Shown here piece by piece: positions 1 to 64,000 of a stretch of DNA of 64,000 bases. Every line of letters begins with the position of its first letter. Position 1 is the first letter of the stretch. This DNA is from Entomortierella parvispora E1425 (Eukaryota > Fungi > Mortierellomycota), in contig BQFW01000009.1 in assembly GCA_020891255.1 (NCBI GenBank), positions 1,674,001-1,738,000 of the forward strand, read 5' to 3'. Made by a program: the position numbers and the translations under genes. The notes under the pieces are model-generated. The model worked only from the letters and a program-made list of their open reading frames with translations. It had not been told where the DNA came from and made no database searches.

Positions 1-520
1 GTTGGGCGTATGGGCGGCGCCGTCGGGGAGTTTTCGAGGCTCCTTTTCCTTCTTCTCGACCTTGCCAGCCTTGTCGATTTTAACAAAGGTGTATTCGAGG
101 GGGGCATCGACTCCGGCCACGTTGGCGGACCAGAGTGGGTAGTTGGCTTTGTTGGTGGTGAGCTTTGTCATCTTTCCATTGACCATGACTCCGAATTCAT
201 CGGTGTCCTTCTCGCGCAACCCCACAAGGTTGAATGTGACTATTCAGTGAAACCATAGAAGAGGCAACTAGGTGAGCAACATGAAAGAGATTTTCATGCT
301 GGATGATGAAGGATGAGGGGGGAAAAAAGCCGTTGCACTCTTGGTGAGCAAGTGGGCGGCGGACAGAGTTGATCGACTGTCGAGAAAGGGATCACGCGAC
401 AAAAATGTTCAAAGGCGAGGACTATCAAAGTGTAGGCAAAAGAAGAAGAGGGGCCAAAATGTTACCATCGGCCATGGCCATGGCAGCACACGCCGCCAAC
501 CCGATCAAGAGGCGAACCAT
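1..520 (-). CDS. cotH: CotH-family (spore coat protein kinase/invasin-like) protein, N-terminal part; runs off the window edge
   Basis: Exon 1 520-466 (signal peptide MVRLLIGLAACAAMAMAD), GT-AG intron 465-240, exon 2 from 239 gives VTFNLVGLREKDTDEFGVMVNGKMTKLTTNKANYPLWSANVAGVDAPLEYTFVK...RKLPDGAAHTPN. This resembles the N-terminal region of Mucoromycota CotH proteins. The kinase domain is not in the window. Confidence 0.7.
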
Positions 521-1411
521 CGTGCTACTTTCAGTTGGAACCTATGGGCAAACTAGAGGGAGGTTGCGATTGGACAGAGAGAAAGAAAGGACGAGAGGCG
601 AAAAACTGGGTAAATGGGTGGTGGGGAAGGGAGAAGGGGGGGAAGGAGAGGGGGGAAGAGAACAGGGCATATAAGAAAAAAAGAGAGAATGAGAGATCGC
701 GAACGACGCGAGATTAAACATTCCCTCTAGATTCTTGTTTGTCCGTAAGGTGTCTAGGATGAGGGGAAATAGGCAAGTACATGCGGAGAATTCTATTCTG
801 GCCCTATTTTTTTTTTTTTAGTCCACACGACATGCTTGAACGAGAGAGAAAAAGAGAGAGAGAAGAATGAACAGCTGTCGTGTGCAAATGTCCTGAGCAT
901 GTAGCGACCTCTCTCTTCCTGAACGGGTCGAAGGTCTGTGCGATCGAGGGTGGCACACACACGCCACCAAACGTCATTGTGGGCTGATTGTCACATCATA
1001 CCATGGGCTAGGTCGCCAAACGCTTTGCTAATATCGTTGGCACCCTCTTGCTCTTTATTTCTGAGAATAGGCCCCAGTCAAAGGACCAGCCATTCAGACT
1101 GGCGCCACGTCCAAAGAGTCAAGTGAATGAAAATGAATAGGAAGAGAAACCAGCGCTACGTGGCAGCGACCAGAGTGCTTGCTCAGTCAGCAGTCACGTG
1201 CACCCCCTCGATGCATTTGAAGCCCACGCCCAACGTCTCTTCTTCCTTCACAACTTCATACCCCTTCGTCAGTTTATCCCTCCATCCCTGACCGTTCTTC
1301 CCTCCTGGTCTCCCCTTGCAGCACACCGACCCGGATCGCTGCTAACGATACCCAACTGAAAACAACCTCCATTTGTTCTCTTTCCCATTCCGCATTCATA
1401 CACAAACGACC

Positions 1412-3802
1412 ATGTCTCGAATGCCCAACCTCTGCTGGGCCATTCTTGTGACCCTCATTGCAGTCCTTGCCACAGGAATGTTCTTTGGCAACCCAGAAAG
1501 TTCCTCTGTATCCTGGATCTCTCCTCAACCCGACTCTGACATGAATGATCTCCTGCTACATAAGCAACAGCCGACACAGTGCAACAACGTAACAAAAAAG
1601 AGTTGCAATTTGGGCGCATTTTCAACCTCTCGATCCAAGGTCCATTTTTTTTCTCACGTACCCTCCTGAAATGTCTGTACTTTGCATCTAGCCTACAGGA
1701 CTGATCGGAGACTCCTCCTGCTGTGATTACGAGACGGTTGGGAAACTCAATGTCGACTTTTCTGCAAAGCTTGCCGAGGTGGTCAGCATGCCGTTTTTCC
1801 GGTATTTCAAGGTAAAAGGAGGCTCTAAGAATTTCTCCATTCGATCAGGAGGATGACTCCCGAGGAGAGGGAGGAGCGATCTTCGGCGTCTATCCCGATT
1901 TCACTGATCAGGAACGCCGTTGGTGATGGACCCAGCGACGAAGAAAATCGGAAATCTAAAATAATACTTGGCTCCACTCTGATTCTCACCACCTTGCCTC
2001 ATTGTTTTATTTTTTTTTTGTTTTTTGTTTTTCTTGTTTCAGGTCAACCTGTACAAGGAATGCCCCTTTTGGAACGGCGCAGGATTGTGCATGAACCGGG
2101 ATTGCTCAGTTGAGACTATGGACAAATCCAAGATCCCGGAAAAGTGGAAGAGCCACAACCTGGGCAAGGTATCCATGCCCTCCTCCCTGAACCAGGTTCG
2201 TGTCGCTTGACTAAACTCGAATATCGCTTTGTTTTGTACCATGCATGGCCTTCTAGCTTCTTTTGATATTCATATCTGTACAATGTCAACAGCCATTCGG
2301 CATGATTAGACCAGTCAAGCCCACGATCAAGGAACAGGAGTTTTGTGTACCTGAAGAGTTTACGGACGAAGTTTATGTGGATCTGAAGGACAACCCGGAG
2401 CGATTCACAGGATACTCTGGACCCTCTGCGGCGATAGTTTGGAAGGCGATTTATGAGGAGAACTGCTTTGATGTATCCAAGGAAATGACAGCAGGCTGTC
2501 ATTACTGCGAATCTGAGCGAAAGAAATTGGAAGAGCAGCAGCAGCGTCACAAGGATCATCAACACGGCAAGGATGAGGAAGCAGTGGAGGAAATGGAGAA
2601 CAACATCCTCGTCCCTCCAGAGCCTGCTCCTATGAAGCCTCATAAGCCATCCAAGCGGGAGATGGAAGAGATCTTTTCAAGAGTACCCAAAGGAAAGGGA
2701 GGACTCCAGCAACTGATTCAGGATATCGCTGATGACCGCAACCCCGAAGAATCTTGCTTGGAGAAGCGAGTCTATTACCGACTCATCTCTGGTCTTCATG
2801 CCTCCATCTCGATCCATATCTGTGATGAGTGGTTCAACCAGACAACAGGCGAGTGGGGACCCAACCTGGACTGCTTCATTTCCCGTGTGGGCATGCATCC
2901 TGAGCGTCTTGAAAACATTTACTTTGACTACGTGGTCCTGCTTCGAGCTGTAACCAAGATCTCGGATTACTTGGCTGGATACGAGTTTTGCACCGGCGAT
3001 GACAACATCGACAGCAATATCATGAATGTGGTCAACGAACTGGTGGGTCTGGTCAAGAAGTGTCCACCGACCTTTGATGAAAAGTTGCTTTTCCAGGGCG
3101 ACCACAAGGGTCAAGTCCAGAAGCTCAAACATCAGTTCAGGGACCATTTCAGGAACGTCACAAGAATCATGGTAGGTTGTTGTTGTCATACTGACAAGGA
3201 TCATTTGCCAGAGTTATCGATATCTGATTTTTTTTTTTTTTTTTTTTGTTTTCATAGGACTGTGTTGGCTGTGAAAAGTGTCGCCTGTGGGGCAAGGTCC
3301 AGACCATGGGTCTCGGAACGGCCCTCAAACTTTTATTCTCATATGATGAAGAGTCCCTACAGTAAGCTTTTTGTTCTCGACTGACCTATGTCGCAGATTA
3401 GAAGCACCAACATTTGTTAATTCTCATTATTTTGTGAATGTTAGGGGACGCAAAGCGGATGGAGTATTGACGCGTCCAGAGATTGTGGCGCTTTTGAATA
3501 CCTTCAACCGATTCTCTGAGAGTATCTCGGCCATTGAGCGGTTTGGGGTCATGTACCAAAACCGACTGGATCAGGAACAAGCAGCTCAGGAGAAGAACGG
3601 CCAGGATGGTTCGGCTCAAATGCCAATCAGAGCACCCTCCAAGGAAGAAGATGACCAGGATGCCTTGGTCTACAAAGTCTTGCTGACAAAGATCCAGACA
3701 AAGGCAGAGGCGGCTTACAAAGTCTTGGATCATGTCCTCGAGAGTCGAAATGTAACCATCCATCGGACAGCACTCAAGAATCTGGCTTCATGGATTCGCT
3801 AA
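1412..3802 (+). CDS. ERO1: ER oxidoreductin 1 (multi-exon)
   Basis: N-terminal hydrophobic segment; [10 protein letters not shown]...C..RDC; [16 protein letters not shown]; [21 protein letters not shown]; after the intron at ~3172-3258, [28 protein letters not shown] (CxxCxxC active site); [16 protein letters not shown]. Confidence 0.95.
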
Positions 3803-3883
3803 AAGAGGTAGAGAGTTTCGACATGTATTTATTTCAAAAAAAAAAAAAAAGACTGTAAAAAATTGCTCAAGGCATAATGTTCC

Positions 3884-4062
3884 CATCCTCAGTTCTGCTC
3901 AAGGGTGTTGTTGAATGGCAAAGGACTCAGATACCAGTTTGCAGGGAATATATCTGAGGACTTGTTGTAGAAGATGACGACCTAGATTCCCAACCCAGCC
4001 CAACTAGCTAGTCACCACTCTGTACTTTGGCCCAAGGTGATGTATCAAAGGAAGTAGCTGTG
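3884..4062 (+). repeat. Degenerate direct repeat, copy 1 (ERO1 3' flank); copy 2 at 5915-6065
   Basis: Shared blocks CATCCTC, AAAGGACTCAGAT, TTTGCAG.GAATATAT, CTAGTCACC.CTCTG and GCCCAAGGTGA.GTATCAAAGG occur in the same order. Copy 1 carries an extra ~28 bp. Confidence 0.85.
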
Positions 4063-4230
4063 TACCCATGGTGCCTGCCTTTATCTTTCATGCCTTCGTG
4101 CAAAAATCAAATTGAAAGAGCTAATCACGTGCAGGGAACATGTCGTGCTTGTCGCGTTGGTGAATTGCTCCCTACATGCATGCGCTGTCATTGCTATTCA
4201 TTCCTGTCCTTCACCCATCAAAACGTACAA

Positions 4231-5754
4231 ATGAATTCCCAGAATGCATTCATTCGGCCGAGTCCTCTCGTCATCCCAGAGCTGTTGCAGCTCATTACAT
4301 CCTTCATGCACAAACGCGACATCCTCTCTTGTCTCCGCGTTAGTCGTATTTGGTACCAGGCTTTCCTTCCTTGTCTCTGGACAGATCTCAGGATTCAGTT
4401 GGAAACAAAAGGATGTCATGGACCGTTTCAACCTGAATGCCGCAAATACTGGCATTGGGTTCGAAAGCTTACTATATTTTGCCCCAACAGCTTCTTGATG
4501 CCATGCAGCACCATCAAATGCCCAAACCTGACGTATCTGGAGATTCATGATAGCTACAGATTCATATACTCAGCTTTCAAGAACGAGAGGTCACTCGCTT
4601 CCTTGATTAGGAGACACCAGCCATCTCTGAGGATCTTTTCTTCCTTTGCCAATGCCACAAACCAATCTCTCGAAGCTCTCTCTGGCTGCGCTAAGCTGGA
4701 GAAACTCCAAATGCACCTTCAATGCTTCAAGACACTGGAGGACTGGTTGAAGTGGTACGGACCCCTTTGGTCCCGTCAGGAGGCCCTCTCCTGGATGGGT
4801 ATGCTCCAAGCTGTAACCACGTCCGAGGATGTTGTTACAGATACTATGAACGCCTTTTCCAACCTTGAAGCAACAGTCATCAAGAGCCTGGATTTGGATC
4901 GCTCTCCGTATCATACGTACATGTCTGCCCTGCCGATTCATGTGATACTCATCATGAAAAGCCCAGAATTGATCAAACTTCGCTGGGACAGCCAAGACGC
5001 GGTTTCCATTCTCTGCAGAATCGCACAAACGATACCGTTTGGTCAGAACCTCAAGGATCTGAGGCTACCTTCTGCGGATATGAAAAGCAACGACCTGAAA
5101 AACCTTCTCACCCGACTCCCTAAACTAGAGCAGCTAGAGATTGAGCATGGCAAAATGGACATGGATGCACTCGGAATTCTCCGGATAGAGTCACCTCGGT
5201 TGTTGACAATATTCAAGGTACTGGGACTCAAGGGCAATATCAGCCGAACCACGGGGACACTGGCACATGCGATTCTAACCTCGATGCCGGGCCTGGAAGA
5301 GTTTTCGATCGATTATATCACCGACGTTGACATTTGCAGGGGAGGCGGTCAATGGGTTTGCTCCGGATTGAAAAAGCTGAGTATGGCTGTCGTCCTTCTT
5401 GAAGAAGGGACGCAGGACATGGTTCTGGATATGCTTGGAAACCTAGAAAACCTTAGAACTCTTGATTTGTCCATGGGGCACATCTACCGCAGCATCCATA
5501 TCGTGCCTACAGGAAAGCACGTAAGGGACTTTGGATTGAGGATATCACTTGGTCGAGGTTTGGATAAATTGAGAATGCTGCATCGATTGGAAACGTACGT
5601 TGGGCCACAATTGCATCGCACATCCCAGTGGAAGGAAGCTGAGGCACGCTGGATACTTCAACACTGGACCAACTTGAGGACACTCCGAGAAGTCTGCGTG
5701 AATGGGGAAGCAAATGACCTTTTGTGGTTTCGCGTATCCGGATACCGACATTGA
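4231..5754 (+). CDS. Intronless F-box domain / LRR (RNI-like) protein
   Basis: SPLVIPELLQLITSFMHKRDILSCLRVSRIWYQAFLPCLW is a typical F-box. It is followed by leucine-rich segments (CPNLTYLEI, LPKLEQLEI, WVCSGLKKLSM, LENLRTLDL). ATG 4231 is preferred over the upstream non-ATG start in the ORF track. Confidence 0.8.
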   Translation: MNSQNAFIRPSPLVIPELLQLITSFMHKRDILSCLRVSRIWYQAFLPCLWTDLRIQLETKGCHGPFQPECRKYWHWVRKLTIFCPNSFLMPCSTIKCPNLTYLEIHDSYRFIYSAFKNERSLASLIRRHQPSLRIFSSFANATNQSLEALSGCAKLEKLQMHLQCFKTLEDWLKWYGPLWSRQEALSWMGMLQAVTTSEDVVTDTMNAFSNLEATVIKSLDLDRSPYHTYMSALPIHVILIMKSPELIKLRWDSQDAVSILCRIAQTIPFGQNLKDLRLPSADMKSNDLKNLLTRLPKLEQLEIEHGKMDMDALGILRIESPRLLTIFKVLGLKGNISRTTGTLAHAILTSMPGLEEFSIDYITDVDICRGGGQWVCSGLKKLSMAVVLLEEGTQDMVLDMLGNLENLRTLDLSMGHIYRSIHIVPTGKHVRDFGLRISLGRGLDKLRMLHRLETYVGPQLHRTSQWKEAEARWILQHWTNLRTLREVCVNGEANDLLWFRVSGYRH

Positions 5755-5914
5755 ATAAAATGTTACATTGCCCAAACTGTTGTTCTAGAGAGGCATTGTA
5801 CTTTCTAATGGATCTTTGAAGAACCTAGTATCATTCGGGCAGCCGGGCTGTATCGTGTATGGTCGTACATTCCGCTTTAGTGCAGGTACCGTGTATCTCC
5901 AACCCCCATGTAAT

Positions 5915-6065
5915 CATCCTCTGTCCAACCCGAAGGTTTGGTTGCTTGGTAAAGGACTCAGATGCCCATTTGCAGAGAATATATTTCAAAACTTGTGTCC
6001 AACCCAACTAACTAGTCACCGCTCTGCGATTTTGCCCAAGGTGAGGTATCAAAGGGGGTAACTGT
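5915..6065 (+). repeat. Degenerate direct repeat, copy 2 of 3884-4062
   Basis: AAAGGACTCAGATGCCCATTTGCAGAGAATATAT (5951) and CTAGTCACCGCTCTG...GCCCAAGGTGAGGTATCAAAGG align collinearly with copy 1. Confidence 0.85.
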
Positions 6066-7581
6066 AGAGCTTTCGCCCTGACTCCTAACCAGATGCTATG
6101 CCCTTGGCATCCACAGAAGCGGCCCCCCACACAACCCACATGCTACTAGCCTAAGTGAAAGGAAAGAGTCGATCGAACTTGACAAGAGAGCTCAAGACCA
6201 ACGAAGGACCGAGGACAGAACTGGGTCCTTGCTTGCGACCGATGGAGAAAGATTTCTTGGTGGCGCTGGTGGCGTGCGGCGGCCATTGTCTTTCATGAAA
6301 GAATGAAAGAAGGACCTGAGGCGACTAAAGGAGAGAGGACGCAGACACACATGGGACTTTTGGTTTTTTCATACGATCAGGAGCTCTTTAGCGCGACAGA
6401 CTTTCTGAGATTCAAAAGGATGTTTTGCTTTTGAAGCAGGAACACAGGAATGCGGGAAGGACCAGCTCTGGAAGAAGACCCTTCAAAGTGTTCATTGAAG
6501 GCAATATTGTCAACACGAAAAAAACAACAACGTTGGTGCAGCACGCTGAATCTTGGCCAATAAACAGGACAACCACGTTATCGCGTTGACCGACGCGTCT
6601 GTTTTAAAAATCCTGATTCAAAGGGCAACCAACGAAGGGACTCTTTCCGAGAAGTTTCTCTGTGGAATAGGGCTGAAGGATCTGCTTGAATTTGAGTTTT
6701 CTTTACAATTCCGACGATCTCGAGAGCTTGCCGGACTAAAGTGCATAAAGAAGAAAGGAAGAAAGGAAGAAAGAGCGGTCAATGAGTACGGCAATTGCGT
6801 TGACAGAGTGAAGGGGTAGTAAGAGTCTTGGCCCGAGTTGCCCGATCAAGAACCCCTGTGCTTCCAGCTGTCCGTCCCGCATCAAAGAGCCTGAAGCGGA
6901 GCGAGATGAGATGAGATGGGGACAAGCGCCACTTTCTAGCATCGGTGTGTGTGTGTGAGCAACGGTGTCTCTTCCTCCAAGAGGTGGAGAGATTAGACAC
7001 AGTTGCTCCTTTTGGTGTTTAGGGCGAGAAGAGGGGTTGTGTTGCAACCGAACTTTGGGAGAGTGCTTTGGTCCTTGGGGGTGCTGTGCCAACGCGAGTG
7101 GAGCCGTGAGTAGGAGGGCAGAAGAGAAAAAAGGGGAGTAGGAGGAGGAGGAGGACAGACAGGGGTTGGTGTTGTGCGCTCGTCTGGCCTGCTTCGTTTC
7201 GTCGTTGTCTGTTCCCGCGTGGCTGCCCGATGCTCACACGCTGGTCTCTGGTCTGCTGCCTCGTGAAAAGAGAACAAAGGTCATTCCTAGTCTGGCTGTA
7301 TGCATTGGACAAGGCGACTCCTTGTGCGCTCATCCCTTCCCTTCCTCGTTGTTCTCTGCCCCATTGCATTGCATTGCCGTCCTTCCTTCCTCTCCCTTCT
7401 TTACCCCCCGCTCCATTATACCCCTTCCTCTTACAAACAGGATTCGCTCTCATCTCCGAATCCTCGCCGATTGTTCGCTTACCGAAACCTACCGGCGGAC
7501 TCTTTTCAGCTCTAAACCCGACAACAAGGACATTCCCATTGACACGTCCACCCAACACGGAACCATCATCTCCGCCAAGCG

Positions 7582-9856
7582 ATGGACATTGAGCGCGATT
7601 CAGACGGTTGTTACTGCCTCCAGGGACCGAGATGTCCGCACTGGATGGCGTCGCAATCCCGCTCAAAGAATCTCTCCAACATGAGCGAAGGCATGCTCCG
7701 TGATGGTAACGGCCTTGAAAGCACCCCTACCACTTCCTGCCCCAATTCCCCTGCCTCCCCTTCCTCTCCCTCCGCTCCTGCCACAAACGTTTGGACCAGT
7801 ACCCGAAGATTGGGCCCACGACCTGATCCTGACAAAGCGTTGTCGTCTTCCTCTTTTATTGGGATACCGCGCTTATTAGACAATGACCACCGTCCCATGG
7901 TCAACGAACTCCAACGAGAGGTATGTTCTCCCTCCCACAAAGGATCAGCTTGACCCGCATACTGAAGTTGTTGCCTTGGCAGATTTTTATTTTCTCTCTC
8001 TCTTTGTTGTGATCGGACACGAGACTAAAACAACAACAACAAACACTCACCTGTTTTTTTTTCTCTTTCTCCCAATGACCTTTGCAGTTGCGCCTGGCCA
8101 TGCTCGAGATTGAAAAGATGGCAAAGTCAAGCAGGGACATGGCAAAATTGAACCAGGATCTGGAAGAATCACGGCTGGTGGCTGTGAGTGAGCAAGCAAG
8201 GACAGCCAAGCGACTGTTGCTGATGACCAGTCAACTGGAATATACGGAACAAAAGCTCTTTAGCCTTTCGCAAGAAGTCGATGATGGGCTCAAGGATTCG
8301 GATCTGTTGAGGATAGAGCGGATCAAACGGGAAGCCCTTCAGGAACGGGAGGACGCTAGTCGACTCAAGATCGAGGCTCTGCAGGATGAACTGCAGGAGG
8401 TTCAAAGGTCAGAGAGAACATTGCAGCAGAAACTCTTGACTACACAGACAAAATACGAAGCCCTGGGGAAAAGACATGACCTACTGAGGAGGCAACAGCA
8501 AGAATCAGACATGGCCAGGGAGAGCAAAGAGGCTGTGGCGTGGCTCAAGGAAACAACTCATCGCCTCATGTCCCCCCCAGAAGGTAGCCTGGGTCAGGCC
8601 ATTCAGCAGGAAAAGGCATCGCAGGGATCTGCGCCGATCAACATCTTGCAGTCGCCCTCGACCTCACCACCTTACCCATCGTCCATCGGAGAACCACCAC
8701 TGGCGGCCCAGAATCAACTGATTGGGTTGATCAAGGAACTGGCCACGACCAACTCGACCCTTCGATCAGAATTGAGCGAATACAGGGACTTGCTACAAGA
8801 TGCCAGGAACGAAGTCATTTCTCTGAGATCGCAGGTTGAGGATTATGAGCAAGGTCATGGATTTGATTGTTGTGGTAGCGGTACGCACGACGACAACAGC
8901 TCAGATGGATACAACGTCTCTAAAGGAACCTGGGGCAATCTCGACCCTTCCCTGATCGCTCTCGATCCAGCTCTTCAGCAACAGCACAAAGATAGCATGG
9001 CACTAACTACGGGATCACCACCACCTTATATGACCACAACCCCTGTGCCACCAACCCAACATCATCTGCACCACCATATCCATCTGCCAGGAGTACGAGG
9101 CAATGTCTTTGGAGAGCTGGAGCGATTGTACAGTCAAAACCATCCACCACCTGTCGGCTCTAGTCGACACAAAGGAAAGTCATCTTCAAGAAAGGACCAC
9201 CATGGTAGCAGTCGACGGTCCGGAAAGGAGTCTCGATCGTCTCATCATCACGGTCGCCATTCAAAACATGATCAGCAACAACCCATCCCTGCCGATCTGA
9301 GACCAGCCGCCGTCACTGTCTCCACCTCGACATCAACTTCTGAAGCGCGTCGAGATGCCGGAATCCAGCCTTCTCCCAAGAAAGTATTGATGTCATCACA
9401 AGGCTCTGGATCGGGTAGCAATGGTAGTAGCAGTAACAGGAGGCCCACAAACCCAGAGAGTATGCTTGAACGGAAACAGCGAAGCCGAAAGTCGCTCTAC
9501 ACGGATGTCGATATGGACATGCTGGATTCTGAGAGTGACCACGAAGATGAACGGGCTACGGGACGCGGACGAAGTAATAGCACGGCAGCCGCAAAACGTA
9601 CCACGAACGATTATGGCGATGACGGAGGACATGAGAGTGCAGACCCGGAGATGCTCTCTGACTTTGGTGATTCGGGAAGCGACCATGAACCCGGCTTTAT
9701 TGCTCAGTTTGCAGAGGTAAGAACAACAGAAAGCAATCTTTTGTTGTCGCAATTGACCCGTTTCCACTGACTAACCATTGTCTTCTTTGGAACATGCAAT
9801 AGACCCTATCTTTCCTTAGTTTCTTTTCTGGACCCATGCAAGGATCACCACCTTGA
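7582..9856 (+). CDS. Uncharacterised coiled-coil / low-complexity protein (3 exons; start and last exon uncertain)
   Basis: ORF 7582-7920, intron 7921-~8088, then a long ORF with heptad-rich LEIEKMAK...LQQKLLTTQTKYEAL and His/Ser-rich tail. Donor GTAAGA at 9717, acceptor at 9801-9802, short last exon TLSFLSFFSGPMQGSPP*. Confidence 0.6.
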
Positions 9857-9945
9857 ACAGCCTCAACGTGGATGAAACTTTTAGATACCCATCCAGACAA
9901 TACAGCAATGTTTTGATAGAGAATATATTTTGCTGATGGACACAG
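9770..9945 (+). repeat. Duplicated segment, copy 1 (last intron end and last exon of the coiled-coil gene; 3' flank of F-box A); copy 2 at 13537-13712
   Basis: Shared TCTTT.GAAC..GCAAT, GACCCATGCA.GGATCAC, GAACAGCCTCA, CATCC.GACAATACA and AGAATATATTTT blocks. Confidence 0.85.
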
Positions 9946-10047
9946 ATCCATTCCTGAAAACCTCTAGGAGAGTCCTTCAGTCCACATTGTTCTATCTGAA
10001 GTGTTGATGTGTGTGTATATATAAGACTACGACTATGAAAAAAAAAA

Positions 10048-12469
10048 CTAAATATCAAGAAGTAGATGTGGGCATTCCGAGTATTGACAAATGATCTTGA
10101 CATCTGGACGCATTGCGCTCATGGCCTCTTGAACAAGATCTGCTTGAACACGGGCCGACTCGAGACTTTCTTTCTGCAAGGAACCGTTCGAGAGCAGAAC
10201 CCTCTCCAATTGCGGCCAAGGCTGGGCACCGTCAGGTCCTGATGCAGCGTATTTCCATAATCCCAAGGTATCCCCATCACTCTCCGTGTGCTTCTGGAGC
10301 AGGTGCAACCGGGCCGAAAAGAGAGCCTCCATGTCCAGGAAGGAGCCACAAAACTCCATATCCATCAACCCGTCAACCTTGGACAAGGCCACAGGGGAGA
10401 CTGGGTTCTCTGGATTCGCTGGAGCCACTGGATCCTCCAGGTCCTCTGCGTCCTCTGCGTCCTCTGCGTCATCTGCGTCATCTAGATTATCTGGTTCCTC
10501 GGGATTCTCTAAATTATCAAAACTGGATAGGAATCTATGTCTGACTTGCTGCCGATGCATCTTTCTTCTACGCTCTTCGACTTGACTGGGTGTGCCAGGA
10601 GCATACGAGCCTGCATCCGGGACGGTCGTGGACCAGGTTCGAACTTTGTCCGCACACTGTATATAACCCTCATAGGCTGACTCATGGCGACGACGGCGAC
10701 CCGCCTGGACTGGACCAGCCGACTGCAGCCTGTAGTCCATGACCCTGCCCCTATGATAGGCGATACCTTGCATCCAGACGAAATCTTGCTTCTGAGGACG
10801 GTCAGAAAAGGTATAAGAGTCTTGAATCGAGGTGTAAATGGCCAAACGTCTCAAATCCTTCAATCGCGTCAGCAGGCAGAGTCCGCTCTCCATTGCGTAC
10901 AATCGACAAGGTACCACGAGCGTCAGATCATCCAGCTGGGGACACACTCGGCCCAGATACCCAAAGATTCGTCTTGTCATGATATCGTTCTCTGCCAAGG
11001 TCAAGTCTTCGGATCCACTGTTCAGATTCAACGTCAATGTCTTGAGTCGACGACAGGACCAAACGCTTGCAGCTGTGGCTCGAAAGGTGCCATCTCCAGC
11101 ATGGGCACGATTACCCCAGAGGACCTCGGTGGACATGGGGATATGGCCCGCCTTGAAATGCTCCAAAGACGGGGACTGGCAGAGCAATTCCCACAAGAGG
11201 ACGTCTCGGCCACGATCCCAATGGGGCCCCTGGGATCCGGCCGTCGAGCTCCCAGGTAGGATCTCGAGGGACGTAAGATGGTTTCCGATTGCTCGACGAG
11301 TCAAGGCCCTCCAGATCGGGTTCGAGGCTTGAACGCAGCTGTAATTGATTCCCCAAGCTGTGACAGACGAAAACAGCTCCACGGGCACCATGGTGGCATG
11401 CTGCCAGCCGCCAGTGGTCATCTTGTCATGACAACTGAAGCTGATCTGCTTCAGTTCTGGGCAGCGGCAGCTAACAAGTCTCCAAAAGAGAGCATCTTGG
11501 ACCCCTCGGACGCTGCCCTCTTGATGGTTATGAAGGAGGGCTGTCGCCATGGACCTCATGGCAGCCGAGGCGAGGGCCTGTGGGTGTAGCGAATCTCGGA
11601 TGTTCACGAGGGAGAGATCGGTGAGGTTCTCGAGGTAGGGAAGATAAGACGAAAAGGCTTTAGGGGAGAGACGAACACCGTTCAAAAAAAGGAGACGGAG
11701 CGCAAGGGGGCCCTCCAGATGATGATTTCGACGTAGGGATTCAACCGTTGGGGGCTGTTGAGCCAGCAGAAATCGGTTGCGGTGATCTTGCAGGGTTCCC
11801 TGATGGCAACTCAACGACAGCGACATGAGGCGGCCGCACTGGGTCAAAATCAATTCCAGCGGGACAGACTTTGATCCGAGTGGCATGTCCATGGACAACT
11901 CTTGCAGCCCTAAATGGATGATGCCCACCCACCATCAAAGATAAAAAAGATACCAATTGGGTTTCAAAAACTTTGAGAGCAAAAGAGGAAAGGGCGCGTG
12001 CATGCGCACGTACATGTGGAGTGCATGTGTTTTTTTTTGTGGAACATGATTAGATTAAAAACTTACGTTCGTAACTGCAGGTTCTGAGTGAACCACAGAC
12101 CATTGGCAGGGCCATCTTGTTCCAAAGCTTGGCCCCGGTGCCAGTAGCCAAGTGTTCCCATGGGCCCAGCTTCAGGTCCACGGTCAAAGCAGTAGCGTGG
12201 GGGAGTTGTCTGGGAAAGGACTTCCATACTTGCGGATCGAGGCCTCTGAGTCGGAGGTGGCCCTGCAACGGCGGTCGGATGATGCAGAACCACAGAGTGC
12301 AGACGTAGACTGCAGAGTTCAGGAGGGTGTGCTGATCCAGAAAAGAAAAAATGTTCATGACGATCTCTGGGATGTCGACAGGGGAAGGTGGGGAAGGTGG
12401 AGAAGGCGTCGTTGCGGTTGTCTTGACGATTTTTTTACCGACAACTCCTTGAAGTACGGTGAGTGCCAT
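10048..12469 (-). CDS. F-box/LRR-like protein, paralog A
   Basis: Exon 1 12469-12067 contains SPVDIPEIVMNIFSFLDQHTLLNSAVYVCTLWFCIIRP (F-box). Intron 12066-11910 (GTAAGT...TTAG). Exon 2 is open to the stop (LQELSMDMP...WSCRRLKTLTL...VCPQLDDLTL...HLLLDI*). Confidence 0.85.
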
Positions 12470-12775
12470 GGTATTTGCTACTGGTGATGGGACGATGTTG
12501 GGAGGATGGTGGGATTAGAAAGCGAGATAGGGATGGAGTAAGAAAAGAGAAAGAGAAAGAGAGAGGTGAAGCGCGCTTTTTATATATATGAAGACAAGAG
12601 GAGGAGACACCGGAAACGAGATGAAACAGCAAATCAGCATGGCCATCAGCGCTATATGAAAACGAAAGGCATCACCCAGGGCTACTTAGAGGGGAGCTCT
12701 GCACAATCATGGGCCATGCACAACCAATTCAATGCCAAAAAAGAAAACCTGGACGTTACCCTTACAAAAAAAGGG

Positions 12776-12960
12776 AACAAAAATACCCAAGCTATTCAGA
12801 AGGAAAAAAAGACAAAAATACCCAAGCTGTTCAGAAGGAAAAAAAGAACAAAATACCCAAGCTATTCAGAAGGGCAAAGAGAAAGAATGATAGAAAAAAC
12901 AAAACGAAAATACCCATGCAGTTAGAAGACCAAAGAGAAAGAACGATAGAAAAAACGAGG
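12776..12960. repeat. Minisatellite, ~35-bp unit AAAATACCCAAGCT(A/G)TTCAGAAGGAAAAAAAGAC, about 3 good copies plus degenerate copies
   Basis: Adjacent tandem units are visible at ~12781, 12816 and 12851, with a decayed unit at ~12907. There are no unique spacers. Confidence 0.85.
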
Positions 12961-13282
12961 AACCAGGGGGAAACGAACGGTCTGAGGCGATAGCCTGGGT
13001 TATTGGATTCCACAGACCGACTCGGACAAGAAACACGCGCCTATTTGTGTTACGTGTGTAAGGAACACACGCGGTAGAAGGGGGAAAAGGGGAAAGCTCG
13101 GCAGCAGGAGGTGTAGGGAACACACGCGGCAGAGAGGGCAAAAGGGGAAAGGTCGGTGGTTGAGGCAGCAGGAGGTAGCTGCTCTGCCATTGGGTGCATC
13201 CTTCAAGATTGACTTCGCTAACCTCATATCAAAAAGTCCTTGATTGGATGCACGCCTCTAGTTCAAGATAGAACCCACACTG

Positions 13283-13376
13283 ATCAAGGCCTTTTCCTGG
13301 GATTGGTCTTGGTCACCATATGGAGAGCATTAAGAATAGGAAGTGGGGAGAGGAGAAGCCGCGGACTCAGATGCGA
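13283..13376. repeat. Conserved non-coding segment homologous to 18826-18925
   Basis: GGAGAGCATTAAGAATAGGAAGTGGGGAGAGGAGAAGCCGCGGACTCAGATGCGA versus GGAGAGTATTAGGCACTGGAAGTGATGAGAGGAGAAGCCGAGGGCTCAAATGCGA. Confidence 0.7.
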
Positions 13377-13536
13377 AAGTGGGGGAGCAGAGGCCCTTAC
13401 GGTGATTTGCGAATCGTCCATTGGTCCCAAATTCATTGCTCAGTTTGCAAAATGTGGGGCAACGGCAGAGGTGAGGACAACGGCAGGAGAACGCTTTGAT
13501 GTGTTTTTTTTTTTTTTTTTTTTTTTTTTTGTAATA

Positions 13537-13712
13537 GACCATTGACTGATCCATGATATCTTTAGAACGTTGCAATGGGTGCTTTCCTTCGTTAGTTCTT
13601 TTTCCGACCCATGCAGGGATCACTACTGCGAACAGCCTCACACCAAGTGAAGCTTCAAGATATCATCCGGACAATACAATTGTGCTTGACATAGAATATA
13701 TTTTAAAGGAAA
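13537..13712 (+). repeat. Duplicated segment, copy 2 of 9770-9945
   Basis: Collinear match to 9770-9945. It lies just downstream of the stop of F-box paralog B. Confidence 0.85.
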
Positions 13713-13738
13713 AAAAGCACAGTATAGAAAGGAATAAT

Positions 13739-16041
13739 TTAAATGTCGATGAGTAGATGGGGGGATTCCGAGTGTTGACAAATGATGTTGATATCCGGGC
13801 GCAGTGCGCCCATGGCCTTTTGAGCAAGGGCGGCCTGGGACTGGACCGACTTGAGTCCTTCTCTCTCTAAGGACCCGTTCGAGAGCAAGATGCGCTCCAA
13901 TCGTGGCCAAGGCTGGGCACCTTCAGGTCCGGGCGCGGCGTCTTTCCACTGTCCCGAAATATCCTCCCACTTGTTCGCCTCCTTCTGGAACCGGTCCAGC
14001 CGGGCCAAAAGGAGAGCCTCCATGTCCAAGAAGGAACCACAAAACTCCATGTCCACCAATCCATCCACCTTGGAGAGGGCCTCAGGAGAGATTGGACTTT
14101 CTGGATCTTCAAAACTGGAGAGGTACTCGTTTGAAGCTTGCTGCTGCTGCATCTTGCGTCGGCGCTCTTCGACTTGACTGGGTGTGCCAGGGGCAAACGA
14201 GCCTGCGTCTGGGAAGGTCGTGGACCAGGTTCGAACCTTCTCCACACAGAGCTTGTAATCCTCATAGGCAGATACACGGCGACAGCGGAGACCCACCTGG
14301 GCCGGACTAACCAGTTGTTGCTCGTAAGCTGTCACGCTGCCCCTGTGATAGGCAATACCTTGCATCCAGACGAAATCTTGCCTTTGAGATTTCTCGAAAG
14401 AGGTATAATAGTCCGGGATCGAGGTGTAAATTGCCAAACGTCTAAGATCCTTCAGCCGCGTCAGCAGGCAGAGTCCACTCTCCATTGCGTATAATCGACA
14501 AGGCACAACGAGCGTCAGATCTTCCAGCTGGGGACAAACTCGGCCCAGATACCCAAAGATTCGTCTAGTCACAATGTTGTTCTCCGCCACGGTCAAGTCT
14601 TCGGATCCACTGTTTAGATTCAACGTCAATGTCTTGAGTCGACGACAACGCCATACATTTGCGGCGCTGGCTCTGAAGGTGCCGTCTCCAGCATGGGCAC
14701 GATTGCCCCAGAGGACCTCGGTCGACATGGGGATATGGCCCGCCTTGAAGTGTTCCAAGGAAGGGGACTCGCGTAGCAATCTCCACAAGAGGTTATCTCG
14801 GTCACGATCCCCAGCGAGGGGTTGGAATCCAGCCGTTGGGTTGCCTGGTAGGATCTCAAGAGACGTAAGTCGATTTTCGACTGCTCGAAGTGTGAGAGCC
14901 CTCCAAGATGGGTTTGAGGCATCAATGCATCTATAGTCCACTCCCCAAGCTGTGACGGACGGAAAGAGTTCCATGGGCACAGTAGCGTAGCCACCAGTTG
15001 TCATCGCATCACGACAATTAAAGCAGATCCGCTCCAGCTCTGGGCACTGGCGGCCCACAACTGTCCAAAAGGACGCATGCGGGAGGAGAAGAGCACTCTC
15101 TTGCTCCGGATTTGCTGCAGTGTCAGCCAAGTGCAGCAAGAGGGCCGCTGCAGTTGTTGCGTTCATAGCGGCGGTGACGAGGGCTTGTGGATGCCATGAA
15201 TCTCGGATGTCCAAGAGGGACAAATCCGTCAGGTGCCTGAGAAAAGGCATGTAGGACAAAAAAGCTTTGGGGGAGAGACGGACACTGCTTAAAAAAAGGA
15301 GACGGAGCGGGAGAGGCTGTTTGAGATGATTATTCTGATGCAAGGATCCAACCGTTGGGGGATGCAGGACATGTGGAAATCGATTGCGGCGCTCTTGCAG
15401 GGACCCTTGAAGGCAGCCAAGTGACAGAGACAAGAGACGGGGGCACTGGGTCAGAATCAGCTCCAGTGGGGCGGATTTTGCTCCGAGCGGCATGTCCATG
15501 GACAACTCTTGAAGCCCTAATGAGGATACCAAATAAGAGCAAAGAGAGCAAAGATATCAACAAGGTTAAAACTTTGTGGGCAAGAGAGCGCACGCGTATG
15601 TATCTATGTTTACGGTGTTCATAGCAACAACTTACGTTCATAGATGGAAGTTTTGAGTGAACGACAGACCAAGGGCATGGCGAGCTGGTTCCAAAGCTTG
15701 CTTTCGTATCCAAAAGTCGAATGTTTCCATGGGCCAAACTTCAGGCCCACGAACAGCGAGTCGGCCTGGAGGAGTCTTTTGCGAAAACACTTGTACGCCT
15801 TTGAGCCAACGCTTCTCAGCTGAAGGTGATGACGCAACAATGGTCGAGCGATACAAAACCACAGAGTGCAGACGTGGGCTGCAACGGTCAAGAGGGTGTA
15901 CTGGTCGAGAAAGGAGAAGATGTGCATGACGATCTCTGTGATCTCAAAAGGGGAGGGTGATTGTTTTTTACTTGGACTAAGCGTCTTTGTTGTGGTGGCG
16001 TGCTCTTTCTTGGCCGTGCCACCGAAGATTCTTCGAAGCAT
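13739..16041 (-). CDS. F-box/LRR-like protein, paralog B
   Basis: Exon 1 from MLRRIFGG contains SPFEITEIVMHIFSFLDQYTLLTVAAHVCTLWFCIARP. Intron 15635-15517 is at the same position as in A. Exon 2 has long identical stretches with A (SPSLEHFKAGHIPMSTEVLWGNRAHAGDGTFRA; RRIFGYLGRVCPQL; LCLLTRLKDLRRLAIYTSI). Confidence 0.85.
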
Positions 16042-16049
16042 AGTGGCGA

Positions 16050-16167
16050 TGGTGGTGGTGGATGTGGTGGTGGATGTGGTGGTGGATGTGGTGGTGGATG
16101 TGGTGGTGGTGGATGTGGTAGAAGTAAAGGTAGAGGTAGAAGCAGAGGTAGTGGTGGTAGTGGTAGA
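16050..16167. repeat. (GGTGGTGGATGT)n / GGT microsatellite upstream of paralog B
   Basis: Directly visible 12-bp and 3-bp tandem units. Confidence 0.9.
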
Positions 16168-16700
16168 GGCAATGGTGTCGGAGAGGATGTCAATGGTTGT
16201 CGAAAGGATGAGAGACGGAGTGCACGAAGAGAGAAAAGGACGAAGAGAGAAACGAGAAAACGAGACTAGACTTACTTTTTGTTTGCACGGTGTGACATGG
16301 TGACAGGGAAAGAGAAAATAGAACGGGAAAAGAGGGACCATTGCCATTGCCCGAGCACCGGCGCGAGACGCAAAGATAAAAATGAACAAGCCATGGTCGT
16401 GGGGCAGTCGCTGCGAGATGGGCCAATAGATCGGAAAAAAAAAAAGAAAAGGAAGAAATAATAAGAGCCTGCACTGCATCCACATATGAAAAAGAAGAGA
16501 AAAAAAAGGCAAAGGTGGAAAGCGCTGACACAATCAAACAACATATCTGACCCGACGGGCTTGTTTGAAGACTTGACGACGACAATCTATTGAGGGTGCA
16601 ACAAGGGGCAGGCGCTGAAAGGGCAAAAGACCGTATGTGTCACCACAACATGCGAAAAAAACGTGCACGCAGACCGACTCAACAGCTTGAGGGAAGCAGA

Positions 16701-18821
16701 TCAGACATCCACAAGAAAATGGGATTTCAAAGAGCAGGGGCAAGAGGTATTGATGCCAAGGTCGCAATTCTCGCAGCGGCAGCTGGACAAACCTAATGTC
16801 TGAGCCTTTTCAAGACCAGTGACCCGCCCATTGGAAAGGATCAGCTGCTCCATCTTGGGCCATGGTCGCTGCGCCTTGCATCCTTTGGATATAGCCTTGT
16901 CGCTTATCTCAAAAAGTCTTGCTCAAAAGTACGCCTCTAATTCATGATAGGTTCCACAGTAGCCCAGATTCTCAAGTGCATCCACCATGCAGATATTAAA
17001 AGGGGGTTTTAAACCATATTCTGTTGTCGTTCGGTAACTGTTTCCATCCTGCTCTTGCAGCATTCTCGCCCTTAGAACCTCCAATGGCGCATCGTTGGGG
17101 ATCCATGATTGCACCTTTGGTTAAGAGTTTGACCGAGCCTCGACCATTTCTAGACAATCCTTCAAGTGATCTTGTAAAGACGACATTCTTCCGCTGGAGC
17201 TGCCAATGTTTGTGATTCCAGCGCCCTCTTGGCACATCCCGCGAGCGCACGAAAGGCCAAAGTCGCCATCGTGGTTGTAGAAGTAGGCGTGGGTATCTGA
17301 GCCACCAACTTTGCGGCTGACTTCTTGCTCGTCTCTTCAGCTCCTTGGACCCAAGTAAAGTCTTTTCTCCGGTGCACCTCCCCTGGAGAATACTCATTCC
17401 AGTAAAACGCTGTATGAAGTGCCAGTCGCTTCAGATCCGATAGCCGGGTCAGCAAGCGCAGGCCATGTCCAGCTTGAACAATCGAGATTCGATCTTGAGG
17501 GACAGATCTTGTAACCGGGGGCACACGCGCGGGTGATGTAACTGAAAATACGCCAAGCCAATTAAAGTCGTCTGGGCCATGTTGAGAGACAGGATCTGCA
17601 GACCTCTGTAGGACCACATCTTTGCGAGGTTGTGATCTTCAGGTCTAGAACGGTGATTGTCCCACAGACCAAACGTCGACATGTTCATGTCCCCGGCCTT
17701 GAAATGGATCAACAAGGGTGACGAGGACAGAAATCGGTACAAGATGGCGTCTCGCGTTGATCCTGATATAGGTGCCCAATTGCTGACTGAAGGAGTTCCA
17801 AGACTGTCAGTCAGTTCTCAACCGAGCGAATGCGCAAGTCAGACCATGTCCTGTCGCCATGTGCGACTCGAGTGAAGTCGATCCCCCATCTTTGAATGGA
17901 TGGAAACAACTTCACAGGGACGCCGCAACCAGTCGTGCCGGCTGTGGTGTACTGAATGGTGTGTAGCAGAGGGCAGGAGCGAGCTACATTGACCCAAAGT
18001 TCTCGACCGGCATCTTCGTCAGAATGGTTGTCCTTCCAACTGTTCTCCTGTCCATTATGAGGTGTTGCTTGGGAGGACAGCTTGCCATCCCAAATATCTT
18101 GCAGGGAGAGCTCCTTCAGGTTGCCGCACCTTTGAGATGGGACACAGGCACTCCAGGGGTCGCATGCAGACTGTGGAGTCTCAGAGCCTGCAAAGGCAGA
18201 GGGATTTCGCTCCTGTTACTGCTGCCCTTGCTGATCAAGGGCCTAGTTGTGGTAAAAGGGATGATCCATTGCAGTGCGCTCATGGAAAGACAAAAGACAG
18301 ACCAGGTTCGGGCATTGCTGAAGAATCAATTGGGAGAAAACTTCATTCATTCCGAGGGGAATGTCCAATGAGAGTTCTTGCATCCCATCCCTAATGTCGT
18401 AGGTAAAGAAATCGACTCGTGTCAGAGAGTAAGTGTGTCATTGAATGGTACACCAGAAGGGTATGGCCATGATGGACTTACGTAGCAATCGATTGGCCTT
18501 CAATGCATCGTGGACCATAGGCAGAACCTTTTGCTTCGAAACTCTTTGCTCTCCGCTCTCGGTCTAGTCTTCATTTGGACGCCAAGGGCATGGAGGCCAA
18601 CAGTCAGTTGGGTGGCCCCATGAAGCTTCCTCCTGTGGAAGTTTCTCCTGACTTTTGGACTGTAGCTGTCGATGTGGAGGTGGCGTGTGAAGAAAAGTTG
18701 AGCAACCTGGCGCCATTGCCGACAGACCCGACCAGCAACGAACTTGAGTGAGAATTGGTCCAAGGACGAAAAGATGATTGTCAGGATCTCGTTGATCTCA
18801 ACAGGGAAGGGAGGCGACCAT
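16701..18821 (-). pseudogene. Decayed third F-box/LRR paralog (C)
   Basis: It starts PVEINEILTIIFSSLDQFSLKFVAGRVCRQWRQVA (F-box) and keeps the same intron (donor 18481, acceptor ~18391). Homologous blocks fall in different frames: VLPMVH vs ALPMVC, MQELSLDIP vs LQELSMDMP, SSSPLLIHFKAG, RVCPRLQDLSL, LLTRLSDLKRLAL, LGYCGTYHELEAYF, PWPKMEQLILSNG and HFLVDV*. There are several frameshifts and stops. Confidence 0.8.
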
Positions 18822-20199
18822 GAGTATCAAAACCTTTGACTGGCCTTGATCCTGGTCGTCGTTGGATGGTGGAGAGTATTAGGCACTGGAAGTGATGAGA
18901 GGAGAAGCCGAGGGCTCAAATGCGACTGACCGCAAGGGTCGCAGACGGCCAAACAAAAAAAAGGGATGTGACGCCAAGCACTGCCATTTTCCTTTGGGCC
19001 CTGGAGGCTGAGCGATCCATTGCAAATCCAGGAAAAGGCCTTGTCTGCTTGCCTGCAGACAGCTCGGAATCGTAGGATAAGTGGCTATGGTAATTCCTCC
19101 ACCTGGGTAGGACGCGTCTCTCTACATCTGATACGCCCAATCATAGCCAGTCATGTTGTGAATGCAAGGCGTCTGGGAAAATGTCTCAGCTGGTCCTGGC
19201 GCGTCCGAAGGCCCGAAAGATAGAGAGATATCATGGTATCCCCTTCTCCCGCAATTACAACTGTAGTTTTTTTTTTCCCAGGGGTGATTTCCTTGTTCAC
19301 GCGGGATACATCCAAGGGTAGTCCAGTATGCACTGTACAACATCCAGCATCTAAGCCGTTTCTTTTTCAGGAAGTGAGCGCCCCCGGGTCTGCATTGCAT
19401 GATAAACTACAGTAATGCAGGACCGGATCGGGCCTTCAACACCTGGCGCTCTTCTTTGTCTCTTTGTCCACTTTTGGACGTCTTGTATTCTACAGGGGAA
19501 CGGCGCTCATGTCAATGCACTTACCCTGTCTCCCAAAAGCGGAATAGGACAAAAGTCGTGGTTGGCTGGCACCTTCCGTTTGCGGTGCAATCGTAGGGTT
19601 GTGCAGACGTTACCTCGCCCCCTCGCCCTCGTCTTCTATGTATATACTCAGCTTCGAGAGAGTTGACTCAATTGAGCACAATATATACCAGGAGGATCGG
19701 GATAATCACATTTTAGCACATTTTGCGTGGGCTCCTTCGCATCCAGACCCCACTTTTACCCTGGACGCTCGACTTGTTTCACACAAAATCCCACTAGGAC
19801 GTTAGAGAACGTGCAGCGGAAAAGATTATCCAAGGGATTGTCGCCATCTGATTCTAGAGCACAAAGCATGCATATGCTTTTCAATCGATTTTCTTTCTTC
19901 GTGACCATGAGTTGGCTGCCTGCGAAATAGATACAGCAAGGATAGCACGACTCTTCTACCCAGCCCAAAGGAACATAGGCCACCATTTTTAAGACTCAGC
20001 AAAGGCTCAATTGGGTATGCACCATGGTCGCGTTCAGAAACTCAGGAGCATGGGTCCAGGGTGCAAGTGGGCTGTAGCATCGAATGCGGTGTATTCTATC
20101 AAGACTGTTATCGATTGAGGACCTTCAGTCGATTCTTGGTTATTGAGAAAGGACTAGAAGATGTGAGAAACGGGACACGGTCATCTTGGACTCGACAAG

Positions 20200-20207
20200 T
20201 ATATAAA
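20200..20207 (+). promoter_or_regulatory. TATA box (TATATAAA) upstream of the small secreted peptide gene
   Basis: Canonical TATATAAA lies ~230 bp upstream of ATG 20435. A possible 5'-UTR intron lies between (GTAAGA ~20263, CTAAC ~20349, TTAG ~20390). Confidence 0.5.
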
Positions 20208-20434
20208 GGATGCGAATTGGCGGTTTTTTTTGTTCCTCACCAACCTCCACTCATCTCCTCAAGTAAGACACTCCTCCCACCTCTCCACCTCACACAATCT
20301 CTTCAAAGTCCCTCCATCATGACAAGAAAACTCGAAATCACTACGGTTCTAACATGGTTTTCTGTCCATTGAATTTCAACGACATTTTAGGCCTTTTTTT
20401 TCGCTTACCACTCCCAACCAACAAGAAAATCAAA

Positions 20435-20683
20435 ATGCGTTTCGCTGCCATCGCCGGTCTTTTCCTCGTCGTCGCCGCCACCTTCACTGAGGCTGGTCGC
20501 CAGTGCGCCAACGGCGCTCCCGGATGCAACGCCTGCGTTTGTAACCAGTGGGCCGACACCCAGAACTGCTGCAAGGGTTACTTCAACAACGGCAACGGAA
20601 ACTGCGAGGGTCTCAAGCACTCCACCATCGGCTCCTTCCAGAGCTGCTGCAACGACGTCCGTGGATTCGGTCGCTGCTGGTAA
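20435..20683 (+). CDS. Small secreted cysteine-rich protein (82 aa, 10 Cys)
   Basis: Signal peptide MRFAAIAGLFLVVAATFTEA, then GRQCANGAPGCNACVCNQWADTQNCCKGYFNNGNGNCEGLKHSTIGSFQSCCNDVRGFGRCW. Good start context (AAAATG) and strongly C-ending codons. Confidence 0.8.
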   Translation: MRFAAIAGLFLVVAATFTEAGRQCANGAPGCNACVCNQWADTQNCCKGYFNNGNGNCEGLKHSTIGSFQSCCNDVRGFGRCW

Positions 20684-21038
20684 ATCCGCTTTCCCCCTAC
20701 ATTAAGCGGACCCGGTCAGATAATATGTCCGACATTTCCCCCTACCTTCTTCAGCAGTTCTCACAGCCACTTGCTCTTCCACTAGCAAGTGTACTACAAT
20801 AAAAGAGGAAGATATTTTAACTTTGCATATTCGATATGACCAACTGCGGCCACAGATGCATGAACACCGTTGTTTGTGGGACCCAAGTCCTGCAATACCT
20901 CCAAGAGGAAAGCTGTACAAATTTTGATCAGCAGTCCATGTATTCTCAGCCAAATAATAGTACTCGGTTTGGTTGAAGTGGTATCATGGTGGTATCATGG
21001 TGGTATCATGGTGTATTAGGATATGACAAAAAAAAGTT

Positions 21039-22586
21039 CTATGGGTCCATTTTCCATTTTTGATCCAAAGAGTCCACATCTGGTTCCTTGTTCTGTTGAG
21101 CATAGGCTATTTCTGCGATAAGTCGGCCCACATTGCTGCTGTAGGTGACGATGAGTTTCTGACATTGTGCCGCAGAGTGAATGTCGAGAAGAAAGTTGAT
21201 CTCCTGTTGTTCTCTTGTAATGCCGGCCTGTAAATCCGCTACCCAGCCCTGATTCGTCCTTTGCATCTTTCTGTAATGAAACTGGAAGTCAGGATAATCC
21301 TTGGTGGCTTCAATGACGGCGTCATCGTCCGTCATGAGATAAATGTTGGAGATTCCTGTCCTGGCCTTGTATTTCTTTGCCTTCTTCATGTAAGCTGGCA
21401 GATCGATCAACTTTGCCTCCCAGTACTTGTCCGAGTGCCGTACGTGGATAGCGATACAGGGTGTGGGAAACTTTGGAGCGTCCCGGATCAACTGCCTCAT
21501 GTGCGCATTTGGCCGCGTTGCGTAATACGTCAACATGGATCGCCACCAAAAGTAACCTCTCGGACGGTACTGTTCAACAATCATCGTCTCGTTTGCCAAC
21601 ATGTTACCGACATCTGGCCCAATAGATTTGAAGTTGACTGTAGAGCTGTCCCAGAGCGTATAGTTTGTCTCTGGAGGGTGTGCGGCAAAGACGCTTTCCA
21701 TGGCCTCCGTTGTGCAGGTCGTCATGTTGATAAAGTTCCTTGGCTGTTCTGGCGTCAAGAGTGTCATGTCGTAATGAAGGCCGAATGCGAGTCCCAGTCC
21801 GAGAGAATGCCAGCTACCCCCTTTTGATGATAAGAGATTGATCCAGAAAAGTTAGAACTCGATATTCATCGGATACCTCATAGAGCTCCACCACTCCAGC
21901 AAACATACCAAAACCGTTGTGGTTGACGGCCCCTACGATTAGAAAAAGAAAAAAAAATCAGTATCTGACTCCAAGCAGCGAGCAGGTTGATCAAACCTTT
22001 GCCTGCAGAGGACTCTACCTGAAAAGAACCGCTCGCATCGGTTCTGAAGTTCATCCAGGTCATGTTGCAAGGCAACTCGATCCTTGTCTGCGTATGTGGT
22101 CAGCCTCTCGTATCCTTTTGCGCCCAGAGTGTCGATCATCCAGCGAGACTTTTTTTGTACAAAGCTATCCAACTTTTCGCCAAGGTTACTTCCCTCGATG
22201 ACCATTCCATATGTATGTTGACTCGCCTCCTCTATAGCCTCGCTGGGAGCTACAATCAGCCCGTAGAATCTATCTTGACAGTGACCGATAGAAGCCTTCA
22301 GCGTACCGCACACAGCCACGAGCTCTGAATCATTGATTCCGGAATGAATGCAGATATCCTCTGCTGTTGTTGGGATGGGGCAGTTGGGCCACTCTGTCGA
22401 CCATATGTTACTGAAGGGAACTCTGCGGGAGAATCCGAGGCGTGTCGTAAAGTTGAGCAGGAGCAGCATGGACAGTGTGATGGCCAGGATTAGTCCCCAT
22501 CTGGCAGTCAGCCGTGGATTGTGGTGTATCCGTTTGAAGAAGATGGGCAGTAGTGACATCCTTGACTGCTTGCGATCGTGAAGCAT
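21039..22586 (-). CDS. GT23 / FUT8-like alpha-1,6-fucosyltransferase, paralog 1 (type II membrane)
   Basis: N-terminal TM segment (WGLILAITLSMLLLLNF). A 24-nt exon at 21932-21909 encodes GAVNHNGFG. Motifs IAIHVRHSDK, IYLMTDD and TYSSNVGRLIAEI match FUT8 motifs (VHVRRTDK, ATDD, TFSSQV). Confidence 0.8.
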
Positions 22587-23564
22587 GATTCAAGGAAAGG
22601 AGAAAGAGCGAACGGGACGAGGTTTTTTTTCTCTGAATTTACCTAGAGAAGTATCTGGCCCACAGTCACAGGTTCCTGAGCTTTACTCTGGGGGAGGGAG
22701 AGAGAGAAGCAGTTGACAGAAGTAGCCAGCAGAGAGGCAAGAAGGAATGAAGAAGGTTGACAGTGGCACTTGAGCCGAAAAAGACGGGGGAACAGGCAAG
22801 AATGATGGAAGGGCAGAAGGAAGGAAGGAACGAAGGAAGAAGGTGAGGGCGAGGGGCAAAAGAGAAGAGAAGAGAAGAGAAAAGATGCACGGCGTCCTCT
22901 CTGGAATTGAAGTGCCGCCCAGCATCGTTTACCGAGGAATGAGAGCGATCGCTATTTTCTTGAGTTGGTTCCCGAGGAATGGATCCTTCCATTCTGTCCT
23001 TCTCTCTCGACAGTCCTCATCACTTCACCTGATTTGTCTGCCCTTCTTCCTTTTACTCCCTTCCTTCTTTCCGTCTCTCCTTCCTTCCTTTCTTCCTTCC
23101 TTCTTTCTTTTTTCTCTTTTCCTTGTGGAGATTGGGCCACTGACCCCTACCAGAACTATTACAACAGGTGAAGATCCGGACACTGCAGTATCTTCTCTCT
23201 TGCCTTCATGGACCTGCCGGATAACCATCCCAGCTTTTCTTCTTCCTTCATTCTGAACAGTTTCCACAATTGTTTGCAGCTCCATTGGGCAATGCCTTAA
23301 AAAAACGACAAAAAAAAAAAGAGGGTTTAAAACTCCCCCGGAAGAGACGCCCGCACGATCCTCGACCGACAGTCCCATGTTTTGAACAAGCGATCTCTTC
23401 TAACTACGGCAAGGTCAGTGCCCCACTGCCCTATTTCGGCTAAGTATCTCCTCCGAAAGGAGGCGTGGTAATGCTATCAAGAGGCAACTCTTGGTTATCA
23501 GCCGACAAGCGTATCTCAGTCTGGTTGAAGCGATATTACGGTATATTAGGGTAAGGAGAGCTTT

Positions 23565-25138
23565 CTATGGGTTGACCTCCCATTCCGAATCCAATGAATC
23601 TACATCAGGCTCCTGGTCCTGCAAGGCGTAGGCAAGTTCAGCGATAAGTCTGCCCACATTGCTGCTATAGGTGACGATGAATTTCTGACAATGTGCAGCA
23701 GATTGAACGTCGAGAATGAAGTTGATCTCCTGCTGCTCCTTTGTGATGCCCGCCTCCATGTCCGCCACCCAGCCTTGGTTCGTCCTGGGCACATCCCTGT
23801 AATGAAATTTGAAATCCGGAAAGTCCTTGGTCGATTGGATGACATTTTCGTCGTCGGTCATGAGGTAAATGTCCGAGATTCCTGTCTTTGCCTTGTATTT
23901 CTTTGCCTTCTCCATGTACGCTGGCAAATCGAGCAGCTCTGCCTCCTTGCGCTTGTCAGAGTGTCGTACGTGGATGGCGATACAGGGTGTAGGAAACTTT
24001 GGAGACTCTCTGATGAGTTGTCGCATCTGGGCGTTTGGGCGAGTCACGTAGTACGTCAACATGGATCGCCACCAAAAGAGTCCTTTCGAATGGTACCTAT
24101 CCTTGATGATCGTCTTGTTCGTCATGATATCCCATACATCCCACCCAGGAGACCTGAAATTAACTGTGGAGCTGTCCCACAGCGTATAATTGGTCTCTGG
24201 AGGGTGTGCAACAAAGACACTTTCCATGATTTCTGATGTGCAGGTCGTCATGTTGATGAAGTTCTTTGGCTGTTCTGGTGTAAGAAGAGTCATGTCGTGA
24301 TAGAGGCCCAATGCAAGGCCCAAACTGAGAGAATGCCAATTACTCCCTTTTGAAGACAACAAAATAAATCCAGAAAAAAAGTCAGTAGTTGACACGATCC
24401 GAACACCTCCTGATAGCTCATCCAATGCAATCAGCACTCAACTTACCAAAGCCGTTGGGATTGACGGCGCCTACGATATTGGAAAAGAGGAGACAGAAAG
24501 ATGAACAAATCGAACAAACAAAAAAAAGGGGAAAAAAATATCCAAGGGACCTCACGCAGGGGACAGACTTTACCTGAAAAGAACCGCTCGCATCGGTTTT
24601 GCAGTTGATCCAGGTCATGTTGAATCGAAGCTCTGTCCCTGTCCGTGTACGTGGTCAGTCTCTCATAGCCTTTTACACCAAAGGCATCGATCATCCAGTG
24701 AGACTTTTTTTGTACAAAGCTATCCAGCTCTGCACCATAGTTGTCCCCTTCAAGGACCATTGTGTGCCCATGGTCGCTCATAACTTCCAGGGATTGACGA
24801 GGGGCGACAACCAAGTCATAAACCCGGTCCCGACAATGGCCCACAGAAGCCTCTAGCGTCCCGCACACGGCGACAAGGCTGGAAATATTGACTTCAGAAT
24901 GGATGCAAACATCCTCTGCAGTTGTTGGTATGGGGCAGTTGGGCCATTTTATCGACCACTTGGATTCGAAGGGACTGTTTCGGGTGGAGCTCATAGGTAT
25001 CATATACGAAACCAAAAGAAACATTGAGAGAACACCAGTGAGGACCAGTCCCCATCTGACTGTTCGATGAGGATTGTTGTTTATCTGCTTAATGAAGGAA
25101 GGTAGGGCCATCCCTGAGCTTGTCCGATTGCCAAGCAT
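23565..25138 (-). CDS. GT23 / FUT8-like alpha-1,6-fucosyltransferase, paralog 2
   Basis: Same 3-exon structure as paralog 1, with a 24-nt exon at 24470-24447 (GAVNPNGFG). Motifs IAIHVRHSDK and TYSSNVGRLIAEL are present, and similarity to paralog 1 is high throughout. Confidence 0.8.
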
Positions 25139-25708
25139 ATTTTAAGAGACAGTGTGGGTATCAAAGGAGAGCGGAGGGAGGAGGTGGAGAGGCTCAAGCC
25201 GTGCACTCTGGAGGTGAAGTATGTCGAGAAGGCTCTGATCGGATGGGACCCTGAAGGTTTGCTGAGGAAGGAAAGAAAAGCAGGTGCGACTGAGGAAAGT
25301 GGGACGAGAAGGATGAGGAGACTGCAGCTGTCGAGCTGGAAAGACAGAAAGGAAGGAGGGAAGGGGAAATGGCCAAAGAAGGCTGAGGAGATGGGATGGA
25401 TGGGGCGAAATATTATCGTGCCACGTTGATTGAAAAAAAAAAGAAAAAAAAAAAAAAAAAAAAAAAAGAGAGCTGATTTACCGAGAAAACAGAGAGAGAG
25501 ACTGTGGGCTGTGGAAGATTGATGTTCCCGCCGCCTGCTCTTGCATGGGATGGTGCCACGGTTTTATTCTTGTTACTCCTTTCTCTCTTCGCTTCCTGCT
25601 CATGGCGCTTCCTTCTTCTTCCATCCACCTCTACGCCCCACGTTCATTCGTCATCCCCTTGCTTCTTCGGTCCCTACTTCCCTTTCCTTCGCTCCTCCCG
25701 TCTTTCTT

Positions 25709-26844
25709 TCAAACACGAACCATTGGGACGTCGTCGTTATGAGGGGCCCAGGACCCATCCTGACCGTCGTTCATCGTGTAGCCCTGTGAGCGAACCTGAG
25801 CTGCAATCTCCTCAAAAACAACTGGTGGCCAGACAAAGGCCCAAACACCAATAGCAAGCACAAGAGGCACTGCATCCAACACAAACAGGAACACTGAAAA
25901 GTCCAAAGAAATCGTACTCTGTTAGCCATTGATCTCTTGAATCATGTGCAGGTTTACCTTCCTCTCTTACAGTACCTTCTTTGCTAATCAGATATCCGTT
26001 ATGGCCTTGAACATACTCGACAACACGGTAAACAGAACGGATCTATAGATAAGAACCGAAGAGAACTCACTTGGATCAGTTGGCCGACAAAAAAAAAGAA
26101 AACACCCTTTTCGACACGATACATCCCATCCAAAGGAAGGAGGACACTTACGATGATGAACAGCGACGAAAAGTAAAGGCAGCCAACCACAAGAGCAGCG
26201 CTTCTTTTAAGTTTGGTATTGTTTTCTGCAGACGCGGACAAGTTTGTTTTGTTCCATTCAGCAGAAAGACGCGAGAACGCGACCGAGAGCAAGACCGTAA
26301 ACATAACGTAGGTGACACCCTGGCCTGCGACTCCGGCAATGTACAATTTGTCGCCGACATTGGCGAGATCTGGATTATCGTCCCCTGCACCGCCCAGCAT
26401 GCTTCCGGCTGTGACCTGGATCAGAAACGTGCAAATATCGGAGATGATAAAAGTGCGACCGACGATCCGAGGAGGGATAAAGGAGAAGCGAGACCTCTCC
26501 TTCTTGGACTTGGTTTCATAGGAGCTGAGTTCCGGATCAACGGCCGCAATAAATCGGCCGTATAGCATGTAGTTGAATGCCAAAAAAGAGGAAGGCGTGG
26601 CAATGATCAGGATGTTCTGGATGATGAAGAGTCCTAGACTCGTATTCTCGCGTTCGATACCAAGTCTGCAAAAGAAGCCAATTGAGGATGCAATGGCTCC
26701 CATGGGCAGACAGATGGCCCACTTGTTCTTGTTTTGGTAGATCTTCAGGAAGAAGGTGGCACTTAGGATCGCATAGATCGCACCAACGACAGAGTTAGCC
26801 ACGACGTTGGGGGTGTAGTCGATAATATCGTCGTTGCCTGCCAT
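25709..26844 (-). CDS. RTA1-like (lipid-translocating exporter family) multipass membrane protein
   Basis: Multiple TM segments; IIATPSSFLAFNYMLYGRFI; FIISDICTFLIQVTAG; C-terminal exon FLFVLDAVPLVLAIGVWAFVWPP. Two introns near 26150-26070 and 26000-25905. Confidence 0.85.
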
Positions 26845-27339
26845 TGTGAGTTGAAACAGAAGAGACTTGGGCGGGAAAGGGATGAGGGGATGATGCAATT
26901 GCTGCTGTCTTTGACGCCTATGAGAGTGGGGAGAGGAGCGATGGTTCTTCGGATGATGAAAACCGTGGGTCAATTGAGGACTATTTAAGCAAATGGCGGA
27001 AAGAGCTACTTTTCACCGAAGGGATCATCTCTCCCATAGAAAGATGTCGGCTGTTTCGCCTCGTACGTGTGGTATGTCTGGCAGTTGCAATGGAAACAGC
27101 AAGGTGTCACCCCTTAGGCTTTCTTTCGGTAATTTTCCGCAGTTGGCATTACATCTTCTGGCTGTAGGATGAAATTTTCCTGGTGAGTTGCTGTCACTTT
27201 TTTTTTTAATGTTCTTTCCACGCGCAGCACTCAAATGTAAATAAGAAGGGCTGCAGTGAAGACTAATTGGAAAAAAAGGGACTTGGCATCGCTGAAGGTG
27301 CATGACAGGGGAAGGGGAATGTAAGGATCATGTCCAACT

Positions 27340-29714
27340 TTAGCGATCAGGGTTCATTACCCGGAGCTGTGGTTGTGTTGGGTCATCCAGACCTCGGAAA
27401 CTCGCAAGGCTGCCTGAGTGGACTTGGCGATGTTTGGTAGGACGCCGCTCCGACGGGCCAGGCATAGGCTGTACTGTGTCATAACTCTCCCCGTGGTTCA
27501 TCGCCGCGTCTCCTTCCAATAGGGTCATATCCGTTTCCAATTGCTGTTGTCTGATGGCTTTGACATATGGACTCGAAAGACGGCGAAGCTGTTCTTTTAG
27601 CCCACCAGCCATGCTCCCAGGCTCTCGCTGTGTTCCTCCATTGACTGCATTCGCCGTGGCAGAGGGTGTTTCCGTATCAACACTTGCTGTGTCGCTTTCT
27701 TCCAACACATGGGGGGTAAAGCTCACAGACGGCTCTTCATTCCCAAAGCTATAAGTGCGCCTATACTCTGAAGGAATGGGTCGATGGCGGCCTTTGGACA
27801 GAGGCTCCTGGGTGGGAGAGGGACCTGAGGAATTTGAGACTGGATGGTCATATCCCTGGTTTGGCAATTGGTCTCGATCGGCTGGATGATCAAACGGCGA
27901 GGCATGTGGGACGGGTCTGGATGGATTTTGTTCTGGGCGAAGTGTGAGAGGACGGAGTTGAGAAGGGGTGTTGAAGGCTGTCAGGGCAGGTCGTTGAACT
28001 GCGGACCGAAATACTGGAACGGTGACCTCCGAGCAGATGTCATCGTCCTCCAGCTGTGCCAGCTGGGCGTCCTGATCTCCTTCACTCTCGCCGAAATATT
28101 CCATATAACGGTCCGAGTACTTTGGAGTATGAGAATAACCTGAATGGCGACGCGAGAAATCCGCAGGACTTCCTAGACTGTGGCCGCTATAGCTGTGCCG
28201 ACCCATTGCCCCACGTGCCCCACGGATGGGCGCCGGCACCATCACAGAGTGAGAGAATGAATCTTGTCCATGAGAACTGTGTTGACCGCCTCTGAAAAGA
28301 CTAGACCTCCTGTCCATGATCATATCGCTGTTTGTATCGCTGATAGAATCCAAGTCATCCGGTGAGTGCATGTGTCCATAGTCTTGACTGGAGAAACGAC
28401 TTTGAGATGGATGATTGAAGGGGTCTGGATCTGCGCCGGTCCGGGAACCTGATCCAAAGACAGACTCTACCCAGGCCGCACGCACCCGCTCTCGTTTCCG
28501 TTTGCGCCCAAGGTATACTAAAAAGGCACCGATACCAACGAGACAAATGGCTGCCACAACGGTCGATGCTACTGGGAATCCATGGGCACCGCTCTTCTCG
28601 GCGGTGTCTATAAAAAAAAGGGCCCACTCTTTGTCAGTAAGCAGTATTTAATACCTTTGTGGTTACCAATTTGAGCTCAATTTTTTTTACCTTCAGAAGC
28701 ATGTCCTGCCAAGGCTTTCCCACTGCCAGGTTTGATACCCTGATCTGATATATCGTCTTCCTCCTCACCTCCGTTATCGCCGTCCTCATCATCATCATCC
28801 TCGCCTTCATTCTCATCTTCTTCATCTTTGTCGTCATCGCCATCATCTAAAACAAACAAACAATTAGAAAAATAAATATCGGATAAACTGTTCAATTGAA
28901 GTTTGGAAACAGGAAGGCTTTTCAATCTCTTGCAGCAGGATATCTTACCTTCGTCGCCGTCGTCGTCGTCGTCGTCTTTTTCTTTTTTTTCTTCATCCTC
29001 AGAGGGTTTATCCTGTCTCTCCTCAGGCTGAACTCCTGTTGAGGTGATTTTGGTGACGGTATCAGGCGAGGGTGGACTAACAGGGTCAGGCACAGGAGTC
29101 GGAACAGGGACTGGGATCTGATTCTCCGCAAGGGTGCTGCCGATCAGGATCACATTCGCGTAAACTGGATCTTCAGCTCCTTTTCCTGTCTGGGGTTGGT
29201 TGCTTGGCTTTTGTTGACCTGCTTCAGTACGGTCCAATGGCAGTGGAGAGCCGCACATTTCCAGAGGGTAGCCTGCGCAGGGCTTTGTACATTTACTTTC
29301 TTCCACCTTTGTTTCTTCCTGTGGTCGTACGTTTGAGCAGTAGCAAGAGGTTCCGCCTAGAGCGAACGCGTAGATGTACTGATTTGCTTTGCAGTAAGCT
29401 GAGCAAGCTCCATGGGACATGTAGATGTCTGTGAACAAAGGGGAATAGCCTGGAGGCATGGATGTTGTGAGAGAAAGCGACGATGCGAAGGATGGAAAGC
29501 AGCCGAGGTCGAGCTGAGCATGGACTTGTGACGAAAAGAGAGAAGCTGCAAGAAGGAACATGGACAGAGAACAACCGCTACTCCTACAGTGCCTTTGTTG
29601 AGCCCACTTGCAGTGTCGGTGACAAGCCCCTTGACAAAGATCGTGCCTATCGATCAAGAGGATGCCACCAGGGGACCGCTGGCGAAGCGAGGTAGGCCCA
29701 GAGAGCGACTGCAT
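27340..29714 (-). CDS. WSC-domain single-pass membrane protein (Wsc1/Slg1-like cell-wall sensor)
   Basis: LGCF...MSHGACSAYCKANQYIYAFALGGTSCYCSN...KCTKPCAGYPLEMCG is a WSC domain. It is followed by an acidic linker, TM segment VVAAICLVGIGAFLVYLG, basic RKRKR and a long disordered tail. Three exons; the start codon is uncertain. Confidence 0.8.
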
Positions 29715-30042
29715 GTTGAACCGTATATAGTTTTGGCCCCGAGAATATTTAGTTCTGTTGCCCTAGCCGTTGCAAAAAGAAGAAGGTGTATAATAGACCA
29801 AAAGTGCGGGACAAGCGGGAGAAGGGGAGAGGACGAGTTGGAGGAGGGTCGTTCAGGTGCTGTGCACAGAGATAGTGGATTTGGACGAATGGAGCAGGTG
29901 CGTGAGCGGGAGAGCGAGGACGAAGGGTGCAAAGGAGATCAAAAGGGAGGCCACGCCAAGGAAGGTAACGATGAGGCGTCTGTCGACCCCAGAGGGTGCA
30001 AACTGGAATTTGAATTGACCCTGAAGGGACGAGGTGACAAAG

Positions 30043-30138
30043 GGAAATCGACGCGAAGCCGTGGGCGCGTCGATTTCCTCTTTCGATTCCTGTGCGGACC
30101 GAATGGCCGAATGCGTCGATCACGTGATCATTTCGGCC
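30043..30138. promoter_or_regulatory. Two adjacent inverted repeats in the divergent WSC/KH intergenic region, one centred on an E-box (CACGTG)
   Basis: GGAAATCGACGCG (30043-30055), a 10-nt loop, then CGCGTCGATTTCC (30066-30078). GATCACGTGATC (30118-30129) is flanked by GGCCGAA/TTCGGCC. Confidence 0.5.
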
Positions 30139-30245
30139 TGTTTGGTTTCATTACGACCTTCGAGATCATCCCCTTGCGCAGATTAATCTAAATCGACTCC
30201 GCCCCTCATTCCTTCTGTCCACCCCACCTCCATCATCACTCCATC

Positions 30246-32328
30246 ATGTCGGACGAATCAAGGTACTAATGGGAACCAGCAGTGTCCATCTTTCATGTGT
30301 CACAAATGACTAATCACCTTTCCTGCCAATGTAGACGCAAGCGCAAATGGGACAACCCTGGCGAGGATGAAACAGCTGCCAAGAGAACCATGCACGGAGA
30401 CGATGCGTCTCCAAATCAGGAGACTGGGCAAAACAATACCGGGACAGCCGCGGCTGCTTTGGCTCTGGCCACTGCTCGACTGAATGCTCAGCTGGTTGCT
30501 AGTGGATTGGCTGCCTCTGGACCCGATGGCGCGGATGGAGATGCCGCTTCGGCCAAAAAGAACGAGCCCTCAAGCGGCTTTGTTCCCACAAAAGAGCGGG
30601 ATGAATTTGTGGTCGATATCGATATCAACGACGTGCAGCACCGTCATATTCTTACTAGGGGCTCCTTCCAGACCCAGGTACGACCTATGCTCAAGCTCGT
30701 TTGTCGGACATTGTCGGAAAAAACTGCCCTTTACTGACAAACTCTGCCTGTAGATCCAACGGGAGACCAATGCGGATGTGACAACCCGAGGAAAATACTA
30801 CCCAGATCGAAGCTTGGCAACAGAGAAGGACCCACCACTGTACCTCCATGTCGCAGCTTTGGCGCAGGAAGAATTGGATATGGCAGTGGCAAAGATCAAC
30901 GAATTAATTGCAGAACCACCAGAACAGCAAGCACCTCAGCGTGATTCCCACCCCCAGCGTGACTATCCTCCTCGAGACTCGTATCCCCCATCCTCCCGAC
31001 CCTTTGGTGGACCTTCGGTATGTTATTTTCTTAGAAACTCTCTTCATCCTCTCATTCGTTTCTGCTTCTGACATGTTTCTTTTTTTTTCTGGACTTATAG
31101 CGAGGCCAGTCATTCCATGCAAAGGTTGCTATTCCCATCGAATCCGAGAGAATGTTCAACGTGAGAGCAAAGATTGTTGGTCCTGGAGTAAGTGCATCTC
31201 GGCCATGTCTTTTTTGTGTGCGATCTATCCCCCTCGAACCCCATGTTAACCGCCTGTCTACTTCTTCTCATAGGGTCAATATGTTAAGCATGTTCAGAAC
31301 GAATCTAGAACGAGGGTGCAGCTCAAAGGTCAAGGTTCTGGATTCCTGGAGGTGGAAACTGGTCGGGAATCTGACGAACCACTCTACATCAACATTCTGT
31401 AAGCAGTGGTTGCTTGATTGTTATTGGTAATGCTGATGTTGCCCAGAGCTAACGCCGACTTTCACTTTCATAGTGGGCATTCTCAAGAGGACGTGGATCA
31501 TGCTGAGAGTCTGTGTCAAGATCTCATCAATACTGTCAAACGCGAGCATGAAGAGTGGAAGAGTCGACCCCCACCCCCACCACAAGATTCGTATGGACAT
31601 CGGTCATATGGCGGAAGATCTGTAAGTAACTGGGATCTGCAATCCCGAAGCACAGATGGGGGGCTTTCTTCTAACTGACGATTCTTGACGAAATAATCTA
31701 GAACTATCATCACGGCGGAAGCCAGCATCAGCATTATCCACGCCATCAAGGACAACAGTACCCACCGCACTCATCGCAGCACTATAATTATGGCCAGCAG
31801 CAGTATGCACCAACCTCACAGCCTCCACCTCCTCCACCACTACCCCCAGGATCAGCAGCGCCACCACCCAACCCTCCACTGCCTACTGGGCCTCCCCCTC
31901 CCCCTGCACCGCATGCTTCTCATCCAGGTGCGGGAGCAACGCTAGAGGCAACTGCAGCCACATCGCAAGCACCAAGCGGTGAAGCTGCAGCCGCTGATCC
32001 AGCTGCAGCATACAGCTACGACCAGTACGAAGCCTATAACCAATACTACTACCAGCAGCAATACTACCAGCAATACGGACAGTACTATTACGGAACGGAT
32101 GCCGCAGCGGGCGCGCAGGCTCCTGCCTCGTCTGATCCCGCTCTTGCCTACTATGGATATGCTTACGCACCTCCTCCACCACCTCCAGAGACTTCAGGGG
32201 CGGAGACTACGCCTGTTCTAGAATCCTCGGCTCCGCCGCCTCCACCTTCCGCTGACTCTGGTGTACCGCCACCACCAACAAGTACCGATGCAAGCAACGA
32301 ATCTGGCGCTCCACAATCTACTAACTGA
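30246..32328 (+). CDS. KH-domain protein, KHDC4/BLOM7 (KIAA0907)-like
   Basis: RKRKWD; DIDINDVQHRHILTRG; VTTRGKYYPDRSLATEKDPPLYLHV; FNVRAKIVGPG; RVQLKGQGSGFLEVETGRESDEPLYINI; Pro/Tyr/Gln-rich tail. Several introns. Confidence 0.85.
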
Positions 32329-33105
32329 CAAGCGTCGGGCATGATATTTTCATTGTAATGCGTTGAGCTCATTGTGTGGGACATTAACAGATTTTGCATC
32401 CCTCTTCGCATCTTCCGCCAAAGCGAAAAGAAATACATTGACACCCAAGGCATACACACCCGACGCGCCACTCGAGCATGTCAACAAAGGTATTCGCTCC
32501 TGTTCAGCTAAACGTTCACACGTCTCACGTCTGTCTCAACTAATCACGTAACGCAGCCATGAAACAAATAAATCACCCGTTCCCATGTTTTTCACTTCTC
32601 TCAACGTACTGCCCGTGTTTTGCTTTGGTTGCCTCGGCCACACTCTGGGTCAGCAGCCGGACTTGCTGCATGTACCTCGCACTAAGTGATTTGTTTTCCC
32701 GACATTATTGTCCTCCCTCCACAGTCTGAGAGTGAATAGGAATCTCCGGCAGTGGAGGGGAGCTGTGGAGGGCGTAAGAAGAGATGATTTCAGAGTTAAT
32801 GCTCTGGGCCAAGATGGAGAGAACTGTGGACGGATAGAGTTTCTGGGTTTCCTCAACGGCGCAATTGGGTATCTGCGCTGAAGTGCTCTCAGCAGAGTGA
32901 TGTGGATCCAAAGGACGGAACGGCTGAGAGCGTTTTACGATATGGGGGGGGGGGGGCTATAAGGCTTTGGAGAATCCTTCGATGGAACATCCTTGTGAAT
33001 TCTGCTTTGTCAAAGAAGAGACCTCGGGCACATGCTACAACAGCCTCGGATTGTGTTTTTCAGCTAACCGCTCTCCTGATTTTTTCTGTCTCGTCTCTTT
33101 TGCTG

Positions 33106-33120
33106 TGATGATGATGATGA

Positions 33121-33154
<34 letters not shown>

Positions 33155-33155
33155 G
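33106..33155. repeat. Compound (TGA)n(TGT)n microsatellite
   Basis: Directly visible trinucleotide runs. Confidence 0.95.
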
Positions 33156-34340
33156 CTTTGTTGCTGTTTCCTGCAGGTGCTGTTGTTTACGCCCTCGTAT
33201 CACGCGTTTTGTGTGACAGATCGACAACCCGCAGAATTACCGAGGCTCGATTCAGTTGCCATGTCAATGTAGTCGCACGCAGAGAAGTTCAAGAGACGAT
33301 GCAAGAACAAAACCTCGCTGCATGTTGACAGCATCTGGCCGATGCGCGCGTGCACTTTGCAGCTTGTGTAGCCCCAGCAGAGAATGAGAAATCAAAAAAG
33401 AGCAATAGAGGCCCCCCTTCCCCCGTTGCGCGTCAGCAAGTTAGCACATGCCTCTAGGGTAAGATTGTTTCTGTGGAGGAACCATGTTGTACAGCACAAA
33501 AGGTGGCATGATGCCGATAATAATAACAATATCGTTTTTGTTTACGCAGCGGTATACAACTCCGGCAGACCGATTGTATTGTAGCTCCTGCGCCTACCAG
33601 CTCGGTCTCTTCTCTCTCTCTCTCTTTCTTGCTCTGAACCCAAACCGAGGCCGAGGCATACAGAGTTTTCTTCCGCCCGAGGACATCCAATTCCAGGTAC
33701 AAAGACCATTGACCGCCCAGGTTACCTGAGAGACACTGAAAGAGGAGGATGAACTCTATGGGTGTTATACTCTGACTCGCGCTGCTCTCCTCTTCCTCTT
33801 CTTCTGCTGGTGCCTTCTTCCCCCTCCACTATTTGCTCACCCGTTTTCTCCACTTCAAGACTGGGTCGACTATGTACTGCTGTACCCGGGGTGCAGAGGG
33901 TGAGGACTCAAACGATAAAACTAAAAACTCCAGCAGCAATACAGTTCATGATCGGTAAAGGCGAATGCCAAATGTTCATGTTCAACTGAGAGCATCTCTA
34001 CAGCTCCAAGTCGGTCCTCCAACCACAGCTGATCGCGACGACTCTTCATACTGCCGCACTCGACCTTCTTCTCCCATCGTGTCGACTGTCCCCCGATCAC
34101 TGCAGGGCCGACTTTCCTATAAAGTCCGTTTGGTTCCCGCCGTATTGATGTTTTCTCTCTCGTTTTGGCCTTCGTTCACCCTCGCCTTCTCTTTCCGACC
34201 GTGTCCCCCCTCCTCGTCCCTGTCCAGTCCACATCCACAGAGACCCCGTCCTTGTCTTCGTCTGACATTCATCCTTCATACCTGCTCTCCTCCCATCTTC
34301 TCTCTTCTCTCCATCACCACCAACCCTCCCCTCTACTCTA

Positions 34341-37300
34341 ATGACTCAGAACGACGCCGCTGCCATGGCGAGCAGCGATCTCCCTTACAGGCCGGAGGAG
34401 ACTGACTATGATGAGTTTGACAAGCACGATGAAGTTGTCAAGCCCAGAGCTGCTCCTTTCTACAAGCGCAAGCGCTTTTGGATCTTTTGTGCGGTCATCA
34501 CCGTTGTCTTGGTTGCCATCTTGGTGCCCGTTATCCTGTTCTTGATTCTCCCCAAGGTTGCTCAAAAGATTGTCAACAACTCGAGCCTTTCCTTTCAGAA
34601 CATTGTTATCACTGAGCCAACAAACACCGTAAGTCCCTCTTTTGTCCCTGTTGACTTTGTTTGCCCTTATTCCAGCTTTTACGGGCACCTTCCTTGTGTA
34701 ATGTTGGTGATTGACGCGTTCAATTCATTTGCTGCTACCAATAACAGACGATGACCATGGAGTTGAAGGGTTCTCTCGGCAACGCCGGTCCTTTCCATGC
34801 CACTGTCTCGTACCCCGAGACCATCAAGGTCTTCTACAACGGCACTCTTCTCGGTGAAATGGATCCTCTTCCTGACACCAAGGCCTCTGGTGGATCTGGT
34901 ACCGTCGAGGGCAAGTCCCGCTTCACTATTGCTGATGAGGCTGCTTTCTCTGCCTTCTCCAAGAACATGGTAAGAAACTGGCGAACTGCTTGCAATTGTG
35001 CCCTCATCCTTACGGACGCTTCTCTGACTCCATTGCGACTCTTTTTTTTTTTTTTTTTTTTTTTTTTTGAAAAGCTTGGTGACAAGAGCTTTACCTGGTC
35101 TCTTCAATCCACTGTCACGATCCGTGCCATGGGTCGCACCATCGAGAACTTGAAGCTCAACAAGGAGATCTCCCTGCTCGGTATGAACGGTTTCCCTGAG
35201 GTTGAGATCCTCTCCTTCAACCTTCCCTCGGACGCACCCAACGGTCAGGGTATCAACTTGGAGATGTCGACCGCTATGCACAACCCCTCTCCCATCGGTA
35301 TCGCCCTCGGAACAATTGTCCTCGACATTTCGTTCCAGGGCACTCGTCTCGGTCAGGTCCGTGCCAACGGTGCTTCTCTTCAGGGTGGCTCTCAGTCGAT
35401 CCTCAACTTGACTGGTATCATGGAGCCCCAGACCACCCCCGAGGGTCTTGAAAAGGTCAGCAGCCTCTTCTCAGCCTACATTGCCGGCATTGCCTGTGAT
35501 ACCACCGCCAAGGGTGTTTCTGTACTCCCCAACGGTTTGGACCGTGTCTCTTGGTTGTCTGCTGGCCTTGAGGCCATGGTCCTCAACGTCAAGTTGCAGT
35601 CGCCTATCCCTTTGAACATCATTCGTTCCACTGAGCTTGGCCCTATGGGTATGAACTGGACCAACACCGATGCCTATGCTCCCCTTGCTACCTCGCCCCA
35701 GGTTATCGCCGGTTTCCAAATGCCTTTTGGTTTCTCTCTCAACGTCTCTCAGGTTCAGAACAACATGACCGTTGTCTACCAGAATAAGACTCTTGCCACT
35801 GTCAACGCTTTGGACTGGGGTTTGGCCACGACAGTGAAGGACGGAGATAGCTCCGCGATCCACTTTGCTCTTCCCCCTACTCCTTTCAATATCGGTCAGG
35901 ATGCTCACGCCGACTTTGATGCCTTCGTCAAGGACCTTACTATCAAGAACGCCCAGGGCTTCCAGGTCGAGGGTGTTGCTGGTACCGTTGCCCAGACCCC
36001 CATTGGTGAGGTTCGCATCACCGGTATCCCCTTCAAGTCTGATGTCTCTCTCACAGGTCTCCAGGGCCTTGCCACCGAGCCCACTGTTATCCACAACTTG
36101 ACTGTCATTGGCGGTATCCCTCAGGGTCTCCAGATTGCCTTGGATATGACCATGGTGAACCCCTCCTCTTTGACCATCGCTACCGGCCCCGGCTCCCAGG
36201 GCTTGGTTACTTTTGACATGATCTACCAGGGTGACAACGTCGGTAGTGTTCTCCTCGAGGACTTGACTTTGGTTCCTGGACCAAACCGTCGCAACGCTGG
36301 CGCTCTCTTCACCCCCTCGAGCAGCGCTGGTGGGCAGGCCCTCTTGCAGTCCTACATGACTAACCAGATCAGCGTTGTTGATGTCCAGGGATCCATCTCT
36401 TCCTCGGCCATTGCTCCTCTTGCCAACGGTCTCAAGGAGATCCACATCCAGTCCAACATGCCCGGAAACCCTGCCCAGCTCCTCCTCGGAACCAGCCTGA
36501 CCATTCTCAGCGAGACCACTTCAAACGGCGTTGCCATGACCTCGGTCGTTGTCAACAACCCCTTCCTTCCTCAATTGACCATCAAGGCCATCAAATCTTC
36601 TGTTAAGTACCACAACGCCACCCTCGGTGCCATTGATATCCCTGACATGACCTTTGTTGTTCCCAGCATGTCCTCTGCCACAAGCACGTAAGTTGCATGA
36701 GACGTACTTGTCTATTATCTTGATCATCTTCAAGTCTATCCTTTGCTAACATCCTTTTGCTCTTCATAGCCCTCTCCCCATCACCATGGATTTGTCCATT
36801 CCATCTTTGCTTGGACTTATCATCACCCAGGCTCAGCTCAATGGCATGAACCCTGCCCCCATCACGGCCTTGGGCCAGATGGTCGCTGACCCCACCTTCA
36901 AGCCTGATGCTGCCCTCTTCGCAAACTTCAACCTTCCTGCCTTTGTCAAGGCGGCCATGGTTGGACTAAAGGTTGATGTTGAGATGAGCGTCAATGTCCT
37001 TGTCGGCGAGTACGCCACCTCAATGACTTTGGCCCAGAACACTGTTCCCACAGCCACGGATGACACCATCTTGATGCTCCTCCCTATTGTCGGAACCCCT
37101 CTTGCTCAGGCCATTGTTGATAAGTCCATCTTGGCCTTTGACAGCATCATGATCAACAGCCCTGCCGAGACTAGCTTCAGCACCAACATCAACGGCCTCA
37201 TCTCCGAGACTGGTCCCTTTGACTCCCAGATTGCCTTCCCCGCAGGCTCTACCGTCTCTTGGGTCAACGGCGATGTCATCCGCCCCATTGGTCAGATTGC

Positions 37301-39596
37301 TATGCCAACTGTTACTGCTGGTGCCAACGTTGGTGCTCCCTTGGCTCTCACCAACGTCCCCTTCGCTGTTGCAGATGCCGCTGCCATGGGCGACTTTGTC
37401 GGTTACTCTCTCAAGGCTGAGTCCTTTGAGTGGGAGGTTTCTGCCACCGAGATGGTTGTTTTCGCCATGGGTGCTCCCATCCCCCACATCAACATGAAGA
37501 AGCGCGTCACCCTGAAGGGCTTCAACGGTCTCAGCGGATTGGCCATCAATGCTTTCAACCTGCCCTCGAACGACCCCGATGGCATCCATCTTGTCCTTGC
37601 CGCCACTCTCCCCAACCCCTCCAGCGTCGGCATTGAGCTCGGTAACGTCAGCTTCTGTAATATTTTCCAAGGTCAGGAGCTCGGCTATGTTTCCACTGTC
37701 GGTATGAGCCTCCAGCCCAACTCGGTCTCGCCCGTCAACATGGCCGGTACTCTTGTTCGTCAGACCTCCGAGGCCGGCCTTGCCGCCCTTGGTGATCTCT
37801 TTGCTGTCACCCTTGCCGGTGGTAGCCCCTCTTTGACTGTCAAGGGTCGCTCCGTCACCCCTGCCAGCGGACCTGTCTCTTGGCTCAGCGCTGCCTTTGC
37901 CTCCTTGGAGATGAACGTTTCCCTTCCCAGCATTGGCAAGCAAAACATCATCACTGGTGTCGCGCTCAAGACCATGACCTTGGATTTCACTGGCCCTGAC
38001 CCTTACAACATCATGACTTCCTCGGACAACATTGTTGCTCAGTACCAGATGCCCTTCACCTTCCCCTTGAACGTCAGCTCTGTCGGTCAGACCATGAACT
38101 TGCAGTTGCCCTTGGGTAGTACTGTTGCTGTCCTTAGCATGCCCATGTCCCCTGCCCAGACGATTGCCAATGGTGTCTTGCAGACCGGCTACACAAACCA
38201 GCCTCTCAAGGTTACCGAGTCAGGTCGTCAAACCTTCCAGATGTTCAACAAGGTCCTCACCACCGATGTCGGCGTCAAGTTCTTCCTCGATGGCGTTGTT
38301 GACACCGTCGCCGACACTGCCGCTGGTCAGGTCAAGATTGCCAACATCAGCGCCTCGGTGGTCACCGAAATGGCTGGTATGAACCTCAACGCTAGCCCCG
38401 TCACCGTCACTGACATCTCGATCGCCGGTGGTACCGCCGAGTACATCGAGGTCAAGAACAATGTCATTCTCCAGAACCCTTCGGGTTTGACTGTCATGGC
38501 TGGTGATGTGACCTTGGATGTCTTCTTTGGCATGTTCCCCATGGGTAAGGTCATTGTCCCCGGTATGGTCCTCCGTCCTGGCCAGAACACTCTCCCTGCC
38601 GTCATGCAGCTCCAACCCCCCAACGCCGTCTTGCGTGATCACTTCTTGAGCGCCTTTGTTGCAGGTGGTTCTTTCCCTTTGAGCATCAACGGCACCGCGA
38701 CAAGCACACCCATCGAGCCTTTGCAGATGGCCATGGCGTCTATTCGCATGGCGCCCGTGATCACTGGTATTACTGACAAGTTGATTGTTGACGGCCAGAG
38801 CAAGGCTTCGCCCATCATGTCCGAGATGCTCCAGATGACTCGTCCTAGGGTCACCCGGGTCCAGATCGCCATGTACAACCCCTTCGATGCCGACCTTTAC
38901 ATCTCCCATATCATGGCCAACAACACCTGGAGCGGACAGTTCTTTGGTGCCATTGACCAAGACGTTTCCTTGATCGTCCCCGCAAAGTCCACGATCATGT
39001 CGCCCCCCATGGAGTTGGTCTCGCCCAAGGGTCCCGTGTTCTTGCTCACTGTCCTTGGAAAGCTCATGGTCACCTACCCTTCCTTGGCTGGCGGTGATCC
39101 CAACCTTGTTCCCTTTGATATCTCCAGTGTCATCACGGCCAAGATTGGCGGCGCTTCCGGTTACGAGGCCAACGTCCAGTACGCTCAGCTCCAGACCAAC
39201 ATTGTGATCCAGGCTGTCTCGTCTTATGACACTGTGCCCTCAGCTGCTCCTGTGGTCGCTACCCCCGCGGCCACCACCGCTGCCCCCTCTGTAACCGTCG
39301 TTGCTCCCTCTGTTACCGTCGTTGCTGCCACCACCACCACCACCGAGGCCCCTGTCGTCCCGACGGTCACCGCGGCCCCTGTCGTGGAGACCGCCACGGC
39401 TTCTCCTTCGCCTGTTACCACCGACGCCCCCGCTCCCAGCAATGTTGTGACCCCCTTCTCCTTTGATTTCTTGAAGCGTCAGCTTCCCGTTGAGGAGGAT
39501 ATCCCCTTCACCGGCACCGATGACGAGGCCGTGACCTTGTTCAAGCAGATGGTCTCCCAGGCCTGCGCCTCCGTTGGCGTCACCCCCCTCTTTTAA
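34341..39596 (+). CDS. Large type II membrane protein with repeated DUF3712 (LEA-2-like) modules, ~1650 aa
   Basis: PFYKRKRFWI followed by one TM helix. Recurring modules: MHNPSPIGIALG, MVNPSSLTIATG, LPNPSSVGIELG, LQNPSGLTVMAG and QMPFGFSLNV/QMPFTFPLNV. Introns near 34628, 34970 and 36687. Thr/Ala/Pro-rich tail. Confidence 0.75.
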
Positions 39597-40159
39597 GGAA
39601 ACAAGCATCACCTCTGTTTGCTTTCTAAAAAAAAGACTCCTTATGTACAAAACTCGTGGCATACCTTTTTCCTCCCTTACCTGCCCAACCTCGCCTTGCT
39701 TATAAGAGAGGTTCCGAAAATACCCCCACCACACCCCCATAGACTTTCACAACTCATGACAAACCTTTTTACACCTGCCAGAGTAATGACCATATAGAAT
39801 AAATACTTGTAATTTACACCCAATTCATCATCGAAAGAGTGAAAACAGCGTGTAGAAAATATCAATCTTGGAGTACAAAGATAGCAGGGCGGTGAAGACG
39901 TGGATTGAGGTAGAGAATACACTCTTTTTTTTTTATTTTGAGGTGTTCAATGGTTGAGAAGGGTGTTTGTAATTGAGTATTTTTTATCTAGTGCACAGAG
40001 AATGGCTCAAACTAAATGGCTGGCCACAATTGTGGGTCGTAAAGGGAGATCCCCCATGACCGAATCCAATGGACAGAGAGAGGGGGGAGAGAGTGGGGGG
40101 TAGTGTCGGATGTAGCAGGGAGGGGGGGGTGAAACATTGCTGGCTGACAAGGAGAGCGC

Positions 40160-41476
40160 TTAGAAGAGGGTGACATAGCCGAACTTGCTGTTGTAGCCCT
40201 TGGTGTCCCACTTGCTCTTGGCCAACAAGGCATCGACCTTCTCGGCAATCTCGGGGCGAGACTTGAGGACATCATCAACCTATATATCGCAAGGGCAGAT
40301 GATTAGTGTCGTTTCTTTTCATCAATTTGTTTGACAGAGTCCTCCGTTGTTCATTTCCAAGGTCAATCCTTGGATTATCGGGTTGTATCCTGGCTGTTGC
40401 ATGCGATTGCTTCTCTGCATGTCGACAGAGCTCGCATCATTGAAAAAGGTAGTCGGTCTTTCCGGAACTCCTTTCTTTCGATCAATTGAAATCGCAACTG
40501 AACCAGTCTGTAAAAACAGACTTTTCATATGCAAAAATAAGCAGGAAAGGTCTCCTCTAATCCAGCAGAATGAAGCTCCTCTCAGGCAAGGGTTTATCAT
40601 GCTGTATTCCATGCACTGCTTCCAAAATGAACATATCCAGGATCCAGTTCCTGATCCTGATAAAAACGTTTTCTCCGAAGAAAAAATAAAGGGCAACTTC
40701 ACGTACGGTGAGCTCATCAATGGGGCGGGAGGTCTCGATGTTCTTCAAGGTGGCCTCGAGATCAGCGAGCTCGGACTCGACCTTGGTGGCGGTGAACTTG
40801 GCACGCTCAAGCTATGGTGCATATAAATAAAGAAAATAAAGACGGTCAGGACTTGAGGAACTGGTTCAAAACAGGCCAGCATCAGCACATCTCTGTCTAT
40901 GAGATGGAGTGACAACGAAGGAAAAAGAGAATCTCAGTCTGCTCGTCCATCCTGAGCGTGATTATCATTTTGATGATTTTTGAATGTCCAAGGGAGATGG
41001 TAGTAATCATTGGCTGTTCCTGAAAGTTGGTTTGCGGCTGAATTAGGGGTATTGGGTTGCTGCGAAGGTAGTGATCGTGAGAGGGTGCAGTGGTAGGGAA
41101 CGACTGTTGTTGTCGGCTGCATTGGAGTGCGGGGCATGGTTGATGAAATAAGAAATGAATGAATGTGAAGACATACAGCCTTGGCCTCAACAGCCTCGAT
41201 GGACTTGATCTGAGCCTGGACATCGTAGGAGGTGGGCTTGAAGGATTGGAAAGCCTTCTCGACCTCATCAATGACGGCCTGGTTCTTGAGGACCTTGCGG
41301 TAGTGGGCAAAGTCGACGGTGGTCTTCTGCTCCTTGAGATCAGAAAGGACACGGCGAGCCTCGTCGTTGCGCTTGCGGAACGCGCTGAGGGCAGCGACGG
41401 TCTCGGTCTTGAGGCCGAGGGAGGTGGACAACTTGGTCCAGTCGATGTGGGCAGCAGCAGACTTGGCGACAGACAT
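40160..41476 (-). CDS. ATP7: Mitochondrial ATP synthase subunit d
   Basis: [16 protein letters not shown]...[21 protein letters not shown]; exon 2 [35 protein letters not shown]; exon 3 [15 protein letters not shown]...[12 protein letters not shown]. Introns 41176-40812 and 40706-40280. Confidence 0.92.
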
Positions 41477-41971
41477 GATGGGAGGGAGAGAGGAGATGAT
41501 GATGATGATGATGATGATCAAAAAAGAAATGGAAACCAGAAACAGATCGCAATGATCCCCCTCCTCCTCTTGAATCGAAATTCAACGTCCCGTCTCCCCC
41601 CAGCCTCGCATGCGAGATTCGATCCGATGCGATCCCGCCCTGTTCCTGCCTGTGCCCAAACAAACCCGCTGCTTCTGCGATGTTAGCAAGTACCGTGATG
41701 AAATCTCTGTGACTGTTCTTTTCAACATCGCCTTCGGGATCACTCTTGATCTATCAAGTGCATGCAATCTTGAATTCGCTCCTGTACCCTGTTGTCATCC
41801 CCTTCCTCTTTACCCGTAGGATCCGATCGCTTCGCCTGCTTGCCTACCTGCCTGCTTTGCTTCCTCATTCTCTCCTTCACTGTGATTAACATTCCTTCTT
41901 CATCTTTTCCCTGAATCTGGCGACTCTTACTCTCGGACAACCTTTCAATTCAATCAACAGGATTCACCTCC

Positions 41972-42536
41972 ATGAGACTCAAGTATCTTCGCACAAAGCC
42001 TCGCAAGGTGATTGAGGCGAGCCCTTGTATCGCCGAGATGGGTGCCATGATCCAGTGCTGGACCGCTTCCGGTGTCGATGACGCAAAGTGCATGCAATCC
42101 GCAAAGATGCTGGCCGACTGCATGAAGAACTTGGTATGACCATAACGACCCTTTCTTGTCTCGACAGCCTCTCTGGAACTACTTTTCAGGACAGGGGCAA
42201 GGATAAGGAAAAGGAGTGATTTCTGGAGAGATATCTCAAGGACATTAGATCATGGATGGCCAACTGCAGGATCTGATAGTTAGAGGCAACTCGCTGGAGA
42301 ACCACGGCGAATATCGTTCGATCCAGGAACGACGCCACCAATATTTCCGGACAATCGGAACCAACAAAGCAAATGCCATGCTGAAGATTAACTACTCAGG
42401 ACTCCCTCTCTGCCTGTTTATTGTTCAAAGTGAGGCTGGAACTAACGCAATTTCGTTTTCATGTTAATAGCCCACCAAGACCAAGCAGGTCAACACCGTC
42501 AACTACCATCTTGCTCGCCTTCAGAAGCAACTTTAA
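41972..42536 (+). CDS. MRP10: Mitochondrial small-subunit ribosomal protein mS37 (twin Cx9C, CHCH)
   Basis: MRLKYLRTKPRKVIEASPCIAEMGAMIQCWTASGVDDAKCMQSAKMLADCMKNL, intron 42134-42470, then PTKTKQVNTVNYHLARLQKQL*. Twin Cx9C and the C-terminal NYHLARL motif are present. Missed by the ORF track. Confidence 0.85.
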
Positions 42537-42767
42537 AGGAGGCAGATCGATTACAGCGGCAACCGACCCCCTACCCTTCTCCATTCATTATTTCTTTGCT
42601 TTCTCGCTCTCATTCTCGTAGACAACATTCACAAATACATTGTACCATAGTGCCACTATCTAAAGTTCTGGGGTTGACGCGGTTATCAGAAGTGGCTCCG
42701 ATGAAGAAGCGAAAGAGAGTGTCGTGGGAATGAAGCTCGATCGCACTTCATCAAGAGTGTGAACGAA
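42497..42767 (+). repeat. Direct repeat, copy 1: MRP10 last-exon end plus 3' UTR; copy 2 at 43793-43985
   Basis: ACTACCATC.TGCTCGCCTTCAGAAGCAACTTTAAAGGAG is nearly identical in both copies, followed by TTGTACCAT, TCTAAAGTT.TGGG.TTGAC.CGG and CGATGAAGAAGCG. Confidence 0.9.
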
Positions 42768-43044
42768 TGCGTTAATCGTGTCAGTTGCTGCCAAGAGTGA
42801 TATCAGCAATACTCAGAGGAGCTTATCGAATGCAGCGCAACGCAAACAATCAGCCTACAAGCCCACTACCTTGCAAGAATATAAGGGGATCATGAGTGCG
42901 GCTGAAGTTCGTCCTTCACTACTTTAGTTCTTTAGTTCATAGTCTCCGACCTCTCGCCATTCGGACTCATGTCGCCTGCACTCACATCGTCTCTAGTGCG
43001 ACCGGGCAAAGAGAATAGAGTCGTCCAAACACGACAATACCGAT

Positions 43045-43714
43045 ATGGCCACAGTTGCGAAAGTCTCACCTTTGCATCTCACACTGGGAAGCATCGTGCT
43101 GCCTCTCCGCAAACCATCTGACGCACGAGTCTTTATATCTCTTGACTTTTTAGCACCCGCTCATTTGTGATAGAAGCTGAATCCTCAACTACAAGGGCCT
43201 TTTCCCTGAAGAACAATGGGATGAAATTGTTTCATGTCAATCAAAAGTACATCCTGCGCCTGGCCCATCGATTGCAAATGCATCGTTCAATGACAGACTT
43301 GACCATTCCTTCTGAAGACGTCTTTTTCCTGCGAGCTTGTTCTGGATACATTTCGATCATGGTAAGCTGCTTCGGACGTAACATCGTCCTTCCTCTGCCA
43401 CAAAGAAGCCTGCAACTCACGAGAAATATCTTGATCACCCTAATAGGGCACGGCTGTACGACCGTAACATAAGTTCATTTGGCGTTGCCTAGTTTGGCGA
43501 GGTCTTTTGGGGTGGAAGGTCTTAGCCCTTGATCATGGAGCTGCTAGACGATATTGATAACGTGTTCACAATCGATGGAGAGAAGTGCTGCCTTGACTCG
43601 ACACGGCGCAAAAACTCGAGTCGTTCTTTGAATAATAATGATGGTTCAATTACGCTGGAGAAGGTGAAGTCAAGCAAAAGTTTGTATCTGAGTGGCCTCC
43701 AAGACGTTGCTTGA
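43045..43714 (+). pseudogene. Probable decayed F-box/LRR gene remnant
   Basis: MATVAKVSPLHLTLGSIVL...DARVFISLDFL, then PLI in a shifted frame, resembles the local F-box consensus SPL..PEI....L...C.RV...W...F.P.LW. Downstream Leu-rich fragments are broken by stops. Similarity was judged by eye only. Confidence 0.45.
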
Positions 43715-43792
43715 GTCCCCTCTCAGTGGCAGCCCAGAACTGCAATACTTCTCCTGCTGACTAGGGTCTGCGACGTCCGAGCACTTCTGCAA

Positions 43793-43985
43793 CGTCGACT
43801 ACCATCCTGCTCGCCTTCAGAAGCAACTTTAAAGGAGACTGATAGTTTACAGAGGAGCAGACCATTGTTTTCTATATTGTACCATTACTGTACCACAGTC
43901 TAAAGTTATGGGCTTGACACGGGTGTCGATGAAGAAGCGTGTGAAGGCGTTGTGGAAGTGGACAAGATCGTACCTTGCATGAACG
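43793..43985 (+). repeat. Direct repeat, copy 2 of the MRP10 3' end (with an internal deletion)
   Basis: CGTCGACTACCATCCTGCTCGCCTTCAGAAGCAACTTTAAAGGAG reproduces the coding end and stop codon of MRP10. Confidence 0.9.
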
Positions 43986-44429
43986 GACAGAGATGTAGTG
44001 AAGAGAAGATCGAAGGGAAGGTGAGTGGGCGTGACGGGAAGACAGAGAGGCAATAAAATCCAGGGCCACTTCCCCGCATCGTTCGTTGACGCAACAGGAA
44101 CCAAGGACGGCCGCACGGATTGGACAAAAGAGGGAAAAGGCCGGTTCCCCAACCCTTCTTCCATGTGCTGAGTTTCTTTGGTCAATACATAAATATTTTT
44201 TTTTGCTCTCTGGTGTGTGTGTGCGAGGGAGAGGGAGAGAGGGGGAAGTTGCGGGTTGCGAGACAGAAACATATAACCTTTTTTTCTCGCTCCCGACACA
44301 AGTGTGTCCGGGGGCACTTTTCGATTGCCTTCTATAGAGCGTTGGGGTTCCTTTCTCTTCTCTTCTTTTTTCTTCTTTCTTCAAACCACACTCCACTTTC
44401 CTTCCCCTTCAACCATCTCCTTTATAGCC

Positions 44430-45859
44430 ATGGGTATTCTCGATATCGTCCCTGCCGGCGTCATTACCGGCGACAACGTCCGCAAGGTCTTTGCCTACGC
44501 TTCCAAGCACGGCTTTGCCATTCCCGCCATCAACTGCACATCTTCCTCCACGGTCAATGCCGCTCTCGGTAATACTTGATTGCACATCTCTTTTTCATCT
44601 TGACTCGATGTATTCTCACGTCATCTCCATCTGGTGACAGACCTGAAAAACTGGACGCGCCATATCATGTTTCTAACGATCGGGTCGCGCTGATTTTCTA
44701 TTCTTTCTATTTTAGAGGCTGCCCGTGACGCAAAGTCCCCCATCATCATTCAGTTCTCCAACGGTGGTGCTGCCTACTACGCTGGAAAGGGCATCTCCAA
44801 CAAGGGTGAGGCTGCTGCCATCCTCGGTGCCGTCGCTGGTGCTCACCATGTCCGCGCTGTCGCCAAGGCATACGGTATCCCCGTCATCATTCACTCGGAT
44901 CACTGCGCCAAGAAGCTCCTTCCTTGGTTCGATGGAATGCTCGCTGCTGACGAGGAGTACTTTGAGAAGCACGGTGAGCCTCTCTTCTCTTCCCACATGC
45001 TCGATCTCTCTGAGGACAGCAAGGAGGAGAACATTGAGATCTGCGTCAAGTACCTTGAGCGCATGGCCAAGATCAACTGCCACCTCGAGATGGAGATTGG
45101 TATTACCGGAGGCGAGGAGGATGGTGTCGACAACTCAGAGGTCGATAACGCCGCTCTCTACACCCAGCCCCAGGACATTCTGGACATTTACAACGCCTTC
45201 TCCAAGATCACCGACTTGTTCTCCATTGCCGCTGCTTTCGGCAACGTCCACGGTGTCTATGCTCCCGGCAACGTCAAGCTTCACCCCGAGCTTCTCGGCA
45301 AGCACCAGCAGTTTGTCAAGGAGCAGCTCAAGCTCGAGTCTGACAAGCCTGTCTGGTTTGTCTTCCACGGTGGCTCTGGATCGACCGAGCACGACATTCA
45401 GACCGCTGTCAACTTTGGTGTTGTCAAGATGAACGTCGACACTGGTAAGCTGGACACCTTTTACAATGTGTTTTCGTCCTGATGAAGGTTATGAGTGAAT
45501 GTATGAACAGGAAATAGAACACTCACCGCATTTCTTCCTCTTTTGCAGACACTCAGTGGGCTTACTGGGAGGGTATCAAGAACTTCTATGAGAACAAGAA
45601 GGTAAACTCACCACCACGTATTTTGAATTTGCGGCACATGAAGCTCTAGAGCCATTGACAGACTCAACTGACTCGATCCATGTTTTTCTTTTCTTTCTTA
45701 TAGGCTTACCTCCAGGGTCAGGTCGGTAACCCCGATGGTGCCAACAAGCCCAACAAGAAGGTGTACGATCCCCGTGTCTGGGTCCGCGAGGCTGAGAAGT
45801 CGATGGCCGCTCGTGTCCAGCAAGCTTGCCGCGACCTTGGAAACGTCGATCGTCTGTAA
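44430..45859 (+). CDS. FBA1: Fructose-bisphosphate aldolase, class II
   Basis: GFAIPAINCTSSSTVNAAL; SPIIIQFSNGGAAYYAG; IIHSDHCAKKLLPWFDG; FSSHMLDLSE; EMEIGITGGEEDGVDN; AAAFGNVHGVY; VFHGGSGS; KMNVDTDTQWAY; NKKVYDPRVWVRE. Three introns. Confidence 0.97.
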
Positions 45860-46497
45860 ATAATCCTTGAGGAACCGTGGGTACCCCACAGTGAATAAAA
45901 AGCCTCCCCTAATTGCATTACATATGGCCGGAATCCTGGATAAAGGTTGAGCAGTGCACAGCTGAATTGGCGAGCTTCTGCAGGCGACGGAGATACATAT
46001 GGAGATCGAGTGGCTTTTGATCTCCCACAAAGGCCGACTCTTGTGGCAGTCTGGGCGCGCGTTCTGGACGCTCTCTGGAGCCAAACTGATCAAAAATAGG
46101 TGAGAAAAAGAATGAAAGAAAAGAAAAATACGGTTATGAAAATACGTGGGAAGGTTGTTTTCGTCGGTGTGCGCTGGGTGGACGAGTTGCCAGGCTCGAT
46201 GAGCCAAGCAAAAGAGAGGCAGAGGACGGCACGGCAAGACAAAAGACAAAGGCAAAAGCTAAAGCGAGCGCAGAGAGCGATGGATTGAGACTCAAAGTTG
46301 CAAGAAGCAGAGTCAAAAAGGAACGGCAACAGGTGACAGGACAGGGGCACAGAGACGGCGGAGGACAACTGAACGCTGAACTGGGTACAGCTCATCATTG
46401 CTCCACCTCCTTCTCTCTTCTTCCTGCCCCATTCTCATCCCATCTTTGCCATCCGCCCTCCCGTCCGCTCTTCTTCCTATCCTTTCAAGTCCAATTC

Positions 46498-48991
46498 ATG
46501 ACCACAGAGCAGCTCGATCCACAGCCCTCCATTGACCCAACCTCTGCTTCTGCAACCGCGAGCAATCTCGCATCAGATCTCAAGAACATGGACATGGACA
46601 AAGTCTCGGCTGCCATGGGCAACTACATGCTGCAAGGATGGGTAAGCTACAATGTCTCTTGTTGCTTGCTGCTTGAGTTCCTTCTTGAGTCAACTATTAA
46701 CCACCTATCTCGGACCTAAAACCTCGAATAGACCATGTTGAACGACGGCTGCCCTGACTGCAACGTAGGCTTTTTTTTTTTTTTTTTTTTTTTTTTTGGT
46801 GGCGGCACTCTCAACATCAACATGTCGAAAGACTGGAATACTAGACTAGCCGGGAACATCCTTGGTGCTAACGTGTAACGTACCTCTGCCACTTGATAGA
46901 CGCCATTAATGCGGAACAGAGAGTCCACCAGTCAGATCTGTGTCAACTGCGAACTCAATCCGCCTGTCGACAACGAGGAACATGAAGACAGCTCTTCCAC
47001 TCAGCCAGAGTCGGCTTCTGCTCAGCCTGCTTCGCAGCCCCCGTCCACGCCTGCCATTAACACCATGTCAGCCCCAGCTCCCACCACAGCGCTTCCTTCT
47101 ATCCCAGGAATCCCAGTCCCACGACCACCCTCACCTCAAAACCATCGCGCCTCTGTCTTAGATCCAATGATGGAGGCTCGAAGAGCGCTTCGCCCAGTTG
47201 CGGCACGCAACATTGGAGGATCTGGACCTCAACCTCCGTCTACTCCCCCTCCCCCCAGATCGTCGACACCTCTGCCCATGCCCCCCTCAACTCCTCCTCC
47301 TGGAGTGGCAAAACCAGTGTCCGGTCCCCTTTCCTCCAAAGGCGTGCCTCGACCTCCAGGACCTCCTCCCTCCTTGCCCCTCTCGCCTCCACCCTCGGGA
47401 GCACTTCTGCCACAGCCAGTTGCTAGAGATATGAGGCGTTCACCCCAGAGCTCGATAGTCATTTCAGGAAACATCCTGCCGCCATCGACGCCGCCTCCAC
47501 CTCCTCCTGCGGTCTCTGTCCCAGTGGTCAGCGCTCCAGTTGATTTGCCCGAGCAATCGACTTCCACCACTACTCCAAGTGAAGTTGAAGTTGAGCAGGA
47601 CAATGAGGATAAGGAGGTCGGGTTGGAGTCTGCTGCAGAGCCCTCAGCAGAAGACTCTCCAGAAGAGAAGGTCGACACCATGGAGGGAATCGAGCAACAC
47701 GTTGACGAGACAGTGCCAGTCGTCGAGGCTGAACCACAATCAAATCAGACGGATGTCGCAGAGGCAATTATCTCAGGTGTGGAAGAAGCTGTGCAGGAAG
47801 AAGATATTTCCCCTGCAGGAGACGCCCCTGAGCTCACAGATACCGATGACAAGGGATTGGAAAGCGATGATGACTTTGAGGACGCTGAAGAAGAAGTCTT
47901 CAAGCCGACGGCTGAAGAGATCAAGGAGCGGGAATCCAAGCGGGAACAAAGCGAGCGAGCCTCTCGATTGATTGGGCAAATGATGCTTCAAGGCTGGGCC
48001 ATGTTGCAAGATCCTTGCCCTAATCCATCCTGTCATGGCGTGCCTCTGCTCAGGAACCGCGAAAAGAAGGAGTATTGCGTGGTGTGCGAGAATTATTTCC
48101 AGCGTGAGCAGGATCTCGAGTTTGGAAAGTACACCATCGTCAACAACGACTCCAAGGCTGCCGTATCAGCCGAGATCTCCGTATCGACTTTGCCTCCTCC
48201 TCCAACCACCTTGCCACCTCCCCCTCAGGTTGCCTCCCCACCAGCTCCTCCTCAAATCCCACCCCCAGCTGCCTCACCTATCGCCAGCCCCTCGAGAAGT
48301 CGCAACCAACGTGATCTTCAAGGCAAGGTGTCCAACTCCATCATCCTCCCCCCAGCAGCGCCTATGTCGCCGAGCTTGGGGATGACCAGCCAGCAAATCC
48401 TTGGAAAGCATGCGAGTGAAGATTTTGATGTAAGTCTTTAGATGTTTGCAATTGCTGCCATCCCAAGTTAATTGAATGATATTCATGCTAAAACTATCTT
48501 TGCCTTGAACTCCTCAGAAGCTGGCATCTGAGGACGAGGAGGCGCGTAGACACATTCAGATTATTCGTAAAGTCGGCGAATTCTCAAGCAGATCACTTCC
48601 CCCTGTTCCTGTCTCTGTGTCCGCTGCCACTTCACGACCAGCCTCGACATACTCCAACTCGTCTGAGTACCATCCTTCGGAAAATGAACGACCAGAGAAG
48701 CACAGTCGTCATCATCACCATCAGCGCTCAGGTTATGGACATGGACATGGCGCATCTAGCATACAGCCAGGTCAATCCCATGACGCGCCTGCACCACCAC
48801 CTGCCCCACTGGCACCCGAGGTGCAGGCTTTAGTGAGTGCCACTCACAAGACCATTGCTACACTTCTTGTTAAACTTGAAGCCTACCGACAAGCCCTGGA
48901 GGTGTCGGAGAGCCCCAAGGAATGCCAGGTGCTTACAGCTCAGATCAAGGGTCTCATGGAGTGTCTGAGTGCATGTCGTGCGACCCTCTAG
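46498..48991 (+). CDS. Protein with two Auto_anti-p27 (SSSCA1/ZNRD2-like) zinc-ribbon domains
   Basis: Domain 1 is spliced across exons: DKVSAAMGNYMLQGW|TMLNDGCPDCN|TPLMRNRESTSQICVNCE. Domain 2: RASRLIGQMMLQGWAMLQDPCPNPSCHGVPLLRNREKKEYCVVCE. C-terminal helical segment ATHKTIATLLVKLEAYRQAL. Confidence 0.8.
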
Positions 48992-49220
48992 AGACCACCA
49001 CGATGCCAATAATGACCCATTCCAATCTTTTTTACGATACATGTACGCCACCAACTCATCATTACAATTTTGAAACGCCAGAAAAAAATAAAAAAAAAAA
49101 AAACCTTTGTTTAAGGGTTCAACTTTGATTCGCATGCATGGCTTCCCACGTCATCCCAATTCTTTTTTCTTTTCACACCCACAGCACTTTTCGACCCACC
49201 CCCGTATCAACACGCCAGCC

Positions 49221-50507
49221 ATGTCAGACAGATCTTGGTCTCCTCCTCTAGAGTCTCACACGCGCACCTTGACAACCGTCTCTGTGACCCGAGCCAAGCC
49301 AGAGCACCTTAAAGCCATCCACGAAATACAGCTTCTTGCATACCCGGGTCGTGCCGACTTCCATGAGAGCGAGGACGTGTTTCGTTCGAAGATTGAAGCG
49401 TATCCTGCTGGTAACTTTGTTGCGCTTGCAACTTACTCTGTTGTCACCGACGATGATACAAGTGGTTGGACCAAAGAGAGGAGACATTCGGACGAACAGT
49501 CGGATGAAGACCACGAGAATGACGAAGAGGATACCACCCCGTTGGACCACCAAATCTCTGTTATCGAGATTACAGAAACTGCGCCTGATGGGACCACGAC
49601 CACTACTACAGCTACCAAGACTAGCTCAGGAGACGAGGAGACTGTCCACATTGTCCGAGCACGCACACCAGACATTGTCGAAGGTGATGGTCGCACAGCA
49701 CCAAGCAGAAAAGCTCCCGGTTTTCGTTCGTCGACATCGGAAGGAGATTCCAAGATCGGAGAGAGTTCATCTAGCACTACGGGACTTGATGCTGCAGGAT
49801 TGAATGAGGAGACGGACGATGAGGAGCCCATGACCACGGTCCTGTTCCAATGGGAAAAGCCTATCGGATATCTGTTCTCCCACCCCTACAGTCGCGAGTC
49901 TGTGACGCTTCATCGAATGGCAGACAACGTCGTCAAGGCAAAAAAGGCCACGGAAGATATCCCAGCAAAGAAGATGAAGGTGGACTCGAATCTTGAAAGC
50001 GAGAGTGAAGAGGAGGAAAAGGACCCTTATGAGCACGATCAGTTCATGGAAAGGTATTACATCCATGATTGTGCCATTCACCCAGAGTGGAGAGGGAAGG
50101 GTCTGGCTGCAAAACTCTGGAAGGCGCTGGAGGATTCTCTGACGCCTAGCCGAGATGGTGATGATGATCGACAGAATGAAGTCGGTGATTTAGTCGATAC
50201 GGAGGAAGAGGACGACGGGGATCAAGGCCAGGACAAGAAGGCGGGTAGTGCGCAAGACCATGACGAAGCTGCATCATCATCTTCTCAACCAAATCCCAGA
50301 CGCTCTCATCGTCGGCGCCATCGAGGCAAGGGTCGTAGGCACCACAAAGGCGCGCCGAATTTGAAGGATATTGTCTTGGTCAGTGTCCAGGGAACGCGTC
50401 CGTTTTGGCAACACACTGGGGGGTTCCAAGTCGTCCCTGATCATGATATGGACCTCTCTGTATACGGAGATGAGGCATTCTTCATGAGCAAGCCGTTTAT
50501 CCTGTGA
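49221..50507 (+). CDS. Intronless GNAT-family N-acetyltransferase with large acidic insertions
   Basis: HLKAIHEIQLLAYP...ESEDVFRSKIEAYPAGNFVA; PIGYLFSHPY; YYIHDCAIHPEWRGKGLAAKLW (acetyl-CoA motif A); IVLVSVQGTRPFWQHTGGF; LSVYGDEAFFM. Confidence 0.8.
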   Translation: MSDRSWSPPLESHTRTLTTVSVTRAKPEHLKAIHEIQLLAYPGRADFHESEDVFRSKIEAYPAGNFVALATYSVVTDDDTSGWTKERRHSDEQSDEDHENDEEDTTPLDHQISVIEITETAPDGTTTTTTATKTSSGDEETVHIVRARTPDIVEGDGRTAPSRKAPGFRSSTSEGDSKIGESSSSTTGLDAAGLNEETDDEEPMTTVLFQWEKPIGYLFSHPYSRESVTLHRMADNVVKAKKATEDIPAKKMKVDSNLESESEEEEKDPYEHDQFMERYYIHDCAIHPEWRGKGLAAKLWKALEDSLTPSRDGDDDRQNEVGDLVDTEEEDDGDQGQDKKAGSAQDHDEAASSSSQPNPRRSHRRRHRGKGRRHHKGAPNLKDIVLVSVQGTRPFWQHTGGFQVVPDHDMDLSVYGDEAFFMSKPFIL

Positions 50508-50983
50508 AGAAGGGCAGGCTATAACAAGTTTTGCCTTAATAAACACTCTGATCGCGAACGGGCACAAGAAAAATTCATGCACCAGATGTTTTGTGCCCCG
50601 GCTCTCACGGTTGTCTGCAAGCCTGTCCCTTGCAACGCAGAGCCCTGGGGTGGACACAAAGATTGATCCCGTTGCATAGCGCAAGGTGCCTGGTCTAAGC
50701 TGCAATTGGTAAAGGCGGCGGTGGAAGACAACAAAACACAGATTGCGACCGACCGGCTGAGATCTGACAAGACTTGCCGGATGATAGTCGAGCAACCTCT
50801 GTGCCGACCCGCGCAATGACACCTTCTCTCTTTCCCCTTTCTTTTTTTCTTTTCTTTTCTTCCTTTAAAGCCTCTTTGTCTCCCTCCACAAAACAAAAAC
50901 TCGTTCGTTCATTCACTCTTGACCAGTCCACCCTTTCCATTCTCATCATAAAGTCTCCTCCCATCCCACCATCTTAATTCGTC

Positions 50984-53923
50984 ATGAGTAAGCTTCCATG
51001 GAATGAATGCAATCAGAGCTCGCGCCACCAAAATCGCGTCTTTGACTTGACGATTGACTGTTTTATTATTCTTCTATACCCCTAGCCCCCATTGCCGCCG
51101 GCATTGCTGCTGCTGTTGCAGCTGGCTATTATATTGATGGAAAGTATCAATTTAGCAAGGACTTTCAGGTCGTTCGAATTGGCGGAAAATCGAGAAGATT
51201 GTAAGTCACTGGCGATGGGCCGCGTGAGAAAAATCCGGCATTTGCCGGCCTGCCGGGCCATTGAATTTTGAAGCCATCGATCGGTTTTGAGAACAGAAGC
51301 CGCGGAAGAACATGCCCCTGTGAGTGTGGGTGCCACAAAACAGGCCAAATGTTCTACAGAGGACAAGGAGTAATCTGTGGAGATGTGGAGCGTGAGCCTT
51401 TTTGTGTGTGAAGCGAGGCGAAACTTTGAGCCAAAAAATATTGGGCCGCTGCCCGTTTTTGTTGTCTTGCTCATTGCTGACCCGGACCCCCATCCTCTTG
51501 AATTAGATTCGAGCACTTCGAGGCCACCAAAAACTGCAGTCTTTACAACCGATTCGAGGACCAGTGCCGGATCCGACCCTTCTCGGTGGCTCTCATCTTT
51601 GAGGGAGCCTCTTACACCTGGCGCGATCTTGAACTAGGTAAACAACCCTTCATGCCCGATCGGCTCGGCGAAGACAGAAAAGAATTTCCTCGTCTTCCTC
51701 ACTGCATCAGGCAACTAACCAACCCAACATTGACTGCATGCGCAAACTTGTGATCGTACATCCACAGCCTCGAACCGGATCGTAAGTTCAACCGGCCGAT
51801 CAAGTGATGAGATCGCCTCATCATCTCTTCATGCACTCACTAATCCCCCTACCTTCTTTATAGGCCAATTGGTTTGTCGGGAACGGTATCCGCAGGGACG
51901 ACCGCGTCGCCATGATGATGCACAACTCGCCACAGTTTATCATGACATGGCTCGCCATCCTGAAGATTGCTGCTGTCCCTGCATTCATCAACAATCAAAT
52001 TGCTGGCCCCGTTTTAGTTCACTCTCTCAAGGTTGCCGACGCTAAAATGTTGGTGTTTGACTATGAGGTCGAGCCATCGGTTCAAGGGTGCCTTAAAGAG
52101 ATTCAAGATCTCGGTTACCGACTCTTTACCGCGACACCCAAGGAACAAATCCTTGGCCAAGTGTACAGCCATCTTCCTGAAGATGTCCGCCAAACCATTC
52201 AGCTCCCAACCTACTTTGGGATCATGGATTGGCAGCGCTGTAGCACTGAGGGCTTCCCTACTAGCACACGCGAGCATGTGGCCATGAAGGACCCCTCGGC
52301 TTTGATCTACACAAGCGGTACCACCGGATTCCCAAAGGCTGCCATTATGGACCATGGACGATGCACTTGTAAGTTCACTCAGTATCGCACATATCTCTGC
52401 CCTACCTATCTAACAACCCCTAATGTTTTGCATATTGATCTGCAGTGGCAACTCACTCTTGGGGAATGATGTGCGATATCAAGCCCGAGGATAAGGTCTA
52501 CATCTCTCTGCCGCTTTACCACTCTGCCGGATGTAAGATACTGTCCTATTCATGCAAGATGCTATGATTGTGACAAGGAGATGAGTCGATATTCATCCTT
52601 CGATTATAGGCATCATTGGTGTGGGACAGAGCTTTACAACTGGATGCACTGTTGTCCTGGCGCGCAAATTCTCGGTCTCCAACTTTTGGAAGGATTGCAT
52701 TATGTACGATGTAACCCACGTTCAGGTAATACACGAGTCCCAGAGGCAAACTCGTCAAGATCGCGTGTTTTGAAAAGATTTATGATATTGACACAGATGT
52801 GTGTCCTCGACTCCTTTTTTTTCTAGTATATTGGCGAACTTTGTCGCTTCCTGGTCAACGCCCCCGAAGGTCCTCTTGACAAGAAACACAAAGTGAGGAT
52901 GGCTTTCGGTAACGGCATGCGTCCCGATATCTGGGGCAACTTCCAGGAGCGCTTCGGTATCAAATCGATCTTTGAGTACTATACAATGTCGGAGGGCACT
53001 GGAGCCTTGTTCAACTTGGCCAAAAACAAGCGCGACCAAGGCGCAGTCGGATTCAGAGGTCCTATTGTCAGGTAACAAAATGGTCATCGGTGTCATCTGT
53101 CATAAGCGACGAGGCGCGTTTGAACGCGAAGATTAAACTTTGAAACTCTTCTAGACTTCTCCAACCTGGCTTCAAGCTGGTCAAGGTCGACATGGACACC
53201 GAGGAGCTCATTCGCGACAAGAAGACGGGCAGGTGTATCGAGTGCGGTACTGATGAGGTTGGCGAGTTGCTGACTTTGGCCGATAACAAGACCCACACCT
53301 CTCGCTTCGTCGGATATTTCAATCAGCCCAAGATGTCCAAGGCCAAACTTGTTGAGGGTGCTTTTGAAAAGGACGATGTTTACATGCGAACTGGAGATCT
53401 ACTGTACAAGACCAAGGACCAGTACTGGTACTTTGCCGATCGTGCTGGAGACACCTTCCGCTGGAAGGGGGAGAATGTGTCAACAGCCGAGGTGGGCGAC
53501 ACGATCGGGCGACTTGATGGCGTGGCCTCTTGCACTGTTTATGGTGTTTCCGTCCCAGGTCAGGAGGGTCGCGCTGGTATGGCAGCACTGTCGTTGAAAG
53601 AGTCGATCGTGCTGCCCGCAGGGTCTGATGGTCGGGAGAAGGCCCAAGTCGATGAGGCTGCGTTGGATGCGTTTGTCAAGCGATTGAGCGAGCACTGTGC
53701 CAAGAATTTGCCAGGCTATGCTGTGCCTCGATTCATCCGCATTTGCGAGCAAGAGCTTGAGACGACTGGAACGTTCAAGAACAAGAAGTTTGATTTAAAG
53801 AAGGAGGGCTTTGACTTGGTCAAGATCCAAGAGCGCATGTATTGGTGGACCCCCCAGGGACGCTACGTCCGCTTTGGCCAGGCAGAAAACGAGGAGATTC
53901 TGGCTGGACGAGCACGCCTTTGA
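50984..53923 (+). CDS. FAT1: Very-long-chain acyl-CoA synthetase / fatty-acid transport protein
   Basis: ALIYTSGTTGFPKAA (AMP-binding); YIGELCRFL; RMAFGNGMRPDIW; IFEYYTMSEG; YMRTGDLL...YFADRAGDTFRWKGENVSTAEV (FATP motif); ETTGTFKNKK. Many introns. Confidence 0.93.
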
Positions 53924-54181
53924 GGGGCCATGTGAGTGTCACCCTGGACTCGCGCACTCTTCAAGCAAAAGGATGCAGAGAGGACAGTGCGAACAGCAGA
54001 TAGAATATAGCCCGTTGATACAAATTCGAAGGACCATGCGACCCGCGTGTGTTTGTGGCACGACCAATCTTCCTTTTTTTCCTGTTTGTCTGGCATGCTT
54101 CAATCACATTGGTCTCTTGTTCATTCCATTCATGCATTTCATTGAACCCCCCTTCTGCCCACCATACATCCAATCCATGCA

Positions 54182-56268
54182 ATGATCCTCAATCTGATTA
54201 CCACAGCTCTGGTGCTCTGCATCCTCGGTGTTGTCTTTCTCCTGATTGCCTACGTGGTATGATTGCAATGCAGATCTCTCTTCTCAGCACGCTCTTCTTC
54301 TAACTCTGGGTCTGCTCTATGTAGACGTCCCTTGCCATCCTGCTCTTCCTCCCCTGGACTCAAGCATACCTAGTCTTTGCTCACTGGCTCAAGCTGCAGA
54401 ACCCTTCACGCCTTCTGACGCCAGAGGCGTATACCCTTCGTCGTAAGCTGTTTTTCCAGAAATCGTCTGAACGGGTGAATGCATATCTTGAATGTGGCGT
54501 TGACACTTTATTGTGCTTTTACCTCTCTGTTTGTCTGTATGCTCCGACCAGCATTCACCACACGAAACATTAGGATAGCAACCTCGGACGGCCTGCAACT
54601 CGGAGCATGGCACATCTTGCCCAAGAGCACCCCCCGAGGGGTGCTTGAGAAAATTCAAGAATCGCATGCTAAATCTTCAACGGAAAGTAACGAGAGCAAT
54701 GAAACTGATTCTACGGGAACCGAAAATGATCCCACTACCATACTGTTTGAAGATGCCCTCAAGACTGCCGAGAAGGTCGTTCTCTATTTTCATGGCCAAG
54801 TGGGTACGTGTTGATCGGTTCAAACTTGCTGGTGTTTGCAATGGTCTTCAAGGCTTGATATAGCTAACTGGGAGTCCACCTCTTTTCCCCCCTGCAGGTG
54901 ACCGAGGCAAATCCAACAGAATTTCGACATACAAGGCCATCCAAGAGGCGATGCCGACGGCGCACGTTGTCACGATTGACTGTAGAGGTTATGGAGATTC
55001 GGATGGTTTCCCGTCAGAGGCTGGATTCAAGACAGATGCCATGGCTGCATGGTTGTGGTTGACCAAGCGTGTGGCGAGTGAGGCAGTGGTGGTCTATGGT
55101 CATTCCCTTGGCAGTGGAGTTGCCACAAATCTGTGCTTGCAACTGGAAGAGCAACAGGATGCACCCTTGGCTCTTATCCTCGATGCGGCATTCACATCCA
55201 TGCCAGAAATGATGACCGCATATCGGTAAGGAACAATAATGGAGCTCACCCTGTTCTTTGGCCTCATGTTTTTTAACGTTACGGGCTTGGAAAACAAGGC
55301 GATCAGACACTAATACACAGACGAGTAGAAAGATCCCCATAGTCCGCCCATTTGCGCGCTTTCCCTATCTACTCAACCATTTCAAGACAAGGATGTTGGA
55401 TCGGTTCGAGACGGTTCGGGCAGTGGAAGCTATTCGGTCGCCTTTGTTATTGATCCATGGACAAGAGGATGCGGACGTGCTTATTTCAAATTCACACACG
55501 CTTTTCCATACAGCCTTAACCGCACGGAGACTTCATTCATATACCAAGGAACTCGCTGTCACCGAAGCTGGGGAGGCGGCATCTGCAGAGGAGGAACTTG
55601 CGCGTGCAGGGTTGGAGTTGTCATTTCAAATCAGCCATACAACGAGTCGGATAGAACGTGTTGCCAAAGATGGAGCCCTTTCACGACGCGGACATGGAGG
55701 CGAGGTCCTATCAGAGGCTGTAGATGTGACAAAGGATACGCCGTCACTGCCGTCACTTACTTCTTCTAACAGCGGTGACGCTGGCCTTGGCAGCGGTGTG
55801 ACGAGTGGTAGCAATAGTACACTCGTAAACTCACCTCGTTACGGACCAAAGGAACCAGAGCCAGGGGAGATGCACGAACATGGACAATGTCATACCGTTC
55901 AACTGGATTTTCCTCGGGAGGGTTCATTAGAGTATAATCAGGACTACCAGATTGGATTCCTTACAGTTCAGTACGCGGTCCACAACAACTGTAGTGATTT
56001 TGAGATTGCAAGAGAAGTCCTGGGCGCGTTTTTGAGGACAGTGGAGAACCGCAAGTTCGTCCACGGCCGTTCGACCTCAGCCAATGATGTGAGTCAGGAC
56101 AAGACGGATGGAGCCAGCAGCGATACCAGCGACAGTCAAAGTGGCAGAAGCGGCATCAGCAGCAGCAGCAGCAGCAGTAGTCGACTCGAGCAGGATCTTG
56201 CCAAGGTTCTCTGTCTCGACAAGATCGGGTCCGTGGACCTCTGCGAGGTGCCCGAGGTGGTCGAATAA
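54182..56268 (+). CDS. Alpha/beta hydrolase, ABHD12/BEM46-like
   Basis: IATSDGLQLGAWHILP; VVLYFHGQ; IDCRGYGDS; VVYGHSLGSGVA (GxSxG nucleophile); LILDAAFTSM; PLLLIHGQEDADV; HNN. The 5' exons are approximate. Confidence 0.8.
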
Positions 56269-56601
56269 AGTGCACGTGACTTTCATTTTCACATTTTTTT
56301 CCCTGCCCAAGTGAATGGTCAGAAGGGAAAAAGGATTTCCGTGTCTGCTCGCCCTTTCAATCTCTTTTCTCAGCAAAACAACATCCATCTCGCTACCTTT
56401 ACATCGCGCGCCAGATCACCAAACAGCTACTGCGAAACACTGTCAGGATCCAGGAACCAGGAGACAGGAATCTGATTCAGGAAGCCAGGGCGTCAAGCGA
56501 TCCTGCCCCCACCAAACCAATCACGTCCATTTCCGTTGACTCCCACCCCAAAAAAAGCGAGGATCGTGGAACCCAAGCTCTCGTCTTGACCACAGACAGC
56601 C

Positions 56602-59600
56602 ATGGCTCATCGGAAGAGGCCCGCTTCTGACCTGGCCTCCAGAAAGCCAAAGATTGTATACCCCACGACATTGCAGCCTGACCCTCAGGACAGAGTCCCG
56701 ACCATGAGCATCGCTGACAGGTAAAGAGTCACGTCACGACGCCCAAGCTCTTTTCTTCGCGCTTATTTTCTTCCGCGGCGGACCAGAAGGCTAATATCGA
56801 TATACTCTTTTCTTCAGTGCAATGCTCCAGGCGACGCTCAAGCAGTCAAGATACAATTGGACACACTCTGCCTTCACACGCTTTATTCCAGAGCCGGCAG
56901 TGCGAGGACCCGGCGGGAAGAAATATGCCTCCGAATTGTCGTTGACCAGCGTCTGTACAGTCTGCATTGGGCCACACATCTTTCTTGATACAAAGTTCTA
57001 CACAGTCCACAACCCAGCACCCCCACCGGCACCTTCACTGACACCCACACCTGGACAGGACACGCCTACGACATCATCCCCGACCCCGAATGGAACAATC
57101 CCCGCGGAGGATTACCTATCCGCCATTCCATCCTCACCTGTCGTCATAGGAGGAGCACCATCAGCGGAACGAGTTCTTGAACTGATTATGATCAAGACCG
57201 CCAGTACTGCTGCAGAGGCTGAGGAAGTGGCGGCAGCGGCAGCAGCTGACGCTGATTTGGAGGCCTTTGCGGCGTTTGAAAAATCCAGCGCGGGAGCACT
57301 TGAACCAGAATCGTCGGGACAGGGATCAGAAGGATTGTTGGACGTCAAGGATACTACAGCACCAGTACGCCCACGATCGCTGGTGGAGTCAATGGACAAG
57401 ATGAAGCTCTTTTCAAAGGATTGGTCGACTTCGACCATGATTTCAGCTTTGCCCTCATCTTCAAAAGGACGCTCACCACAGGTACGGCAGGAGAGACCTC
57501 GTCACCAAGTCGCTTTTGAGTTCAGTGAGGCTCCGGGTCATCGTTGGCTCTTTCCCCGCGAATCTTCTATTGAGCTTGCGCCTGCAGTCAGCGGAGATGA
57601 CGAACCTCGGATATCGGCTTCATTCTACCTTCCAACCATGGAGGAAACTCGTGTTGGACTTGCTGGACCAGGCGCCATACCAGTAACAGGACTCATCCCG
57701 GGGCCAGCTCAGGCCACCACCATGGTGATCCTCCAAGCATCGATGGAACTTTGGAAGGGGCTGGAGCAATCGATCAATGAAAATGCCGCCACATATCGAT
57801 TCATGATGGACAAATTGAGGCACGCACCTTCTCGGACGTATATCCCATACCGGTTGCCTATCGACTTTCCCAATGAACGACTAGAGCCTATGGGGCTAAA
57901 GCTGGTTCCAGATCACAAGGTTGTCACCCTGGAAAGTTTACAGACTCCAAAACGAGGACCCGACACCGAGGTATGTTTTCTAGACTCAGCTCTGAGACGG
58001 AAGTATTGATGCGATTTTAGATACACCGAAGCTAACATATGCTTCTCGCTTGTACATGCATTAGGTCGAATACCATTCAAAGGCTAAATCAAAACGAGCT
58101 CGGAATCAGGATGATCAGGCCTTTTCCAAGTCTATAGTTCCAGGATTCGGATCGAGGAATGGCGTAAATGTTTCTTCATCATCACTGCTGTCGAAGCAGT
58201 GTCTGTATTGTGGCAGAAATCAAACGCCCATGTGGAGACGTGGACCCGCAGGGAACCATACTCTGTGCAATGCCTGTGGATTACAATGGAAATATGGCAA
58301 GATTCTTCAAGATCAAGGAAGATATCACGATATAGAAATGACCCCTGCAGCCAGTCACCCAGAGCCTCCACACTTGATCACGACTGCGGAGGCCGCTGTC
58401 AATATGCACAAGGATGAGTCGTTCAAAGATCACTCGATTATAAGCGCAGTACAGGAGCCTCAAAGCCCAGAAGGACTTCGGCCGCAGAGTAAAAGTTCAG
58501 CCAAGAGGTCGTTGCCACTGGATGGAAGCGGCTCGGCGTCTGAAGGAGCCGAAAGGTCGACGCCATCATCAAGGAAACGCCCTGCTAGCAAAGGTATGTT
58601 TCAAAGAGGACTATATTGTCAAGTGGATGCGACTGCAGCCATACTTACCCGCCTGCACTCTCCATGATAGCGTCAGTAGCTTTTGACTCTGCTGGACCCA
58701 AAATGGTTCCCATCCATCAGATTGGCGACATGCAAAAGCAGAGCAGGATAGCAACAAGTCTGAAAAAGGATAGAGTCCTTCCTCCAGTCTCCACAACTCT
58801 GCCTAGAACAACCTCAGCAGATATTTCCATGGCGGCGTCAGAATCTCCAGTCTCTCAAAAGTCATCTGCGGCTAGTTCAACAGTGGTCACCCCTACTACT
58901 GCATCGTCGCCATCACTGGTCACAGCAGCAGCCTCCGCTACACCAACTTTAACCACACCCATGCAGCAGCAGTCTCAGACCTCACCAAGTTCAACGCAAA
59001 AAGCAACAACAGCTGTACCAAAAGCCACCACTGCTGCTATACCCAAACCAGCAACAGCAGCCTCTGCTGTGAAGACGACCGTGGCCAAGCCAGCCACTCC
59101 AAGAACAGCCAAACCCAAAGCTGTCCCGCCACTTCAGACTACTACATCAACTACAACTACGACGACGACGAATGCAATTTCATCTACATCAGCCTCCACA
59201 ACAACTACTCCAAAACCATCGCCACCAACGTCTTCTGGCGCAAAGATGACACTGTTAAAGTCCTACGGTATTGTTCCAAAGTACCAGATGAATCAACCTG
59301 CGGCTGTAGCGACTTCAAATCTAGCAGACAATGGCCTGGCGCTCTACGCGACAAAAAACCTGTACACCAACAACACGGCGACTTTTCCTCTTCACTTCCC
59401 TACGATCTCGATTGCATTTGGACCGAACAATGCCCACTATATGTACCCGAACTGCGCCGTGATCTTGTTTGAAAACCATTTCCAGATCAAATTGATTCAA
59501 GGAAGTGACCGTACCGAGATTGATATTCGGAAGGAAGGGATCGAAAGAACCGAATTCCAGGTTGTGGATGTGGGCGATGGCGAAAGCATGATACTTCTCA

Positions 59601-60031
59601 AGGCGACTTTACGACAATATCTGACCAGGTATGAAGAGTCGATTCAGTCATCGTCCCTCAAGCAGATATGGAAATGAGAGAATATTGACGACTAATTGGC
59701 TATTTGTACAAATAGATTTGGGAAAGACTTGCTGAACCCTGACAAGAACGAAAACACGCTCATCTTTCGATTTCGGGAACGACTGGATGGAGGAGGGCCT
59801 CCAGTCAAGCCACTGCTGGAACAATGGCTTACGACCGAGATCCCTGTTGCAGGAGCACCCTCATCAGCGGCGGGTGGATCCAATTCTTTGCCCCCGACGT
59901 CTGGATCGTTGACCATTGGCCCTACATCATTGTCATCGACCAGTACGCCGCTGAGTAGCGCTCAGACGAGTACGAACACCAGTGCCAGTACTAGCGCCAG
60001 TACCACACCGACGCTATCAAGACCGTCATGA
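56602..60031 (+). CDS. GATA-type zinc-finger protein (Cx2Cx18Cx2C) with additional uncharacterised globular regions
   Basis: CLYC-GRNQTPMWRRGPAGNHTL-CNACGLQWK at ~58200-58290. N-terminal CIGPHIFLDTKFY segment, Ser/Thr-rich linkers and a C-terminal non-repetitive region. Introns near 56720, 57970, 58593 and 59628. Confidence 0.85.
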
Positions 60032-60569
60032 GGCATAGATACAAAAGAGAAAAAAAAAACCAGAAAAATCAAGACTAATGTAATTACTTATGTTTTGGAT
60101 GCTGCAGTGTGTTTGATTGGTATTATTGAGAAGTGTTTATTATTTGAAATGCGATTTGGAGCAAGTATTAGTCATTATGATGAGCAGCGGTAGTAATAGT
60201 AGTCGTGGGGGTAGTGTGTGGGGTCATTATCATTCCACAAGGTCATGAAAGCATCAAGGGATTCCCCTTTTTTTTGTTCTTTTTGGATGTTTTGGAATTG
60301 GATTGTGCTTGAAAGTACAATGAAAACTCTTTATCGTGCAGGCAAGGCGGAAGGGTATATAAAAGTACAAGTTGATAAAAGGGGAGAGGACCAGACGGGG
60401 ACCAATGATAAAGAGTCCTTTTTCCAAAAGAACAAAGAAAAAAAAAATAGAGGAGCGAGAAACTACAAGTAAAAGTACAAGGGGGCAAGGAGGAAGGAGA
60501 GTAGAGAGAAACGATATACAACAGAATAGGGTAGAGAGAGAGAGAGAGAAAAAAAAAAGACCGCAAGAT

Positions 60570-63479
60570 TTAGCACATGGCGCGACCAGAATCAGTCCAT
60601 CCGTTCCGTGCAGAGACGGCTGGCAAATGTTGAAGCTGATGTGTCTTGGTGGTCGACGACAAGGGATGGTGGTAGTGCTGCTGGTTCTGGTGGTGGTGCA
60701 TCAGATAGTGCGCGTTGTGTCCTTGACTCGAGGGTGGAGGCATGGACTGGTGGCGACCATAGGCAATGGACGAGTTCACTCGGGTCAGACGCGCCTTGTT
60801 GGAAACGTGATAGGACTCTGGTGGAGAGTAACTGCTGCTGCTGGAGGAACTGGAGGCAGAGGTCGCAAGCGTCATTTCCTCGTCCTGGTTGTTTTCAGGC
60901 GAAGGGTAATGGTTCTGAGGCACGCGCTGTGAGCTCTTATAGACAGGCATGACCTCGCCTTCCTCCAAGCAGGGCTGGTTAGGGAGCGAAGGCCGCCTCC
61001 GGAAGGTCTCCTGAGGTGTCGCCGCGGTGGCAGTGGCGGCCTTGACGGCGATGGTGGCGGCGACTGAAGTGGGCGAAGGGCGATGGTGCGCCAAACTTTG
61101 ACGGCTGGTGGACAGACGTTTGCTGGGGATCGTGCTGGTGCTGATACTGGTGGTCGATGTAGAGGTCGCCAAAGTCGACACATGCCGGCTGACACGCTCC
61201 GATGGGGATAAAGTGAGGGACTGTTGTTGTTGGATCATAAACTCGTGCAAGCTTGCAGCCAGATCGGCCTCTGTGATACGAAGGTCAAAGTCCTATATGA
61301 TGCAAACAAAAAACAAGTGTTGATGATAATGAGTCTCCATGAGCAAACTTGAATGAATGTCTTATTTTAAAATATGAAGCAAAGAGAGGTAGAAGATCCC
61401 CCAACTTACGAGGAGCGAAAGCAGCTGCTTCTCCATGAGGTTGACTTCGCCAACCGAGAACACGGTGGAGTGAGCAGACCAGTGCTTGTTCTTGGGTGAT
61501 TGATCGTTCAAATACTTGGCTGCGAGGATCAGACTGGCGAGGAAGACGCGATGACATGTGCAGTGCATGCCTAAAGAAGAAGAAGAGAAAAAGAATAATC
61601 AAACCACAACGGTAAGTAAAAGAGCCGGGTCGGGATAGTTGAAAGTTAATGGGACCGAACCATCCACGCGTTGGGTTGGGGGAGATGAGAGCTGTGCACC
61701 GGGAATGAACAAAGGAGTCATGATTTTTTCTTTCTTCTTTGTTGTGGTTGTCATTGTTGTTTTGTCTGTGCAGGAAGTGGAAAAACGTGGAAGACGGGAC
61801 AGCGCCCATTTTGGGAGGGCAATTGGGCGAAATGGGACCAACTGAACCCCATGGTTACGGGAAGGTCATTGAGTGGGCAAGAACGTAAAAAATGAGAACA
61901 ATGTGTCGTATTTTTTTTTTTGTTTGCATGTGAGCCTACTGGCAGGGAGGGAATGATGACATGGGTGCGCAGAAGGGAGCAGCTGCTGCACCAACAACAG
62001 CCAGCCAAACAAACAATTGCCCAGAGCAACCCTCCCCAACTTTGGGCACCGGCCCGTCTCTGTCGTGGCTCGGTCCAACAAGAAATCCCCCCTGGGACAG
62101 AAAAAAGAAAGTGATCGGAATCTCAAAAGGATCTTTGGGTTCGTGGCACCTTGAAAAAAAAAAGGAAAAGGGCAGTAGGCGCGCGCGCGCAGCCCATAGT
62201 GGACGACTTGGACTGGACTTTTTTTTTCTCTTCCCAGAACCCAAACAAGGAAAGTGAGGACAGGGGGTTTGGAAGGAAGGAAACAAGGGGCACAGTCAAA
62301 GGGGTGGGGGGAGAGATAGGACGACAAGGAGCTGGTTACAACGCACACAAAGACTTTGCTGCAATATGACCATTTTGATCATTAGAGTGCAGAACACAAG
62401 GAAAGGGCCATGGGGGATAGGGAATAAAGAAAGCCGAGAAAAAGGAGCATGAGCATGGGCACGGATCATTTCCATGGGGCTTTGTGCCTGTGCACTTTTG
62501 TGTTCTCTTTTTTTTTTGTCCTTGGCCATTGGTATGGTCTTCCCAAAAGAAAAAGAAAAAACTCAGAACATGCGAGAGCAAAGGAAAGCGACTGGATGGT
62601 GATGTGCCTTTTGCTCTTTGTACGCATGTGGTCTGCAGAAAATCCAAGACGAAAAAAATGTGGATCGCGATTGTTCTGTTGGGGAGAGCAGGGAGTAGGA
62701 TGGCGGAGATGTAGTGATGTGGATTAAGGCAGAAAGGTTTTCCTTTTTGTTACCTTTTGCAGCAACTGGCAGCTTGCTCTTTAGACGCGCCAAGTAGACC
62801 AAAGTGGGCAACAATGTCGAGGCCTGCACGTTCGAGTTCAAGACCAATATCCGGATAAAGTCGTTCAAAGGAGGTACGACAATGGCAGTTGGTTCAGAAC
62901 TGCTACTTGAGCAGTGGAGGCTGCTGTTGTCATTGGTGTCAGGGGAGTTGTTGTTGCTGTTGGAGATGCTGCGGGTGGCCGGTGTGGAAGGTGGCGAGGG
63001 GAAGGTGTGGCTGCTAGGGGAGGTAGGGGAAACTGGTACTGCTGGGATGGAGGATGGGGGCGGACTGCACTCAATCACGGTCGCTGCGTACGAGGCAATG
63101 TGATCTATTGGGAAGGGCGTAGATGGGATGGTGGCAAAATCAAAGAAATAGCAAAAAGGCGGTGTTAGCATGGGATTCTTTGCTTTCCTTGGGTATTGCG
63201 GCCAACAAGGCAGGCAATTGAGGCACAGCCTTTGGCAGTATCCTCCCTCGCCAACCGCAACAGCCATTGATCCGGATGGCCCATTACAGCCGGGCTTTTT
63301 GGGACTGGCTGCAGCGTTTTTGAGAACAAGAATGTTGCGTAGGGTATTGACGTGTGAAGGTAGAGTGCCAGCGAAAGAGGGAGTGATGACCTACCGATCA
63401 TTTGTTGGGTGACAGGGCCACGAAAAAGCTTCTCCAGCGAGCGACTGGAGTAAGACTTTTGGTCTGCTAGGGATGGCAT
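60570..63479 (-). CDS. PCL1: Pho85-type G1 cyclin (Pcl1/Pcl2 family)
   Basis: PPLNDFIRILVLNSNVQASTLLPTLVYLARLKSKLP; GMHCTCHRVFLASLILAAKYLNDQSPKNKHWS; FSVGEVNLMEKQLLSLL|DFDL. Introns 63394-63105, 62753-61571 and one near 61408-61295. Confidence 0.88.
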
Positions 63480-63797
63480 TGTGGGTATGTATGAGTGTGT
63501 TTCTGTTGGGAGACGAGGAGCGGAGTGTCGCGAGTGTTCTGAAGGCGCGAGGTGGGAGGGAAGGAGCAGAGAGAGAGGAGGAAGTGTGTTTGTGCTCGTG
63601 GACAAGTAGAAGAAGAGTGGGGGAAGGGTGGGGGAAAGAGAGGGGCACAGTGGAGGAGGAGATACGTCGAAGGTGTTGAGAAGTATCGAACGAGCGAGAA
63701 GAGCAAAGGAAAGAAGGACGAGGTGAAGGAGAATAAAAAACGGAAAGTGGACGGTGCGAGAGGACCAGAGGGTCGGCCCCTTTTATACTCGATTCTC

Positions 63798-63890
63798 GAT
63801 TGAATTGGGCCTATTGTAAACGCTCTGTGCGGCGAGACTCTTCCGCGTCTCCCTATTCTGTCAATTCAATCAGAGGATCGCAATTCAATC
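63798..63890. promoter_or_regulatory. Three copies of CAATTCAATC upstream of the cyclin gene
   Basis: Copies at 63798-63807 (reverse), 63862-63871 and 63881-63890. A further copy is at 41946-41955 before MRP10. Confidence 0.35.
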
Positions 63891-64000
63891 GCGGGGCGCC
63901 TATTGAATAGACGACTCTTCATCAGCAACGTACTCTCAAACAGCAAACAAAGAACCGGCAAGAAAACTCTTTGGAAAAGGGGCATGTACGAGCACGACGA

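What the first reader, a model, noticed from the sequence alone, without database searches (positions are those of the whole stretch)
3884..43985. Recurring architecture: F-box genes sandwiched between duplicated 3' ends of the neighbouring gene (three independent sites in 64 kb)
Seen in sequence: [ERO1 3' flank]-F-box-[copy], [coiled-coil gene last exon]-F-box A-[copy]-F-box B, and [MRP10 last exon + UTR]-F-box relic-[copy]. The duplicated flanks are ~150-270 bp, unrelated to each other and unique to their site, so they are not LTRs of one element. No transposase, RT or terminal inverted repeat is visible. Established: F-box/LRR genes are greatly expanded and turn over fast in Mortierellaceae. 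Inference: either F-box cassettes arrive by a route that makes very long target-site duplications just behind transcribed genes, or local tandem duplications repeatedly break in the neighbour's 3' end and one F-box copy is later lost. Either way the repeats give a built-in route for pop-out or amplification by unequal recombination, a possible birth-and-death mechanism for this family.
Basis: partly seen in the sequence, partly recalled or inferred. Interest (0 to 1): 0.75.

Follow-up and report, generated by a model that had tools for sequence, protein, structure and literature searches.

The report
Three unrelated repeats, not one mechanism
The three "F-box genes between duplicated neighbour ends" are three different ordinary things: a pair of fragments of a scattered repeat, a plain tandem gene duplication followed by a deletion, and a small local duplication with no F-box gene inside. 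There is no shared new mechanism.

Summary
The window is from Entomortierella parvispora (contig C9). All three direct-repeat pairs exist, but they do not share an architecture.

- **Site 1 (ERO1/F-box F1).** The arms are not ERO1's flank and are not unique. They are truncated ends of a dispersed 1.7-2.1 kb non-coding repeat with at least 9 long copies plus fragments. In the shared core each arm is closer to copies elsewhere (84-92%) than to the other arm (77%). An orthologous contig from a relative has ERO1 and the next gene but no F1.
- **Site 2.** This is a genuine [coiled-coil gene 3' end]-F-box A-[copy]-F-box B. It is an ordinary tandem duplication of a ~5.5 kb unit with a mapped junction near 13380. 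A ~1.9 kb deletion later removed most of one copy of a third F-box gene, C, now a pseudogene. A and B are closer to each other than to the relative's single ortholog.
- **Site 3.** The MRP10 3' end is duplicated 1.3 kb downstream. The enclosed DNA shows no F-box or LRR similarity by Pfam, a local F-box profile, tblastn, or genome and protein searches.

Interest is low.

The parts
2263..3802 (+). ERO1 gene, last two open frames (EMPS_07176); stop at 3800-3802
   Evidence: Pfam PF04137 E 8e-74. 99% to the NCBI E. parvispora protein. The ortholog in L020 aligns up to 3804.
3884..4061 (.). Site 1 left arm: truncated terminal fragment of a dispersed 1.7-2.1 kb non-coding repeat
   Evidence: 13 genomic matches. 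84-92% to other copies in the 73-bp core vs 77% to the right arm.
4231..5754 (+). F-box/LRR gene F1, intact and intronless (open frame from 4012; likely ATG at 4231)
   Evidence: Pfam F-box-like E 2e-5 plus LRR hits. Translation. Nearest paralogs 46-53% aa. Absent from the orthologous locus L020.
5915..6167 (.). Site 1 right arm: a second, longer terminal fragment of the same dispersed repeat. The well-conserved core is 5999-6167, with weak similarity further into the element interior.
   Evidence: 84-90% to 10 other copies over 156-171 bp. Multiple alignment.
7253..9770 (+). Neighbouring 'coiled-coil' gene (no Pfam domain); main ORF 8082-9770
   Evidence: No Pfam family. 80% nt and 89% aa to the ortholog in L020.
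9633..9931 (.). Site 2 original arm: last ~135 coding bp of the coiled-coil gene plus ~160 bp downstream. This is the left end of the tandem unit.
   Evidence: Alignment; blastn. The genome search returned only the query itself; it did not list even the diverged local copy.
10048..12469 (-). F-box gene A (two open frames, 10048-11928 and 12050-12469)
   Evidence: 65% aa to B. Local F-box profile E 1.5e-34.
13223..13379 (.). End of tandem copy 1. 13223-13279 is a remnant of a copy of F-box C (equals 16903-16958). 13297-13379 is a copy of the sequence upstream of C (equals 18845-18931). The duplication junction lies at about 13380.
13383..13704 (.). Site 2 copy of the coiled-coil 3' end (start of tandem copy 2); frame broken by indels
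13739..16533 (-). F-box gene B (open frames 13739-15532 and 15619-16533)
   Evidence: Pfam F-box-like E 3e-6.
16704..18826 (-). F-box gene C, a pseudogene (at least 4 in-frame stops and 2 frameshifts)
   Evidence: tblastn alignments. F-box profile E 1.3e-29.
21037..24958 (-). FUT8-like tandem gene pair (21037-22403 vs 23563-24958, 74%). A non-F-box tandem duplication of similar divergence.
41972..42535 (+). MRP10-like CHCH gene: exon 41972-42139 and last exon about 42470-42535
   Evidence: Pfam CHCH E 1e-3. Reading of the sequence.
42440..42690 (.). Site 3 original arm: end of the intron, last exon, stop codon and ~155 bp downstream of MRP10
   Evidence: The only genomic matches are itself and the local copy.
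42691..43735 (.). Site 3 enclosed DNA: non-coding spacer with no F-box/LRR similarity. Longest open frame 108 aa.
43736..43925 (.). Site 3 copy of the MRP10 3' end. A decaying pseudo-exon: every coding difference changes the amino acid.

Best explanation
The three sites have three separate, ordinary origins.

**Site 1.** The intact F-box gene F1 lies between two same-orientation, truncated copies of the end of a dispersed non-coding repeat of 1.7-2.1 kb. That repeat has internal tandem repeats and at least 9 long copies. The arms are repeat-family DNA, not a duplicated ERO1 flank. F1 is a presence/absence difference between species at this locus.

**Site 2.** A ~5.5 kb unit was duplicated head-to-tail after the split from the lineage of metagenome contig L020. 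The unit held the coiled-coil gene's 3' end, the ancestor of F-box A and B, F-box C, and ~110 bp upstream of C. The mechanism (unequal crossing-over or replication error) is inferred. The junction near 13380 joins the unit's end to its start. A later ~1.9 kb deletion removed most of the C copy in the first unit, and the surviving C has decayed to a pseudogene. The left breakpoint inside the neighbour's coding end is harmless, because the original gene stays whole; that is why such breakpoints survive (inference).

**Site 3.** A ~200-250 bp piece holding the MRP10 3' end was copied 1.3 kb downstream into the MRP10-aldolase spacer and is decaying. No gene, F-box or otherwise, is enclosed.

The common process is local duplication plus deletion, acting on F-box and non-F-box genes alike.
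For: **Site 1**
- The left arm has 13 genomic matches.
- Both arms align to the end of a repeat whose reference copy is L010:3006-5117. That repeat has 28 matching pieces, including at least 9 long copies at 81-90%.
- Neighbours of the copies are unrelated genes: lipase, transporter, P450, GNAT.
- Core identity of the left arm is 84-92% to most other copies (73% to the L019 fragment) and 77% to the right arm.
- In the orthologous contig L020, ERO1 aligns to 3804 and homology resumes at 7253. The 1.1 kb between has no F-box and no repeat match.

**Site 2**
- Homology is collinear: 9633-12390 vs 13383-15959.
- Left of the junction, 13297-13379 equals 18845-18931 at 80%.
- 13223-13279 equals 16903-16958 inside C.
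- C carries stops and frameshifts.
- K2P distances are A-B 0.31, A-O 0.49 and B-O 0.47.

**Site 3**
- The 10 longest open frames give no Pfam hit, even with the E-value ceiling raised to 10.
- A local F-box profile finds A, B, C and F1 (E<=1e-28) and nothing in 42536-43800.
- tblastn with the window's F-box proteins finds nothing there.
- The DNA and the longest frame are single-copy in the genome.
- No homologue turned up in the 5.8-billion-protein word search.
- No further MRP10 homology exists downstream.

**General**
- A FUT8-like tandem pair of equal divergence lies in the same window.
Against: - The two site 1 arms, and the fragment in L009, share about 60 bp of subterminal sequence (3884-3946) that blastn does not find in the other copies. 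An old local duplication of one resident repeat fragment cannot be excluded there.
- Two fragments of a roughly 15-copy family lying 2 kb apart is not chance, so some local event did link them to F1.
- The origin of the site 3 duplicate is unresolved, because no orthologous MRP10 locus could be fetched. It could be an insertion with duplication or a small dispersed copy.
- The C' remnant match (57 bp, 75%) is only moderately significant (E 3e-5 in a small search space).
- The genome-wide enrichment test was not run.
Confidence: 0.75

Rival explanations
1. All three sites are the same process at different stages of decay. A tandem duplication of [neighbour 3' end + F-box gene] was followed by loss or total decay of one F-box copy. 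Sites 1 and 3 would be old a-b-a-b arrays reduced to a-b-a.
For: - Site 2 shows exactly this path, including a mapped deletion of an F-box copy.
- The site 1 arms share a subterminal extension of about 60 bp.
- F-box genes evolve very fast here. The orthologues are 43-62% aa identical, against 89% for the neighbouring gene. An old relic could therefore be unrecognisable.
Against: - Site 3 encloses no F-box-like sequence by four independent tests. No second copy of the enclosed DNA follows the right arm.
- The site 1 arms belong to a dispersed family, and in the core they are closer to distant copies than to each other.
- Nothing resembling F1 follows the right arm.
Confidence: 0.15
2. F-box cassettes insert behind transcribed genes by a mechanism that duplicates 150-270 bp of the target, that is, very long target-site duplications.
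For: - F1 is absent from the orthologous ERO1 locus of a relative.
- The site 3 arms are single-copy apart from each other.
Against: - The site 1 arms are not target DNA. They are a multi-copy repeat, are absent from the relative's locus, and lie outside ERO1's conserved flank.
- The site 2 junction joins the upstream flank of F-box C to the coiled-coil 3' end, which is the signature of a tandem duplication and not of an insertion.
- Site 3 holds no cassette.
- No terminal inverted repeats were found at sites 1 and 3, no transposase or RT domain in the frames scanned, and no poly(A) tract after F1's stop codon.
- F1's closest paralogue is only 53% identical, so there is no recent donor.
Confidence: 0.04
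3. The dispersed repeat itself moves or duplicates F-box genes. Ectopic recombination between its copies, or re-integration of an excised circle by a single crossover into a resident copy, would place an F-box gene between two same-orientation repeat fragments that come from different copies.
For: - The repeat's end lies 150-230 bp upstream of F-box starts at C12:478896, a C7 fragment, a C15 pseudogene and C1:2547139-2548518.
- A 640-bp piece 'F1 3' end + right arm' is copied 67 kb away at 89% identity.
- The arms are not each other's closest relatives, as expected if they come from two different copies.
Against: - The F-box-adjacent copies share homology beyond the repeat end, so they may trace to one or two ancestral associations spread by ordinary segmental duplication.
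- Six or more copies have unrelated neighbours.
- The orientation of the repeat relative to the gene differs between F1 and the other loci.
- No junction or circle data exist.
Confidence: 0.06

Closest known systems
Tandem-duplication birth-and-death evolution of F-box gene families (plants, Caenorhabditis, mammals; PMC3030570, PMC8665587, PMC3984280)
   Same: Site 2 is a head-to-tail array of three F-box genes (A, B and pseudogene C). It shows a lineage-specific duplication, a deletion of one copy, pseudogenisation and very fast protein divergence.
   Different: Nothing essential differs. The lineage (Mortierellaceae) is one for which my library search found no paper on F-box expansion.
Gene flanked by fragments of a dispersed repeat or transposable element (solo or truncated copies)
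   Same: The site 1 arms are two truncated ends of one dispersed 1.7-2.1 kb repeat family, in the same orientation.
   Different: The family could not be classified. It has no coding capacity by Pfam and its boundaries are fuzzy. I found no clear LTR or Helitron-type ends when reading the aligned termini by eye.
Target-site duplications of transposons and LINE-mediated retrocopies
   Same: Same-orientation short repeats bracket an intronless gene.
   Different: The arms are multi-copy repeat DNA and not the target. They are 67-77% alike. There is no poly(A) tail, no terminal inverted repeats and no donor copy. The arm lengths are far above typical target-site duplications (own knowledge).

Membership tests
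Tandem segmental duplication (site 2) | Collinear head-to-tail homology across the unit | tested here: met
   9633-12390 vs 13383-15959 at 74-78% nt and 65% aa.
Tandem segmental duplication (site 2) | A single junction joining the unit's distal end to its proximal end | tested here: met
   13297-13379 equals 18845-18931. It is followed immediately at 13383 by the copy of 9633 onwards.
Tandem segmental duplication (site 2) | Paralogues closer to each other than to the single orthologue in an outgroup | tested here: met
   K2P A-B 0.31 vs A-O 0.49 and B-O 0.47. Caveats: the outgroup contig ends inside the F-box gene, and gene conversion is not excluded.
Target-site duplication of an inserted cassette (sites 1 and 3) | The arms derive from single-copy target DNA that is present once at an empty orthologous site | tested here: not met
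   Site 1: the arms are multi-copy and absent from the relative's locus. Site 3: no orthologous locus was available.
Target-site duplication of an inserted cassette (sites 1 and 3) | The arms are each other's closest relatives | tested here: not met
   Site 1 core: 77% between the arms vs 84-92% to other copies. Site 3: the arms are each other's only relatives, so the feature is met there.
Target-site duplication of an inserted cassette (sites 1 and 3) | A mobile-element signature inside (transposase, RT, terminal inverted repeats, poly(A) tail) | tested here: not met
   Pfam finds only F-box/LRR in F1 and nothing in the site 3 frames. There are no convincing inverted repeats and no poly(A) tract after F1's stop.
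F-box/LRR gene (site 3 enclosed DNA, 42691-43735) | F-box domain (PF12937/PF00646-like) | tested here: not met
   Pfam gave no hit even with the E-value ceiling at 10. The local F-box profile has no hit in the region, while the four real domains score E<=1e-28.
F-box/LRR gene (site 3 enclosed DNA, 42691-43735) | LRR or other similarity to F-box family members of this genome | tested here: not met
   tblastn with five F-box protein pieces finds nothing there at E<=10. The longest frame matches only itself in the genome and nothing in the protein database.
HDV-like ribozyme repeat cassette (lead from earlier notes s1-180475 and s1-180478) | Match to an Rfam delta-type ribozyme model | tested here: not met
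   No Rfam match in the window, in the arm region, in 11 loci carrying the repeat, or in the repeat end at E<=5. A genome search with RF00094 gave only one sub-threshold hit elsewhere.
LTR or other classified transposable element (the dispersed repeat) | Defined termini, target-site duplications, coding capacity or paired LTRs | tested here: inconclusive
   The right end is sharp and common to the copies. The left boundary is fuzzy. The ORFs have no Pfam domain. The copies are not arranged in pairs.

The most novel reading that the evidence does not exclude
A dispersed non-coding repeat of E. parvispora is preferentially associated with F-box gene borders. It would mediate their relocation or duplication by ectopic recombination, or by excision and re-integration. 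F1, lying between two fragments of that repeat, would be one product, and the displaced 'F1 3' end + arm' fragment 67 kb away would be another.
Probability: 0.07. Interest if true: 0.55.

Novelty: already known. Interest (0 to 1): 0.2.

Why it matters
The window instead shows the textbook route (tandem duplication, deletion, pseudogenisation) plus repeat-derived flanks.

Three things are still useful.
- A cleanly mapped example of duplication followed by loss in a Mortierellaceae F-box array.
- A measure of how fast these genes diverge: orthologues are 43-62% aa identical, next to a neighbour at 89%.
- A pointer to an unclassified dispersed repeat that often sits next to F-box genes.

Tried and rejected
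- **Genome-wide flank-repeat test.** I did not try to get the sequence another way.
- **Orthologous loci through the look-up of encoding contigs.** The targets were Gryganskiella, M. polycephala and a JGI contig. One metagenome scan gave a usable orthologous contig for sites 1 and 2 (L020) but none for site 3.
- **Retrocopy idea for the intronless F1.** Rejected. There is no poly(A) tract after the stop, and the listed paralogues have similarly long open frames without internal stops.
- **Whole-gene MRP10 duplicate at site 3.** Rejected. Only the 3' end is repeated.
- **tRNA, snRNA or ribozyme identity of the site 1 arm.** No tRNA and no Rfam family.
- **The dispersed repeat as simply an F-box promoter.** Rejected as a full explanation, because most copies abut unrelated genes.
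- **Background rate.** In eleven 10-kb loci, no short isolated same-strand pairs (60-400 bp, 0.4-8 kb apart) occur outside the repeat's own internal repeats. Site 3 is therefore a real, rare event and not noise.
- **Literature support for 'F-box expansion in Mortierellaceae'.** Not found. The genome itself has at least 150 PF12937 matches above the cut-off, from 532 candidates.
Full report
**Source and setting.** The window is G000:C9:1674001-1738000 of a 38.9 Mb, 20-contig assembly. The ERO1 open frame is 99% identical to NCBI protein EMPS_07176 of Entomortierella parvispora, on a contig of the same length as C9. The genome paper is PMC8759367. The genome holds at least 150 PF12937 (F-box-like) matches above Pfam's cut-off, from 532 first-look candidates.

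**Are the repeats there?** Yes. A self-blastn of the window (agreeing) gives these pairs:
- 3884-4061 vs 5915-6065 (67%, 178 bp, E 9e-14).
- 9784-9931, 10049-10415 and 10517-12390 vs 13559-13704, 13740-14106 and 14109-15959 (74-78%).
- 42481-42559 vs 43777-43855 (84%, E 2e-16).
- 21037-22403 vs 23563-24958 (74%), which is a pair of FUT8-like genes and not F-box genes.
- 13321-13376 vs 18870-18925 (82%).

In eleven other 10-kb pieces of this genome, short isolated same-strand pairs do not occur outside one repeat family's internal repeats. The pairs are therefore real events and not background noise.

**Site 1 (ERO1 - F1).**
- F1 (open frame 4012-5754, likely ATG at 4231) is an intact F-box/LRR gene.
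They are not. The left arm has 13 matches in the genome.
- Both arms align to the end of a dispersed repeat. Its reference copy is L010:3006-5117 (C12:476605-478716).
- The genome holds at least 9 long copies of 1.5-2.1 kb at 81-90% identity, plus fragments.
- The repeat has internal tandem repeats. Its ORFs have no Pfam domain, and it gives no tRNA or Rfam match.
- Genes next to the copies are unrelated: lipase, EamA-type transporter, P450, GNAT. It therefore behaves as a dispersed, unclassified element.
- In the 73-bp core shared by all copies, the left arm is 84-92% identical to most other copies and only 77% to the right arm. The right arm is at most 84% identical to any other copy. That is a star-like relationship through the family, not a recent local duplication.
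- One caveat remains. The two arms, and a fragment in L009, share about 60 further subterminal bases that blastn does not find in other copies. An old local duplication of a resident fragment is therefore not excluded.

**An orthologous locus for sites 1 and 2.**
- One metagenome scan found contig Ga0302182_10003251 (L020, 7.6 kb).
- L020 1-1152 aligns to window 2663-3804 (ERO1, 83%). L020 2248-5396 aligns to 7253-10378 (the next gene and the start of the F-box array, 80%).
- Between these blocks L020 has 1.1 kb where the window has 3.4 kb. That 1.1 kb has no F-box similarity and no match to the dispersed repeat.
- The conserved ERO1 downstream sequence ends by about 3846, before the arm starts at 3884.
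- F1 is thus a presence/absence difference between the two species, and the arms are not ancestral ERO1 flank.
- F1's closest paralogues are only 46-53% identical. That is about the divergence of true orthologues in this family. Gain and loss therefore cannot be told apart, and no recent donor exists.

**Site 2 (coiled-coil gene - A - copy - B).**
The repeat starts about 135 bp inside the 562-codon ORF that ends at 9770 and runs through its downstream sequence.
- The site is a plain tandem duplication within a three-gene array. A is 10048-12469, B is 13739-16533 (65% aa to A), and C is 16704-18826 (about 30% aa).
- C carries at least four in-frame stops and two frameshifts.
- The junction can be read. 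13297-13379 is homologous to 18845-18931, just upstream of C (80%). From 13383 the copy of 9633 onwards begins.
- The unit was therefore about 5.5 kb: coiled-coil 3' end, the A/B ancestor, C, and about 110 bp upstream of C.
- In the first unit only a 57-bp remnant of C survives, 13223-13279 equal to 16903-16958. This implies a deletion of about 1.9 kb.
- Using the single orthologue O in L020 as outgroup, K2P distances are A-B 0.31, A-O 0.49 and B-O 0.47. The duplication therefore followed the species split, unless gene conversion has acted.
- Protein identities are A-B 65% and O-A/B 43-62%. The neighbouring gene is 89% identical between species.

**Site 3 (MRP10).**
- The end of the intron, the last exon with its stop codon, and about 155 bp downstream (about 42440-42690) recur at about 43736-43925.
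- Every coding difference in the copy changes the amino acid, so it is a decaying pseudo-exon (my reading of the sequences).
- The arms and the enclosed DNA are otherwise single-copy in the genome.
- The claimed F-box relic was tested five ways:
  - tblastn with five F-box protein pieces from the window found nothing at E<=10.
  - Pfam on the ten longest open frames found nothing, even with the E-value ceiling raised to 10.
  - A local profile built from five F-box domains recovers A, B, C and F1 at E<=1e-28 and nothing in 42536-43800.
  - The longest frame (108 aa) matches only itself in the genome.
  - The same frame matches nothing in the 5.8-billion-protein word search.
- No other part of MRP10 is repeated downstream, and no inverted repeats mark the ends.
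- The enclosed DNA is best read as plain spacer between MRP10 and the gene that starts about 44409, which I read as an aldolase from its translation; Pfam did not confirm it.
- How the small copy arose cannot be decided without an orthologous locus.

**Synthesis.**
This is the known mode of F-box family turnover in plants, nematodes and mammals (PMC3030570, PMC8665587, PMC3984280).
- The same window holds a non-F-box tandem pair of the same divergence. The process is therefore not F-box-specific.
- Breakpoints in a neighbour's 3' end are what one expects to survive, because the original gene stays whole (inference).
- The long target-site-duplication idea is contradicted at sites 1 and 2 and has no cargo at site 3.

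**Not done.**

**Left open.**
- The dispersed repeat's end lies 150-230 bp upstream of F-box starts at four further loci.
- A 640-bp 'F1 3' end + right arm' piece sits 67 kb away at 89% identity.
- Repeat copies are 91-96% alike while the adjoining F-box sequence is mostly 60-80% alike.
- This may reflect one or two ancestral associations spread by segmental duplication, or a real link between the repeat and F-box gene movement. I rate the latter at about 7%.
- Earlier notes on delta-ribozyme repeats beside F-box genes (s1-180475, s1-180478) could not be connected to this repeat with Rfam.

Noticed in passing
L010:3006-5117 (C12:476605-478716) and copies on C2, C7, C8, C14 (x4), C15, C9, C1; window 3884-4061 and 5915-6167: An unclassified dispersed non-coding repeat of 1.7-2.1 kb with internal tandem repeats (spacings of about 146 and about 410-440 bp). 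It has at least 9 long copies at 81-90% identity, with a sharp common right end and a fuzzy left end.
   Followed up: partly
C12:478896-480281, L016:5282-5416, L018:5229-6155, C1:2547139-2548518: The end of that repeat lies 150-230 bp upstream of an F-box gene, fragment or pseudogene at four loci. The repeat parts are 91-96% alike, while the adjoining F-box sequence is mostly 60-80% alike, which is an unexplained step in divergence.
   Followed up: partly
L009:4547-5184 (C9:1746646-1747283): A 640-bp fragment, 89% identical to window 5499-6140, lies about 67 kb downstream. It holds the last 84 codons of F1 (96% aa) plus its downstream arm, with no rest of the gene.
   Followed up: partly
window 21037-22403 and 23563-24958 (- strand): A tandem pair of FUT8-like (PF19745) genes at 74% identity, the same divergence as F-box A/B. 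Here the homology stops at the stop codons.
   Followed up: partly
window 10048-16533 vs L020:5066-7627: The F-box orthologue in the related metagenome contig is only 43-62% aa identical to A and B. The adjacent coiled-coil gene is 89% identical, so this F-box lineage evolves very fast.
   Followed up: yes
window 43811-43855 vs 42515-42559: Within the MRP10 3'-end copy, the last ~45 bp around the stop codon differ at only one or two positions. The 35 bp before them are heavily diverged. This could be chance, conversion, or a conserved 3'-end signal.
   Followed up: no
L010:1249-2479 and 8762-10000 (C12:474848-476199 and 482361-483720): A 1.35-kb direct repeat (87%) with copies 7.5 kb apart brackets the dispersed repeat, an intact F-box gene and an SDR gene. 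Weaker copies lie at C12:326378 and C7:1582067.
   Followed up: partly
window 12766-12956: A short tandem repeat (unit about 70 bp, A-rich) lies in the diverged region upstream of F-box A, where similarity to the B unit is lost.
   Followed up: no
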